Assembly (NCBI RefSeq): GCF_006345805.1 | Contig: NC_043008.1 | Span: 39,060,001-39,124,000 of the forward strand | Direction of reading: 5' to 3' | Source of the DNA: Octopus sinensis | Lineage: Eukaryota | DNA: 64,000 nucleotides | Part shown: positions 1 through 64,000 of the stretch, piece after piece | Layout: each line of letters starts with the position of its first letter | Position numbering within the stretch: position 1 is the first letter of the stretch | Made by a program: the position numbers and the translations under genes | The notes under the pieces: generated by a model | What the model was told of the DNA's origin: nothing | The model's database searches: none | Seen by the model: the letters and a program-made list of their open reading frames with translations, nothing else

Positions 1-515
1 CTATCTCCTGATTAGCCTTAAGATTAAATAACGTTTTTATCCACACTCTAATATAATATTAATATTGCTAATATATTTTCAGATACTCTATCTTCTAATT
101 AGCCTTAAGATTAATTAAATAACGTTTAATATTAATAACGTCTAATTAGCCTTAAGATTAAATTAAATAACGGTTTATTGCTTAATTTGTATATATAATT
201 TTTCAGATACTCTGTCTTCTAATTAGCCTTAAGATTAAATTAAATAACGTTTAATATTACCCACACTCTAATATAATATTAATATTGCTAATATATTTTC
301 AGATACTCTATCTCCAAATTAGCCTTAAGATTAAATAACGTTTTTTTACCCACACTCTAATATAATATTAATATTGCTAATATATTTTCAGATACTCTAT
401 CTCCTAATTAGCCTTAAGATTAAATAACGTTTTTACCCAAATAACGTTTTTACACAAACTTTAATATTGTTAATATTTCTTTTTCAAGTACTCTATCTTC
501 TAATTAGCCTTAATA
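1..515. repeat. AT-rich minisatellite, about 90-bp unit, about 6 degenerate copies
   Basis: The unit ctatctcc-taattagccttaagattaaataacgttt...ctaatataatattaatattgctaatatattttcagatact recurs head-to-tail. Confidence 0.85.
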
Positions 516-574
516 TCTTCCTGTCTTCTCTCGAACATAATTAGATAGATAAACGGATAGACGGATTATCCAGC

Positions 575-1395
575 ATGTCCAGAGCATGGAGACGTGACGA
601 GCTGGATTTATTCGTACGAGCATGGGAGTGCGCCGGCGGAGATAGCCCCTAGCGAGGTGATTGCGGCTGCGCTGAAGAGCAGAGGCTACAAGAGGACAGC
701 GGCTCAGATGGAGCGAAAGAGACAGGAATTCGTGCGCTCATATGCGCTTGTACGGTCGCACATTGGCGCACTTGATGCCATCTTTGAGAACGAGCGGGGC
801 AAAGATGGCAAGAATGGAGACGATGAAAGAAGTCACCCCACCTGGTGGACGCCCGGAGGAGGTGGTTTTGAATGAGAACCTGCCCGGGAAGTGAACCCAG
901 GTGCAAGTTCTCCAACCGGCAGCAAGGGCCATGGAGACGGAGAACCCGGTGAAGAGGTAGAGGGAGGAAGAAGAACTAAAGAAGGACTGGAAGAGCTAAA
1001 GGAAAAGAAAAAGCTCAAGCAGGACCAAAGAGTGAAACAACCAGGAAGAAGTGGAACCGCAAAGGATGGAACCAAACAGCGCACACGGGTGTGTATGTTT
1101 ACCTGGAGATTCCTGCTGGCACGGAAAGGAAGGTGCAGGCTGCCGCTTTGCACATCGGGGACCCTGCCACAGAGACACGAGGCAGATGGACAAACCATCA
1201 ACACAAAGAAAAGGGATGGACTACGCACCACCTGCCCCAAAGCGGAGGTACGCAGATGTTGTGCGCGCCACAAACAGCCAACATGATGTTGCCGAAAGAG
1301 CAGCTGCTGAGCAACAATCTTTTTTGTGCATGGCACAAAAGATTGTACAGCAGCTGACCTGGCTTCATCAAACCCAAGCCCGCAGGTGGGACTAA
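575..1395 (+). pseudogene. LINE ORF1 with Myb/SANT-like N-terminus and CCCH-type zinc finger (frameshifted)
   Basis: ATG575 reads MSRAWRRDELDLFVRAWE, then frameshifts to EVIAAALKSRGYKRTAAQMERKRQEFVRSY. 1089-1155 reads VCMF...DSCWHGKEGAGCRFAH across frameshifts. Confidence 0.65.
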
Positions 1396-4300
1396 CCCAC
1401 TATATACCAGACCACCACAGCAAACAGACACAGGATGGACACCGCCGGCAACAACGTACACCTCACCTCGATACTCCTACTGAACATCAGAGGACTGCAA
1501 ACACTCAGTAACAGGACAAAGATCCCGTTCCTGAGAGACTTTGTTGCATGCAATCAAGCCTTATGCATAGCACTTACAGAAACGCACCTGAAACCGGACA
1601 TAGCAGATGCGGAGTTACACATACCACAGTATGCTGTACTACGGACCGACAGGAAAGAAAGGAGTCATGGAGGTGTTGCTATGTACATCCGGAGGACCTC
1701 ACACCCCAGGTCCTCTTGTCATACTCAAACTCGGTGTGTGACACACTAATTGTACATATTAGCAACTTGATGTAGTTGTGTGTGCTACATATCGCCCTCC
1801 AGATGCCCCAAGCCATGTGGGCAAGTTTGAAGACTGCCTTATAAAAATAGAAGAAATTCTAACCACATTAGAAACAACACATAGGTGTGCTTCTTATGGG
1901 AGACTTCAATCTGCCCAATGTCAGATGGCCCGAGGGCCTTTCTCTCCCAGGAATGACAAGATGTGAACGAGGACAGGCGAGGCCCTCCTGAACCTCATCA
2001 ACACCCTGTACATGGAGCAGGTAATACTCCAACCAACCAGGGCAGGTAACACACTGGATCTCTGCTTCACAATGACATGGATCTCATCCATAATGTGAAA
2101 GTGACACCGACACTACTCTCGGATCACAACATGATAGAGCTGACCATGTACGGGCCAAAAGAGAGCACGGACATGCAGCCTACAAGAAAACCCTCAAAAT
2201 CTTTCCAGCTTGAACTACCATAAGGCAAACTGGAAACAAATTGAGAAAGAGATCCTCAAACAAAACTGGCCTAAATGTCTCTCCTCGCCAGACATCGACG
2301 TGAAACTTCAACAATTCATGTCTGTAATGCAAGCCATATGCTACAAATGTGTCCCAGAGAGAAAGGCCACTGTACACAAGAACAAAATCCCCAGAGAGAG
2401 GAAAATTTAATGAGACGGCGTACGAAATTTTCAAATCGCCTAAACAAACAGATTGAAAGCAGTGAAAAGTCCCGCCTAAAAATAAAACTGTTGGAAACCG
2501 AAAAATGTCTGCAACTCTCCCATGAAAAAGAAAGAGCAGACAAAGAAGCCTGGGCTATAGAAAACATAAAATCTAACCCCAGAGCTTTCTACAGGTATGC
2601 CAAAGAAACAGCTACAGTGCACTGTAGAATAGGGCCACTCCTCGAAAAGGATGGCACACTTACAGGAAAACAATGAGGGTAAGTGAAATACTGAATGAGC
2701 AATTCAAGAGTGTTTTCACTCCACCCCTTGGGCATCTCCAAATCACCATCCAACTGACTTTTTACCACTGCAGATATAAATCGAGGCGGCGACGATAGAT
2801 TACATCGATATAAAGGAAGACGATGTAACCAAGGCTATAGATGAAATGAAAACAGACTAAGATCTCAGACTACTCCCCGATGGATTCCCGGCAATCCTCC
2901 TAAAAAGCATGTAAGAGAGTCCTAGCAAGACCACTGCAGTTCCTCTTTCAGAGCTTCCTTGCAGCTGGCAAACTTCCAGGAAAAACTGAAGGAAGGTAAA
3001 ATATGCCCATTCATAAAGGAGGTAGCAGAGCGGAAGCCAAGAACTATAGACCTATCTCTCTGACCTCACACATCAGCAAGGTCATGGAAACGAATGTCAG
3101 AAGGAAGCTGATCACCTTCCTTGAAGAGAATGACTTGCTGCCCGACACCCAACATGGATTCCGACCAGGGAGAAGCTGTTTAACTCAGCTCCTACAACAC
3201 TATGACTGGGTTGCTGAAACGGCTGCTCAACCACTCAAATGTGGAAGTGATATATCTCGACTTTGCAAAGGCCTTTGATAAAGTCGATCATGGAATGATA
3301 TGTCACAAACTGCGTGATCTCAACATAGTTGGAAAACTGGGAGAATGGCTTCATGACTTTCTGAAGGATAGAAGTCGGTGGTAGTAGCCAATGGGGCCAC
3401 CTCCATTAACACAACAAAAGTGAGCGGTGTTCCGCAGGGCACTGTTCTGGGACCACTACTGTTCATAATGGCCCTCTCAGACATGCCCTCAGCCACACAG
3501 AGAGCCACGATCACAAGTTATGCAGATGATACAAAAGTTTCACAGGCAATACAGAACCCTGAGGACACTAAACCACCTGCAATGTGAGCTGGACGAAATA
3601 TACAAGTGGGCTGAAAAGAATAGCATGCAGTTCAATGCTGGAAAGTTTCAAGCTTTATACTATCAGCATGCAAAACTGAATGCAATACCCAATGAATACA
3701 CTGGACCCGGAGGGATTGCAATCCCAGAGGCACAATCAGTGCGTGACCTGGGTATTCACATGAGTGATGACGCGACCTTTCATGTACATGTTTGCTAACT
3801 GACAATGAAATGTAGACGGCTGGCTGGATGGATTCTTAGAACCTTTAGAACAAGAGAACAAGAAACCATGATGGTCCTCTGGAAGACACTTGTCCTAAGC
3901 CACTTTGACTATTGCTCTCAGCTATGGTCACCATCCAGTGTCAAGTTGATCACAGAACTTGAGGCGATCCAACGAAGCTACACAAAGAAGATAGCCTCTA
4001 TGCAGAATGTAAGCTACTGGGAAAGACTCAAGAGATTAAAATTATATTCCCTGGAGCGTAGGCGGGAAAGATATGCCATAATATACATCTGGAAGATCCT
4101 GGAGGGAAGTGTCCTGAACTTTGGCATCGAGAGTTACGCAAATGCCAGAACTGGGCGCCACTGCGTGGTGCCTAGGACTCCAAACCTGCCATCAAGATGT
4201 AGGACAAGATTCTGTGATAGCCTGGGCTTCCGTGGCCCACAGCTCTTCAATATCCTCCCGAAGAACCTGAGAGACCTGCATGGGGTGGATACAGATGTCT

Positions 4301-4520
4301 TTAAAATGAAGCTGGATCTCTTCCTGTCAGGTGTCCCAGATGAACAACTTCACGGCAGGAGGGGCAGATGAGGGCAGCTGCATCGAACTCTCTCATGCAC
4401 CAAATAGCAGTTGCTAGAAAGCCTCCATGAAGTGAAACCAAGTAGCAACACCAATGGCGGTGCCCCAGCATGGCCACAGCTCATAAGCTGAAACTAGAAT
4501 CAATCAATCATCAATCAATC
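575..4520 (+). mobile_element. Near full-length CR1-clade LINE (family A), frameshifted ORF1 and ORF2
   Basis: APE motifs from 1435 (LLNIRGL, LTETHL, DRKERSHGGVAMYI). RT motifs NYRPISLTS, QHGFRPGRSC, YLDFAKAFDKVDH, GVPQGTVLGPLLF, YADDTK. CR1-type C-terminus (CSQLWSP, YWERLKRLKLYSLERRRERY). (ATCA)n tail at about 4499-4520. Confidence 0.92.
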
Positions 4521-5427
4521 ATATATATACACATATATTTATATGTATATATATATATATATACTATATATATATATATATATGTATGTATATAATATAT
4601 ATGTTTATTCGTGAACCACCCTATTATTCTTGATCGACTTACCCTTCTAACTATCATCTCTAAATATCTTAGTCTTTACTCATATTTATAGTTTTTTTCT
4701 TCCTCGTTTCCCTAAAGTATTGTCTCTATTCTCTCTCTCTCTCTCTCTCTCTCCCTCTCTTTCTCTTTCATCTTCCACCTCTCTCTGTCTCTTTGCCGCA
4801 CACTCGCGCGGTTCCATATGTATCTTTTCAAATCTCCATCTGATTATTGTTCCAACTTATTTCTCTCTTATCTTTTGCATACGTCTCCGCCTACCTCCCG
4901 CCTTTTCTCTACAACGTTCTATTACCTTGTTTAACTAATTTTCATTTTGTCATTTTCTTCCCTTTAGCGTTCATCTTTAATCTCTCTCTCTCTCTCTCTG
5001 ATACTCTCTCACACATTCATGCACACGCTCTACATATATGTATGCATGTGTGCTATACCACATATATATATATATATTATATATATATATATAAAGATAG
5101 AAAGATATAAATACATATACACACACACATGTATATATACATCATACATACATATTTATATATCTATACACACACATACATCCTTAATCATCCTCGGGAG
5201 TCTTGCTTCGTTTTAAATATTAGCGTCTTGTTTGTAGGAAGAATTCGAACAAATATGAAAAGGAAACGCACACCTACACGCAGTACACACACACACACAC
5301 ACACACTCACAAATTCTGGGCATTGCCCGAGTTAAGGACTCAGAGAATTAACAGTAACGTTGCAAAGCTTTTTATCTAACTTATAGTAAATCTTTAGGAA
5401 AAAATAAATAAATAACACAGCGATATT

Positions 5428-5839
5428 TCTGTACTCTTTTATTCTTTTACTTGTTTCAGTCATTTGACTGCGGCCATGCTGGAGCACCGCCTTTAGTCGA
5501 TCAAATCGACCCCGGGACTTATTCTCTGTAAGCCCAGTACTTATTCTATCGGTCTCTTTTGCCGAACCGCTAAGTGACGGGGACGTAAACACACCAGCAT
5601 CGGTTGTCAAGCAATGCTAGGGGGACAAACACAGATACATAAACACAAACACACACACATATATATATATATACATATATACGACAGGCTTCTTTCAGTT
5701 TCCGTCTACCAAATCCACTCACAAGGCATTGGTTGGCCCGGGGCTATAGCAGAAGACACTTGCCCAAGATGCCACGCAGTGGGACTGAACCCGCAACCAT
5801 GTGGTTGGTTAGCAAGCTACTTACCACACAGCCACTCCT
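5428..5839 (-). mobile_element. tRNA-derived SINE with internal AT/GT microsatellite (type A)
   Basis: Head ggagtggctgtgtggtaagtag...ggttcagtcccactgcgtggc; matches the copies at 49041-50735 and 22715-23015. Confidence 0.85.
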
Positions 5840-6112
5840 ATGTAGAATCTTTTTATTTTTCTTCTTCTAAGAATATATTTTTGTTTCATATCCTACTTCC
5901 AGACATATGCAAGTTTAATTCTGTAAAAAAAATTGAACACAAAATCATATCTTTTAAATCGCTTTTCAGTTTCTGCTCAAACGTAACCCTTACTCTAAGT
6001 CGAAATTGTAATCTCAAGTGCTAACACAAAGCCCTAACGTTCAATGCAAACCCCCAGCAGAGCAAGAAATAGCGTGATATGAAAGACGAGTGTGTGGAGA
6101 GAGACAGACAAA

Positions 6113-6415
6113 GTGGTGGCACACGGCCTAGTAGTTAAAGCAGCGAACATGCGGTCGAGGGATCGCGGTTTCGAATCTCAGACCGGGCGATGTGTGTGTT
6201 TATGAGCGAAACACCTAAGCTCCACGCGGCTCCGGCAGAAGGTAATGGCGAATTTCTGCTGACTCTTTCATCACAACTTTCTCTCACTCTTTCCTCCTGC
6301 ATTTCGCAGCTCATCAGCGACGAACCGGCGTTCCGTCCAGGTGGGGTCCCTATACGGCAAGGAAACCGGGAAACTGGCCTTTATGAACCAGACATGGCTC
6401 GAGAAGGAACAAAGA
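6113..6415 (+). mobile_element. tRNA-derived SINE (type B)
   Basis: A/B-box-like head ggcctagtagtt...ggtttcgaatctc; highly similar to 6867-7167. Confidence 0.85.
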
Positions 6416-6866
6416 TAGGCTGAGAAACAGAGGGGATGGAGCGAGAAAGACGTGTGTGTGTGTAGAGTGAGAGAGGGGGTGGGAGAGGGGGAGGGACGGA
6501 GGAATGAGTTTGATTTAATCACAAATGTTGTTATATGACTAAGATACTTCTATTTGTGTGCGTTTGTCATAAGACGAAAAAATAGGCATTGTGGTGTTAT
6601 CAAGTTCCTGAATAAAAAAGTGTTTAGCCCCCCCCAATCATATTCATGCTAACATGGCTGCTACATTAGGGGATGACTCTCCAGCTTTGTCAACAATAAA
6701 AAGGGGGCAGCTGAATTTTTGAGGGAAGGGAGGGTCTTGAAGATGACCTAAAAGTCTGGACGTCCAGCGACTGCCACCACCGAGAAAAAGTGATTATGTT
6801 GACCACTTAGTGATAAATGACAATTCATCACTATGTAATCACTTGTTTGCGATTCATCACTATGTG

Positions 6867-7167
6867 ATGGAGGCACATGGCCTAGTGGTTAGAGAAGCGG
6901 ACTCGCGGTCGAGGAATCGCGGGTTCGAATCTCAGACCGGGCGATGTGTGTGTTTATGAGCGAAACACCTAAGCTTCACGCGGCTCCGGCAGAAGGTAAT
7001 GGCGAACTTCTGCTGACTTTTTCGCCACAACTTTATCTTACTCTTTCCTCCTGCATCTTGCAGCTCACCTGCGATGGACTGGCGTCCCGTCCAGGTGGGG
7101 AACCTATACGCCAAAGAAACTCGGAAACCGGCCCTAATGAGCCGGGCATGGCTCGTGAAGGAACAAA
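6867..7167 (+). mobile_element. tRNA-derived SINE (type B) with 12-bp TSD
   Basis: catcactatgtg at 6855-6866 and 7168-7179; body similar to 6113-6415 and contains the V-domain-like gcgatggactggcgtcccgtccagg. Confidence 0.88.
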
Positions 7168-7179
7168 CATCACTATGTG

Positions 7180-7570
7180 GTGAACACTATGGCATCACTT
7201 TGTCTCCAACAATTCGGTGCGACACCAGTGCAAAATCACCTCCCTCCGACAAGTCATCCTAACGAGACGTCTGCGTTGGCTGGGTCATGCCCTCCGTCGT
7301 CAACCAGGATAATTCATCTACAAAGCAATTGCCCCAGCTCCCCTTCAGGGTTGGCGAAAGGGATGTGGTGGACAACGAAAAACCTGGCTGATGACAGTCA
7401 AGGCTGATCTGGAACTCAGCCTAGGCCCCCATGTGTACGGCGTTCGCCGATGGAATAAGGAGTGATTGGGGATCACGCGGTCGTTAGCCTCAAATCGCCA
7501 GGCCTGGTCGGCGTTTGTGAGAGATGCAGCATTGAGGATGAATGAAACCAGCTCAACCCACCCCGGGTGA
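7180..7570 (+). mobile_element. RTE-like LINE 3' fragment
   Basis: Broken translation RRLRWLGHALRR...GGQRKTWLMTVKADL, typical of RTE C-termini. Confidence 0.6.
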
Positions 7571-7574
7571 ATAC

Positions 7575-8945
7575 TGTCTCAAGAAATAGCCAATGCTATC
7601 AGCATATCCCACGAGAGTGCTAAGAATGTTCCGCACAGTGAACTTGGCATGACGAAGTCTACCGCTCGGTCATCTGATATTTGATCAAAACCGCACCAAG
7701 ATGAATATATCACGAGAAAATCTGACATCGTTTGAGACAAACCCAACTGGTTTCCTTGAACGTTTCCTAACCCAGGATGAGTATTCGGTTCATGACTTTA
7801 TCAACTACCTACTCTCTATCTTTATTCCCTTATTTCTCCGAACTCTCTCTTTCTTCCTACTTGCTCTTCCTTAACCTTTTCTACTCTCTTTCTTTATCAC
7901 TCATCGTTTTTCTACTTGACCAGTGCATAGGTAATACATCATCGTTTAATGTCCATTTTCCATGCTGGCATAGGTTGAATGATTCGACTGGGGTCTGGGA
8001 AGCCAGGAGGCTGCACTAGGCTCCAGTCTGATCTGGCAGTGTTTCTACAGCTTGATGCCCTTCCTAACGCCAACCACTCTGAGAGTGTAGTGGGTGCTTT
8101 TTTTACGTGCCACCGGCACAGGGGCCAATCTCCTACCTAGTACTCATTTCAGATCCCCAGTTTATCTTTTCACTTTTCATTCTTTTCTTTCCTTCTAACT
8201 TCCTTCCCTCTACCCCATCTCTCTATCCTTCTCCCGAGCCTTCTCATTGTACCTTTGGAACACAAGCACCACTATTTTCTTCTTTTTTTGTTTGTTAGTT
8301 TTTGTCATGTAGTGTCCCACATTTTGTAATACTTCCAATTTGTATTTTTACTGCTTATGTTAGCTCTGCTTGATACATTTCCAAAATTAAACATTTTAAT
8401 ATGCAAAATATACTTCACATTATTACATATACTATGCATTAATGCAAAAAATATTGTGCTTATTGGCTATCTTCAAAATGATCACACCATCAATGGAAAA
8501 TTTCAATGACAACTTTCTTAGGTAGTTATGAAAGGCTATCAAGACCAAACACCCAGAAAAACTGATGAATGGGGTCTTGTTTCATTAGGACAACGCTTCA
8601 GCACACAAATCCTTAGTTTCAATGGCTGCTGTGTATGACTGGCTTTGAACTGGTTGATCATCCTCCCTATTTTAGTGATTTGGTTCCTTCTGGTTATTAT
8701 CTATTTCCAAACATAGAAAAATACTCAGCTGAGCACCAGTATCACTATGATGAGAACATCGTATCTGTTGTTGATGACCATTTTGATCAACAAAAAGCTT
8801 CTTCACCAGTGCGATCCAAGCACTGCAACTACTTATGGAAGTGTGTGGACAGTAAGAGGAACTATGTTAGAAAATGAACTTCATTTGGTCACATTCCATT
8901 GAGAGTGTCTTGCTCAGATTATGAACATTTCAGCTGACCCTCATA
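7575..8945 (+). mobile_element. Degenerate mariner transposase remnant in two pieces (about 7575-7795 and 8470-8945)
   Basis: FLERFLTQDE; GVLFH*DNA; GFELVDHPPYFSDLVPSGYYLFP (HPPYSPDLAPSD-like). Confidence 0.8.
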
Positions 8946-10199
8946 ATAATAAAAATTATTATTATACCTGCATTTGTTTTAATGTTAACATTGGAAAAAT
9001 CCACATTTTTCATTAAAAAAATTAGGACCTGGGTTTGCACCTCCTTGGCAAATTTTGTTGCTGAGCCACTGGGCACACCAAGAAGAAACAAATGGCAATT
9101 ACGATAATTTACGGTTAAATTTAGTATGATTTTGAGTGTACGTGGATTGTATACACTGATGTTATATGGAGTGTGCTATAGTTTCGTCTGGTGGTGAAGT
9201 GTAATTTGGTTACAGTAGAGAGAAAAGGAATGCAGTATAATGAAATGAAGGATAAACATTGTTTCATTTCATTAAGTGTAGTGGAATGACAACATCGTTA
9301 GAACTCTGGACAACAATAACTTGTGGTTGTTGGTTACAGCTCTCCATGCTCTGAGTCTAAATTCCGCCGAGATTGCCCTTCCCACTCGCATTACAAAATC
9401 GATAAATATCTTTGTTTATGTTACTTGCTGGATATGGAGAACGGGTCAGCTTCCTTCGATTTGTAGGCCGTCCCAGATCGTTCATATCGATGCCAGTTAT
9501 GCTTGTCTTGAACTATTGAAGTTCAAGACAAACACATTAGTGAGAATGATGTGAGCAAAGAATAAAGTCTTCGAAGGAAGACGTTTTAGGAAAATAAAGA
9601 ACTGCTTGTAGTAATTCGAACGGAATTTGGTGGCAGAGTTGACGTAGTAGGTATGAGAGAATACAGACAAGTGGGAGTGAGAGGAGAAGGGAGTAGTCAT
9701 AAAAATCCCCGGTGACTCTCCACGCTATATACTTATTATAAGATGACAATCACTGTTGACTCTCAGTGGCGTTGCTTTTTAATGGAGTCTCATATTATTA
9801 TGATTCAAACTACATTATCTGAATTTTAAGAAATTAACAGAACACTTGTTTCCTGGTATTTCTCGAATGGTTTTCAGCTTGGATGAATAGAAGCTGAGAG
9901 AGAATTTTGTAAAGAAAATACATCTTTGATAAGTAAAACAATACTGTTATTTGTGCGTTGTTGTAATACAATTGTAATGTATTACTGGATTGTAGTATAA
10001 TTTCAATAAAATTTTCGGAAAGCTATCCATTAACAATTGTGCAGCTCCAATTATAAACCCAAAGAATTTTTCGGCAAAAATTGTAAAACCTTTTACAAAA
10101 TCAAGAGCTTGTCAATAAATATTAGGAAAACCTATAAAATTACAAGAAGTTCATTTTCAAACACTGGAAGAACTATATTTGTATAGGCAATATAATAAA

Positions 10200-10715
10200 C
10201 CACATTAGCCGTTATGGCTTTTTACTTCTTACAATGCAAAATATAGCAGTTTATACATAAATACGGCTTCGTTATGCATTCTGAACAGTATGCTGAACAG
10301 TTCGCTTTTCTTTTTAGCTTCTTTTGATGATTTGGAACGTGTAGCATAGCATCCTGAGCAACGCCTTCTCCTTTGTATTCAACTAGAAAACCTTTCAGTT
10401 GTTTCTTCAAATATGTGCTTTGAAATGAAAGCTTTTCGTTGTTGATTCCATTCTAAATCAAACAATGCCATGACAAGCTCTTTAATTTTCCTTATTGTTT
10501 TTTCTTGCTGCTGAGATCGTTGTAATTGTCAAGAGCTTTGGCAAGAGATCTTTCTAGGAGTAACTCAAAACCAACTTTACTGTACCAAACCATAATTTTC
10601 TTCATCGGAGAAAAGTATCTTCATCCCTGATACTATATATCAACTCCTTGTTATATTGAATTATTGCTACGGTTTTCGTTATTGAATACCTTTTTCTATT
10701 TTCATTTCCATTCTA
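10200..10715 (-). mobile_element. piggyBac-like transposase C-terminal remnant
   Basis: Frameshifted KP.AIIQYN.GVD..DQ, KKIMVWY.KVGFELLL and Cys-rich end CSAYCSECITKPYLCINCY. Confidence 0.55.
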
Positions 10716-10737
10716 ATATTTTGTCTAGTAGATAATC

Positions 10738-11235
10738 TATTGGGTTGTCAGGAAAGTTCGTGCCGATTTATAGTAGCTTAACTTTCGACTTATATTAGAA
10801 CATGGTTGAGTCCATAAAATAGGATTTGACTACACCTCCATTTAGAGCACACTTTAAGCTATATCTTTTCATGGAAGAAGGTTTATGTTCTTATAACCTG
10901 TGTTAATTCTGTAACCCATTAAAATGGAAGATAAGAAAGTTCCTTTTCGGCACTTGATGCTTTGGGAACCAGACAAAAATTGCTGCAGCTCGGCTGAGAT
11001 GTGTTACCCCATCCTCCATTCACCAGATATTGCTCCTTCGGATTTCCACTTATTCAGGTCTCTGCACAGTAGTCTTAATGGTAAAAATTTCAATTACTTG
11101 GATGACGTAAAAAGATACCTTGACGAATTCTTTGCCATGAAACCCCCTCAATTCTGGGAAGAGGGCATTTTCAAGTGTAAGGAAAGATGGAGTCGCATTG
11201 TGCAACAAAATGGTTCATATTTGGTTGATTAAAAA
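10738..11235 (+). mobile_element. Internally deleted mariner element
   Basis: TA plus TIR-like start ttgggttgtcagg; the ORF joins the transposase N-terminus (MEDKKVPFRHLMLW) to its C-terminus (SPDIAPSDFHLFRSL...WEEGIFK...ERW). Confidence 0.8.
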
Positions 11236-11239
11236 TTGA

Positions 11240-11540
11240 GTACCAGTTACGCACTGGGTTCGATGGAATCGACTTAATACCTATGTCTGTCCTTGTTTGT
11301 CCCCTCTATGTTTAGCCCCTTGTAGGTATTTGTCCCCTCTATGTTTAGCCCCTTGTAGGTATTTAGTCTGCCGTTACGGTGTGAGTTCAAATTCCGCCGA
11401 GGTCGACTTTGCCTCATCCTTTCGGGGTCGATAAATTAAGTACCAGTTACGCACTGGGGTCGATGTAATCGACTTAATACCTATGTATGTCCTTGTTTGT
11501 CCTCTCTATGTTTAGCCCCTTGTGGGCAGTAAAGAAATAT
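11240..11540 (+). repeat. Tandemly repeated headless SINE core (type C)
   Basis: gagttcaaattccgccgaggtcgactttgcc..atcctttcggggtcgataaattaagtaccag core with a repeated tail; same arrangement at 43066-43430. Confidence 0.75.
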
Positions 11541-12444
11541 ATACAAACACACAAATGCAAATATATTCAGGAACCTACTTACACGTGAAATTTAAACACT
11601 AAATAAATTAATAAAAAATCAAATGTACACATGTTTTATTATTGAAACATTGCGATTTTGTGCTGTAAAAGTATTAAAATATATAATCGAATACACACAA
11701 GCAACGACAACACAGAAAAAATGCATGTTAAGGTAAATTTAAAATTTAGTTTTACAAGGTAATTTTCAAATATGAAACACAAGATATACGAATAAATAAA
11801 ATATAACCCCAAAGAGCGGTAAAATAGACTTCAAAGCTTTATTGTTATCTCTATTGAAGACCAATTTGTAATATTCAAGTAATATTAGAAATATTTTACA
11901 TTTGAATGAAATCAGAACAGGAAACAAGAAAAAATGAAACAAGTCAATAAAATTATAATATACAAATCATTTTTTTTTCTATCATTACAACATTCTAAAG
12001 TTTCAGCTATGCCAGTACATTTGTCAAATATTTAAATATGACAAAGTGTGAATACGATATATAGATATTCAAGCTCATTGACACAAGCACACAAATTTAT
12101 GAATTCGTGTGTGTAAAACTTTGTTTGTGTGTGTGCGTGCGAGTACGTGCGTATTAATTTGTGTATTTTTATACACATGCACGCACACACACGTACATAT
12201 GAGATGTTATGCTCGCACATATGAATGCAATCAGTATTACTTGTTACTAAAGCACAGGGTTGGAGATTTACTAGGGGATGGCTTAGTGTAAGATACTGAA
12301 GGCAATAGTTAACCCGTTTAATTGATTAATTCCGTAGGATGAGAACAAAGTCCACTAATTCGTTGGGAGGTGAACTCTGAACACAATGGAAACAAACACT
12401 GCAATTTTCTTGTTCTTTTTCTTATAGTTGTTGTTGTTGTTTTT

Positions 12445-12655
12445 GATGGCAGATGGCAGGATTGTTAGTAGGCTGGACGAAATGCTTATCAGTATTTCGT
12501 CCGTCGCTACGTTCTGAGTTCAAATTCCGCTGAGGTCGACTTTGCCATTCATCCTTTCGTGGTCGATAAATTAAGTACCAGTGGGACAATGGAGTCGATG
12601 TAATCGACTAGTCCTCATCCCACAAATTGGATGCCTTGTGCATCCAGTAGAAAGG

Positions 12656-12713
<58 letters not shown>
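12445..12713 (+). mobile_element. tRNA-derived SINE (type C) with (ATT)n tail
   Basis: Same core as 11240 and 60384; (ATT)n at 12657-12713. Confidence 0.8.
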
Positions 12714-12714
<1 letters not shown>

Positions 12715-12879
12715 CTTTCAGCCGGCGAACAGGCAAAATTATTAGTGCATCGGACAAAATAAAGAAATTAACATACTGAATACAGATATTAAGAAATAGT
12801 CATTTTTAATATGCCGGTGAGGTCGTACGTGTGTCTATGTGTATATGTAATATCTATAGATCCTTATGTATATGCGTGC

Positions 12880-12889
<10 letters not shown>

Positions 12890-12930
<41 letters not shown>

Positions 12931-12931
12931 A

Positions 12932-12969
<38 letters not shown>

Positions 12970-13037
12970 TATATATTATATATATATATATAATTTTTAT
13001 ATATATATATATATTATATTATATATATTTATATATA

Positions 13038-13085
<48 letters not shown>

Positions 13086-13093
13086 ATTTATAT

Positions 13094-13177
<84 letters not shown>

Positions 13178-13254
13178 TTTATATATATATTATATATAAT
13201 ATATTTTTATATATATATATATATAATATTTTATATATATATATATATATATAT

Positions 13255-13330
<76 letters not shown>

Positions 13331-13345
13331 ATATATATTATATAT
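12890..13345. repeat. Long interrupted (AT)n microsatellite
   Basis: Direct inspection. Confidence 0.95.
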
Positions 13346-13512
13346 ACATACATTCATTTATATATTCCGAATTTGTGTAAATGTGTATAGAATAATATAT
13401 CAGTTGAGTAAAGTTAAAATAGTATATCCAAGTTTTAACTTTATTCAACTGATCATTCAAATATATATATACATATATAGATAGAGAGAGGGAGATAGAT
13501 AGATAGATTACA

Positions 13513-13554
<42 letters not shown>

Positions 13555-15087
13555 ACAGGAATGCAGTCGGAGTTCGTTGTAGTGGGGAGGGGGCTGTTCA
13601 GTTAGCATGGAGGCTGCTTAACAGCCATTGGAATGAGAGGAAAGGAGCGAAGGGTGGCTGTGCGCAGGATCGGAGAGTTAACTGAAAGAGCCATTTGTTG
13701 ACTTTGGAGCAAGACAGAAGACTGAAAGTGGAAGCCTGGAACAGATGAAGAGCAGTCATTTGGCCACCAACGGGAGGGTGTAATGCTTCAGGGTCGAAAC
13801 ACCCAATGAGCGTTGGACACCGTCTGAGGACATCAATTACTCCTGGCCAAATGAAAGGAGAAAGCACCTCCTTCTAGTTGTTATTAACATATATATACAC
13901 ACATGTATTTGTGTGTGTATTGAGAAAAAGGAAGCAGTCAGAATTCTTTATTAGTGCTTTCGTTTCTCCAGCAAACTCTTCAAGACAAAAACTGACACCA
14001 AAAATATTTTAATTTTTGTTTTGAACAGTCTGGTTAAACGAACGAAAGCACTAATAAAGAATTGTCCAAAATTCCGACTGCCGCCTTTTTCTCAATATAC
14101 TATGTCTGTATACCACTTCAAACACTCTATACATACATGCATGCATGCATACATACATACATACATACATATATACATACACACGCACACACACACATGT
14201 GTGTGTATATATGTGTGTGTGTGTATTAACAGCCGTTTCGTTGGAAATTCAATCAATCGACATGATCTAGAATTTCGTGTTGATAATTAAGAATTTTCCG
14301 GACTTCAGATGTTAACTTGACAAACCTCGAACGCGTATTTGAAGCATATTTAAAGATCTCGGCTCAAAACAGGGTCAATCCTAATTTATGAATATATGAA
14401 AATAATGGAATATATAAAAATGCTAGAATGAGTTTTGTATTGCTCTTTTCTGATACCTTAACGGTTGTAAAGAGCAAAAGTTTAACCTCTATGATCAGTA
14501 GAAACCGTTACTCGCTTATCGGTACTGGTCTTATCCTATGTTGCAGCTACTAATTTGGGGAAAAAATAATCAATTTCTAACGTCACCTTTATCGTAAGTT
14601 CATCTAAGATGTATTAATGAAAATATCATCAATAGTTAAATTAGCAAAATATTGTTCTTTGCTAAGGAACTGTAAAAAAATAAAAATTGGCTCTTAGAGA
14701 TTGTCCGATATTGGGCTTTCACACAGTATTTCAAACGCATTTACTCGATCATCAAGTACTTGAAATAAAACAATACCACCTAATTACATATCTTGTGGCT
14801 CAATAAAAGAAACATGTTTATTTATGTGTGCATGTTTGATTTGTATGTACATAATTGAATATATATTTATTACGTATATGTATGCGTGTGTGTGTATGTG
14901 TGTGAAGAAAGAGGAGAAATACGTAGACAGACAGGCACAGGGCAAGAGTGATAAATAGATAAGTAGATATAGATGGATAGATAGATGTATCCATTCGTTT
15001 ATACATACATAAATACATATATATATTATATATAAACATACTACAATGTGTATGGTGTTTTGTAGGTACAGTTATGCTCTGGACGCT

Positions 15088-18000
15088 TTATTTGAATTTG
15101 TGTTGTGAGAGAGGGACTCCCAGGGATATATCAGGTAATTCTTTCATAAATGTGTCCTTACCCCACAGCCAGTACGTTGTCATTAATCCGCGACCTTTTA
15201 CTTGTCTCTGTCCTCTACTTTCTAAGATATAACCGCCTAATGTATCAAGAAGTGTTGCAGTAGTCTCGCTCACTTGAATGTGTAAGGCATAAGAACTAGA
15301 CTGCATTCTGGAAGCTGTGTTGACGGTGTCTCCGAATAGACAATATCTAGGCATTAGTTTCCCCACCACGCCACTTACTACCGGGCCGGAATGCATTCCC
15401 ACTCGTAACTGCAGCACGTCAGTTTCCATGGGATCAGCATGGAGTAGAGTAACATGTGACATCAGATCTAAAGCCATTGTTGCAATTTCTCCTGCATGGC
15501 GATCACCATTCTTTTCTGGAATACCACTAACTACCATGTAGGAATCGCTGATGGTTTCCACTTTGTAAACATCATAGCCGTCCAAAACTGAGTCAAATAT
15601 TTTATAAACTTCATTTAAAAAATCAACGATTTCCATTGGCTACTTTCTTTACATATTCGGCCAAAATTCACGATATCACTGAAGAATACCGTGGCATTTT
15701 CGAATAATTCCGGTATCACTTCACCAACTTGTTTCAGTTCACAAGCTACTTTCGGGGGCAACATCTGGCCCAATAGCTGCTCAGCTTTAGCTTTTTTTTC
15801 TTCTAGTTCTCTGGTTCTTTCTATCACGATTATTTCTAAATTATTGGAGTAAGTTTCCAAGAGGTGGATTAATTTATCTATAAGTTCTCCTTTTATGGGG
15901 TACATTTGATTTAGAATTATGCTAATATTATTAAAAGTCGGTCGTGACGATGCCTTCTCATTCCAAGACTCTTCAAGCATTTTTTTAAACAGCTTCTTAG
16001 ATAGCTTACTGTTTGGTAATAAATCATCACTTAAAATTGGTCTCGTAAAAATCATTTTACCTCCACCAATACTCTCCCATACACGTCGTATTTCTTTATT
16101 GTCCGGTGACTTTGAATCTTTAATGAGTTCTAAAATGCTTTTTTCACTTAAATGTTTCAGTTCATAATGGTATGGTTTTGCCTTCGTCACAATTTCACAC
16201 GCAATGATAGCAAATGAATAGACATCTCCTTCCGGTGTGCCCCATTTTACCCCGTCGAGATTTGTGCTTTCCCTCAGTAGTTCGGGTGCGGTCCAAAAAA
16301 GATCTTTTAAATCATACATTTCTTCAGACTCTGGGATTCTGTAGCTTCCATAACGAAGAAACGGTGCACCAAATCCTGACAGACGTACAGTCCAGCGCTT
16401 ATCAACCAAGCAGTTGGAAGATTTCAGACGTCCATGGCTTTTGATTTCAGATTTGTCATGCAAATATTCCATTCCGCAACATATATCTTTTAAAAATGAA
16501 AATCCAAATGCCCATCCGATCTCAAATGTTTCATTGGCAAGTACATCCGCTATACTCCCCTTGTCAGCAATTTCCATGAACAAACTGACGTTAGGATAAG
16601 TCAAACAGCATCCACCGTATTGGATCAGATTATAATGTCTAGTCTTAGTTAACTTGACCATGTCCGAAATAATCTTTTTATCATCAGGAAGAATTGTCTT
16701 ACTATTAATCTTTTTCACATACCATTCCTGATCGTCCCATCGATAAACCGCAACTTGTTTGTTAATAATACCTGTGTACGTCTCTGCCGTAACTATGCGC
16801 TCAGGTTTAGTTACTGTATCCCAGTCAATCAGCCATTCCTGAAAACTCACTCTTTTCGTCTTTCGATCCAAAATTGTCAACATGAAATAAAAAAAACAAC
16901 ACAGAAGAGTCAATCCTACACAGAGTGGTATTATGATGCTCATAATATGAACGTCGCAATGCTTTCCAATGTATAATATAGTACTGCACACACATTCATG
17001 TGGTTTTTTGCATATACCAGCATGACATTTTTTGCAGATTGGTTGTTTACAAGTAACACCTTTATAGCCAGCATTACACACGCACGTACCGTCAACCTGG
17101 CACACACCATTTTTACATTGACATGAAATTGTGTGACAATACTTCCCTTCGAATCCTTCAAAGCATTCGCATTTGTTACCAGGACGACATATTCCTCGAT
17201 CGAAAACATTAATATTACTAGGGTCTTTTAATTTGTATCCACAGGCATGAACGCAATAATATGGTGGAACTATACTTTCTGTTCGCATAAAAAGGGTTGG
17301 TGGCCAATCTTCACCCTCTTTTGGCATCATTTTTTGTGTATTGAGACTAACCATCCCCGATAAAGATATGTATCGTCTAGTGTTATGTGCCTTACCGACA
17401 GGAAATGCTACCAGTGCCGCAGTTTTATTGTGAGGAAGTATTTCCGATTCGTAAGGTATTTCTAATTGAATACCGTCTTCCGATCTCTTAATACATTTTA
17501 CGTAAGTTATAACTTTAGATTTCGGCAAATATGGCCAACGTGGGATTGGGTTAACTTGGGCCAGATAACCGAAATAACCAATTCTATCACCGTATGCATT
17601 TAAAGATACTTTATCTGTTAGTCCATGTATAGTTGTCTTGCGCATGAGCCAATTAACTTTGTTACCTCTAAATGTTAGTCGTTTATTGAGAAGTATGGCT
17701 AACGCTTTAGCGTAAAGGTGCACGGCGTCATAACCCAATCCCATTAACGCTCCTATTTCAAAGGATCTATAACGAACTCTTCCACCTTTGTAAAGTACAC
17801 GGTCTTCTTTAAAATAATAATTAAGAACTCGTTTCCAACTATCTGTTTGGTAACCCGATACATTGTAGGTCGAATCAAAGAGGTAGGTTCCAGTAAAAGC
17901 TAATGTGCATTCTAACTTTTTGTTACAAACCGAATGGTTCTCAAATGGAAACTCTCGCGCGTACTTTTTCATTAAAACCCATTGGAATCCATGCAGAGAA

Positions 18001-20131
18001 GAAAGGTTCATAAGATAGGCTTCTCGAAAGACGATTGGCTGTATATGGAATGGAGCAAACAGAAAGATTACTTTCAAGTTAGTTTTTTTCACTTCCCCCA
18101 AATCATTACTGAGCATACCATCTTGCAAATACTTGGGTTTAAGATTTTTCATTTCTTTCAAAATGATGTGATTTCGTATATTGATGTTGTATTTGATAGC
18201 CGCAGTATAGAATGACTTACTAAGTTCAATAGTCGAATATCGAATGATTACAATATCAGTCCAAAATCTATCTTTGGCTGATTGAAACACGGAATTATAA
18301 AATTCCTCTTCGGTCCAAGTTAAACTGTTATAAAATAGGTATGAATTTTTATCGGAGAATTCTCTGGAAAAGTCGATTGTCGAAATAAGTGGTATCATAA
18401 ACTTCGTTAAAAATGGGCTAAAAAGTTTAGCAACATTTCCTGGAACAGAACTTATAACCAAACTAATATTACTTAAAATATTTTTTAAACCCCCAAGTTT
18501 TCTATAGGTTGCAGGTTTTTCATTTGGAACATTGTACGACTTCAATAGGAAGTTTATACCGTTTTTTTTTAACTCTGGAGCAATAATACCATTGTTAACA
18601 TCATTGATAGCGAATCGGATAAAAGAATTGATATGTGAGTCAATTTCTTTTCCATCGCCACTAAATCGAAGGTCACCAAAATGTCCAATTGTAATGTTTC
18701 CTGTTATACGAAAAGCCGGAGTTATGATAGAAATAGCGTTCTCCTCAATTGCAGTTATTCTTAATTTGACGGAATTGACTACTTCACAAATAGATACCAA
18801 TAACTGGATTTTTCCATCTGACATTCCCACGGTGCTATGTTTTGAAAAACATATATTTTCTGGGATTGTATTAATAGATAGGCGTAATTTGGAGTTAGGG
18901 CCTGAATAGATCCGACGACCTGAAGTATCCAGTGCTAAAATACTCATGCCGTAAAGTAAAGGACAAGTGATAGGTACTTCTACAATTCCCCCATTATTTT
19001 TAAGTTTAGAATACATACTTTTTGAGAAGTTGTCCATAGCAATGGCACCTAACGCTACAACTGCTACTGTGAAATTCCTCGTGAAGACAACAGGTAGAAT
19101 CTTTTCCTCTTCCTCAGTTGTTAATCGTTGGAAAGTAATAAACTTTCTGTCACTGGACAACTGTCTTGCACGTTCGATGTCAAGGAAACATTCTGAGCAA
19201 GCAGGAATTCTGCTCCATGGGTCTCTTGCCATGGTTAAAGTAATATTTAGTTGCAAATTTTCTGTTACGTCTAAAATTCGAACTCCAGTAAATTTTGCCG
19301 TACCATAATTTGCTTGTTGACGCATTATTATATCTCGTGTTTTAAAATCAATTGTTACATTCTCTCCATCCATTCGAATTTTAGTGTAATCAATCATCAT
19401 TTCTCTCTCTGGGTCAGCATAGAAACGTTTATAATTGTAAGGAATTGTCATTTCCACAATTGCTACCGAATCAAGACCATTTATGAGAGTATTCCTTCTT
19501 CATCTCTTATTTCAACCTCAACATCAAAATCGTGATTAGCCAAAACTGTTACAGGTGGTTGTTTCGTTACAACTAACCGGTGTGCAGGTTTGGTTACAAA
19601 TATTGGGAAAGAGTCGACGTATATTTTATAATCTGGTATTTCGATCCTGAACATTCGCATGGATGGAGGTACAATGGTATGTTTATGGTAAATCCAATCA
19701 AATATGAGTTTTCCATTAAAAATTCGTGATTTCATTAGAATGGAAGAATGCGGTGTATGACAACGAGTTTTCGCAAGATGTCTGTTATATCGCTCCGGAT
19801 AATTCAACCACCACGCTGATTTCTGACACAGTTGGCCGCCACTGTCTGCCCAAGTATCTTTGTTATTAATCTCGCCAGATGGCGAAACAGCATAGCTGTC
19901 TATTGTAGCCGTCATATTGACTTCTCCCCCAGAAAAAGGTGTCCCGTTTGAATAAAAGGCAACGACAATGATCGGTTTGCTGATCATTTGATTGAGTGGC
20001 ACTGAATAGTATAACTTTGAAGGATCATCGGGTATAATTGCAGGAGGTTCGTGAAATTGTAGAAATGATAATTCCAATTGTCCTGTCACAAACATCCAAG
20101 TAGAGATAAGAATGAGGCATGTAATTGTCAT
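15088..20131 (-). CDS. Receptor guanylyl cyclase copy 1, intronless, split by two 1-bp deletions (near 19492 and 15640); assembly error or very young pseudogene
   Basis: ORFs 19481-20131, 15615-19457 and 15088-15636 are collinear with copy 2. Span is 5044 versus 5046 bp, with no other indel or internal stop seen. Motifs HGRLKSSNC, FSDIVNF, KVETISDSY, PRYCLFGDTVNTASRM. Confidence 0.85.
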
Positions 20132-20607
20132 AGTTTATCGGATATTTCATGAACAAAATGCGTTTGAATAATCATTTGTCGTTTAAAAGCATTGTAATTT
20201 TTCTATTTCAACATGAAAAACTAAATGCTAGCCAGAGCGCCTATGCAATTAAACAAAGAAATCTGAGAAAAATAAAATCTATCAACGTCTTTCTTAAACG
20301 CAACTTCATATGTTAAACACTCACTTTTGATCTGATAATAAGCGTTTATTTTTTTTTATTTTCTTCTTTCATAATTTGAATTCCATATGAAATTGTTTTA
20401 GAGTAGCGTCTCTGATAAAAGAAAAATTTAAGAAAGCATCTTCGTGAATATTTATCACACCTACATGCAGAAAATAGATGCACACATACGCACACGCATG
20501 ATTGCGTGTATGTGTGTGGATGTGTGTGCGAGCGTATGTATGTGTGTTCTCGCTATCTATTTATCTATCTATTTATTTATTTGTCTCTCTCTCTCTCTCT
20601 CCCTCCG

Positions 20608-20660
<53 letters not shown>

Positions 20661-20725
20661 ATGTATGTGTGTGTGTGTGTATATGTATATATATACATTT
20701 AACTATATATATATGTCTATATATA

Positions 20726-20780
<55 letters not shown>

Positions 20781-20939
20781 CTTTATTACCCACAAGGGCC
20801 TAAACATAGAGGAGACAAACAAGAACAGACAAAGGGATTAAGTCCATTAGATCGACCCAGTGCGAAACTGGTACCTTATTTATCGACCCCGAAAGGATGA
20901 AAGGCAAAGTCGTTAATCGAAACATGAAACCACAAAGAG

Positions 20940-22660
20940 AATCACAACAACGCGAGGACGTGATGAGAGATTGACCAGAGAGGAAAGTGTTTGTCTCCAA
21001 TCCTTTCAGACACGTCCACCAGATGCATTCTTTCGCTATAGCCACAAGAATGATGAAAATAGCTCTTCCTTCCCGTTTGAAGGAAGGAGGCATGACAATA
21101 TTGACGATAGACTCAGCTGATAAACCGACTTGTCCCACACGTGACAGCAGTCCTTCGAGATAAGCCCACAAGTCGGCAATTGTTGGACACTGCACGAGTG
21201 CGTCCAGAACGATTTCGTCGCTCTTACCGCATCTCGAGCAGGTCGGCCCCGTGTTTTTCGAGTCGTGTCGGTAGAGCTTATCCCGAAAAGATAGCGCTTC
21301 TCGGTAGCACTGCCAGGCCAGGGATCTCTGGAAGTTGTCCATTGTCCTGGCCCGAAAGTCGTCCTGAACAGACGGGTCAGGTATTCCTCGTCGACGCCCA
21401 GGTTTGCTCCGAGCTCGTCGTCGTACCCCCCACCCCTTGACTAATCCCCTATAGAATGCTTTGGTTATGTTGAAGTCACTCAAAGTCGACCCGGGACGGC
21501 ATAGTTGCTTGAGAGCAACGCGACACTCGCGGTGCGATTCGCCCTTCCTCGGCCTCTTTTTGATCCACGACTGCAGTTCGGTCATGGAGACGAGCTGCGG
21601 GAAAGCGTGCCTCACAAACGGCGACCACACCTGTTCACCGTCGTCTACGTAGAGCCTGAGATGTCGCAGTCTCAGCGCGTGTCTGCGCATCATCAACCAC
21701 GGCATGCTCAGTCCTCCTTTTAACAGGTGTTGACAGCAAATGGATCGCCTGACCATCGCAACGCATCCTTTCCATAAGAAGCGGAAGAGAATGCGTTCTA
21801 GTTTGGTGATGGGAGGGTCGGGACAAGGTACGACGGTCAGGCGGTAGTTGATGACGGACACGATGTACGCGTTCGCCACCTCCACCCGACCTTTTAGGGA
21901 CAGTTTCCTCTCGGCCCATTGCCGGGCGAGAGTGACCACACTACTCGTTATCTCGTTCCAGTTCTTCTCCATTTGGAGGTCCGGACCAAGCCAGACCCCG
22001 AGCAACTCGACCGGACCGTCGATCCAGCGTCCCACGACGGAGGCGGTGGTGGATGGCATGGGCTTGCTTCTCCAGGTGCCGAGTCGCAAGCCCACTGACT
22101 TTTTCCGGTTGATTTTCACTCCTGTCACCGCTTCGTAGTCTTTCAGTGTCTCGCCGACCAGCTTGATGTGCTCGTGGCTAGACACTATTACGGTGACGTC
22201 GTCCGCGCATGCAGACACGTTCGTCCCGCATTCCAATTCTCGCGGGATGCCCCTCAGAGTTGCCAGCTTCAGCAATAATGGCTCGAGAGTCAATACTTAT
22301 AGAAGCGACGAGAGGGGGCATCCCTGACGGACCGAACGTGCAATGTCAAAAGGTTTCGATAGATGTCCATTTACGCGAATTACCGAACGGATACCGCTGT
22401 ACAAAGCGGCTATCCAGCCGCGGAAGGCGGTACCGAAACCAACCGCTCTGAGGACAGCCTCCAAGTATCGATGGTCTACCCTATCAAAAGATTTCGATTG
22501 ATCCAAAATGATCAAAGCCCTACCCATTCCAGGTTCTTTAACTACCCTGTCTATGATGTAGTGCTTCAGATGGAGGTTGTCATGGATGCTCCGGCCCGGT
22601 ACGGCGCATGCTTGCACCTAGTCGACCAGTTTCTTGATGACAAGCGCCAACCTCTTGAGA
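20940..22660 (-). mobile_element. 5'-truncated L1/Tx1-clade LINE (RT and C-terminal Cys region)
   Basis: LDQSKSFDRVDHRYL, SVRQGCPLSSLL, ACADDVTV, LGVWLG, TCSRCG; homologous to 28320-30157. Confidence 0.88.
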
Positions 22661-22714
22661 TAGATAGATAGATAGATGGATGGATTGATAGATACATATT
22701 CTTTTATTCTTTTA

Positions 22715-23015
22715 CTTGATTCACCACCATAAGTCGAACTATTCAACCCTAGAGCTTATTGTATCGGTTTCTTTTCGCCGTGCCGCTTTGTTACTAAAAT
22801 CAGTGTCAAATAGTGGAGGGGGAACAAATAGACAAACAAACAAACAAACACACACTCACACACACACACACACACATGTATATATATATATATATATATA
22901 CATATACGACGGGTTTCTTTTAGTTTTCTTCTACCAAATCCACTCACAAGGCTTGGGTCGGCCTAAGGTTTTAGTAGAAGAGAATTGCCCAAGACGCCAC
23001 TGTATGGGATTGAAC
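22715..23015 (-). mobile_element. Degenerate type A SINE
   Basis: ctaccaaatccactcacaaggc...ttgcccaag shared with 5428-5839. Confidence 0.7.
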
Positions 23016-23049
23016 TACCTTATTTCATAATATTTGCCATAAAGGCAGT

Positions 23050-25320
23050 ACATAGAGTAAGTTAGCTTTGCGGGCTGGACGAGGACATTAATGAAATGAA
23101 TGATAATGAAAGAAAGATGATGGGGATGGGAGAAGACAAGACGCGCCCGCCGACTTCTGCTTCTCTAAAATATTGTTCTTTTAAAAACAAACACAAAACG
23201 AGGTATTAAACCTCTTACAATTTTTACAACTTTTCAATTTTTGGACTTAACAGTCCATTTCTAACAACAATATAGTTCAATAATTACATATGATATAAAT
23301 ACAATACACAAAGCCCCTCCTCCCAGACCTGGCTTACACTTCCCTTAGGAATGCGCCACCTCTAGGTCGGGGCCCCTCAAGTCGTATCACAATTTATGAC
23401 TCGTCCCCAAAATAACTTGTGCCCGCATCCTCCACCACGCCTCCCTCAGAATGTAATCGAGTTCCGAGTTAGCGTCGCCCGCGACCAAGCTATAATCCTC
23501 ATTGAGTTCCTTCAGCCCAAGCGTCACGTCGAACGCCACGGCCTCCACAGCTACCTGCGGAGGCCATTCGGGGTCCTGTGTGAAGGCTAAAGGTGCTCCC
23601 TTGGGTGCTTTTCCATCACCTTTTCAATCTCTCCGCCTCTATGGAAGAGGATCAATACATGGTTTTTGCTCGGGTGCGGGATATTCAATTCTTTCGTTGG
23701 CGGCACAGTTCCCGCCAACGGTGTTTCTTCTCCAGTCGGTGGCACAACCCCAACCGACGTAGTTCCGGGACATTCCGGTACTATGTCACCGACTGCCGGT
23801 AATATCCCGTTTCTCTTCCTCTTTTTCATTTTTTTGTTTTCAGCTGAGGGAGGGCGCGTCTCCTCCGTGGCCGGAAGATTCGCCTTTCCCTCCTCATCCC
23901 TAGTATCCTTTGGTGAGCACCCATTGTTGCTCACCTTCCTCTTTCGGCCTCTGTTTGAGGAGTCCTCCGCTTCCTCGGCCGTTTTCATTCCCTCTTCTAC
24001 AGGGGTTTCACTTAACTGTTCCGGGATCCTATTTTGTTCCCGGGGACAGTTCTTTATATGGCCGGACTCCAAGCACCGATGACACTTAGGAGGGCGACCC
24101 TCAAGTATCACCGGGTACCTGCACCCGGCCATTTAAAAAAAATCTGGAAGAACCAGATTGGCTGATTGGGTCCAAAGGGTCAAAATTGCTTTTGACCCAA
24201 CCCAAGCAGCCGCAGGAAGAACTTTCACATTAAGGAGCTTAGTTTCGCTGCTACCCAGACCCCGGCGGATAGTCTCCTCAATCCACTCGGGTTTTATCCC
24301 GGGTGGCAGCCCGCAAATCCAAGCTTTCGTCAATCTCTCTTTTTGGTACGTGGGCAGGAATAAAATTTCCTTACCCTCCAGGGGTTTACTAGCAAATTTG
24401 CAAGCCTCTTCAGGGGTGTCAAATAGCAACCACACCGTTGCATATTTGACACCCCTGGAAATGAATTTAATTGTTGGCAAATACTCTGCCAACTCCTTTT
24501 TAATTGCCGTCTTTTCGAATAGGGCGATGGTGTCGAGTGCCTTGGAGTAGGTTCTCAACACCACCGTCCTATCTTCACGGTCTTTTAACCACTTTTTAGG
24601 CGGTATGATCTCCCATTCCAAAATTTTGTCATTTTTCATTGCCATGTTTTTTTTTGTTTTTTTAAAAAATATATTCAAATTAAACTTAAAAAGCGAGAAG
24701 AAAAAAAGTTCAAAAATCCAAATAAAATTTGATAGATTTTTGAAAAAACAAAAAGGAGAAAGCACAACAGAAGGGAAGAAATCAACGGAAAGTCGCAATA
24801 AACAAATAGGGGAGTTAAATGAAGTTCAAAAGAAAGTTAATAAACAGAAAACACAGCAAAAATCTGCTGGCCTTACGGTACTCCCGGCCTGAGTTGAACC
24901 TGGAACGCCGCAACTGGAACACAACCTCCACAAAAATGGGTCCAAAAGGTAATCCAAAAGTGGCTTATTCTTATAATTTTCTTGCGAAATACTCCGACAA
25001 AGGAATAAATTCAACAAACCCAACCACAGCACTGGCCACCGCCAACGGTAATTTTAACAGTAACTGTATTGGGTTCCGAGGATACGCCCCTCCACTGTTT
25101 TTTTTTCAATAAACTCAAAAACACAGCAGCCGCCGAGAGCAGGCGAAATTGTCTCAGAGTTGGACACAACTTACTGAAATAATAATTGGCACACAATAAA
25201 TTGTGCCCAACTCACAATAAACAAAATCACTCACCTCGACAACTTTCTGTTTTTGGTCTTTTTTCTATAATTGGACGGAGCTGGTTAACTCACGTCCACT
25301 CTGGCTCAACAGGAAGCAAC
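23050..25320 (-). mobile_element. Gag/ORF1-like retroelement piece (Tx1/L1-type ORF1 with zinc knuckle), no ORF2 attached
   Basis: ORF 24133-24798 (likely start MAMKNDK) joins by frameshift to 23587-24132 with ILEGRPPKCHRCLESGHIKNCP; followed by AT-rich noncoding sequence. Confidence 0.65.
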
Positions 25321-25948
25321 TGACTAACTGCGCATGAGTTATACTACTTACCACACAGCCGCTCCAGTACTCACACACACAGATACACACATACACATAC
25401 ACACATATATATATATATATATATATACATACACACATATATATACATATATATATATCTGCTTGTGTGTGTGTGTCACAGGTTATGTTACTGTTAAACT
25501 TTTCAAAGTCAATGAGACAGTGTAAGAATGAACATGTAACAAAAATATTGCTTACAATTTTTATTCGTACAGAGGACCTGTATACAATGAAAACTCACGC
25601 GCCGCCTTTAGACGTGGGTCTGTTAGAAAAGGCTTCTTGCTAGAAAGCGAAAATGCACGGCGTGTTTGAAGCGATAAAATACTGACCGCTGTTATTGTCT
25701 GAGCGTTCCTATTGATACGTATGAGAAAAATTGAAGGAATTTTCGGAAACAAAGAAATGAATGTCTTATCTATGCTAACTCAAATACAGGAACCAGTATA
25801 AGCTTCACAAGTGACTTCATCAATTATCGAGTACTAACGCCAGCAACAAAGGAAAGGACCTGGTAGGAAATACCAGGCTAAAGTTTCGATTCTTGGCTAT
25901 GAACCCAAGAAACGTCTTCTCATTCGCTCATATGTTATGTATGTATGT

Positions 25949-26244
25949 CTTTCCTATTTTTTAATTATTAGAAATCTTCCGCTGAAGAGGAAGCCGGTTT
26001 CCAACAAAAATGCAAGGCTCCATATTTGGAGCTTGCAGAAATTCTTGCATATTTTTACCTTGCACTCACAGATAGCACGTTGTAATTTTCGAATTAGCCG
26101 GTTGATTACTCTTTCTGAAAATTCCCAGTTTATCCAGATTCGCCTTTCAGTATGTACCAATAAAACTTAATGCTCCAGTTTTTATTGGTTTCCATAAAAA
26201 TTCATAGTCTAGACATAGAAGCTGGAGGATTCGAAGCAGTTATC
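25949..26244 (-). mobile_element. RLE-type (R4/Dong-like) LINE 3' fragment
   Basis: Reverse complement is homologous to about 34780-35090 (LQLLYPDY...LGFSE...LIR..ICKNF); (TACA)n at both ends. Confidence 0.7.
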
Positions 26245-26475
26245 TATGTATGTATGTGTGTATGTATTTATGTATGATATATGTATGTATGCATTTATTT
26301 ATTTATTTATGTATACATGTATGCATGTATTTTGTCATTATTCAGTTTATTTCATGATTTTTTGCCAATAAAGAAAGAACCGGTTTCTAACCTAGATTAA
26401 AGTCTCCTTCATTGGAAATTCAACATCAAGAACAGGGTATTTTTTATGTATGTATGTATGCATGTATGCATGTAA

Positions 26476-26506
<31 letters not shown>

Positions 26507-26519
26507 TGTATGTATGTAC

Positions 26520-28300
26520 TACTAGTGAAGGAGAAGTGGAGGGCAGCATGGAAAGATTTGACAAAAGAGAGGTAGGAGTCTAGATGTTCGTGAGAGAGTG
26601 AGGTTGCATCGATACAGTCGTCAACATAACGGCCTTGTATTTTGGGAGTGGGACCAGTGAAACTTGAGAATATTTGGGTCTCAACATAGCCAACCAACAG
26701 GTTCGCATAGTTGGGGCCCATTCTCGTTCCCATTGCCACTCCCAAGACGGTGCTGGTAGAAATCGCCCGGACCGAGAAGCAGTTGAGTGAGAGGACAAGT
26801 TCGGCCAGACGAACGAGTGTGGAGGTGTCGGGTTGGGGGTTGGGTCGCACGTCAAGGAAGTATTTCAGTGCACGCAGCCCCTTGTGGTAAGGGATCACCG
26901 TGTAAATGCTCTGGATATCGAGAGTTTAGAGGGGCAAGGAGGGAAGGAGAAAGAGTTGAACAGACGAAGAGCATGATTTGTGTCATGGAGAGAAGCCAAT
27001 AGGGGGTTGGGGTAAGATAATTGGAGATAAGCTCGGTGGGGCAGGTACAGGCAGAGACGAGGGGGCGGGCAGGGTATTTAGGTTTGGGGATTTGGGGGAG
27101 GAAGTAAATGGTGGGTGTGCGGAGGTTCGGACAATGAGGTTGGAGGCGGTGTGGGGGAGACGGGAGGAGGAGATGCGGTCATGGATAGGGGAGGACACCG
27201 TCTGTTGGTAGCTGGGCGTGAGGTCAGAGGGCAGAAGGCAGCAGAAGGAGGTGTCTTGAAGTTAGAGGAGAGCTTCGGCTTATAGAGGTCCGCTCGCCAT
27301 ACCACCACGGCTGCACCCTTGTCGGCCGGTTTTATAACGATGTCAGTGCGGCGTCGGAGAGAACGAAGAGCGGAGAGTTCGGCTGGGGAGATTCTGAGAC
27401 AACAAGGGACGCCTGGAGAAGTTAAACCGGTTCACCGCGTGCTGGCAGGCACCCGCAAAAATCTCAACTGCTTGGAACTGGCCAGGAGCAGACATCCACT
27501 GGATGGTCGGCCGCCTAGGTCAGTTAAGTACTCCTCCTCGTTAGATGTGGGTGGAGTGTCGCGGAAAAGCGAACACAACATAACGCTGCGCACAAAGCTG
27601 TGGATATAAGCACGAGTCTGAAATTCATTGCAGGATGAATTGTGGCGGATGAAACGCAGACCCCTACTGAGGATGGAGCGCTCCGCCTCAGAAAGAAGAT
27701 ATGGCGGAATGGTAACAACAGACTGAAGTAGAAGCGGTGGATGGAATAGAAGTAGGAGGGGTTGTAGGGCTGGTGGAAGGCTTGGAGGGAGGGCATGGGG
27801 ATGTGTGAGAGAAATTTGGGGGGTTGAGGATGGGGGAACGTGTCATGGAGGGAGAAGGGTAGTGGAGGAGGTGGGGTAGTGGAATCTGTTGAGATGGAAT
27901 GAAGGAGAGAGTGGAGTTTACGATGTTTGGTGTTGGCAAGATATTGATGAAAGAGATGAGTTAAATGAATTATATATGGCAACGTTTTGTGAGAATGGGA
28001 GGGGGACAGAGAGGAGGAAAAGATGGAAAAAGCCGGAGGGAGAAGGCGGTCGATGGTATGTATTTTAGAGAGATTGGAGCAAATGGTGGCACGCATAAGG
28101 CAGTAGGATGTAGTACGGAGTATGGGAAGGATGGTTGAAGCAGAATGGAGAGTAGGGCGAAATGGAAGCGGAAACCTTTTGGGATGAGGCGGTGATGTAA
28201 GCAACGACTGAGAAATGAAACGTGGCTAAAGAAACAAGTTTTTTTGAAAATATGTAAAGAAAGTTTAATGAAAGGCTGAATCTTCACCTTCACCGCTACA
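26520..28300 (-). mobile_element. Penelope-like retroelement fragment
   Basis: RT motifs GVAMGTRMGPNYANL and GRYVDD; VVWRADLY upstream; frameshifted. Confidence 0.8.
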
Positions 28301-28319
28301 CCTTAGATATGGTTGGGAA

Positions 28320-30157
28320 ATTAACCGACGAAGGAAGGGCATAGGTCCATTTAGACCAAAGTAAAGCGTTCGATTGGTTAGACCATCAGTACCTGGAGGC
28401 GGTCCTCGAAGCGGGTAGATCTCCGCTATGTACAGCGGCATCTAGTCCACAGTCCAGATAAATAGCTACCTAAAGGAGCCGTTTTCGATCAAGCGTTCTG
28501 TTCGTCAAGGGTGTCCCTTGCCTCCGCTTCTGTACGTCTTGGTTCTTGAGCCATTACTGCGGAAGTTGGAGAAGTTAGGAAACAACCCCAATGAAATCGG
28601 GTGCGGTGGGTTTGTTTCTGCTTTAGGGGAAGATGTCACCCTCATCGGATCCAACGTAGCTCAGCTACCTCGTGTAGAAGATACTCTCCGACGATACGAA
28701 GCGGTGGCAAGGGCAAAAGTTAACAAGGTCGAATCGATCGGTTTGCGCCTCGGCACTTGTAGGAACAATCCGATATCGTCCAGTGTCGTTGGACACTGGA
28801 CAGATTGCCCTGTTGGGTTGCTTGGAGTTTGGTTTGGCCCGGACTCCCAGATGGAGAAGAATTGGAGCGAGGTAGTGGACATGGTGGAGGCCATAGTACG
28901 GGAGTGGTCCGGAAGACCTCTGTTCTTGAAGGGCATGGGCGGAGGTGGTGAAGGTGTTTATAGCATCTGTAATCTCCTACCGCCTGTCCGTTGTGCCTTG
29001 CCCCGATTTGTGGCTAAACAAGTTGGAAAGACTCCTCTTCCAGTTTTTGCTGAAGGGAGGAAACCACTTGTGAGGCGCTCTGTTTACTGCGAGGAACCGT
29101 TAAACGGTGGACTGGGAATGCCTTGGCTGATGATGCGCAGATATGCGTTGAGGTTGAGACATCTCTGGTACCACCTGGAGGGTGATAAGGTGTGGAGTCC
29201 GCTGGCGTAGGAGTTCTTGCCGCGACCGGCCTGTTTGGAGAGATTTAAACCCGGTTTCATTAAAAGATGTAACCTAACTTCATGGCAGAAGGAGTGCCGT
29301 CAGGCACTCTGGCTGATCGACAAGTTGGGAAAGGAATACCACCTCGGTGTTCTATAGAGGGCTGGTAGAGGCAAAAAAAATGATGACGTTCTAGGAGGGG
29401 CTGTAGGATTCGATGGGAACCTGTTTAAAAAATCTTTCAGTTCGTGGTACTTGGATAACTTCCAAAAATCCCTGACCTGTCAGTGCTACAGGAATGCTTT
29501 ACCTGTTCGCGATAAGTTATCCAGGCAGGGAATGTCAATACCACGGCCGTGTCCAAGATGTGGGCTGGAAAATGAGACTGTCCAGCACGCTTTTCTAGAA
29601 TGCCGGGAGCTATCTAGCTTGAAATGTTACGTTGAACACGTGCTGTCGCATCTGGGACGAGTACAGCTGTCGGGTGGATCTATGATAAAGATGATACCGC
29701 CAACTGGACACTCAAAAGAAGGTAAGGCATGTTTTTACTGTACGTTTGCAGTACTGAAAGAGTGTGTTTGGAGGACTAGAATGGAAGGTTCTGTGACAGG
29801 GTCCTTCGTCTCTGGCCCCGGTTTGCTGTCCTATTTCAGATACCATCTGAAGAGCAAGATGGGGTTGAGAGGAAGACCCTGCCACCGAGTGAATACGAGA
29901 AACGATGGAAGGATGTGATGAGATAGGTGGGTGTTAGTAACCCAGTTTAATCATTGAGGAAAGGAAAAGATAGTTGTTGGGCCTTATAGGCTGCCGGGTT
30001 CGATCTGTTTGAGCTTTTATTCATTTTCTTTCTTTATTTCCGTTTTTTTAAAGTTATTGTCAAACTTAATGCTCATTCGAACTCATATAAGATTTTTGTA
30101 TTTGTTTGTCTTGTAATGTCTTTGTCTATGTACGATCAGTTTGACCATAATAAAGAT
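28320..30157 (+). mobile_element. 5'-truncated L1/Tx1-clade LINE with 3' UTR
   Basis: LDQSKAFD, SVRQGCPLPPLLYVLVLEPLL, LGVWFG, CPRCGLENETVQHAFLEC; aataaa near 30149. Confidence 0.88.
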
Positions 30158-31619
30158 TTTATCGCCAACCGGTGCTTGTCACTCTTCTGCGTTCGGCTGC
30201 TGTTGCTCAGTGTGTTTGTTTAATTGGTGTGTTTTTGTTGTTGATTTGTGTGTTGAAGTTACGGTTGCGCTCTTGAGGTCGAACAGTTGTCGTCGTTTTG
30301 AGGAGGGTTTTCGCCCTGCGGGGCGGCGAGTTAGTTTTTGCACAACTGTTTTGGAATGTTTGGTACTTGTTGCAGGGTAAAACATTGATTTTTGTCATTT
30401 TTGACAAGAATATTTGCGATTTGTTATCAACTAGGTGGTATTACTCAGTTTCGCACCATTAATGATAAGACTGAGAACTCCGTATGCAGGCGGTGCCGGC
30501 GAAAGTTCGGAGAATATAGGGCCGAGAGCAAACAAAACAATGCAGAGTGGAAAGACGAACGTGAATAAATGTAATTTAAGACGATGGAGAAAGACGAAAT
30601 AAATAAGAAACGAGCAAAATATAGCCTCAGAACCAAAAAGGCAAGAATGGTGGGTAATGCTTAAAAGGCATCCTAAATGAATAGATAACAGCAAATAGCA
30701 AGACAATGAGATAGGGAATTTGCGAACGTTCAGCTACGGAACTGGAGTGAAAAAGGGAGAGAAAGAAAGGAAGGCTGGCCAAAGGTCAGGTGTCAGCTGC
30801 AGAGGGGGGAAAAAGAGGGCAAGAAAGAGAGAGAGCGACAGATAGAAAACAGGGGAAGGAACACACACACACACACACACACGCACACACACACACAAAC
30901 GCACACACATACGCACACATCCACGCGCGCACACTCACATCTATGTTTTTTTTGTGGTCAAGCACCACCTAGATCTAGTTAAATTCATTCACAGAATATG
31001 CATTTTTTTAAAGGAAGTAAAAATCTGAAAATCGGTTATATTGAAGTAGTTTTCCACTCTTATTCATAAGAAGCGGAGAAAAAATTTGACGAAAACGTTA
31101 CAGACATTTAAAAATCGACAAAACTGTGTGTTTTTAGCGAATAGTGAGACAGAAATTTTCTGCGTTGTAGTGGTGTCAACTTAGCGGTGTCAACTTTAAG
31201 GTTGTACCCTGTGAAATTTATAGTTTAGCGCCTGTGAAATTACATATTACCTAATAATGTCAACATGTATCATCTTACTTTTTCTTTTGTCCCTTCATTG
31301 ATTTCTAAAGTATTTTGTATATTTTTATTATTTCTTAAATTAATATATTTGTCTGCATGTATTTACTTCATGCTTTTTCAGTATTATGCATACTTGTCAT
31401 GTATTTGTTTACATCATTAATATATACGTGCATGTAATGTGTGCTGGGGTATACTCAGTTCTATGTTAATATAATGTCTAAACACAAGACTACGAGCTGA
31501 CAGAATCATTAGCACACTAGGCAAAATGCTTTACATTCTGAGTTCAAATTCTACCTAGTTTAACGTTGCCTTTCATCCTTTGAAAATTTATAATAATAAA
31601 AAAAATACCAGTTGAATGA

Positions 31620-33305
31620 GTTACCATTTCAGTTTACCATACAACTGGAATGAACATCCTAGAAACAGATGAACATACATTTCCTTCCGTTTTTGTTTAC
31701 TACTCTGTTTTCAGTAACGCTAATGAGGTTGATCCGGCTAATATCAGTGATGTAAACCCTAAAATAACTATATCTGGCATAAATTTTGGTGCACCGGATA
31801 TCCTAACAGAAATAGATAAAATCAAACACGGTTGTAGGTTCGTTAATTTCTCGCCCACTGTCCTGAAGACGTGTCGACATCAAATTGTACCCACTCTAGC
31901 TGAGCTCTGGAGGAATTCACTTGACACAGGCTGCATTCCTGATTATTTTCTTTCCTAGTCTGTCGTTCCAGTTTTCAAAGAGGGGAAACAAATCTCTTGC
32001 AGCGAACTACCGTCCACTTTCACTCTCTTCTTATATCATTAAAGTATTCGAGAGGGTGTTGAAATCGTGAATAACTCACTACTTCGGAGACAATAATCTG
32101 CTGAACCCCAACCAGCATGGTTTCCGTGATGGCAGGAACTGCCTGTCGCAGCTTCTGCACCATTTTGATGATATTTTAAAAGCTTTGTGAGAAGGCTCCA
32201 AAGCTGACGAGGCATTTGACAGATTGAACCACAAAATCCTGCTGAAAAAAACTGTCCAACACTAGAGTCCGTGAAAAGCTGCTGCAGTGGATAAAGAGTT
32301 TCCAGACGAACAGAACCCAACATGTTGTGTTTGAGGCAATCCGATCAATCTCAGCCAAAGTCAGTAGTGGTGTCCCACAAGGCACTGTGTTGGGCCCACT
32401 CCTCTTCCTTACCAACATCAATGACAACATAGACGTCATCATGCAGATGATTCCAAACTCCATAAGGCCATAAACGCTATGGGAGACCGAACATGCCTTC
32501 AGTCGGATCTGTTTGTTGTTGTCCAATGGGCGGAAAAGAACAATATGCTTCTAAATGAAGACAAGTTTAATTTGGTCCGCTCTTCTCTTGGCTGACTCCC
32601 TAGTGTCATCCAACAACACCAGAGACCTTGAAGTAATTGTTGATAACAATCTAAGCTGGAGTTCCTCCGTAAACAACAAGGTTGACTTGACCCGCAAGTT
32701 GTACACCTGGATTCTGAGAACTTACCGGTCTAGAGATGCCCACACCATCATCCTTCTCTACTTTTCTTTTGCTCGACCCTACCTTGAATACTGTTGCCCA
32801 CTGTGGTCTCCCAATCAGAAGTGACTCATTACGTGAATGGAAGCACTCCAGATGTCAATAACAAGAAAGATGGACGGCATAACAGGCATTGACTATTGGG
32901 GTCGACTAAAAAACTTAATCTCTACTCTCTCCAACGCCGTCGGGAACTCTACATTGATGTTGGCATCAATTTTAAAATCCATCCAAGACTTGGCCCCCGT
33001 GCTATCAGCCCACTACAAAATTCGAAGTCAGGACACATAAAAACACTATGCCACAGCTACTTCACCTCAACCGGTCCAGCTCTCTTTAATATCAAATTAA
33101 ATCAAAACGGAAACGGGTTTCATGAAATTCAAAAGTTCACTGGACAAATTTCTTCAAAAATTTCTACACCCAGATATGTCTCCAACAATAATAACTCTTT
33201 GATAAAGTGGGCCATGGTGCCCAATATATCACTAAAAGATTTCACCAGGTGGTGTTATTAAATTAGACATGTCCTGGGTCTATACTGGCCGAAATCTATC
33301 AAAGT
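31620..33305 (+). mobile_element. Degenerate CR1-clade LINE 3' part (family B)
   Basis: NYRPLSLSS, QHGFRDGRNC, GVPQGTVLGPLLF, RPYLEYCCPLWSP; 3' end matches that of 62901-64000. Confidence 0.85.
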
Positions 33306-33790
33306 TATGATAAATGAAATAACCAAATGAATTTTATTACAAGTGAAAAGTGAATAATAAAAGTTTTCAATAAAACATCAAATATAGCCACATTTCTTTT
33401 TATTGAAACAAATTTTCTATTATACATGTAAGTATGTAAAGTTGAATTAAAAACAAAATGTGAACAAAACAGTTTCATGAGGAATTTTCAAAATTAGAAA
33501 CAATTTTAAAAATCAGATGAAATCTTGTAGAATGGTGGAATTGATTCCAATTGTTACCAATTTCAATTTCATTTTGTAGTGAAGATGGGCTGAATATTTT
33601 TTAACATTTATATGCGAATAATATATGAATACAGTATGTTTTAAGAAAAAAAACAGCACCGTCTCTTTTTTCTATTGTAAAGTTCAGATTTTGTGAGTGA
33701 AAATGTGTGTATGTATGTATGTATGTATTTGTGTGTGTGCGAGTGTGTGTGTGTGCGTGTGTGTGTGAGTAAGTTTGGAGTTATACTCCC

Positions 33791-33834
<44 letters not shown>

Positions 33835-33869
33835 TATTATATTATTATTATTATATATTATTATTATAT

Positions 33870-33913
<44 letters not shown>

Positions 33914-34318
33914 TACCTTTCCGTCGGCTACGACGACCAGCGTACCAGTTGATACGATAGATGGAACAGCCTACCCGTGAAATTAAAGTACAAGTGACGG
34001 AGCATTCCACAGGCACGTGTAACCGGAATTTAATTCTGAGGAAGATCTAGTGTGACATAGAAAGTGGAAAGGCTGCTCCCATTTGAATTACAGGTACATT
34101 TCATTTTTGTTTGGTGAGAGGAGCAACGTGAATTAAAGTATCTTGCTAAAGGTCACAACGCGCTGCCGGGGTTCGAACTCATAACTTTCTGATCGTAACC
34201 GCTAAGCCACGCAACTTCACAATATACATACATACAACATACATACATACATACATGCATGCACACACATATATACATATACACATACATACATACATGC
34301 ACAAAAATATATACATAT

Positions 34319-34349
<31 letters not shown>

Positions 34350-34422
34350 TACATACGTACATACATACATACATACATACATACATACATACATACATAC
34401 ATACATACATACATACATACAC

Positions 34423-35090
34423 GCATGGAAGTCATCCCGCATGTGATTAGCTGCTATCTTAAAAAGTCGCCACGGTACTAACTCCCTATGCGTCATGATG
34501 TAGCTAAAACTGTTCATAATGCCATCCGCAATAAAGTGTATCCTGAAATAAACTTTAAAAATCCGTGTTATGAAATACATTGATAAACACCAACTCAAGG
34601 GATAGTAGCGGAATATTCCCATTAAAGCTTCTGTCAAATGTAAACATAACAGACTGGATATTGTTGTTTGGGAAAATGGGCAAAGATATGTACCATCATA
34701 GAGGTCAGCTGCTCTGTAGATATAAATAACTCATAGAAAATCAAAGAAAAAGAAAATATCTATGGACAACCACTTCGAAACCTGCAGCTTCTATATCCAG
34801 ACTATGAATTCATATTCATACAAATAATAATTAGAGCATTAGGTTTTGTCAGTAAATGCTTTAGTGAGAATCAGGATAAACTGGGATTTTCAGAAAGAGA
34901 AACTGGCCGGCTAATTCGTACATTACAGGTACAATCTGTGGGTGGAACAGTAAATATATGCAAGAATTTTCTCATGTTCCAATTGTGAATTTGTCTGTGT
35001 TAACTACATCCCACAGATGGAGCCTTGTATCTTTGTTGGAAACCGGCTCCGTCCTCAGTGGAAGATTTCTAATGATTAAAAACTAGGAGA
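34423..35090 (+). mobile_element. RLE-type (R4/Dong-like) LINE 3' fragment
   Basis: RHD.AKTVHNAIR zinc-finger remnant, then KHNRLDIVVW...TIIEVSC...KEKENIYG (PD-(D/E)xK-like); between (TACA)n tracts. Confidence 0.75.
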
Positions 35091-35233
35091 AACACACACA
35101 TACACACACACATACATACATACATGCATACATACATACATACATACATACATACATACATACATACATACATACATAAACACATACTACAATATGTATG
35201 GTGTTTTATAGATAAATTTATGCACTGGTGGCT

Positions 35234-38200
35234 TTATTTGAATTTGTGTTGTGAGAGAGGGACTCCCAGGGATATATCAGGGAATTCTTTCATAAATGTG
35301 TCCTTACCCCACAACCAGTACGTTGTCATTAATCCGCGACCTCTTACTTCTCTTTCCCCTCTACATTCTAATTTATAACCGCCTAAAGAATCAAGAATTG
35401 CTGCAGTATTCTCGCTCACTTGAATGTGTAAGGCATAAGAACTAGACTGCATTCTGGAAGCTGTGTTGACGGTGTCTCCGAATAGACAAAATCTAGGCAA
35501 TAGTTTCCCCACCACGCCACTTACTACCGGGCCGGAATGCATTCCAATTCGTAATTGTAGCACATTACTTTCCGTGTTGGGAACATGGAGTAGAGTAACA
35601 TATGACATCAGATCTAAAGCCATTGTTGCAATTTCTCCTGCATGGCGATCACCATTCTTTTCTGGAATACCACTAACTACCATGTAGGAATCGCTGATGG
35701 ATTCCACTTTATAAACATCATAGCCGTCCACCACTGAGTCAAATAATTTATAAACTTCATTTAAAAAATCAACGATTTCCATTGGTTTACTTTCTTTACA
35801 TATTCGGCCAAAATTCACGATATCACTGAAGAATACCGTGGCATTTTCGAATAATTCCGGTATCACTTCACCAACTTGTTTCAGTTCACAAGCTACTTTC
35901 GGGGGCAACATCTGGCCCAATAGCTGCTCAGCTTTAGCTTTTTTTTCTTCTAGTTCTCTGGTTCTTTCTATTACAACCATTTCTAAATTATTGGAATAAG
36001 TTTCCAAGAGGTGGATTAATTTATCTATAAGTTCTCCTTTTATGGGGTACATTTGATTTAGAATGATGCTAAGCTTATTAAAAGTCGGTCGTGAAGATTC
36101 CTTCTCATTCCAAGACTCTTCGAGCATTTTTTTAAACAGCTTCTTAGATAGATTACTGTTTGGTAATAAATCTTCACTTAAAATTGGTCTTGTAAAAATC
36201 ATTTTACCTCCACCAATACTCTCCCATACACGTCGTATTTCTTTATTGGCCCGTGAATGTGAATCTTTAATGAGATCTAAAATGCTTTTTTCACTTAAAT
36301 GTTTCAGTTCGTAATGGTATGGTTTTACCTTCGTCACAATTTCACACGCAATGATAGCAAATGAATAGACATCTCCTTGCGGTGTGCCCGACTTTACTCC
36401 ATCGAGATTTGTGTTATCCCTCAGTAGTTCGGGTGCGGTCCAAAAAAGATCTTTTAAATCAGACATTTCTTCAGACTCTGGGATTCTGTAGCTGCCATAA
36501 CGAAGAGACGGTGCACCAAATCCTGACAGACGTACAGTCCAGCGCTTATCAACCAAGCAGTTGGAAGATTTCAGACGTCCATGGCTTTTGATTTCAGATT
36601 TGTCATGCAAATATTCCATTCCGCAACATATATCTTTTAAAAATGAAAATCCAAATTCCCATCCGATCTCAAATGTTTCATTGGCAAGTACATCCGCTAT
36701 ACTCCCCTTGTCAGCAATTTCCATGAACAAACTGACGTTAGGATAAGTCAAACAGCATCCACCGTATCGAATCAGATTATAATGTCTAGTTTTAGTTAAC
36801 TTGACCATGTCTGAAATAATCTTTTTATCATCAGGAGGAATTGTCTTACTATTAATCTTTTTCACATACCAGTTCTCATTGTCCCATCTATAAGCTGCAA
36901 CCGTTTTGTTAATTATTCCCTTGGATTGTCCTACCATACCTAATTTTTCAGGTACAGTAACGTTGTCCCAATCAATCATCCAGTCTTGATAGATTATACT
37001 TTTCGTCTTCGAGCTAGTTATTCCTGCCACGACATAAAAGATACCAATGAGAATAAGTGCTGCAAATAATATTGGAACAATGATGGATGAAATATGAATA
37101 GCACAATTTTCACCGAAATATACTATAGTAGTGCATTCACATACACCTGGTTTTACACATACACCAAAATTACAATCCTCACAAATTGCTGCACCACAAG
37201 AGGGACCTGTATAACCAGGATTACATATGCAAGAACCTTCAATAGTGCAAAGGCCGTGTAAACAATGGCACTGAACAGTGTGACAATGCTTCCCTTCGAA
37301 TCCTTCAAAGCATTCGCATTTGTCATCTGGACGACATATTCCTCCATCAAAAACATTAATATTACCGGGGTCTTTTAACTTTTCACCACACGCATGAACG
37401 CAATAATATGGTGGAACTATACTTTCTGTCCGAATAAAAATGGTTGGCGGCCAATCTTCACCCTCTTTTGGCATCATTTTTTGTGTATTGAGACTAACCA
37501 TCCCCGATAAAGATATGTATTGTCTAGTGTTATGTACCTTACCGACAGGAAATGCTACCAGTGCCGCAGTTTTATTGTGAGGAAGTATTTTCGATTCGTA
37601 AGGTATTTCTAATTGAATACCGTCTTCCGATCTCTTAATACACTTTACGTAAGTTATAATTTTAGATTTCGGCAAATATGGCCAACGTGGGATTGGGTTA
37701 ACTTGGGCCAGATAACCGAAATAACCAATTCTATCACCGTATGCATTTAAAGATACTTTATCTGTTAGTCCATGTATAGTTATCTTGCGCATGAGCCAAT
37801 TAACCTTCGCACCGTTAAGTGTTAGTTGTTTATTGAGAAGTATGGCTAACGCTTTAGCGTAAAGGTGCACGGCGTCATAACCCAATCCCATTAACGCTCC
37901 TATTTCAAAGGATCTATAACGAACTCTTCCACCTTTGTAAAGTACACGGTCTTCTTTAAAATAATAATTAAGAACTCGTTTCCAACTATCTGTTTGGTAA
38001 CCCGATACATTGTAGGTCGAATCAAAGAGGTAGGTTCCAGTAAAAGCTAATGTGCATTCTAATTTTTTGTTACAAACCGAATGGTTCTCAAATGGAAACT
38101 CTCGCGCGTATTTTCTCATTAAAATCCATTGGAATCCATGCAGAGAAGAAAGGTTCATAAGATAGGCTTCTCGAAAGACGATTGGCTGTATATGGAATGG

Positions 38201-40279
38201 AGCAAACAGAAAGATTACTTTCAAGTTAGTTCTTTTCACTGCTTCCAACGATGATTTCAGCTTCCTGTCATACAAGTTCTTCGGTTTTAAATCTTTTACT
38301 GCCCCAAAGACAAATTCATTGCGTAAGTTAATTTTGTATTTGATAGCCACAGAATAGAATAAACCAGTTAAATTAATATCGTGATATCGAAGGATTACAA
38401 CGTCAGTCCAAAACCTATCTTTAGCACATTGAAACACTGAATTATAGAACGCCTCCTCTGACCAACTTATACTATTATACAATGGGTATATATCTTTATC
38501 GATGTATTCTCTGGTAGAATCGATCGTCGAAATATAAGGTATCCTAAACTTCACTATGAACGGACTAAAAACATTAGCAACATTTCCTGGAATGGAACTT
38601 ATAACCAAATGAATATTAGTTGAAATAGTTTCCAAATCCCCAAGTTTTCTATAGGTTGCAGATTTTTCGTTTGGAATATTATACGACTTCAAATATAATT
38701 TCAATCCTTTCTTTCTTAATTCTGGGACAATAATACCATTATTAACATCATTGATTGCGAATCGTATAAAAGAATTGATATGTGAGTCAATTTCCTTTCC
38801 ATCACCACTAAATCGAAGGTCACCAAAATGTCCAATTGTAATGTTTCCTATTATACGAAAAGCTGGAGTTCTGTAAGTAACAGTAGGTGGACCATCGTAA
38901 GTTATTATCAGTTTGACGGAGTTGACTACCTCACATATAGATACAAATACGAGAGCTTTTCCTTCTGACATATTCCTAGTGTAGTCCTTTGACAAACATA
39001 TATCTTTTGGGATTGTATTAATATTTAGGCGTGATGTGGAGTGAGGACCTGAATAGATCCGACGTTCTTTCATATCCATTGCAAAAATACTTAAGCCGTT
39101 AAGTAGAGGACAACTAATAGGCACCTCTACAACATTTTCATTAGTTTTAAGTTTAGAATACATACTTTTTGATGAGGTGTCCATATCAACTTTATTCAGA
39201 ATTTGATAATGTACTGAGAAATTCTTCGTGAAGACAACAGGTAATATCTTTTCCTCTTCCTCAGTTGTTAATCGTTGGAAAGTAATAAACTTTCTGTCAC
39301 TGGACAACTGTCTTGCACGTTCGATGTCAAGGAAACATTCTGAGCAAGCAGGAATTCTGCTCCATGGGTCTCTTGCCATGGTTAAAGTAATATTTAGTTG
39401 CAAATTTTCTGTAACGTCTAAAATTCGAACTCCAGTAAATTTTGCCTTACCATAATTTGCTTGTTGACGCATTATTATATCTCGTGTTTTAAAATCAATT
39501 ATTACATCCTCTCCATCCATTCGAATTTTAGTGTAATCAATCATCATTTCTCTCTCTGGGTCAGCATAGAAACGTTTATAATTGTAAGGAATTGTCATTT
39601 CCACAATTGCTACCGAATCAAGACCATTTATGAGAGTATTTCCTTCTTCATCTCTTATTTCAACCTCAACATCAAAATCGTGATTAGCCATTACTGTTAC
39701 AGGTGGTGGTTTCGTTACAACTAACCGGTGTGCAGGTTTGGTTACAAATATTGGAAAAGAGTCGACGTATATTTTATAATCTGGTATTTCGATCCTGAAC
39801 ATTCGCATGGATGGAGGTACAATGGTATGTTTATGGTAAATCCAATCAAATATGAGTTTTCCATTAAAAATTCGTGATTTCATTAGAATGGAAGAATGCG
39901 GTGTATGACAACGAGTTTTCGCAAGATGTCTGTTATATCGCTCCGGATAATTCAACCACCATGCTGATTTCTGACACAGTTGGCCGCCACTGTCTGCCCA
40001 AGTATCTTTGTTATTAATCTCGCCAGATGGCGAAACAGCATAGCTGTCTATTGTAGCCGTCGTATTGACTTCTCCCTCAGAAAAAGGTGTCCCGTTTGAA
40101 TAAACGGCAACGACAATGATCGGTTTGCTGATCATTTGATTGAGTGGCACTGAATAGTATAACTTTGAAGGATCATCGGGTATAATTGCGGGAGGTTCGT
40201 GAAATTGTAGAAATGATAATTCCAATTGTCCTGTCACAAACATCCAAGTAGAGATAAGAATGAGGCATGCAATTGTCAT
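35234..40279 (-). CDS. Receptor guanylyl cyclase copy 2, intronless, 1681 aa: signal peptide, 3 putative Ig-like repeats, Venus-flytrap domain, 3 EGF-like repeats, TM, kinase-homology domain, guanylate cyclase
   Basis: Uninterrupted ORF. Flytrap motifs FAINDVNN, RIPYIST, GYDAVHLYAKAL, GLTDKVSLNAYGDR. EGF Cys spacing at aa 960-1059; hydrophobic aa 1062-1087. HGRLKSSNC; helix LETYSNNLE...RTREL; cyclase FSDIVNF, KVESISDSY, PRFCLFGDTVNTASRM. Confidence 0.96.
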   Translation of the reverse strand: MTIACLILISTWMFVTGQLELSFLQFHEPPAIIPDDPSKLYYSVPLNQMISKPIIVVAVYSNGTPFSEGEVNTTATIDSYAVSPSGEINNKDTWADSGGQLCQKSAWWLNYPERYNRHLAKTRCHTPHSSILMKSRIFNGKLIFDWIYHKHTIVPPSMRMFRIEIPDYKIYVDSFPIFVTKPAHRLVVTKPPPVTVMANHDFDVEVEIRDEEGNTLINGLDSVAIVEMTIPYNYKRFYADPEREMMIDYTKIRMDGEDVIIDFKTRDIIMRQQANYGKAKFTGVRILDVTENLQLNITLTMARDPWSRIPACSECFLDIERARQLSSDRKFITFQRLTTEEEEKILPVVFTKNFSVHYQILNKVDMDTSSKSMYSKLKTNENVVEVPISCPLLNGLSIFAMDMKERRIYSGPHSTSRLNINTIPKDICLSKDYTRNMSEGKALVFVSICEVVNSVKLIITYDGPPTVTYRTPAFRIIGNITIGHFGDLRFSGDGKEIDSHINSFIRFAINDVNNGIIVPELRKKGLKLYLKSYNIPNEKSATYRKLGDLETISTNIHLVISSIPGNVANVFSPFIVKFRIPYISTIDSTREYIDKDIYPLYNSISWSEEAFYNSVFQCAKDRFWTDVVILRYHDINLTGLFYSVAIKYKINLRNEFVFGAVKDLKPKNLYDRKLKSSLEAVKRTNLKVIFLFAPFHIQPIVFREAYLMNLSSLHGFQWILMRKYAREFPFENHSVCNKKLECTLAFTGTYLFDSTYNVSGYQTDSWKRVLNYYFKEDRVLYKGGRVRYRSFEIGALMGLGYDAVHLYAKALAILLNKQLTLNGAKVNWLMRKITIHGLTDKVSLNAYGDRIGYFGYLAQVNPIPRWPYLPKSKIITYVKCIKRSEDGIQLEIPYESKILPHNKTAALVAFPVGKVHNTRQYISLSGMVSLNTQKMMPKEGEDWPPTIFIRTESIVPPYYCVHACGEKLKDPGNINVFDGGICRPDDKCECFEGFEGKHCHTVQCHCLHGLCTIEGSCICNPGYTGPSCGAAICEDCNFGVCVKPGVCECTTIVYFGENCAIHISSIIVPILFAALILIGIFYVVAGITSSKTKSIIYQDWMIDWDNVTVPEKLGMVGQSKGIINKTVAAYRWDNENWYVKKINSKTIPPDDKKIISDMVKLTKTRHYNLIRYGGCCLTYPNVSLFMEIADKGSIADVLANETFEIGWEFGFSFLKDICCGMEYLHDKSEIKSHGRLKSSNCLVDKRWTVRLSGFGAPSLRYGSYRIPESEEMSDLKDLFWTAPELLRDNTNLDGVKSGTPQGDVYSFAIIACEIVTKVKPYHYELKHLSEKSILDLIKDSHSRANKEIRRVWESIGGGKMIFTRPILSEDLLPNSNLSKKLFKKMLEESWNEKESSRPTFNKLSIILNQMYPIKGELIDKLIHLLETYSNNLEMVVIERTRELEEKKAKAEQLLGQMLPPKVACELKQVGEVIPELFENATVFFSDIVNFGRICKESKPMEIVDFLNEVYKLFDSVVDGYDVYKVESISDSYMVVSGIPEKNGDRHAGEIATMALDLMSYVTLLHVPNTESNVLQLRIGMHSGPVVSGVVGKLLPRFCLFGDTVNTASRMQSSSYALHIQVSENTAAILDSLGGYKLECRGEREVRGRGLMTTYWLWGKDTFMKEFPDISLGVPLSQHKFK

Positions 40280-41651
40280 AGTTCATCGGATATTTCATGA
40301 ATAATCATTTGTTGTTTAAAAGCATTGTAATTTTTCTATTTCAACATGAAAAACTAAATGCTAGCCAGAGCGCCTGTGCAATTAAACAAATAAATCTAAT
40401 AACAAAAAATCTATCAACGTCTTTCTTAAACGCAACTTCATATGTTAAACACTCACTTTTGATCTGATAATAAGCGTTTATTATTTTTTTTATTTTCTTC
40501 TTTCATAATTTGAATTCCATATGAAATTGTTTTAGAGTAGCGTCTCTGATAAAAGAAAAATTTAAGAAAGGTTCTTCGTGAATATTTATCTCATCTATAT
40601 GCACAAAAGAAGAAACAAACGCACACCACACACACACACAACACACACACACAAAACCACATACGCACTCACACATACACACACACACCACATACACACG
40701 TACACGTACACATTTGTAGTCACACACACAATAACACACAATCCTGCACTCACATAAGCATACGTAATCACAAACATACACATAATCGTATATATGTGTG
40801 CGTGAGTGTGTGTGTGGCTGTGTGCGACGTGTGCGTGCGTGCACGCGCAAGGATCTGTGTGTGTTTGTGTGTGTGTGCGCGTGCGTGTATACATATATAC
40901 ATACATACTTGAGACATACATACACACGTATGAAGTCACACACACATGCGCTCACATACTTAATATATTTATTGATTAATTCAGATGAACAGATTTTGTC
41001 ACAACAAGAAAATTTTAGTCAAATGAAAATGAAGAGGATATTCCCAACATGTGTCGCAAGATGTTTCCATGTTGGTTCCAAGCGTGTGGATACACCTGAA
41101 AATTTTGTAAGTGAATAATTTAATACCATTGTAGATCTGCTTTACCTGATTGCATTCTGACATGTTTTCCATATGTAATTTTTTACTGTTACACCCGTCA
41201 CATTTTAAAGATGAAAATGTTTTTGATATGGTTTTTAGATGTGTTTTGAAGAAATCAGATCACGAAAAGCTTTGGAAATCTTTAATTCTATTAGTAAATG
41301 ACACCTCGAAACTGAGACAAGTGTGTGATTGTAAAAATTTACATTTTTCTCTACAATCGAAATTGTGCCAAATACCATTATTATATAATAGAATTTTATA
41401 CAAATTTTAAACAAATGACGCATATATAAATACGCATAAACAAACATTTACCTGTTGTTCTGGTATGCCATTTCTTTCCCTTAATCGTTTGTCATCTCTG
41501 GAAATTTCTTCATTCTTGGGATTATCTCCCCTTCTCATACGGAGCTGTTTTTAATTGCGTTATATAACATCGGGAATCTGAGATAATTTCGTGAATCAAT
41601 AGTAAATAAACAATAGCGTATGAACGAATAATAGTGAAAAGTAGATACTTC

Positions 41652-42067
41652 GGATCTTTTCGGTTTGAACGGCAGTTTTTTCTAGCGGTGTCATATGAAA
41701 TTGTCACCCATAATTATGACCCTAGGATCGACCTATTGCATTTCAATCTGTTTCAGCGTTAGGGGTAGGGTTGGGGAAGGGTATCTTTTTTTTCTTCACA
41801 AATGTAAATAAACCCAATCTGTTTCTTAAACGAGGGACATATTCATATGGCACAGAATGTTTTCACCTCAATAGACTGTCATTGATTGGTTGAAATTGCC
41901 GAAATGCAAGAAATTAAAGACCAAATATCTTACAAACTATGAAATTTTCTCAATAAAGCCAAGAGAAAAAGATGTTTTATAAACACATTCTACCAGTATA
42001 CGAAGTTTAAATTTTTTTAGTTACCTAGAAATTATGTTAAAAACTGCCGTTCAAACCGAAAAGATCC
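41652..42067. mobile_element. MITE, 416 bp, 8-bp TSD
   Basis: TIR GGATCTTTTCGGTTTGAACGGCAGTTTTT at both ends; gatacttc at 41644-41651 and 42068-42075. Confidence 0.9.
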
Positions 42068-42714
42068 GATACTTCTGTATAAGTTGCAGTTTACAGACAA
42101 AAAAAAAAAAAAAGATGAAACTGCGCGACAGCCTTAAGTGAAGTATATTTTAAGGAAGATTAAAAAACTGAGGTCTGGAATAGGTCGCTCACACTTGGAT
42201 TATCTCCGTTTTCACTGGGATTTTCAAATTATATCTTCACCAGTCACTTCAAAATGATAAAGGGAAGGATTTTATGAAAAAACAATTATGAAAATCTCTG
42301 ATTTTTTAATCCCACCCCGCCACTATATCCTTGGGGCCTTTAAGACGGAATTTTCAATTTCTTTTTTTTTTTTTTTTTTTTTTACACTGGCACTTAAAAA
42401 CAATGGGACAAGCCTCCTTTTAAAGTAAAAATTACTTATATAATTTTGATATCCATGAAAATCCATGCTTTTGGACGTTCACCCACATTCACGAGAAAGA
42501 TCACCATTATAATCCGAAAATTCTAAAAGATTCAAGAAAATACTAACGGAAAATTATCTACTGACATCGTTGACAATTCATCTAATGATTTTGAGAGCAA
42601 CATAAACTATTTTTCAAATGTTTTTCACTTTAAAATAACCACGACTGCCATAGGTTCATATAACGCCGAGCACTTTACGTTATGAATATTAATTTCAATA
42701 TCGGCATATGTTAA

Positions 42715-42819
42715 TGTGTGTGTTTGTGTGTTTGTGTCTGTGTGTGTTTGTGTATGTGTGTTTGTGGGTGTATGCTTGTGTATGTGTGTGTGTATTTGTG
42801 TTTGTGTGTGTTTGCATGT

Positions 42820-42853
<34 letters not shown>

Positions 42854-42923
42854 TGTGTATGTGTGTGTGTATGTGGGCGTATGCTTGTGTATGTTTGTGT
42901 GTTTTTGTGTTTGTGTGTGTGTT

Positions 42924-42957
<34 letters not shown>

Positions 42958-43065
42958 TGTGTGTTTATGTATGTGTATGTGTATGTGTTTGTGTATGTGT
43001 GTTTCTGTGTGTGTGTCTTTGTCTATATATGTGTGTTTGTGTGTGTGTCTGTTTGTGTATGTGTG
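42715..43065. repeat. Compound (GT)n-rich microsatellite
   Basis: Direct inspection. Confidence 0.95.
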
Positions 43066-43430
43066 GGTAGTAAAGAAATAGGTATTTCGTCTGCCGTTAC
43101 ATTCTGAGTTCAAATTCCGTCGAGGTGGACTTTACCTTTCATCCTTTCAGGGTCTATAAATTAAGTACCAGTTACGCACTGGGGTCGATGTAATCTACTT
43201 GATCCGTTTGTCTGTCCTTGTTTGTCCCCTCTGTGTTTTAGCCCCTTGTGGGTAGTAAAGAAATGGTTATTTCGTCCGTCATCAAGATCTGAGTTCAATT
43301 TCCGCCGAAATCGACTTTGCCTTTCGTCTTTTCGAGGTCGATAAATATAGTATCAGTCATGTGCTGGGTTCGATGTAATTCGACTGGTCCTTTTCCCTCA
43401 AAATTTCAGGATTTGTCTCTCAAAATTTCA
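43066..43430 (+). repeat. Tandem headless type C SINE cores
   Basis: Two consecutive gagttcaa.tt..g.cga..tcgactttgcc cores about 190 bp apart. Confidence 0.75.
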
Positions 43431-43439
43431 GGATTATTA

Positions 43440-43617
43440 TGATTGTTGGTGATGAGTGAAAGAAAGTTGGGGCGAAAGAGTACAACAGGGATCACCACCA
43501 CCCCTGCCGGAGCCTCGTAGAGCTTTAACTGTTTCCGCTCAATAATCATACACTACGCCCGGTCTGGGAATCGAAACAGCGAGTCCGCTGCCCTAACCAC
43601 TGGGCTATTGCGCCTTC
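43440..43617 (-). mobile_element. tRNA-derived SINE (type B variant)
   Basis: Reverse strand reads ggcgcaatagcccagtggttagggcagcggactcg...gtttcgattcccagaccgggcg. Confidence 0.7.
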
Positions 43618-45264
43618 TCTGTTGTTGTTGTTGACTGTGAGCTAACTTCAGAAGCTTGCTGCTGTCACTATGTGTGTAAAGTTATGTTGTTGTTTTTATT
43701 GTCGATGTTAGAGATTGGCTTAACTTTGTGAGAGAAAGAAAGAAAGTCAGGTTGGCCGACATACAATTAGATATCATTTGTCTGTATATTGACCACTGTG
43801 TTGAAGAGGAGAATGATAGAGTGGAAATATGATTTTGCATTTTTCACATCTCTCTAACTCCGAAACGCGTACACAGTTAATCAAAGCCGGATAGATTCGG
43901 TATTTTTTCTCTTTACCTGCGTGGGTTGTTGAGTATTGCTGTCTGGGAGATTTTCTTATAGTAGTGAAATAGTTAGTTTTAACTGCTATTTCTAAATTTC
44001 GGTATGTGGTGAAGCAAATTTTTGCTGAACCCTAATTATAATTATACTCATAATAATAATAATTTTATGTATAAATTTACCGATAATGGTCCTTTTAACA
44101 TACCGAACTACTTGGTAAAATTATTAATTAATTAATTAATTTTACTCTTTATTATTATAGACCCAACAGCTGTAGGTAGGGAACAAGCAAACAAGTGCCA
44201 GCACCCATGTGGCCAGGAAAGGTCAAAATATATTAGAGCAGTAATAGTTACTGCTACTATGGTTAGTGAGAGTGATTATAGATTTTGAGAAGTTTTACTT
44301 TGTTCTGTTTCAATTATCGGTGACATTATATTTTCCTGTAGCAAATAAAGTTATAACGATCTTTACAGTTTTTGAGGCGGAGCAGTTTGTTAAAATGACA
44401 ATCGCTTATCTTCTGCGTTTGTTATTGGTTCTGGAAGATGTTTTGGACTATGTGATTTCAAGGCGCCTCAGTTATTTAGAAAGTTGTATATATTCATTTT
44501 CATTTTCAATGAAAGGAGAATGCTTGCGTGATCGGACATCTAGAAGAAATTAAGAGGTTATGTACTCGCAAGAGTTCCTTGTTTTGAAGTTGCTTGACTC
44601 AGATATCTGTCGACGTTTGAAAGTGTTCTTATTATAGAAGAGGTGTGTGTATATTCGAATAATCAGAGAAATCACTGAAATACTCACGGAAAATTGAAGA
44701 TAAATTGAAGAAATTGTCTCTTTTAGGCAGCCGTGGCAACTGGACGTATTTTTCTCCTTGCTCTGCTTGGTATGTAGACGAAGAAACAGAAATCAGCTCA
44801 ACTCAAACATTTCTCATTTTTAATTCCTAATTCTTGCGAAAGCTGCGATATGAAATCAACACAAGATTAATTTTGACCCCATGGTGCCTGCGATAACCTG
44901 TGGGAAAACAAATCATTTTTTGCGAGTGCGGTGTAAATTTCTCCTGTGATTTTACTAAATATATACGCATGTACACATGCATCCTGCGATTTTATTAAAT
45001 TCATTGAACACTCACGATTTACGCACACTTTTGACTTTTCACTCATATTTGTCTGCGTAAAACTCTTTGTTAAAAACTCTCAGTTTAAAACTAGCGGCCA
45101 CACATACGGGATTATGCATATCAAACTATCACAAAATTTCACAAAATTCAAACAGCCTTCACTTTCAAAATAATCTTTCCTCCATCACATAGATAAGAAG
45201 AGAATCCATCGAAATTATTGACTAGCAAAATCAACGAAAAAAAAGACCTATAACAAAGAGAGCA

Positions 45265-45860
45265 AGAGCACTCAGAGAGCGCAAACCTCCGTCAACGTCC
45301 TCTCAACGATTAGTCAGAGATGATTTTTAAAATAAGAATATCTTAAATAAACTCGACTGCTTTCACAAACGAGAATACTAAAATGAACCCGACCGTTCTC
45401 AAAAGTTAAGTTTAACAAAATCGGAAAAATAATCCAGAATTCTCGTCCGGTACCTAATCGAACACAGTGGCAGTAATTGAATGTGAAGGTAGCTGTAAAA
45501 AATTTAGTAACAGTAATAAATACTTTATTCTTATCTAATACAAGTCAAAGTTAACAAATTCACCATTCAAAATAGTTACAGCCTAAAGGGAGATAATTGA
45601 GAAAGATTTGAAAGTTAACGTAAGCTCGTAATCATGCAAAGTAAAGTAAATATGACAAATCATCCAGAATCCTTTTGTGGTACCGGATCAATACAAAAAT
45701 CTAATCAGGTCGTGCCAGTTACGAGTTCGAACATTCCTGAAAGTTTCATCCGAATCCATCCAGCGGTTCGTGAGGTATCTTTTCCACGGACATTCAAACA
45801 AACAAACAAACGTGACTGAAAACAATACTTCCGCCTACGCTAAGGCGGAGGTAATAAAAT
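45265..45860. mobile_element. Non-autonomous repeat with subterminal inverted motif and terminal hairpin (possibly Helentron/HINE-like)
   Basis: acctccg near the left end, and cttccgcctacgctaaggcggaggt hairpin at the right end; classification is inference. Confidence 0.4.
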
Positions 45861-46012
45861 CACTTTACAGCAACTACTGTTACCATGACTTTTCACTCGT
45901 ATATCTCTGTTTAAACCTAACGGTCACATACACAAGATTATACATTTTAGATTGTCACAAAATTTCGCAAAACTCAAATAATCTTCACTTTCAAAATAAT
46001 TTTTTCCATTAC

Positions 46013-46590
46013 ATAATAATGTTCGTCCTTCGGTTCGAAGATGACCAATTGACATCATCTGATGAAACTTCCGCCATGAGACCTGAGGTGGCTGGTGAGG
46101 CCAATCCGGGCAAGGAAGCCCCTCCCACAGGTGGGGCAGAAGTGGGTAGGTGCCGTGCTACTGGTGCAGGCGGCTCTGGCTTTACGCATCTGACGTTTCT
46201 GCTCCGCTGACCGAATCCGTCCCTCCTCGGCTGTCCCTGCTCCCACGGTGATTGCGCTGCGCCAGGATGAGCGGTTGGCAGCAAGTGTCTCCCAGGTCTC
46301 TGTTCCGATGGAGAAGTCTTTGAGAGAGACCTTGAGACTATCCTTGTAGCGCTTCTTCTGCCCTCCGACTTTGCGCCTGCCCTGGCCGAGTTCACCGTAG
46401 AAGAGCTGTTTTGGGATGCGAGTGTCGAACATGCGGGAGACGTGGCCCGCCAATCTCAGCTGGGCCTTGCGCATGATTGTGATGGTGCTAGGGAGATCTG
46501 CCTGCTTCAGAACTTCCGTGTCTGGGACTTTGTCCTGCCAGCGGATGTGAAGGAGGTTCCGAAGACACCTGAGATGGAAGTGGTTTAATC
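46013..46590 (-). mobile_element. RTE (BovB-like) LINE 3' fragment
   Basis: LRCLRNLLHIRWQDKVPDTEVL, QLRLAGHVSRM, PKQLFYGEL, GGQKKRYKD and terminal C2H2 CPTCGRGFLARIGLTSHLRSH. Confidence 0.9.
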
Positions 46591-47070
46591 CACCTAAATT
46601 ATTGACTAGCAAAACGAACGAAAGAAAAGACAGCAGCTACTATTACTATGAGCAAAATAGTCCAAAAGAAAGTTTTCTGGACAGAGAGTGAAATTGTTAT
46701 TCTACTCAACAGCTGGCTTGACCTTTCACAAAAAACCCACCACACAAGCGTCATGCCTCAGTGACGTTGCTTCTGAAATTGTCCAGCTTTTTGACAATCG
46801 AACAACAAAACAAGTGGAATCTATATTAAAGCATTTTTCGAAATCCTACCACCTCGTTAAGGAGCATCTTACAATAATCAGCTTAATATTCTCCAATTCT
46901 ACTAAACGATAACTGCTTTCTGCTACTGACCTGCTAACGGTCCAACCGTCTAATGCCCACATACCAAAACCTGCTAACTCCATGATTACCATGACAACCA
47001 ATTCTTCATACCCATCACCAACAACATCACTACCATCGCCATCATCATCATCATCATTATCATCATCATT

Positions 47071-47125
<55 letters not shown>

Positions 47126-47561
47126 CAAGCAACATCACTGCCATCACCATCGTCACCACCGCCATTATTATCGATGCCAGCGCCGTCGTTGTCACGATCG
47201 TCATCATCAGCTACTACTACTACTGTCTCCACCACCACAACCTTTACCGGTCTTTCACCGATAAAATCCAGCTCTAGCATGACTAACATCTCAGCCCAAC
47301 CGAATTCACCAGGAACAACCGTTACCACACCATTCCCAGAACCATTCAACTCTAAATCTTCTGCAAACAAACTTCTGTCACATATCCCACTCTCACTGAC
47401 AAAATGAAACCCAAAAATCCTCCGTTATTCCCTCTGTAAGAAGATGTGTTTGCAACAAGACTCCCTTTACGCTCACCTTCCAGGAACTAAACGCAACGAC
47501 ATGGAATATCCATGAACATATAACCACATTACACTCCTCTTACATAAAGAAAACGGAATCC

Positions 47562-48562
47562 GGATCTTTTCAATTGTGTGGCCAGGAGCCCAGATCTTTC
47601 TACTTAACTAAATAATTTGAAACTTTGTATGCTGGTACAGTGTTTCAAAACAAGACACAGATTGGAACTAGTTTATTTGAGAAAAATCTATTTTATGACT
47701 TTAATCGTAGATTAAAACTGCGAATTTTAACCAATGAGATTGCTTGTTTTCATATTTAATACGTTACTGCATTCTGTTAGTGTGACGTAGAAAGCAGTTT
47801 TGTGACATACACCGAGTAAAAAATTTCATCGTTATTGTTTTGTTTACATGTTACTGAAGATGGGAAATTTCCGAAGTCTCTCCCCCACCCCCCTTTCGCG
47901 AGCGCGCATTTTTTTCATGATAGTCGTTTAGAGCAAGTTGTTTTACACCTATTACGCTGTTTTTGTTTTTGTTTTTGTGCCCGGTTCAGACGCTTTCGGA
48001 AATTCCCGATATAAATTTTCCGAGGCCTTTTCCCCACCCCTCTTTCGCGAGAGCGCATTTTTTGTGTCATATTCGTTTAGAGCAAGTTGTTTTACACATA
48101 TTACACTATTTTTTTTTTGTTTTGGTGCCCGGGTCAGCCCCTCAGACGCTTTCGAAAATGTGAATTTTCCGAGGCCTCTCCCCTACCCCATTTTCGCGTG
48201 CGCGAATTTTTTTTTTCATATTCGTTCATAGGAAGTTGTTTTACACCTATTACACACATTTTTTTTTTATTTTCTGATATGCGTAACGCTTTATATTAAC
48301 CCATTTGTTTACATACCATATGTTTACTACGTCACCAAATTGGTGGTCGAGACGGAGTAAATAATATGAAGCCGAAAGACGGAATACCATTGGTTAAAAT
48401 TCTAATTATTAAACAATGTTAAACTTAGAAGTTACAATTCCGTTTTCATTCTGGTTTACAATTAAGTTTACTTTTGACACATTCTACCAGTATACGAAGT
48501 TTCAAATTGTTTGGTTCAGTAGGAAAAATTTGGAAAAACTGGCTTCACAAATGAATAGTTCC
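47562..48562. mobile_element. MITE, 1001 bp, 8-bp TSD, internal tandem repeats of about 120 bp
   Basis: Ends GGATCTTTTCAATTGTGTGGCCAG and CTGGCTTCACAAATGAATAGTTCC; cggaatcc at 47554-47561 and 48563-48570; three repeats at about 47865-48260. Confidence 0.85.
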
Positions 48563-48630
48563 CGGAATCCCAATGTCTGCTGCTATTCTCTTCATGAGGG
48601 AATATGTTTGCAACAAAGCTGCCGTTTTAC

Positions 48631-48881
48631 GGTACTACTTCAGAAGAGTGGTCCCGGTGTGCGCACTAGCTAGTCGTGACTAGTCGATCCTACAACGACT
48701 ACCTAGCAAAGTAAATAAAATACAAAATAAATAATTTTTTTACGGAAAGTAAATAATTTTTTAAAACAAAGTAAATAAAACACAAAAACACAAAGTAAGG
48801 ATCGACTAGTCACGTCTAGTTTGCACAGATGCGCGAGTACGTGAGTGCGCGCACTGAGACCACTCTTCTTAAGTAGTAACT
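48631..48881. mobile_element. MITE, 251 bp, 8-bp TSD
   Basis: TIR GGTACTACTT..AGAAGAGTGGT; cgttttac at 48623-48630 and 48882-48889. Confidence 0.85.
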
Positions 48882-49040
48882 CGTTTTACCCACCTACCGG
48901 GACCTAGACGCCCATTAGTAAATATAGTGGCACTGAGAAAAGTGGTAATATTGTGAGTGTTCCCCGCAACAGATTATCCCAGCTCCACAAAGTTCGACCA
49001 CTACAATAACTGTATCGCCTACTACGGCAAAAATAGGCGT

Positions 49041-50735
49041 AGGAGTGGCTGTGTGGTATGTAGCTTGCGGATCTTTTCATTTTGAAAGCCAGATTTTCCT
49101 AGTTAACTAAACAATTTGAAACTTCGTATCGTATACTGGTAGAATGTGTCAAAAGAAAACATAATTGTAAACCAAAATGAAAACGGAATTGTAATTTCTA
49201 AGTTTAACGTTGTTTAATAATTCGAATTTTAACCAATGATATTCTTTCTTTCGACTTCATATCATTTAGTGCCTCTCAAAATATTGTTACTGTGACGTAA
49301 ACAGCTATTTTGTGACGTAGTTAACGTAAACATAAAATGTAAACATCCGCTTATCGTAACTAAACACTTCAAACTTCGTGGAGTACATATAAAATTTGTG
49401 CAGATCCTAAATAGTTAAATTCTTTTTGAAAGTCTTAGTATATATAAAATGAGTGTTTGAATTATTTTCCATTGTTTGCATTGCTTACACACACACACAC
49501 ACATACATACACACATACTAAAATTACATCGTTGGAGCAGTAATTTATTTATGTATTTTTTGTTATACAATTTATTTTTAAGCTGAATCCCTATCCTGCC
49601 ATTAACCTCTTTCTTATAAAATAGTTGAAGAATCTGGGGTGTAGGAATTGGGCCAGTATTGGAACTTTTAACTTCTTGCTCTCTATCTGATGATCTCCGA
49701 AATTTAAGAATCTTGTGTTAACTGGGCTCTTATTATTTACTCTGACTCTGCCACCACCTCAATGCAAAGACTATCAATATCTGAATCATCTTCACAACCA
49801 CCACTACAACCATTACTACAACCTCCAATGCCACCACCACAACCATCTTCTGCAACCACAGCCCCAAGATCAATACCAGCATCATATTCAAAATCACCAA
49901 TTTCACCACCACTACACTCTGCAATGTCTTCAACACTACCATCCAGGAGACATCCTAACATAATCAATGCTACTACTACTATCATCATCATTATCATCAT
50001 CATCCACTGCCGCCACCACCACCACCACCACCACCACCACTGCCATGATAACCACATCTACCACAGCTGTTTGCTTACTGCTTACCCACTCACAAAATAG
50101 CTGTCTACGTCACAGTAACACTATGCAGCTAATAATTTCAAAGGAAAACAGACAATACGATTGGTTAAAATTCGCAGATTTAAACTACGTTTAAAACTTA
50201 TAAAATACGTTTTTGTCAAAAAGACTAGTTGAAATTATTGTTTTCTTTTGACACATTCTACCAATATACGAAGTTTCAAATTATTTAGTTAACTAGAAAA
50301 ATCTGAAAAATCTGGCTTTCAAAATGAAAAGATCCGTAGCTTGCTTACCAACCACATGGATCTGGGTTCAGTCCCACTGCGTGGCACCTTGGGCAACTGT
50401 CTTTTACTATAGCCTCGGACCGACCAAAGCCTTGTGAGTGGATTTGGTAGACGGAAACTGAAAGAAGCCCGTCGCATATATGAATATATATATATGTGTG
50501 TATGTGTGTGTATATGTTTGTGCGTCTGTGTTTGCCCCCCCCCCGCCCCCCAACATCGCTTGACAACCGATGCTGGTGTGTTTACGTCCTCGTAATTTAG
50601 TGGTTCGGCAAAACAGACCGATAGAATAAGTACTAGGCTTACAAAAAATAAGTCCTGGGGTCGATTTGCTCGACTAAAGGTGGTGCTCCAGCATGGCCAC
50701 AGTCAAATGACTGAAACAAGTAGAAGTGTAAAAGA
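49041..50735 (+). mobile_element. Type A SINE split by a MITE
   Basis: Head ggagtggctgtgtggtatgtagcttgc (49041-49068) resumes as gtagcttgcttaccaaccacatgg at 50336. Confidence 0.88.
49069..50335. mobile_element. MITE, 1267 bp, long TIRs, 9-bp TSD
   Basis: GGATCTTTTCATTTTGAAAGCCAGA and its reverse complement at the ends; gtagcttgc at 49060-49068 and 50336-50344. Confidence 0.9.
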
Positions 50736-53289
50736 GAGAGTTATCCCACATAAGCTGAGGAACGGAAAACCAAGCCGAAAAGAGCAAAAGCTTTAACTGC
50801 AGTCGCATCCAGCAGTGCAACAACTGCAGTGACTCTAGAAACCAAACTTCTTTTTTAGCCATGCTGAATCTGGCGAAAGAAATTCAGAGAAGTATCCAAC
50901 CTCTATTACCAACCCAAGGCAAAAATACCCTTACTGAGTAGCAACAACAATAACAACAACAAACATGATGTGCGGATCCTGAAGAAACGCATCGATGCTG
51001 CTCCCTTAACAATGACATTTCTCCTTCACGCCTAAGGTATCAACCCAGCCATCAAGGTTCAAAAATGGAAACTATCCTACATTGAGGAATGGATTGCAGC
51101 ACGCTCACATCCAATCCCTTTCTTTGTCCTAATTGAGACCCACCTAAATGACCTTCATTTAGAGGCTGAACTGAAAACCAAAGACTTCAGTGCCATTCGC
51201 TCAGATCGGGCAGGCCAAAGAAACGATGGAGTTGCTGTTTCCCTCCATGATTCTTTCAGCACAGATACCAAGGATCTTTTCTCCAACGGCTACTACGAAT
51301 CAGTCTCAACACAACAAGAGTAAAGACCTGTCTGTCGTTGGGCTCTACAGATCCCCACAAGCATCCTTACACTATTTCCAAAAGTGACTCGAGAACATCA
51401 CATTTTTCCTCCTGCGATGTAACCCAGGAAATATTCTGATGATGGGCGACTTTAACCCACCCTCGGTAGATTGGTCCACTAATATTGTTAGACCAAGAAC
51501 TTTCACCTCAAGCTCAGACAAAGCAGCAGTAGAGTAAATTTTCAAATTTATGGATATTTTTTCTGTCACAATTCGTCCATGAACAAACCAGAAACAACCA
51601 CAGCGTTTTGGACCTAGTGCTAAGCACTCTTGCTAACAGTAGCCATAACATCATAGTAGAAAGATCCTTCCTATCCGATCTGTAACCTCAATGTTCAGCA
51701 TCCAAAAAGTTTGGCATAAATCAATAGCTCCAGTACTACCATTTGGTAATATAAATTTACACAAGTCAAAGTGGAATGTGATCACTCAAGACTTATTGCA
51801 AGTGGACTGTCCTTCACCCTTGCTTCTTCCAATGTCACAACAAACACAAATGCATGGCAACTCTTTGAGGACACAGTTACCCACATATACTCAAAACACA
51901 CACTCACACGACTCATAAATAACAGTAGATGCAGGATTCCAAAACAGAGAAAAGCGCATATCAGGAGAATATGAAGAATAAACCGAAAAATCAATATTCT
52001 AAAATACCACCATCAGCAGCGCACCCAAAGAGAACATTAACAACTTTGGAATCAAAGAAGCTACAGCTGCAGGGCTGTATGAGAACCTTCATAAACGACC
52101 AAAGAGCTACAGAATAACTCTAATGTCTTTTACTCCTTTGCAAAAACACATAAGTCCATAGCTTCCTCTATCCGCACATTGGTTGACGGAAACGGTATGC
52201 ATCTTTCACGGTGATGCCAAAGATACGGCTGAGGTTCTGCAAAGTCAATACCGCTCTGTTTTCAGTGACCCACATTCAGTTAAATCAAGCATCTTTACTT
52301 CTTTGGATCCTGAAAATGTCTTTTCCGACATAACCTTCGACGCCACTGATATCCAGCAGCAATAAAAGAAATCAAACCTGATGCAGCAGTGGGGCCAGAC
52401 AGGTTCCTTGCTAGAGTGCTGAAGGAATGCAGACAGCATCTTTCAAGTCCTCTTGCAAATCTCTGGAGGAAATTACCGAATGCCAGTGTTATCCCTCAAA
52501 ATTTCTCTATTAGTCATTCGCTCCTCTCTTTAAAAAAGGGAATAAATTGCTTCCAGTAAACTACCGTCCAATCTCACTCACCTCACATACCACCAAAATG
52601 TTTGAGAGAGAGTTGAGATCAAGAATAACAGCCTTCCTAGAGCAAAATCATCTTCTAAATTACAACCAGCATGGCTTTCGTGGTGGGAGACACTGTCTAA
52701 CACAGCTCCTCCACCACTTTGATGACTTAAATTCACCAAGTGAGGGCTTCAACACCTCAAATTTGGGGGAATGAATTAAGTCTATTACATCGACCCCAGT
52801 GCGAAACTGGTACTGAATCGACCCTGAAAGGATGAAAGGCAAAGTCGACTCCAGCGGAATTTGAATCTGAACTCAGACCGTAAAACAGACAAAATCCCGC
52901 TAAGTAATTTTCCCGGCATGCTAACGGTTCTGCCTGCTCACCGCCTTAGAATAATAATAATAATAATAATAGTAATAATAATAATCCTTTCTACTAAAGG
53001 CACAAGTCCTAAAATTTTGGTGGAGGGGGCTAGTCTATTACATCTACCCCACTGTTTTACTGGTACACCGAAGTATGAAAAACAAAGTCGATCTCGGCGG
53101 AATTTAGAATAATAATAATATTATTGTCACAACCACAGCTCTTGCTTTCGACCTTCCACTAGAAATAACAGTCGAAATGAAACAAAAACGTGAACTGTCA
53201 ATAAAAACAAAAGAATAATGAAGTAAGACTATGTAGCGGAATATTATGAATTAAAGAAATTCATATTTTCCATACAAATCGCATTTTTC

Positions 53290-53950
53290 GCACATGCAGG
53301 GTCACATAAACACGTAAAAATGTGAGTCCACTATAAAACGATACCTGCCATAGCACCGTTTATTTCCTCGCATAAGACAGGCCCAAGTGTTTCGTACTTG
53401 TTGAGTATAGATATTGCCTTGCGAATTAACAAACTCAATGCTGTGCTTCAACGTTCTATGGTGAAATTGGTACCCTGATATCTCAGGAATATGCAAATAT
53501 GCACGTCACAGACTTCTGTAAATAGGTATAAACTTCTCGAGTTTCGCGACATACACTGCCGAAAACCCACTACACTAGTAGCATTATTGAATCCCGCTGT
53601 TATTTCCTTCTGAAAAAGACTGTTTCGTATGTTTCAACAATTCTGCCGGCACCACCCATCTTTATTTGGTTACGACGTAAATCGTGTGCGCAGACCTCTC
53701 GTAAATAAATTCTATAATCTACTGCTACTTCCTTACAAAATGTAGTCGTTGTCAAGTCTTTGACCCAGGAGTACATAAACAAAATCACACTTCTTAGTAG
53801 AAGGATCCCGCCTTTCAACTTTCAACCACATGCCTCTTCTAACAGAGACAAGGCTCACAACATTTTCTTCTAATACATCAAGGGTATACGTAGGTAAGAA
53901 ATACAAACAATAATTAATGAAGCAGAGTTTACCTTGGGCAAAAATCATCT
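53290..53950 (-). pseudogene. Degenerate Merlin (ISXO2/IS1016-like DDE) transposase
   Basis: LREVC...KMGGAGRIVETYETVFFRRK, WVFGSVCRETRE, HRTLKHSIEFVN...YTQQVRNTW across frameshifts and stops. Confidence 0.8.
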
Positions 53951-54343
53951 GTCTAAATTTGGGACTTCATAAGACTTGAAAATTTGAAAATATTAACAGA
54001 TTTACATGTATGATAGTTGTACTGGATTGTTTTGGCTTATAGAGTTAACCCACACTCCATTTTAACGTCATCAGATTTTCGTTGGCAGAGTGTATCTCGC
54101 GGAAAAAATTTTTTGCAAACATTTATGTGAGATCTGATTTGATGTCAATTAAAAAATTCGATTCGATGCCGGAAGAATTTCAGGCCGTGGATTACCAATA
54201 TCATCCATGTATGTTCACGACACTTTGGTGCATTGGATAAAATGATTATTTGTCGTTTTGTGCCCAGAGCATAAAAGTCTCCGTGGTAATGACATAATTA
54301 TCCTTTTATAGCATTGTTACATTTACACACATACAGACTCACA

Positions 54344-54379
<36 letters not shown>

Positions 54380-54663
54380 CATTAACACACACAGATACAC
54401 ACACGCACATGCACACACATAGATACACACATGCACAGGTATAGTAATACAGACACATACATGCAGTCATATACATACAGCTCGTACATGCAGCTATGGA
54501 CGTGGAGGGTTTTGAATTTATTTTCATTCATTTAATCGATTTGAAAAGACGCCGTTGTTGCTATTTACCAAAGAAGCGGCATTCTTTAAACGCCAACGGA
54601 AGATATATTCCTGCTATAAACGGAAATTGTAAAATAGCACAAGTCAAAGCTTCGAAAAGAAAT

Positions 54664-57600
54664 ATGAAAATTTTGCGTTTACTTTTTATATTATTCAATT
54701 TTTTGCCTTCAAATAATGGGAAATATATTATTAAGTTTAAAGAAGAGCATTTCCCCCCAAGTAGCATTCCTTCTAATCCATTAAATCTCTACTATTCTGT
54801 CCCACTAAATCAAACGATTAGCAAATCAATAATTGCCGTGTTACAATTTAAGAACGGGACTCTGTTTACACCAAAACCAACATCAAACATAACAGCAAAA
54901 GTGACATCACTGGATGTTAAAACAGCCGAAAACAGTTCCCATTCAGATACTTGGGCTGAGAGTGGAGGTAAATTGTGTCAGAAAACAGCATGGTGGCTGG
55001 GTTATCCGGAGAGATTAAATAGAGAATATGCGAAAACCCGGTGTGGGTCACCGAATTCTAAAGTTCAATTGAACATTGAAATATTTAAAGGAGAAATAAT
55101 AATTGACTGGATCTACCATGAACATACAATATTACCGCCTGGCCCACGAGTGCTGAGAATTGAGGTCCCCAAATATCACGCAAAAACTGATACTAATCCA
55201 ATACGCATTACAGTTCCTGCACATCATTTGAGAATTACCAAACAACCTCCAGCATCAGTAAAAGCGAACCATAATTTCGATGTTGAGGTCGAAATTCGGG
55301 ATAGCAGCAATAAACGAGTAGAAGATGGCCTTGATTCAGTGGCATTTGTTATATTAACAGTTCCGTATGACTATAAGAAATTCTATGCCGACAAAAAGAG
55401 AGAAATGATTTTAGCTTCGTCAGAAGTCATGCTGGACGCTGATGAATTTTTGCTACATCTCAACACACGAGATTTGTCTATTCGTAAACAAGCGGTGAAG
55501 GGTAAAGTTGTTTTCCGAACTATTCGAATTTTAGATGCAGTCCATAATTTTCAGTTAAATTTAACGATGACAATGGCACGTGATCCTTTTATTAGAATTC
55601 CATCTTGTCCGTCTTGCTATATCGATTTTGATCACTATCATATTTCAGATGATGGCAAATATTTTCTGTTCACTCGTGTGACAGGTGCGAAACAGGGGAA
55701 TATATTGCCTATGATTTTCACGTCTTTAATAAGCATCGAGGTTCAGCTTATATCGAAATTAGTTCTCGATGAAAAAGTGAAAGAAAGATGGAATAAAATT
55801 CGAGATCCCAAAACGAAAAGAATCCCTATATTACTAAGTTCCTTCATCCCTGGTGGATTTTCTCTTATTGCGTTGGATAGCAGTGATCATCGAATATATT
55901 CAGGGCCAGATTCTGATCGTTCATTATTTTTTCTAACAGATCCGGTTGATGTTTGTGTATCATCTGATAAATATGCTAAGTTAAAAAGAGGAAGAGCTAT
56001 TATATATATATCAATATGTGAGGTAATTGACAAAGTAAAGTTAACGATATACCCTCACGGTAAAAAACAAATTTCATATACCACACCAGAGTTTACTGTT
56101 CGAGGTAATGTTTCAATTGTCCACTTTGGAGATCTTCACTACAGTGGGTCTGGGGAAAACGTTGATTCTCACGTTAATACTTTCATTCAACTTGCTGTAA
56201 ATGACATCAACAATGGAATATTAGTTCCGTATTTGAAAAAGAAAGGCATGTGGTTCAGTGTAAAAAGCGTGGACACCAAGAACAATGTATCGATTGCATA
56301 CAAAAAATTAATGTATTTTACTTCAGAAATTAATTTGCTTCGTTATGATAGTATACGTTTAGTGATCAGTAGCGTGTCATTAGAGATCACTGAAGCCGTA
56401 TACCCATTGCTTCTGAAAGGACGTTTGCCATTTATTTCAATAGCTAACATTGGAGGTGATTTCTCCAGCATCCAAAGATACAAATATTTCAATAGGATTT
56501 GTTGGACGGAAGACTCTCTCATCAACTCAGTACTTCTCGCTACGAAAGAGCGGAAATGGTTTCAAATATTAATAATGCGTTACCACGACACTCACGTCAG
56601 CCCACTCTTTTACGTTTATATGAATAAATATGGAATCAAATTGATTGCAGATATTGTCCTTCCGGTTCTAAAGAATATAGATGAAAAAAGTATGTTTGCT
56701 AAGCATTTCACGGCAGAAATGTTAGATACTGCCGCTTCAGGTTGTAAGATAATATTTTTATTTGCGCCTAAGTTTATTCAACCTTATGTATTCCATGATG
56801 CATATTTGACTGGCATCTCTGCGTTACATGGTTTTCAATGGGTTTTATTTGGTGAATATGCCAGGCAATTCCCATTTGATGATGAGGGAGTATGCAATGG
56901 TACAGTGAAATGCACTCATGCATTTGCAGGTACAAATTTGTTTAGTGAACAATATAATATAAGCGGCTATAGTTCATCTGACTGGTTTCGAATATTCGGT
57001 AATTGGTTTGCAGCCGACAAAACTATATACAAAGGCGGAAGCGTAAGCTACAGACCTAACTATATTGGTGCAAGAATGGGGCTTGGATACGATGCTGTGC
57101 ATCTTTATGCAGCCATGCTGGCGCAAATCATCCGCCATCAAACGACAGCGACTGGAGAACAACAAGTTGCTGAATTACGAAAAGTTAAAATTCATGGTTT
57201 GACTTCTTATCTGCAACTTGATAGACATGGGAACCGTATTGGTTACTTCGGATCTTTAGCTCATATAAATCCTCGTTCAAATCGGACAGGTTCAGGTGAA
57301 GAAAGAGTCACAGAATTTATAAGGTGCTTCCAAAAAATCAACAACACTGCCCAACTAGAGATCCCATATTCTGCAAAAGGAGATTACCAAAGATTTGACA
57401 TTGAAGCTCCACTCACACTACCACATTCTACTCGATATAACTTACGCCGATATTGGTCTTATTCTGGCATGATTGATATAATCACACAAAGATTGATTAG
57501 AAATCCCCGAGAAAGTTGGCCTCCAGTTAAGATAATGAGGACTGAGAAGGTCGTACCACCTTTCTTTTGTAAAAAGCCGTGCGGGAGAAAACTGGTAAGC

Positions 57601-59727
57601 CCCGAGGATGTAACTATTTTCGATACTGGTACGTGTATTTCAAAAGACAAATGCAAATGCAAAGATGGGTACCAAGGTGCAAAATGTCATATTGTGGAGT
57701 GTGGCTGTGACAATGGTCATTGCATAGAACCAAGAGAATGCATATGTAAAGAGGGTTATGTTGGCCCCTACTGCGAAAAGGCAAATTGCACCAAATGCAA
57801 ATATGGGACATGTTCCAAACCGTTTGAGTGTCGTTGTCACACATGGATTTACACAGGGAAATACTGTGATGTGCATGTCGGATACATCATATTAACTATT
57901 GCAGCTATTTTAATATCAAGCTTCTTCGTGTATTTCATTATTACAAAATTAATAGAACACAGGCAAAAACGAGCAGCTCTCGCTAATACTGACTGGATTG
58001 TCGATTGGTCAACTGTTGAAATATATGAGACAAGCCATGTCTCATTTCCTTATAACAGCAGATGTGCATCCATGATTCAGAGATACAGATGGAAAGGACA
58101 AGAATGGTATGTAAAATTCATTAACAGTAGTACAATAGATAGCAAAAATGAAGCTCTTATTCTCGAAATGGTTAGCTTGGTTAAACTTAGACATGAGAAC
58201 CTTATTCAATATGGTGGTGCTTGTCTGGTGAAACCCAATGTCAGTCTGTTTGTCGAATTCCTCGATAAGGGAAGTCTAAAAGATATTTTACAAAATGAAG
58301 CAGTTGATCTTGGATGGGAATTCCGGTTCTCCTTTCTGAAAGACATATGTCGTGGTATGGAATTTATTCACAACAAAACAGATATCAAGTCCCACGGTCG
58401 TCTGAAATCTTCAAACTGTTTATTAAACAATCGGTGGACAGTACGCCTCACTGGTTTTGGGGCAAATATTATTCGTTTTGGGGAGAAGAGGATTACGAAA
58501 TCAGTTCACAGCAAGAAAGAGCTATTCTGGACAGCTCCTGAATTGTTAAAAAATGTCTCAGATTTAGATGGAATCAAATCTGGTACACAGCCTGGTGATG
58601 TTTATTCATTCGCAATAGTCACAAGTGAAATTATTACTAGAGCGCCCCCTTATAAATACGAACTCTATTATTTATCAGTAAAAGAAATTATAGGTTTAAT
58701 AACATATGAATCTAGCAAGGCGATACGGCGAATTTGGGAAGATATCGGTGGAAAGGCCATGCTTTACACAAGACCAATTATAAAAGAAGAACTTTTCCCG
58801 ACAAATACAACCACTCATGAGTTATTTGCCAAAATGATTGCACAATGTTGGCAGGATGAACCTTTAGCGAGGCCTGTGTTCGGTACAATTCATCAAATGC
58901 TTACAGAAATACATCCAGGGAAAGGTGAGTTTAAAGATAATTTAATTGATCGGTTGGAGACGTATTCTAGTAGTTTAGAAGTTGTCGTCATTCAAAGAAC
59001 AAAAGAACTTAAAAAGAGCAAGGATAAAGCAGAAAGGCTCCTTGGCGAAATGCTTCCAAGGAAAGTAGCGAACGACATAAGAGAAGGAAACAAAATTTAT
59101 CCAGAGTATTTTGAATGTGTCAGTGTATTCTTTAGCGATGTCACCAATTTCTCCAATATTTGCAACGAGAGTAAAGCATTCGAGGTTGTGGACTTTTTGA
59201 ATGAGATTTATAATGCATTCGACAAAGTTCTCGATGATTATGATGTTTATAAAGTAGAAACTATCAGTGACTCATATATGGTGGTGAGTGGTCTCCCAGA
59301 GAAGAATGAGAATCGCCATGCTGGAGAAATTGCAACAATGGCTTTAGATCTGATGTCAACGGTGACGGTGTTTGAAATACCACATATGCCAAAATCTACT
59401 TTACAATTACGAATTGGAATACATTCAGGACCAGTGGTTAGCGGTGTGGTTGGTAAACTTATGCCTCGGTATTTTTTGTTCGGAGACACTGTGAACACAG
59501 CTTCGAGGATGGAGTCCAGTTGTTATGCTCTGCGAATTCAAGTGAGTGAGACTACAGCTGGCATTCTTGAAGAATTAGGGGGATATGCCTTGGAATCAAG
59601 AGGCCAGATAAATGTGAAAGGACGAGGGATGATGACAACCTACTGGCTTTGGGGCAAAGACACCTTCAAAAAAATATTGCCGGATCAATCTCTCGCTTTG
59701 AGAATTTCTAAACACAAAGTTAAGTGA
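54664..59727 (+). CDS. Receptor guanylyl cyclase copy 3, intronless, about 1687 aa, same architecture as copy 2
   Basis: The ORF is open from 54496, but ATG54664 gives a signal-peptide-like MKILRLLFILFNFLPSNNG collinear with the paralogs. Same Ig-like, flytrap, EGF, TM, HGRLKSSNC and FGDTVNTASRMES motifs. Confidence 0.95.
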   Translation: MKILRLLFILFNFLPSNNGKYIIKFKEEHFPPSSIPSNPLNLYYSVPLNQTISKSIIAVLQFKNGTLFTPKPTSNITAKVTSLDVKTAENSSHSDTWAESGGKLCQKTAWWLGYPERLNREYAKTRCGSPNSKVQLNIEIFKGEIIIDWIYHEHTILPPGPRVLRIEVPKYHAKTDTNPIRITVPAHHLRITKQPPASVKANHNFDVEVEIRDSSNKRVEDGLDSVAFVILTVPYDYKKFYADKKREMILASSEVMLDADEFLLHLNTRDLSIRKQAVKGKVVFRTIRILDAVHNFQLNLTMTMARDPFIRIPSCPSCYIDFDHYHISDDGKYFLFTRVTGAKQGNILPMIFTSLISIEVQLISKLVLDEKVKERWNKIRDPKTKRIPILLSSFIPGGFSLIALDSSDHRIYSGPDSDRSLFFLTDPVDVCVSSDKYAKLKRGRAIIYISICEVIDKVKLTIYPHGKKQISYTTPEFTVRGNVSIVHFGDLHYSGSGENVDSHVNTFIQLAVNDINNGILVPYLKKKGMWFSVKSVDTKNNVSIAYKKLMYFTSEINLLRYDSIRLVISSVSLEITEAVYPLLLKGRLPFISIANIGGDFSSIQRYKYFNRICWTEDSLINSVLLATKERKWFQILIMRYHDTHVSPLFYVYMNKYGIKLIADIVLPVLKNIDEKSMFAKHFTAEMLDTAASGCKIIFLFAPKFIQPYVFHDAYLTGISALHGFQWVLFGEYARQFPFDDEGVCNGTVKCTHAFAGTNLFSEQYNISGYSSSDWFRIFGNWFAADKTIYKGGSVSYRPNYIGARMGLGYDAVHLYAAMLAQIIRHQTTATGEQQVAELRKVKIHGLTSYLQLDRHGNRIGYFGSLAHINPRSNRTGSGEERVTEFIRCFQKINNTAQLEIPYSAKGDYQRFDIEAPLTLPHSTRYNLRRYWSYSGMIDIITQRLIRNPRESWPPVKIMRTEKVVPPFFCKKPCGRKLVSPEDVTIFDTGTCISKDKCKCKDGYQGAKCHIVECGCDNGHCIEPRECICKEGYVGPYCEKANCTKCKYGTCSKPFECRCHTWIYTGKYCDVHVGYIILTIAAILISSFFVYFIITKLIEHRQKRAALANTDWIVDWSTVEIYETSHVSFPYNSRCASMIQRYRWKGQEWYVKFINSSTIDSKNEALILEMVSLVKLRHENLIQYGGACLVKPNVSLFVEFLDKGSLKDILQNEAVDLGWEFRFSFLKDICRGMEFIHNKTDIKSHGRLKSSNCLLNNRWTVRLTGFGANIIRFGEKRITKSVHSKKELFWTAPELLKNVSDLDGIKSGTQPGDVYSFAIVTSEIITRAPPYKYELYYLSVKEIIGLITYESSKAIRRIWEDIGGKAMLYTRPIIKEELFPTNTTTHELFAKMIAQCWQDEPLARPVFGTIHQMLTEIHPGKGEFKDNLIDRLETYSSSLEVVVIQRTKELKKSKDKAERLLGEMLPRKVANDIREGNKIYPEYFECVSVFFSDVTNFSNICNESKAFEVVDFLNEIYNAFDKVLDDYDVYKVETISDSYMVVSGLPEKNENRHAGEIATMALDLMSTVTVFEIPHMPKSTLQLRIGIHSGPVVSGVVGKLMPRYFLFGDTVNTASRMESSCYALRIQVSETTAGILEELGGYALESRGQINVKGRGMMTTYWLWGKDTFKKILPDQSLALRISKHKVK

Positions 59728-60156
59728 GAAAATTTTATTGGTCACAACTACCACAACACCTATGATTTTGGCAATGAAGACGTCGGTGATGATGATAATG
59801 TTGACGACGTCAATGGCTACGTTGAGATCGGTTATAATGAATACCTAGATGAAAAACAATATGTTACCGCTCATGATGATGTAAATTATGATTATAGGCG
59901 CAAAGCCTGAAATTTTAGGGGGAAGAGGAAAGTCGATTACATCGACCCTAGTACTCACTGGTACTTAATTTATCGACCTTGGTGGAATTTGAACTCAGAA
60001 CGTAGTGGCTGAGTTACAAATTATAATATTGATAATGATAACGATGGTATCTGCTCTATTTGCATTGGAAGTCGACTGAATTCGTAATGTCGACTAGTAT
60101 CGCATATAATGTTAAGTACCACAAGGTTTTACAACATCAAGATCTGAATGCATGTA

Positions 60157-60197
<41 letters not shown>

Positions 60198-60383
60198 GTC
60201 TCTCTCATAAACAGCATACTCACACAATCCCCCTCTCTCTCTCAGTGTCTCACATAAACCTATAACAAGAATGCATAGATTGATTTACATATACTTATAT
60301 TTTGGTATCCAAAAGCATTGAATACCTGTATTTGCAGCTGAATATGTTCAATAAAAATTAACAATGTATATTCCGCAATGAAA

Positions 60384-60585
60384 GGCTGGCAGAATCGTTA
60401 GTACGACGGGAAAAACGCTTAGCTCCATTTCATCTGTCTTTACGTTCTGAGTTCAAATTCCGTTGAGGTGGACTTTGCTTTTCAGCCTTTCGTGGTTGGT
60501 AGAATACGTACCAGTAGAATATTGAGGTCGATATAATCGGCTTACTTCCTCCCTCAAAGTTTCTGGCCTTGTACCAAAATAATAA
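60384..60585 (+). mobile_element. Type C SINE
   Basis: gctggcagaatcgttag...ctgagttcaaattccg..gaggtggactttgc core. Confidence 0.75.
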
Positions 60586-61314
60586 ACCAATATATATGCT
60601 ATAATATGTCATATAAAACGGCCTCGTGACGTCTGATTTCGCGTGGTCTCAAGTGTTTTGGAAGTGAATGACACCTGACACACCACAGCCCAAAGTAATT
60701 AATGTGTGATGGTGCCAGGTTACAGTTAACTTTGCATGTCATGTATGGTAGCCCTGTTATTTAAATTTTGGTTCAGTGCTGATTTTGGAACAAAACATTC
60801 TCACCGTACAGATGACCAGTGTTAGTTAAACGCGCATTTGTGTATGGTCTAGGTAGAGCTCAACTTTTCTTTCCTGTATGCCATGGTCTACACTTTTGAA
60901 GTTTACACAAACAGGATCCGTCATTGAGGTTTGTTTTCATATTGATGAATAACCGGCAAGATGCTTTGTCTGTCAGCGGGGAAAACTTTCATATGCAGTG
61001 TCTCAAAGGCACAGTGGTTTTGTGGAAATAATTCAAATAATGGAAAGAACACACACAAACACATACACATGCATACAAATCATACACACACACGTACATT
61101 TATTATTTAAATTGTTTCAGTCATTGTAAAACGGCCATGCTTGGGCACCGCCTCCAAAGTCTTCAACGAACCAAACGAGCTCAAAATGTCCTTCCCATGA
61201 CGTAGGATGCTTTCCAGAATTTTTGGGGTAAATAATTCTTCCTGGACGGGACGCCGGCCCGCTGGAAGTAAAATAACAATCTTGCTACTATGACTGCAAC
61301 ACACCACACTGAGT

Positions 61315-61370
<56 letters not shown>

Positions 61371-61609
61371 CACTTCTTAATTTGAACGGAGGCAATGCAA
61401 CCGGAAACTAGAGGAGCAAAATTAAGATCCACACTCGAAAATCAAATAGATGCATATATTCATATATTTTTCCACATTTACAAATCGGATGTGTGGATCT
61501 TAATTATGTTCCTCTAATTGCCTCCGTTCAAATTAAGAAGTGAAATATAGCTCACTTGGAGCACTACAACTCCGGTCTTTAACACTACCAACCTCAAATT
61601 AAAGCTGTG

Positions 61610-61666
<57 letters not shown>

Positions 61667-61736
61667 CACATACATATATATATATATATATTTATATGTA
61701 TGTATATATATATATATTTATGCATGTATATATATA

Positions 61737-61783
<47 letters not shown>

Positions 61784-61823
61784 TATATATACATACATAT
61801 ATATATGCATATATATACATACA

Positions 61824-61869
<46 letters not shown>

Positions 61870-61979
61870 CATGTATCTATATATCTATATACCTGTCTAT
61901 CTATCTATCTATCTATCTATATCTCTCTCTATATATACATATATATATATGTATATATATATATGTATCTATCTATCTA

Positions 61980-62017
<38 letters not shown>

Positions 62018-62051
62018 TATATGTATATATGTACATATATATGTATATGTA

Positions 62052-62109
<58 letters not shown>

Positions 62110-62166
62110 ATATACACCACACATACATATACATATATATGTACATATATACATATATATATATGC

Positions 62167-62236
<70 letters not shown>

Positions 62237-62239
62237 TTC
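61610..62239. repeat. Long (AT)n-rich compound microsatellite
   Basis: Direct inspection. Confidence 0.95.
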
Positions 62240-62819
62240 TTTATATTATATTGAGGGTACTACTATTCGTAGATACCAACACGCTAAGAGGGACCAATGC
62301 GGTCAAAACTACTAAAAATAAACAAAATTTTACCGAATGCAAAACTTCAAAACACATCATTTTAAAAAAGAATTCAGTTGCATATCACATGTGATTTCGC
62401 ATTTAATGCAGAATATGCATTTCATGTTCGTCAGTGCAACAAACTCAAGAAATATAAGAAAAAACATAACATTACAAACTCGATAGCCAACCGTAGAATT
62501 CGTCGTAGCTTGTACGAATGTTTATCCTTACATATCTATGAAAATGGCGGGCTTTTTCGCAATGCATTTCGGTTACAAATTGCCTAGTAGGAATAAAAAT
62601 TCAGTATTGAACTATTCCGGTGAAAAATATAAATTAACAATTGAGGATAAAATCTTTAAAAGAAATTACCAGTAGTCAGCGTGAAAAACCTCGTAAGAGA
62701 AAAAATCCGTAAATTTTTCCTCTTTGAAAATATTCATTTATATTATATTGAGGGTACTACTATTCGTAGATACCAACACGCTAAGAGGGACCAATGCGGT
62801 CAAAACTACTAAAAATAAA
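62240..62819. repeat. Exact 83-bp direct repeat, 497-bp period
   Basis: tttatattatattgagggtactac...actaaaaataaa at 62240-62322 and 62737-62819. Confidence 0.9.
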
Positions 62820-62822
62820 TAT

Positions 62823-62900
<78 letters not shown>

Positions 62901-62904
<4 letters not shown>

Positions 62905-64000
62905 TTTGATACTTTGATACTTTGATAGGTTTCGGCCATTATTGGCCCAGGCCATGTCTAACTGAATAGCACCACCTGGTGAAGTCTTTCAAGTCAGAAT
63001 TGGGCACTATGGCCCACTCAAGTAGAGAGTTATTGTTTACAGAGACATATCCGGGTGTAGGGGGTTTATCCGGGATTTCTTGAAGGAATCTGTCCAAAGA
63101 CTTCTTGAACCCTATAGGGTCAGTTTCTGTTTTAATGTGTTTTGGTGTAATGTTAAAGAGAGCGGGGCAAATTGAGCTGAAATAATTGTGCCGTATTGTT
63201 GTTATGAGATGAGAGTGCGATTTTTGTTTTGGGCGGATGGCACGGGGCCCAAGCCTTGGATGTACCTTAAAGGTGATGCCAACATCATTTGGGCAATGCT
63301 GATGGAATATTTTCCACATCATGCAGATGATGTAGCGCTCACGACGACGTTGGAGAGAATAGAGTTTTAGCTTTTCTAGCCGACCCCAATAGTCGAGGCC
63401 TGTCATGCCATCTATCTTTTTTGTGATTGCCCTTTGAGGTGCTTCAACTTTTATGATACCTTGTATTGTGTGGGGAGACCACAGTGGACAACAGTATTCA
63501 AGGTGGGGTCGGGAAAAAGTGGAGAAGAGAAGGATAATGGTGTGGATATCTCTCGACTGGAAAGTTCTGAGAATCCAGGAACACATTCTGCGGGCCATGT
63601 CAACTTTGGTGTTTATATGAGTGGCCCAGCTTACGTTGTTGTCCACAATTACTCCCAAGTCTCTGATGTTGTTGGACGCCGCGAGAGTTTCACCTGAAGG
63701 AAGGGAGTATGGGAGTTTCAGGGCATCCTCTTTTCCAAAGTGGATTAGCTCAAATTTATCCTCGTTCAGCAGCATATTGTTTTTTTCTGCCCATTGGATA
63801 ACAGCCAGTAGATCTGACTGAAGGCATGACCGGTCACTCGCCTCATTTATGACCTTCTGTAGCTTGGAGTCATCTGCAAAGATTTTTATGTTGCTGTGCT
63901 TGATGATGTCATTAATGTCATTAAGGTAAATGATGAAAAGAAGTGGGCCCAGCACAGTGCCTTGCGGAACGCCACTACTGACTTTGGCTGGGCTTGATTT
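62901..64000 (-). mobile_element. CR1-clade LINE 3' end (family B), runs off the window
   Basis: 338-aa open frame LGPLLFIIY, FADDSKL, RPHLEYCCPLWSP, YWGRLEKLKLYSLQRRRERY; 8-bp repeat tail (ATCAAAGT)3 abutting (AT)n. Confidence 0.92.

Follow-up and report, generated by a model that had tools for sequence, protein, structure and literature searches.

Three single-exon genes for receptor guanylyl cyclases of ~1,681–1,687 aa lie in the window analysed, a 64-kb stretch of Octopus sinensis chromosome CM016870.1; as read from its open reading frames, copies 2 and 3 are intact and copy 1 is frame-broken. Copy 2 (35234–40279, reverse strand) encodes an intact single-exon receptor guanylyl cyclase of 1,681 aa, as identified from its open reading frame and Pfam domains. 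Copy 3 (54664–59727, forward strand), arranged head-to-head with copy 2, is an intact 1,687-aa paralog that is 48% identical to it. The reading frame of copy 3 runs from 54496 to 59727 (1,743 codons), but the extension upstream of 54664 is unsupported by homologs, and the start is placed at the homolog-supported Met 54664, which carries a signal peptide. These uninterrupted reading frames of ~5 kb sit in DNA of 35–38% GC, and a chance origin is not expected. Further receptor guanylyl cyclase fragments were searched for elsewhere in the window and none was found.

Copy 1 (15088–20131, reverse strand) is a paralog of copy 2, in tandem with it and in the same orientation. Its frame is broken twice, by 1-bp deletions at ~19494 and ~15642, leaving reading frames of 216, 1,280 and 182 aa, and it carries no stops other than those resulting from the two deletions. 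The Octopus vulgaris ortholog P0160, which is 97–100% identical to copy 1, reads through both deletion sites. The three paralogous reading frames of the original prediction are thus all present, and their proposed length of ~1,680 aa holds for copies 2 and 3; because of the two 1-bp deletions, copy 1 as assembled here is frame-shifted and falls short of an intact gene of that length. The duplication unit of copy 1 (14969–20495, reverse strand) comprises the gene together with ~350 bp upstream and ~115 bp downstream, is bounded by microsatellites and is homologous to 35120–40626 (89.8% over 5.5 kb by self-BLAST).

From N to C terminus, the proteins carry a signal peptide, ~460 aa of Ig-like sequence and a Venus-flytrap domain, followed by a stalk and then three EGF repeats and one transmembrane helix; the intracellular part comprises a pseudokinase, a putative coiled coil and a cyclase of class III. 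The N terminus is hydrophobic (MTIACLILISTWMFVTG), as in a signal peptide, and a single strong hydrophobic segment is present in every copy, at ~aa 1059–1098, with a Kyte-Doolittle maximum of 2.99 in copy 2. In copy 2 this segment corresponds to a single transmembrane helix at aa 1063–1087 (37019–37093, reverse strand, as are all copy 2 features below), and beyond the N terminus the only other hydrophobic stretch is a marginal one at aa 442–460. The signal peptide and the single helix together give a type I topology, and since the segment at aa 1063–1087 is the sole strong one, the ectodomain measures ~1,060 aa, as had been proposed.

For the intracellular half, the best PDB sequence match of copy 2 is NPR-A, over aa 1137–1659 (E 2e-109). 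The kinase-homology domain (aa 1128–1403; 36071–36898) is matched by Pfam Pkinase/PK_Tyr_Ser-Thr with an E of 8e-23 and lacks the catalytic Asp, reading HGRLKSSN, invariant in the alignment, where kinases carry HRDLKxxN. The putative dimerisation region, a coiled coil or signalling helix (aa 1411–1470; 35870–36049), lies within the stretch aligned to NPR-A and weakly matches HNOBA, at the C-terminal end of that family, over aa 1438–1466 (E 0.002). It is followed by the class III nucleotide cyclase catalytic domain (aa 1475–1656; 35312–35857; PF00211, Guanylate_cyc, E 6e-58). The seven catalytic and specificity residues of copy 2 (D1486, E1526, D1530, R1577, C1598, N1605 and R1609) are also complete in the other seven cephalopod sequences of the alignment, with the exception of copy 3. 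In copy 3 the Cys at the guanine-specificity position is replaced by a Phe, which is common to O. vulgaris, and the activity or specificity of this paralog may therefore differ.

The ectodomain begins with three predicted β-sandwich (Ig-like) domains and a short α/β linker (aa 19–478; 38846–40225), which were delineated using AlphaFold2 and Foldseek. The N-terminal ~460 aa have no Pfam match and no PDB sequence match even at E ≤ 10. AlphaFold2 models this extension as tandem β-sandwiches (pLDDT 76, pTM 0.72), and Foldseek matches the model to SbsC, complement MG domains, titin and ICAM arrays; these models suggest that the extension consists of tandem Ig-like domains. It is kept across eight cephalopod sequences in the alignment, with invariant cysteines at C102/C124, C312/C315 and C428/C449 (copy 2 numbering). 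The first half of Ig-like domain 2 resembles bacterial Ig-like repeats.

The Venus-flytrap domain (aa 479–860; 37700–38845), of the periplasmic-binding-protein type I class, is identified by PF01094 (ANF_receptor) at aa 533–851 in copy 2 (E 7e-14) and also in copy 3 (E 4e-12). Profile searches match it to the flytraps of T1R (T1R2a, 6e-8), GABA-B (GABA-B2) and mGluR (mGluR5), and no NPR ectodomain sequence is among the best 60 PDB profile hits. Foldseek with a low-confidence model returned, at E ~1e-13, CaSR, mGluR and the ectodomain of GC-A. The AlphaFold2 model of the whole ectodomain is poor (pLDDT 55) and was therefore used only for confirming the flytrap fold. A stalk (aa 861–955; 37415–37699), defined by conserved alignment columns and with β strands predicted at low confidence (AlphaFold2 pLDDT <50), joins the flytrap to three EGF-like repeats (aa 956–1062; 37094–37414). 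These were recognised from Pfam (EGF_TEN, EGF_Teneurin and EGF_2 at aa 980–1061), from profile searches that matched the EGFs of WIF-1, Delta/Jagged and teneurin at E 2e-20 to 1e-8 and from 18 invariant cysteines, three times six. The domain searches and the topology confirm the proteins as receptor guanylyl cyclases whose ectodomain is more than double the ordinary size; the ~460 extra residues predicted before the flytrap, and the stalk and three EGF repeats after it, are borne out by Pfam, AlphaFold2/Foldseek and the 18 cysteines.

NPR-A (GC-A/NPR1) and the sea-urchin speract and resact receptor cyclases likewise have a single transmembrane segment, a flytrap, an HGxLKSSN pseudokinase and a class III cyclase of homodimeric type, and their coiled coil has a putative counterpart in the octopus proteins. 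Their ectodomain, however, is essentially the flytrap alone, of ~440–450 aa, whereas that of the octopus proteins (~1,060 aa) has three Ig-like domains before the flytrap and a stalk with three EGF repeats after it, and the octopus genes, unlike theirs, are intronless. The multi-domain ectodomain of ~1,060 aa rules out a receptor of this flytrap-only type. Class C GPCRs (mGluR, CaSR, T1R) also carry a dimeric-type flytrap on a rigid disulfide-rich stalk, but the octopus stalk consists of three canonical EGF repeats instead of the class C cysteine-rich domain, and the proteins end in a cyclase output, not a G protein. A class C GPCR is ruled out by the single transmembrane segment and the absence of a 7tm_3 Pfam hit. 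Tie/Tek-type receptors combine Ig domains and three EGF repeats in the ectodomain of a dimerising single-pass enzyme-linked receptor; they have no flytrap and their output is a tyrosine kinase, and the likeness is one of domain content. Finally, nematode GCY and vertebrate GC-D/GC-G cyclases have similarly undergone lineage-specific tandem expansion that is proposed to serve sensing, although with ectodomains of ordinary size and demonstrated sensory-neuron expression, and the octopus expansion is small.

Intact full-length relatives were found in Argonauta, O. vulgaris and Octopus bimaculoides, as well as in a sister clade of cephalopod-like sequences. Relatives P0007–P0011 are probably decapodiforms, a placement taken from the tree only. 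In P0008, a distant relative outside the named octopods, the gene is a single open reading frame in a 144-kb genomic contig, with no second receptor cyclase copy within ±10 kb. In octopods, tandem paralogs of at least four types bear out the lineage expansion that had been proposed; every paralog type is matched by a separate ortholog in O. bimaculoides and in O. vulgaris, and copy number differs in O. vulgaris, whose assembly contains copy-2 units that are incomplete and carry internal deletions, as well as fused gene models. Public assemblies were searched for exact matches to copies 2 and 3, and none was found. Transcript-sized Logan contigs may derive from either genomic or RNA reads, and no papers mentioning their run accessions were found.

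Word-index homolog searches returned cephalopod sequences only, even with bivalve and centipede sequences in the query; one of these was run at a cut-off of 1e-100, which is too strict for listing ordinary receptor cyclases. Two unstudied database entries, T1JDE2 of the centipede Strigamia maritima and KAL3862181.1 of the bivalve Sinanodonta woodiana, share the octopus domain order from Ig-like domain 2 onward, with Ig-like domains 2–3, flytrap, EGF, transmembrane segment and pseudokinase in both and the cyclase in T1JDE2, the model of KAL3862181.1 ending inside the pseudokinase. Both are fragmentary gene models in which domain 1 is unseen, T1JDE2 apparently reads through an intron, and they are 28–29% identical to copy 2 in the full-length alignment. 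Furthermore, fragments of Ig-like domains 1–2 occur in a gastropod and a second bivalve species, and those short matches of an exhaustive search that could be named come from Sinanodonta, Tegillarca, Gigantopelta, Strigamia and Argonauta. The layout is therefore neither an octopus invention nor new to cephalopods: its presence in a bivalve and a centipede indicates that the giant cyclases are an old, rare and uncharacterised protostome subfamily. The relatives bear automatic database names ('speract receptor-like', 'ANP receptor 1-like'), and a full-text literature search found no paper describing a receptor cyclase with the Ig-like ×3/flytrap/EGF ×3 layout, in agreement with the earlier statement that none with this architecture is known to have been characterised.

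Every domain, the N-terminal extension included, is under purifying selection. Between copy 3 and the octopod copy-4-type paralog P0006, ω is 0.18–0.52 across all domains; its highest values are 0.52 for Ig-like domain 3 and 0.38 for the flytrap, and its lowest is 0.18 for the cyclase, which is the most constrained domain; between copies 2 and 3 it ranges by domain from 0.07 to 0.6. Positive selection is not supported, ω exceeding 1 in only three 50-codon windows with too few sites, two of them homogenised by conversion and one within a divergent cassette. The family had been described as diversifying, a description that the data do not support: ω is <1 in each domain, and the differences between copies 1 and 2 form a conversion mosaic with dS rising together with dN. 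The value of dS between these copies is ~0 in aa 1–350, 700–950 and 1150–1300, but 0.2–1.3 in aa 350–700 and 1000–1150. In aa 561–700, copy 1 is 91% identical to its O. bimaculoides ortholog P0003 versus 60–69% to copy 2. In the divergent cassettes each copy is nearer to its own O. bimaculoides ortholog, whereas elsewhere the two paralogs of one species resemble each other more than orthologs do. Copies 1 and 2 are thus a gene-conversion mosaic with two paralog-specific cassettes, one spanning the third Ig-like domain and the first part of the flytrap, the other EGF2–3, the transmembrane segment and the juxtamembrane region. The cephalopod copies are intronless, which is consistent with an old retrocopy; the gene ends show neither a poly(A) remnant nor a target-site duplication, and we therefore infer retroposition only from the missing introns.

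The explanation that best accounts for these observations, and one that we hold to be probably correct, is that these are genes for dimeric receptor guanylyl cyclases that cross the membrane once and belong to an old protostome subfamily. Several features count against it: copy 1 is frame-shifted, copy 3 has no Cys at the guanine-specificity position, the model of the whole ectodomain is too poor to give the arrangement of its domains, the transcript-sized contigs may be of genomic origin, the gene ends bear no mark of retroposition, and the second metal-binding Asp motif reads ISDSYM throughout the clade, compared with the canonical IGDAYM. The analysis establishes the structure of the genes, their domains and catalytic residues, their distribution, the purifying selection on them and the conversion mosaic; we infer the enzyme activity, the type of ligand, the signalling route and any role in sensing or recognition. 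In the mechanism we propose, the flytrap, preceded by the three Ig-like domains and tied to the membrane by a rigid three-EGF stalk, would bind an extracellular ligand, probably jointly with the adjacent third Ig-like domain. Given the Ig and EGF content, a small hormone is a less likely ligand than a protein or a molecule bound to a surface. A change in the ectodomain dimer would then pass through the disulfide-rich EGF stalk and the transmembrane helix to the pseudokinase and coiled coil and would align the two cyclase domains so that cGMP is made. The gene has undergone tandem duplication in octopods, gene conversion has homogenised most of copies 1 and 2, and the two paralog-specific cassettes are likely determinants of ligand specificity and of pairing specificity.

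How the family is used can be read in several ways. In line with the sensory or cell-recognition system that had been proposed, the genes could form a chemosensory, chemotactile or gamete-recognition array, a repertoire for external or conspecific cues comparable to nematode GCYs, vertebrate GC-D or the sperm receptor of sea urchins. They are intronless and in tandem, their copy number is not the same in O. sinensis and its sister species O. vulgaris, the paralog-specific cassettes fall in the presumed ligand-binding parts, and the third Ig-like domain and flytrap have the highest ω. This reading is possible but rather doubtful, as ~4 paralog types were found rather than tens, ω stays below 1 everywhere, the gene on the P0008 contig is locally single-copy, and a literature search found no link of the giant cyclases to a sensory role. 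Alternatively, these could be mainly adhesion or scaffold proteins with a vestigial cyclase, i.e. pseudo-enzymes, since Ig-like and EGF modules abound in the ectodomain, as they do in adhesion molecules, copy 3 has its Cys-to-Phe change and the relative P0011 has clearly degenerate cyclase motifs. Against this, the cyclase is the domain with the strongest constraint between copy 3 and P0006, and copies 1 and 2, like most relatives, retain every metal-binding, specificity and transition-state residue, which makes a vestigial enzyme highly improbable.

It is still harder to regard the genes as non-functional retrocopies or pseudogenes, or as an assembly artefact of uncollapsed haplotypes or mis-assembled repeats, and we give such explanations almost no weight. 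The lack of introns, the two frameshifts in copy 1 and the deleted units and fused models of the O. vulgaris assembly would fit them. However, copies 2 and 3 are 5-kb reading frames free of any stop, ω is 0.18–0.52 in all domains with the catalytic residues retained, and orthologs of each paralog type exist in both O. bimaculoides and O. vulgaris. Furthermore, within the cassettes the protein sequences of copies 1 and 2 diverge by as much as 60%, far more than haplotypes do. We also offer as speculation, and as an unlikely one, that the giant cyclases constitute a cGMP-coupled system for sensing contact or macromolecules, ancient in protostomes and re-deployed as well as expanded in octopods, for instance in chemotactile sensing or gamete/self recognition, in which the cassettes would encode ligand and pairing specificity and conversion would keep the signalling core uniform.

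To our knowledge, all known receptor guanylyl cyclases, a small and well-studied receptor class, have a bare flytrap ectodomain. A conserved subfamily with the Ig-like ×3/flytrap/EGF ×3 layout would widen the range of ligands that drive cGMP, possibly to proteins, matrix and cell surfaces. The octopus cyclases would also offer a natural design of flytrap, rigid stalk and single transmembrane segment for comparison with class C GPCRs, and the mosaic of copies 1 and 2 is a clear case of gene conversion sparing specificity cassettes. For cephalopod biology, an intronless, tandemly expanding and copy-number-variable orphan receptor family joins the candidates for lineage-specific sensing.

The window contains three very long reading frames (ORF listing), all encoding giant receptor guanylyl cyclases, in line with the original prediction of a paralog cluster, and two of them are intact. 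Copy 2 (35234-40279, minus strand) is an intact ORF of 1,681 aa, and a called gene at about 39.1 Mb on Octopus sinensis chromosome CM016870.1 (GCA_006345805.1) matches its residues 401-1681 exactly, which places the window on that chromosome. Copy 3 (54496-59727, plus strand) is an ORF of 1,743 codons, for which alignment with relatives places the true start at the Met at 54664 (MKILRLLFIL...), giving 1,687 aa. Copy 1 (15088-20131, minus strand) consists of three abutting ORF pieces (216, 1,280 and 182 aa), so the predicted length of about 1680 aa holds for copies 2 and 3, whereas copy 1 has lost a single base pair at each of two sites (about 19494 and 15642); these deletions break its frame and are its sole length difference from copy 2. 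Because copy 1 has no stop codons besides their effect, and its O. vulgaris ortholog P0160 (97-100% identical) has a frame open across both sites, copy 1 is either a very recent O. sinensis pseudogene or a product of assembly indel errors. Protein-against-DNA search found no additional cyclase fragments in the window.

The non-cyclase remainder of the window holds microsatellites, reverse-transcriptase fragments and one G-rich block. Long (TA)n, (TG)n and (ATAC)n microsatellites lie at 12887-13365, 61613-62251, 42715-43065 and 34224-34421, some of them bordering duplicated gene units. Weak matches to LINE-like reverse transcriptases occur at 20800-22293 (minus), 62939-63955 (minus) and 32344-33305, the last being an inverted copy of 62919-63998 (69% identity). 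The G-rich block (26000-30000, between copies 1 and 2; GC 0.47-0.49, strong GC skew) has ORFs with no Pfam match, and in O. vulgaris it is amplified along with the copy-2 unit.

Beyond its N-terminus, copy 2 has a single strong hydrophobic segment, within which lies the TM helix (residues 1063-1087); its ectodomain therefore spans about 1,060 aa, the size anticipated. On the intracellular side, Pfam identifies protein-kinase families (copy 2 aa 1128-1403), the end portion of HNOBA (aa 1438-1466) and Guanylate_cyc (aa 1475-1656, E 6e-58), and NPR-A is the top solved-structure sequence match (residues 1137-1659, E 2e-109), with GC-C next. Active kinases carry HRDLKxxN. The kinase-like domain of copy 2 reads HGRLKSSN at this position and, like its counterparts in other receptor cyclases, is a pseudokinase, in agreement with the predicted pseudokinase-cyclase half.

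The proposed Ig-like x3, flytrap and EGF x3 ectodomain is supported in each part. For residues 19-478 of copy 2, Pfam gave no match, and a profile of this region found zero PDB sequence matches at a threshold as loose as E<=10. An AlphaFold2 model based on eight cephalopod sequences (pLDDT 76, pTM 0.72) resolves the region into beta-sandwich domains (approximately residues 20-180, 185-305 and 385-480), the second and third being separated by a short alpha/beta linker. Foldseek matches this model to SbsC S-layer protein, complement MG domains, titin and ICAM (E 5e-8 to 1e-5), all Ig-like domain arrays, with the low TM-scores expected for multi-domain chains. "Ig-like x3" is thus a fair label at fold level. 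Over its first half, Ig-like domain 2 resembles a ~114-aa repeat, apparently without Pfam coverage, present in 7-23 copies per giant bacterial surface protein, a likeness that supports a generic adhesion-type Ig fold. Bacterial carriers of this repeat include P0015, P0016 and many other profile-search matches, such as Bdellovibrionales MCB0421093.1. The flytrap (ANF_receptor, aa 533-851, E 7e-14) is also recovered from a poor whole-ectodomain model (pLDDT 55), in which it matches CaSR, mGluR, GABA-B and GC-A ectodomains at about 1e-13. The ectodomain profile matches class C GPCR flytraps (T1R2a 6e-8, GABA-B2, mGluR5), and the NPR ectodomain is absent from the best 60 PDB matches listed. Between flytrap and membrane, where Pfam reports EGF families (aa 980-1061), the alignment contains 18 invariant Cys arranged as 3 x 6, and the profile matches EGF repeats of WIF-1, Delta/Jagged and teneurin (E 2e-20 to 1e-8).

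The family had been proposed to be a lineage-expanded one in a cephalopod. An exhaustive search of 1.84 billion representative proteins gave 218 matches at E<=0.001 to an N-terminal profile built from cephalopods only, with which more distant members may be missed. Among the matches listed, single-stretch ones that cover much of the profile belong to cephalopods (O. bimaculoides, O. vulgaris, Argonauta hians and further contigs) and other animals. Ig-like domains 2 and 3, flytrap, EGF repeats and pseudokinase are found in KAL3862181.1 of the bivalve Sinanodonta woodiana, a partial model that stops within the pseudokinase, and, with the cyclase, in T1JDE2 of the centipede Strigamia maritima; domains 1-2 are represented by fragments in the gastropod Gigantopelta and the bivalve Tegillarca. 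Since bivalve and centipede proteins share it, the layout did not arise in cephalopods but belongs to an old protostome subfamily, one that seems to be sparsely retained. Database entries bear automatically assigned names ("speract receptor-like", "atrial natriuretic peptide receptor 1-like"), and our literature search found no paper describing this architecture.

In a neighbour-joining tree (centipede as outgroup, 100% bootstrap at key nodes), copies 1 and 2 pair with each other and group with the two Argonauta genes P0004 and P0005, and copy 3 joins a pair made up of O. vulgaris copy 4 and P0006, a copy-4-type sequence of another octopod; further branches are a sister clade, P0012 (an older Argonauta paralog), the bivalve and the centipede. 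Lineage expansion is borne out as a modest octopod tandem expansion, of a subfamily that is itself older and more widespread than proposed. The fourth O. vulgaris paralog is 78% identical to copy 3 and fused with it in one gene model, and in that species the copy-2 unit plus spacer is repeated at least three times, in some cases partially; copy number therefore differs between these sister species or between their assemblies. At this O. vulgaris locus (OX597825.1, 28.56-28.60 Mb) the public annotation fuses adjacent cyclases into models of 1,866, 2,241, 2,485 and 3,707 aa, and partial copy-2 units carry internal deletions. In P0008, a distant relative, the gene forms a single unbroken ORF on a 144-kb genomic contig and is single-copy within +/-10 kb, so introns were probably absent before the gene expanded in octopods. 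Non-cephalopod fragments stop where domains meet, and an apparent intron read-through is present in the Strigamia model. The gene ends retain neither poly(A) nor a target-site duplication, so we can only infer that the gene arose as a retrocopy in the cephalopod stem.

Concerted evolution through gene conversion has made a mosaic of copies 1 and 2. Between them dS is near zero at residues 1-350, 700-950, 1150-1300 and 1450-1500, versus 0.2-1.3 at 350-700 and 1000-1150, where omega is mostly 0.2-0.8. In those divergent stretches for which O. bimaculoides provides informative sequence (about aa 490-700 and 980-1120), either copy resembles its ortholog in that species more than it resembles the other copy (for example, 91% versus 60-69%); at aa 351-490 all ortholog and paralog comparisons give about equally low values. 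Where the copies are alike, substitutions are common to both paralogs within one species. Conversion spares two cassettes, the third Ig-like domain with the first flytrap part, and EGF2-3/TM/juxtamembrane. The mosaic marks parts in which the paralogs were kept different and is not evidence for diversifying selection. Between copy 3 and P0006 dN/dS is below 1 in every domain, the novel N-terminal part included, from 0.18 (cyclase) to 0.52 (third Ig-like domain), and the description of the family as diversifying is not supported.

With two frames intact and this constraint, copy 1 being the broken member, it is very improbable that the locus represents pseudogenes or artefacts. That the proteins are pseudo-enzymes is also unlikely. 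An active guanylyl cyclase site comprises seven residues: two metal-binding Asp, a guanine-selecting Glu and Cys, and Arg, Asn and Arg. Copy 2 has all seven, and so do six of the other cephalopod sequences in the alignment, which number seven. In copy 3 the guanine-specificity Cys is replaced by Phe (window 59400-59460, PRYFLFGDTV), a change that is real, since the O. vulgaris ortholog has it too; copy 4 and P0006 retain Cys. P0011 (ENA contig, 1,678 aa) has the full architecture, yet its cyclase motifs are degenerate (TSDVVDF, ISDFHM, VLGKTIDIALKM), and it is probably a pseudo-cyclase. Near the second metal-binding Asp, cyclases usually read KVETIGDAYM; the cephalopod clade has KVE(S/T)ISDSYM (e.g., copy 2 aa 1526-1533), unlike P0012, which retains IGDAY.

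The topology and domain make-up, the completeness of the catalytic site and the constraint across all domains are direct observations, and we consider it probable that the family proteins are ligand-regulated, dimeric guanylyl cyclases. The flytrap and adjacent Ig-like domain would bind the ligand, perhaps a protein or surface-bound molecule, and the EGF stalk may pass on the conformational change by analogy with the class C GPCR cysteine-rich domain. A sensory or gamete-recognition role, which the intronless tandem array and copy-number variation fit, is a tentative refinement of this ligand-regulated reading. The genes belong to a genuine, uncharacterised subfamily of receptor cyclases, set apart by its unusual ectodomain.

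What the first reader, a model, noticed from the sequence alone, without database searches (positions are those of the whole stretch)
16725..39217. Copies 1 and 2 alternate between near-identical and strongly diverged blocks
Manual gap-free alignment (copy 2 numbering): aa 1-354 about 97% identical; aa 355-684 about 65% (third Ig-like repeat and first half of the flytrap; 38228-39217 versus about 18080-19070); aa 685-1000 again near-identical; aa 1001-1136 about 45% (EGF2-3, TM, juxtamembrane; 36872-37279 versus 16725-17132); kinase and cyclase highly similar. Conserved blocks are near-identical at silent sites too, and the borders are sharp. Inference: gene conversion homogenises most of the gene while the likely ligand-facing and membrane segments stay distinct, giving different inputs on a shared signalling output.
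Basis: partly seen in the sequence, partly recalled or inferred. Interest (0 to 1): 0.75.

Follow-up and report, generated by a model that had tools for sequence, protein, structure and literature searches.

The report
Patchwork gene conversion between octopus receptor genes
Two neighbouring octopus receptor guanylyl cyclase genes keep overwriting most of each other's sequence, but two segments (part of the ligand-binding domain, and the EGF stalk plus membrane span) have stayed distinct since before the Octopus species compared here separated; this is a clear but ordinary case of a known evolutionary process.

Summary
The window is Octopus sinensis chromosome CM016870.1. Copy 1 (15088-20131, minus strand) and copy 2 (35234-40279, minus strand) are intronless receptor guanylyl cyclase genes.

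- **Silent divergence by block:** dS is about 0.03 in the conserved blocks. It is 0.41-0.58 in aa 352-683 and 1.05 in aa 1001-1136. Permutations never reach this clustering.
- **Other genomes:** O. vulgaris, O. bimaculoides and Argonauta hians decide the mechanism. In the diverged blocks the copies group by type across species (bootstrap 99-100%). In the conserved blocks they group by species lineage (100%).
- **A dated event:** O. vulgaris copy 2 carries a roughly 390-bp tract freshly overwritten by copy 1.

Interlocus gene conversion with divergence islands is therefore well supported.

The functional reading ("different inputs, shared output") stays untested. Between orthologs, dN/dS in the islands is about 1. 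All 18 stalk cysteines are kept, and EGF2-3 net charge is reversed between the two types. Copy 1 has two 1-bp frameshifts in this assembly, while its O. vulgaris ortholog is intact.

The Argonauta pair diverges from the same EGF1/EGF2 junction onward, but its flytrap is fully homogenised.

This is a new member of a known kind and of moderate interest.

The parts
15088..20131 (-). Copy 1 (type 1) receptor guanylyl cyclase gene, intronless. It is broken into three ORFs by two 1-bp deletions in this assembly.
   Evidence: ORFs 19481-20131, 15615-19457 and 15088-15636. Deletions relative to copy 2 lie near 19494 (AAA to AA) and 15642. The O. vulgaris ortholog is intact at 1681 aa.
35234..40279 (-). 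Copy 2 (type 2) receptor guanylyl cyclase gene: one intact ORF of 1681 aa.
   Evidence: Pfam finds ANF_receptor, EGF, kinase and Guanylate_cyc. The flytrap fold matches the human GC-A ectodomain.
15001..20495 (-). Duplicated unit of copy 1: about 364 bp of 5' flank, the CDS and about 87 bp of 3' flank.
   Evidence: blastn, 90.2% identity over 5.5 kb to 35148-40626. The 5' flank is 93-98% identical.
35148..40626 (-). Duplicated unit of copy 2.
39226..40279 (-). Block A of copy 2 (aa 1-351; copy 1: 19079-20131): homogenised.
   Evidence: dS 0.032. The tree groups by species lineage at 100%.
38864..39225 (-). Block B1 of copy 2 (aa 352-472, third beta-sandwich domain; copy 1: 18717-19078): diverged and fast-evolving.
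   Evidence: aa identity 58%, dS 0.41, dN/dS between orthologs about 1.1. It was overwritten by type 1 in O. vulgaris copy 2. Beta-sandwich fold.
38728..38863 (-). Island Bi (aa 473-517; copy 1: 18581-18716): protein conserved, silent sites partly diverged.
   Evidence: aa identity 98%, dS 0.19, dN/dS 0.05; 45 codons only.
38232..38727 (-). Block B2 of copy 2 (aa 518-683, first half of the flytrap; copy 1: 18085-18580): divergence island.
   Evidence: aa identity 61%, dS 0.58. Type-1 and type-2 clades across three Octopus species at 99-100%.
37278..38231 (-). Block C of copy 2 (aa 684-1000, second half of the flytrap, linker and EGF1; copy 1: 17131-18084): homogenised, with two short diverged patches (37805-37827 and 37324-37391).
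   Evidence: dS 0.029. Species-lineage clade at 100%.
36872..37277 (-). Block D of copy 2 (aa 1001-1136: EGF2-3, TM helix, juxtamembrane segment; copy 1: 16725-17130): the oldest divergence island.
   Evidence: aa identity 45%, dS 1.05. Type clades at 100%. All cysteines are kept and the net charge is reversed between types. Model TM helix at 1064-1088.
35234..36871 (-). Blocks E and F of copy 2 (kinase-homology and cyclase domains; copy 1: 15088-16724): homogenised, with two type-specific patches (35546-35583 and 35343-35409).
   Evidence: Kinase dS 0.085, cyclase dS 0.023, patches dS 0.40.
54496..59727 (+). Copy 3, a distant paralog (1743 aa). It does not take part in the exchange.
   Evidence: 45-49% aa identity in blocks A and C, and synonymous differences near saturation in every block with both copies.

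Best explanation
Copies 1 and 2 are tandem paralogs of an intronless octopod receptor guanylyl cyclase. The duplication is older than the split between O. bimaculoides and the O. sinensis/O. vulgaris lineage.

**Mechanism.** Repeated non-reciprocal exchange (interlocus gene conversion) between the two 5.5-kb units, which lie 14.6 kb apart, has overwritten these parts at different times:
- the 5' flank and the N-terminal domains;
- the second half of the flytrap plus EGF1;
- the kinase-homology domain and most of the cyclase domain.

**What escaped.** Three segments escaped and now behave as independent orthologous lineages ('type 1' and 'type 2'):
- the third beta-sandwich domain (only partly);
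- the first half of the flytrap;
- the EGF2-3 / transmembrane / juxtamembrane module.

**Why the borders stay sharp (inferred).** At 62-76% nucleotide identity these islands are too diverged to support homologous exchange, which would keep their borders sharp. They are also the fastest-evolving parts of the protein.

**Function (inferred).** Both types have been retained with intact cysteine scaffolds. So the likeliest functional reading is two receptors that differ in extracellular recognition, dimer pairing or signal transmission, and that share most of the catalytic machinery.

**Status of each step.** Shown: the mosaic, its age structure, the concerted evolution and one dated conversion event. 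Inferred: the recombination mechanism itself, the mismatch barrier and any functional difference.
For: 1. **dS differs more than 30-fold between adjacent blocks** (0.03 vs 1.05). The clustering is beyond all 5000 permutations.
2. **Per-block NJ trees conflict.**
   - Blocks B2 and D give (Os1,Ov1,Ob1) and (Os2,Ov2,Ob2) at 99-100%.
   - Blocks A, C and E+F give (Os1,Os2,Ov1,Ov2) at 100% and never the type clades.
3. **Paralogs are closer than orthologs in the conserved blocks.** Paralog dS is 0.02-0.085; O. sinensis vs O. bimaculoides ortholog dS in the same blocks is 0.11-0.24. The reverse holds in B2 and D.
4. **One dated event.** In CDS nt 1027-1416, O. vulgaris copy 2 differs from O. sinensis copy 2 at 92 sites.
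   - There it matches type 1 (86-98% per 90-nt window), with 73 'Os2-only' sites in B1.
   - Two partial O. vulgaris copies (OvA, OvB) still carry the type-2 version.
5. **Gene order is the same in three species:** type 2 upstream and type 1 downstream, with a spacer of about 14.6 kb in O. sinensis and O. vulgaris.
6. **The O. sinensis window and the O. vulgaris locus are collinear** from 42091 to 4754 at 95-98.5% identity. This argues against a chimeric assembly.
7. **The islands are retained, not decaying.** All 18 stalk cysteines are kept in all nine copies. Paralog dN/dS in D is 0.42. EGF2-3 net charge is +5/+5/+2 in type 1 and -4/-2/-3 in type 2.
8. **An Argonauta hians tandem pair that groups by itself shows a related pattern.** It is 98-100% identical from at least 1 kb upstream to CDS nt ~2840. 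It then drops to 61-73% from the same EGF1/EGF2 junction (aligned aa 1006 vs 1001).
Against: - No reads were available. Collapse or polishing artefacts inside each assembly cannot be excluded formally.
- The O. bimaculoides copies contain N gaps.
- Copy 1 here has two frameshifts, and O. vulgaris copy 2 has an A8-to-A9 frameshift. If real, one member of the pair is non-functional in each species.
- dN/dS in B1 and D between orthologs is about 1 (CI 0.7-2.0). This is not significantly above 1, so positive selection is not demonstrated.
- The trees are simple NJ on JC distances.
- dS near 1 is close to saturation.
Confidence: 0.88

Rival explanations
1. The conversion mosaic is the same, but the islands carry no adaptive meaning. 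The least constrained segments drifted apart fastest, passed the identity threshold needed for homologous exchange, and have since been protected passively by mismatch-dependent rejection of heteroduplex. On this view the two receptors may be functionally redundant, or one may be decaying.
For: - dN/dS between orthologs is about 1.1 in B1 and D, against 0.14-0.28 in the kinase and block C.
- One copy is frameshifted in each of two species.
- The islands have different ages (dS 0.41, 0.58 and 1.05), as expected for stepwise passive escape.
- The B1 island can still be overwritten, as in O. vulgaris.
Against: - Both types are retained with complete cysteine scaffolds, and the charge reversal is conserved across three species.
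- Paralog dN/dS in D and B2 is 0.42-0.44, which is below 1.
- The same EGF1/EGF2 border recurs in the separately grouping Argonauta pair.
- The frameshifts sit in short A runs and could be assembly errors.
Confidence: 0.35
2. The duplication is recent and the diverged blocks are patches imported from another, more distant paralog.
For: A third paralog lies in the same window (54496-59727), and O. vulgaris has further partial copies.
Against: - Copy 3 is equally far from both copies, with synonymous differences near saturation in every block.
- Both block types occur in O. bimaculoides at syntenic positions and group by type.
- The protein search found no other family member in O. vulgaris beyond the orthologs of copies 1-3.
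Confidence: 0.03
3. There has been no exchange. All blocks are the same age and only substitution rates differ: extreme constraint in the conserved blocks and fast evolution in the others.
For: The diverged blocks do have the highest dN/dS. The small island at aa 473-517 does look conserved by purifying selection alone.
Against: - Silent sites are homogenised too.
- Paralog dS (0.03) is below ortholog dS (0.11-0.24) in the same block.
- Tree topology switches between blocks.
- The non-coding 5' flank is also 93-98% identical.
Confidence: 0.03
4. The pattern is an assembly artefact: collapsed or chimeric paralogs in the O. sinensis assembly.
For: The copies are near-identical repeats in a long-read assembly, and two 1-bp indels in copy 1 hint at residual errors.
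Against: - The same mosaic with the same borders appears in the independent O. vulgaris assembly.
- Copy 1 there is 99-100% identical per 90-nt window (apart from two windows at 96-97%) and the locus is collinear.
- The mosaic is also present in O. bimaculoides.
Confidence: 0.02

Closest known systems
Concerted evolution of tandem duplicates with 'islands of divergence' that resist interlocus gene conversion. An example is the GOT1 paralogs of the copepod Tigriopus californicus (PMC3728101). The Teshima-Innan models and the human RHD/RHCE and red/green opsin pairs are cited from my own knowledge.
   Same: Most of the gene, including silent sites and the flank, is homogenised. Discrete internal segments keep old divergence. 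Adjacent segments give conflicting trees. The islands are read as candidates for selection for distinct function.
   Different: The gene family and organism are new. Here the pattern is followed through three Octopus species plus Argonauta, with one dated tract. The largest island covers a stalk/TM/juxtamembrane module, not a classical ligand pocket.
Gene conversion reported in octopod tandem clusters: reflectin and tyrosinase in Argonauta argo (PMC9635652).
   Same: Tandem duplicates in octopod genomes show long shared stretches and cluster by species.
   Different: Those cases were read as whole-gene or central-region homogenisation linked to dosage. No receptor guanylyl cyclase and no retained type-specific islands were described there.
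Membrane receptor guanylyl cyclases: human GC-A/NPR1 and the sea-urchin speract receptor (the name NCBI gives the O. vulgaris orthologs).
   Same: ANF_receptor flytrap, single TM, kinase-homology domain (with the HGRLKSSNC motif read directly from the translation), coiled linker and class III cyclase domain.
   Different: There is an extra N-terminal region of about 500 aa made of tandem beta-sandwich domains. Three EGF-like repeats sit between the flytrap and the membrane. The gene is intronless. The ligand is unknown.

Membership tests
Interlocus gene conversion / concerted evolution with divergence islands | In some segments, paralogs within a species are closer than orthologs between species. 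| tested here: met
   In blocks A, C, E and F paralog dS is 0.02-0.085 and O. sinensis vs O. bimaculoides ortholog dS is 0.11-0.24. The clade (Os1,Os2,Ov1,Ov2) has 100% bootstrap.
Interlocus gene conversion / concerted evolution with divergence islands | Adjacent segments of the same gene give incompatible, well-supported trees. | tested here: met
   B2 and D give type clades at 99-100%. A, C and E+F give type clades at 0%.
Interlocus gene conversion / concerted evolution with divergence islands | Homogenisation includes silent and non-coding sites and is more clustered than chance. | tested here: met
   dS 0.03 vs 1.05. The 5' flank is 93-98% identical. No permutation of 5000 reached the observed values for the two nucleotide-run tests and the variance test; 4 of 5000 did for the longest run of identical third positions.
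Interlocus gene conversion / concerted evolution with divergence islands | A lineage-specific tract with identifiable donor and recipient. | tested here: met
   In O. vulgaris copy 2, CDS nt ~1027-1416 now matches type 1, while O. sinensis copy 2 and the partial O. vulgaris copies keep type 2.
Interlocus gene conversion / concerted evolution with divergence islands | The islands are maintained by selection against conversion. | tested here: inconclusive
   Ortholog dN/dS is 1.09 in B1 and 1.13 in D, with CIs spanning 1. The conserved cysteines, the charge reversal and the Argonauta parallel are suggestive only.
Interlocus gene conversion / concerted evolution with divergence islands | Non-reciprocal transfer is observed directly, from population or pedigree data or from reads. 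| not testable with these tools
   No reads or population data were available.
Receptor (membrane) guanylyl cyclase | Extracellular periplasmic-binding-protein-like (ANF_receptor) flytrap domain. | tested here: met
   Pfam PF01094, E = 7e-14. The top Foldseek hit is the human GC-A ectodomain, TM-score 0.66 on the target.
Receptor (membrane) guanylyl cyclase | Single transmembrane helix followed by a kinase-homology domain. | tested here: met
   Model helix at 1064-1088. PK_Tyr_Ser-Thr and Pkinase hits at 1128-1403.
Receptor (membrane) guanylyl cyclase | C-terminal class III nucleotide cyclase catalytic domain. | tested here: met
   PF00211, E = 6e-58, aa 1475-1656.
Receptor (membrane) guanylyl cyclase | Ligand-dependent cGMP synthesis. 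| not testable with these tools
   This needs expression and an assay.

The most novel reading that the evidence does not exclude
The EGF2-3 / transmembrane / juxtamembrane module is a paralog 'identity' element of these octopod receptor cyclases. Selection keeps it distinct in Octopus and, in parallel, in Argonauta, because it sets which subunits pair or how the flytrap signal crosses the membrane. The basic-versus-acidic stalk would be part of this. Conversion is tolerated everywhere else. If so, gene-conversion maps could be used to find the specificity determinants of orphan receptors.
Probability: 0.25. Interest if true: 0.6.

Novelty: new member of a known kind. Interest (0 to 1): 0.45.

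Why it matters
The mosaic marks the few hundred residues in which two otherwise interchangeable orphan receptors differ. These are the first half of the flytrap and a cysteine-rich stalk/TM module with reversed charge. This gives ready-made chimera boundaries for asking what an octopod-specific receptor cyclase family senses and whether its subunits pair selectively.

For genome annotation, it explains why gene models in this array are fused or truncated. It also means whole-gene trees of these paralogs are meaningless.

As evolutionary biology, it is a well-resolved textbook-type case and not a new principle.

Tried and rejected
- **Copy 3 as donor of the diverged blocks.** Rejected: it is equally distant from both copies everywhere.
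- **GC-biased conversion signature.** GC3 is 0.26-0.36 in all blocks with no enrichment in converted blocks.
- **Orthology of the Argonauta pair to types 1 and 2.** The pair groups by itself in every block, and aa identity to either Octopus type in D is 32-36%. So it arose by independent duplication or was homogenised later. Saturation prevents a firm choice.
- **Sequence search of the N-terminal 520 aa against PDB.** Nothing significant. Only fold comparison gave tandem Ig-like/macroglobulin-like beta-sandwich matches, with low TM-scores because of domain orientation. So 'Ig-like' holds at fold level only.
- **EGF2-3 in the structure model.** Its pLDDT is below 50, so variable sites were not mapped on the structure.
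- **Literature searches** for this family in cephalopods found nothing specific.
- **Look-up of UniRef protein P0005** failed. Its cluster mate P0018 gave the O. bimaculoides locus.
Full report
**What is in the window.** The window comes from Octopus sinensis assembly GCA_006345805.1, chromosome CM016870.1, near 39.09 Mb. It holds three intronless genes for receptor guanylyl cyclases:

| Copy | Coordinates | Strand | State |
|---|---|---|---|
| 1 | 15088-20131 | minus | three ORFs, frameshifted |
| 2 | 35234-40279 | minus | one ORF of 1681 aa |
| 3 | 54496-59727 | plus | 1743 aa |

- Pfam finds ANF_receptor, EGF-like repeats, a kinase(-homology) domain and a class III cyclase domain.
- An AlphaFold model of aa 1-1140 (mean pLDDT 66) shows three things: beta-rich domains at about aa 50-300 and 330-490, an alpha/beta flytrap at about aa 500-860, and a TM helix at aa 1064-1088.
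- Its best structural matches are the human GC-A/NPR1 ectodomain and the GABA-B and CaSR flytraps.
- A separate model of aa 150-500 (pLDDT 78) matches tandem Ig-like/macroglobulin-like beta-sandwich arrays.

**The observation.**
- The duplicated unit runs from about 364 bp upstream of the ATG to about 87 bp past the stop: 15001-20495 = 35148-40626.
The stated figures and coordinates are correct.
- An HMM segmentation places diverged segments at CDS nt 1055-1416, 1553-2048 and 3003-3408, plus four short patches, with abrupt borders.
- Nei-Gojobori dS is 0.03 (block A, aa 1-351), 0.41 (B1, 353-472) and 0.19 (473-517). It is 0.58 (B2, 519-683), 0.03 (C, 684-962) and 1.05 (D, 1001-1136). It is 0.085 in the kinase and 0.02 in the cyclase.
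- Shuffling sites never reproduces the longest identical run (235 nt against a maximum of 134). It also never reproduces the variance of third-position differences (18.4 against a maximum of 5.8) in 5000 trials.

**Evidence from other genomes.** The protein search found relatives only in octopods and in a few unassigned contigs. I retrieved three loci.
- **O. vulgaris** (L001/L002, chromosome OX597825.1).
  - Copy 2-like gene Ov2 and copy 1-like gene Ov1, in the same order and about 14.6 kb apart.
  - Two partial pseudocopies, OvA and OvB, that share a 1041-bp internal deletion.
- **O. bimaculoides** (L003/L005). Ob2 then Ob1; both have N gaps.
- **Argonauta hians** (L006). Two tandem intronless copies.

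The O. sinensis window and the O. vulgaris locus are collinear from 42091 to 4754 at 95-98.5% identity. Copy 1 and Ov1 are 96-100% identical in every 90-nt window, and 99-100% in nearly all of them. This makes a chimeric assembly an unlikely cause.

**Per-block history.**
- Neighbour-joining trees with codon bootstrap give (Os1,Ov1,Ob1) and (Os2,Ov2,Ob2) at 99-100% in blocks B2 and D.
- They give (Os1,Os2,Ov1,Ov2) at 100%, and never the type clades, in blocks A, C and the kinase+cyclase.
- In the conserved blocks paralog dS (0.02-0.085) is below the O. sinensis vs O. bimaculoides ortholog dS (0.11-0.24). In B2 and D the order is reversed: 0.58 and 1.05 against 0.07-0.17.
- This is the signature of concerted evolution over most of the gene, with islands that have evolved independently since before the Octopus species compared here separated.

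**A dated conversion event.**
- Between O. sinensis and O. vulgaris, paralog differences are almost all shared by both species, so homogenisation of A, C, E and F mostly predates their split.
- The exception is CDS nt ~1027-1416. There Ov2 differs from Os2 at 92 sites (73 'Os2-only' sites in B1) and instead matches type 1.
- OvA and OvB still carry the type-2 version.
- This is a tract of about 390 bp copied from copy 1 into copy 2 in the O. vulgaris lineage.

**Nature of the islands.**
- Between orthologs, dN/dS is 1.09 in B1 (CI 0.76-1.61), 1.13 in D (0.72-1.98) and 0.61 in B2. It is 0.28 in C and 0.14 in the kinase.
- The islands are therefore the least constrained or most adaptively changing parts. 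Positive selection is not demonstrated.
- They are not decaying. All 18 cysteines of the stalk are kept in all nine copies examined, and paralog dN/dS in D is 0.42.
- EGF2-3 net charge is +5/+5/+2 in type 1 and -4/-2/-3 in type 2 across the three Octopus species.
- No GC-biased conversion signal is seen.
- aa 473-517 is conserved in protein but has dS 0.19 (45 codons). This fits purifying selection rather than recent conversion.

**Argonauta.**
- The two Argonauta copies group together in every block.
- They are 98-100% identical from at least 1 kb upstream through CDS nt ~2840.
- Identity then drops to 61-73% across the EGF2-3/TM/juxtamembrane segment and to 82-96% in the kinase and cyclase.
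- The 5' border (aligned aa 1006) coincides with the Octopus border (aa 1001). In contrast, the flytrap is fully homogenised.
- The recurrent island is therefore the stalk/TM module, not the ligand-binding domain.

**Interpretation.**
- At 62-76% identity the islands are now probably immune to exchange for mechanical reasons. This is inference from the known homology requirement of recombination.
- It means sharp borders do not by themselves prove ongoing selection.
- 'Different inputs on a shared output' is plausible but untested.
- Receptor cyclases act as dimers, the first flytrap lobe forms the dimer interface in NPR-A (my own knowledge), and block D is a transmission module. An equally good reading is therefore paralog-specific pairing or coupling.

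**Caveats.**
- In this assembly copy 1 has two 1-bp deletions, AAA to AA near 19494 and a second near 15642.
- O. vulgaris copy 2 has an A8-to-A9 insertion at CDS nt 4334.
- The respective orthologs are intact. These indels may be sequencing errors or real lineage-specific inactivations, and reads are needed to decide.

**Novelty.**
- Divergence islands under gene conversion are a known phenomenon (for example PMC3728101).
- Gene conversion in octopod tandem clusters has been reported for reflectin and tyrosinase (PMC9635652).
- I found no description of this receptor family or its mosaic.
- It is a new and unusually clean member of a known kind. Its added value is the Argonauta parallel and ready-made chimera borders for an orphan, octopod-expanded receptor architecture.

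Noticed in passing
window ~19494 and ~15642 (copy 1): Two 1-bp deletions relative to copy 2 split copy 1 into three ORFs. The first is AAA to AA and the second is AAAC to AGC. The O. vulgaris ortholog, about 99.7% identical, is intact. This is either a pseudogene or an assembly error.
   Followed up: partly
L001 5632-10678 (O. vulgaris copy 2), CDS nt 4334: An A8-to-A9 insertion between the kinase and cyclase domains frameshifts O. vulgaris copy 2. It explains the fused and truncated NCBI gene models P0001 and P0002.
   Followed up: partly
L002 1-3938 and 9761-12690 (O. vulgaris): Two extra partial type-2 copies share a 1041-bp internal deletion (CDS nt 1923-2963) and carry frameshifts, each followed by duplicated spacer. 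No further copy-2-like sequence was found in the O. sinensis window. This shows recent unequal exchange in the array.
   Followed up: partly
L006 365-6224 and 9001-14869 (Argonauta hians): The tandem pair is 98-100% identical from at least 1 kb upstream to CDS nt ~2840. It is then strongly diverged from the same EGF1/EGF2 junction as in Octopus.
   Followed up: yes
window 36872-37277 / 16725-17130 (aa 1001-1060 part): EGF2-3 net charge is basic in type 1 (+5, +5, +2) and acidic in type 2 (-4, -2, -3) across three Octopus species. Argonauta has +4 against 0. All cysteines are invariant.
   Followed up: partly
window 38780-40279 (aa 1-500 of copy 2): The N-terminal region of about 500 aa has no Pfam or PDB sequence match but is predicted as tandem beta-sandwich domains. 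Together with three EGF repeats between flytrap and membrane, and the lack of introns, this is an unusual receptor cyclase architecture. A 45%-identical relative on an unassigned ENA contig (L007) is intronless too.
   Followed up: partly
window 20800-22293 (-), 28518-29210 (+), 62939-63955 (-): ORFs 20800-22293 and 62939-63955 have weak reverse-transcriptase/zf-RVT matches, below Pfam thresholds. ORF 28518-29210 has no Pfam match but, by eye, resembles the first in translated sequence. All are probably remnants of non-LTR retroelements in the spacer and flank.
   Followed up: partly
window 26000-30000: The G+C content is higher (0.47-0.49) and the GC skew is strongly positive (+0.24 to +0.36), against a background G+C of about 0.36. 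The region is part of the spacer that is duplicated in O. vulgaris.
   Followed up: no
window 13000-13365, 34224-34421, 42715-43000: Long microsatellites, (TA)n, (ATAC)n and (TG)n-rich, lie within about 2 kb of the duplicated units. They produce spurious 'MYVC'-type ORFs.
   Followed up: no
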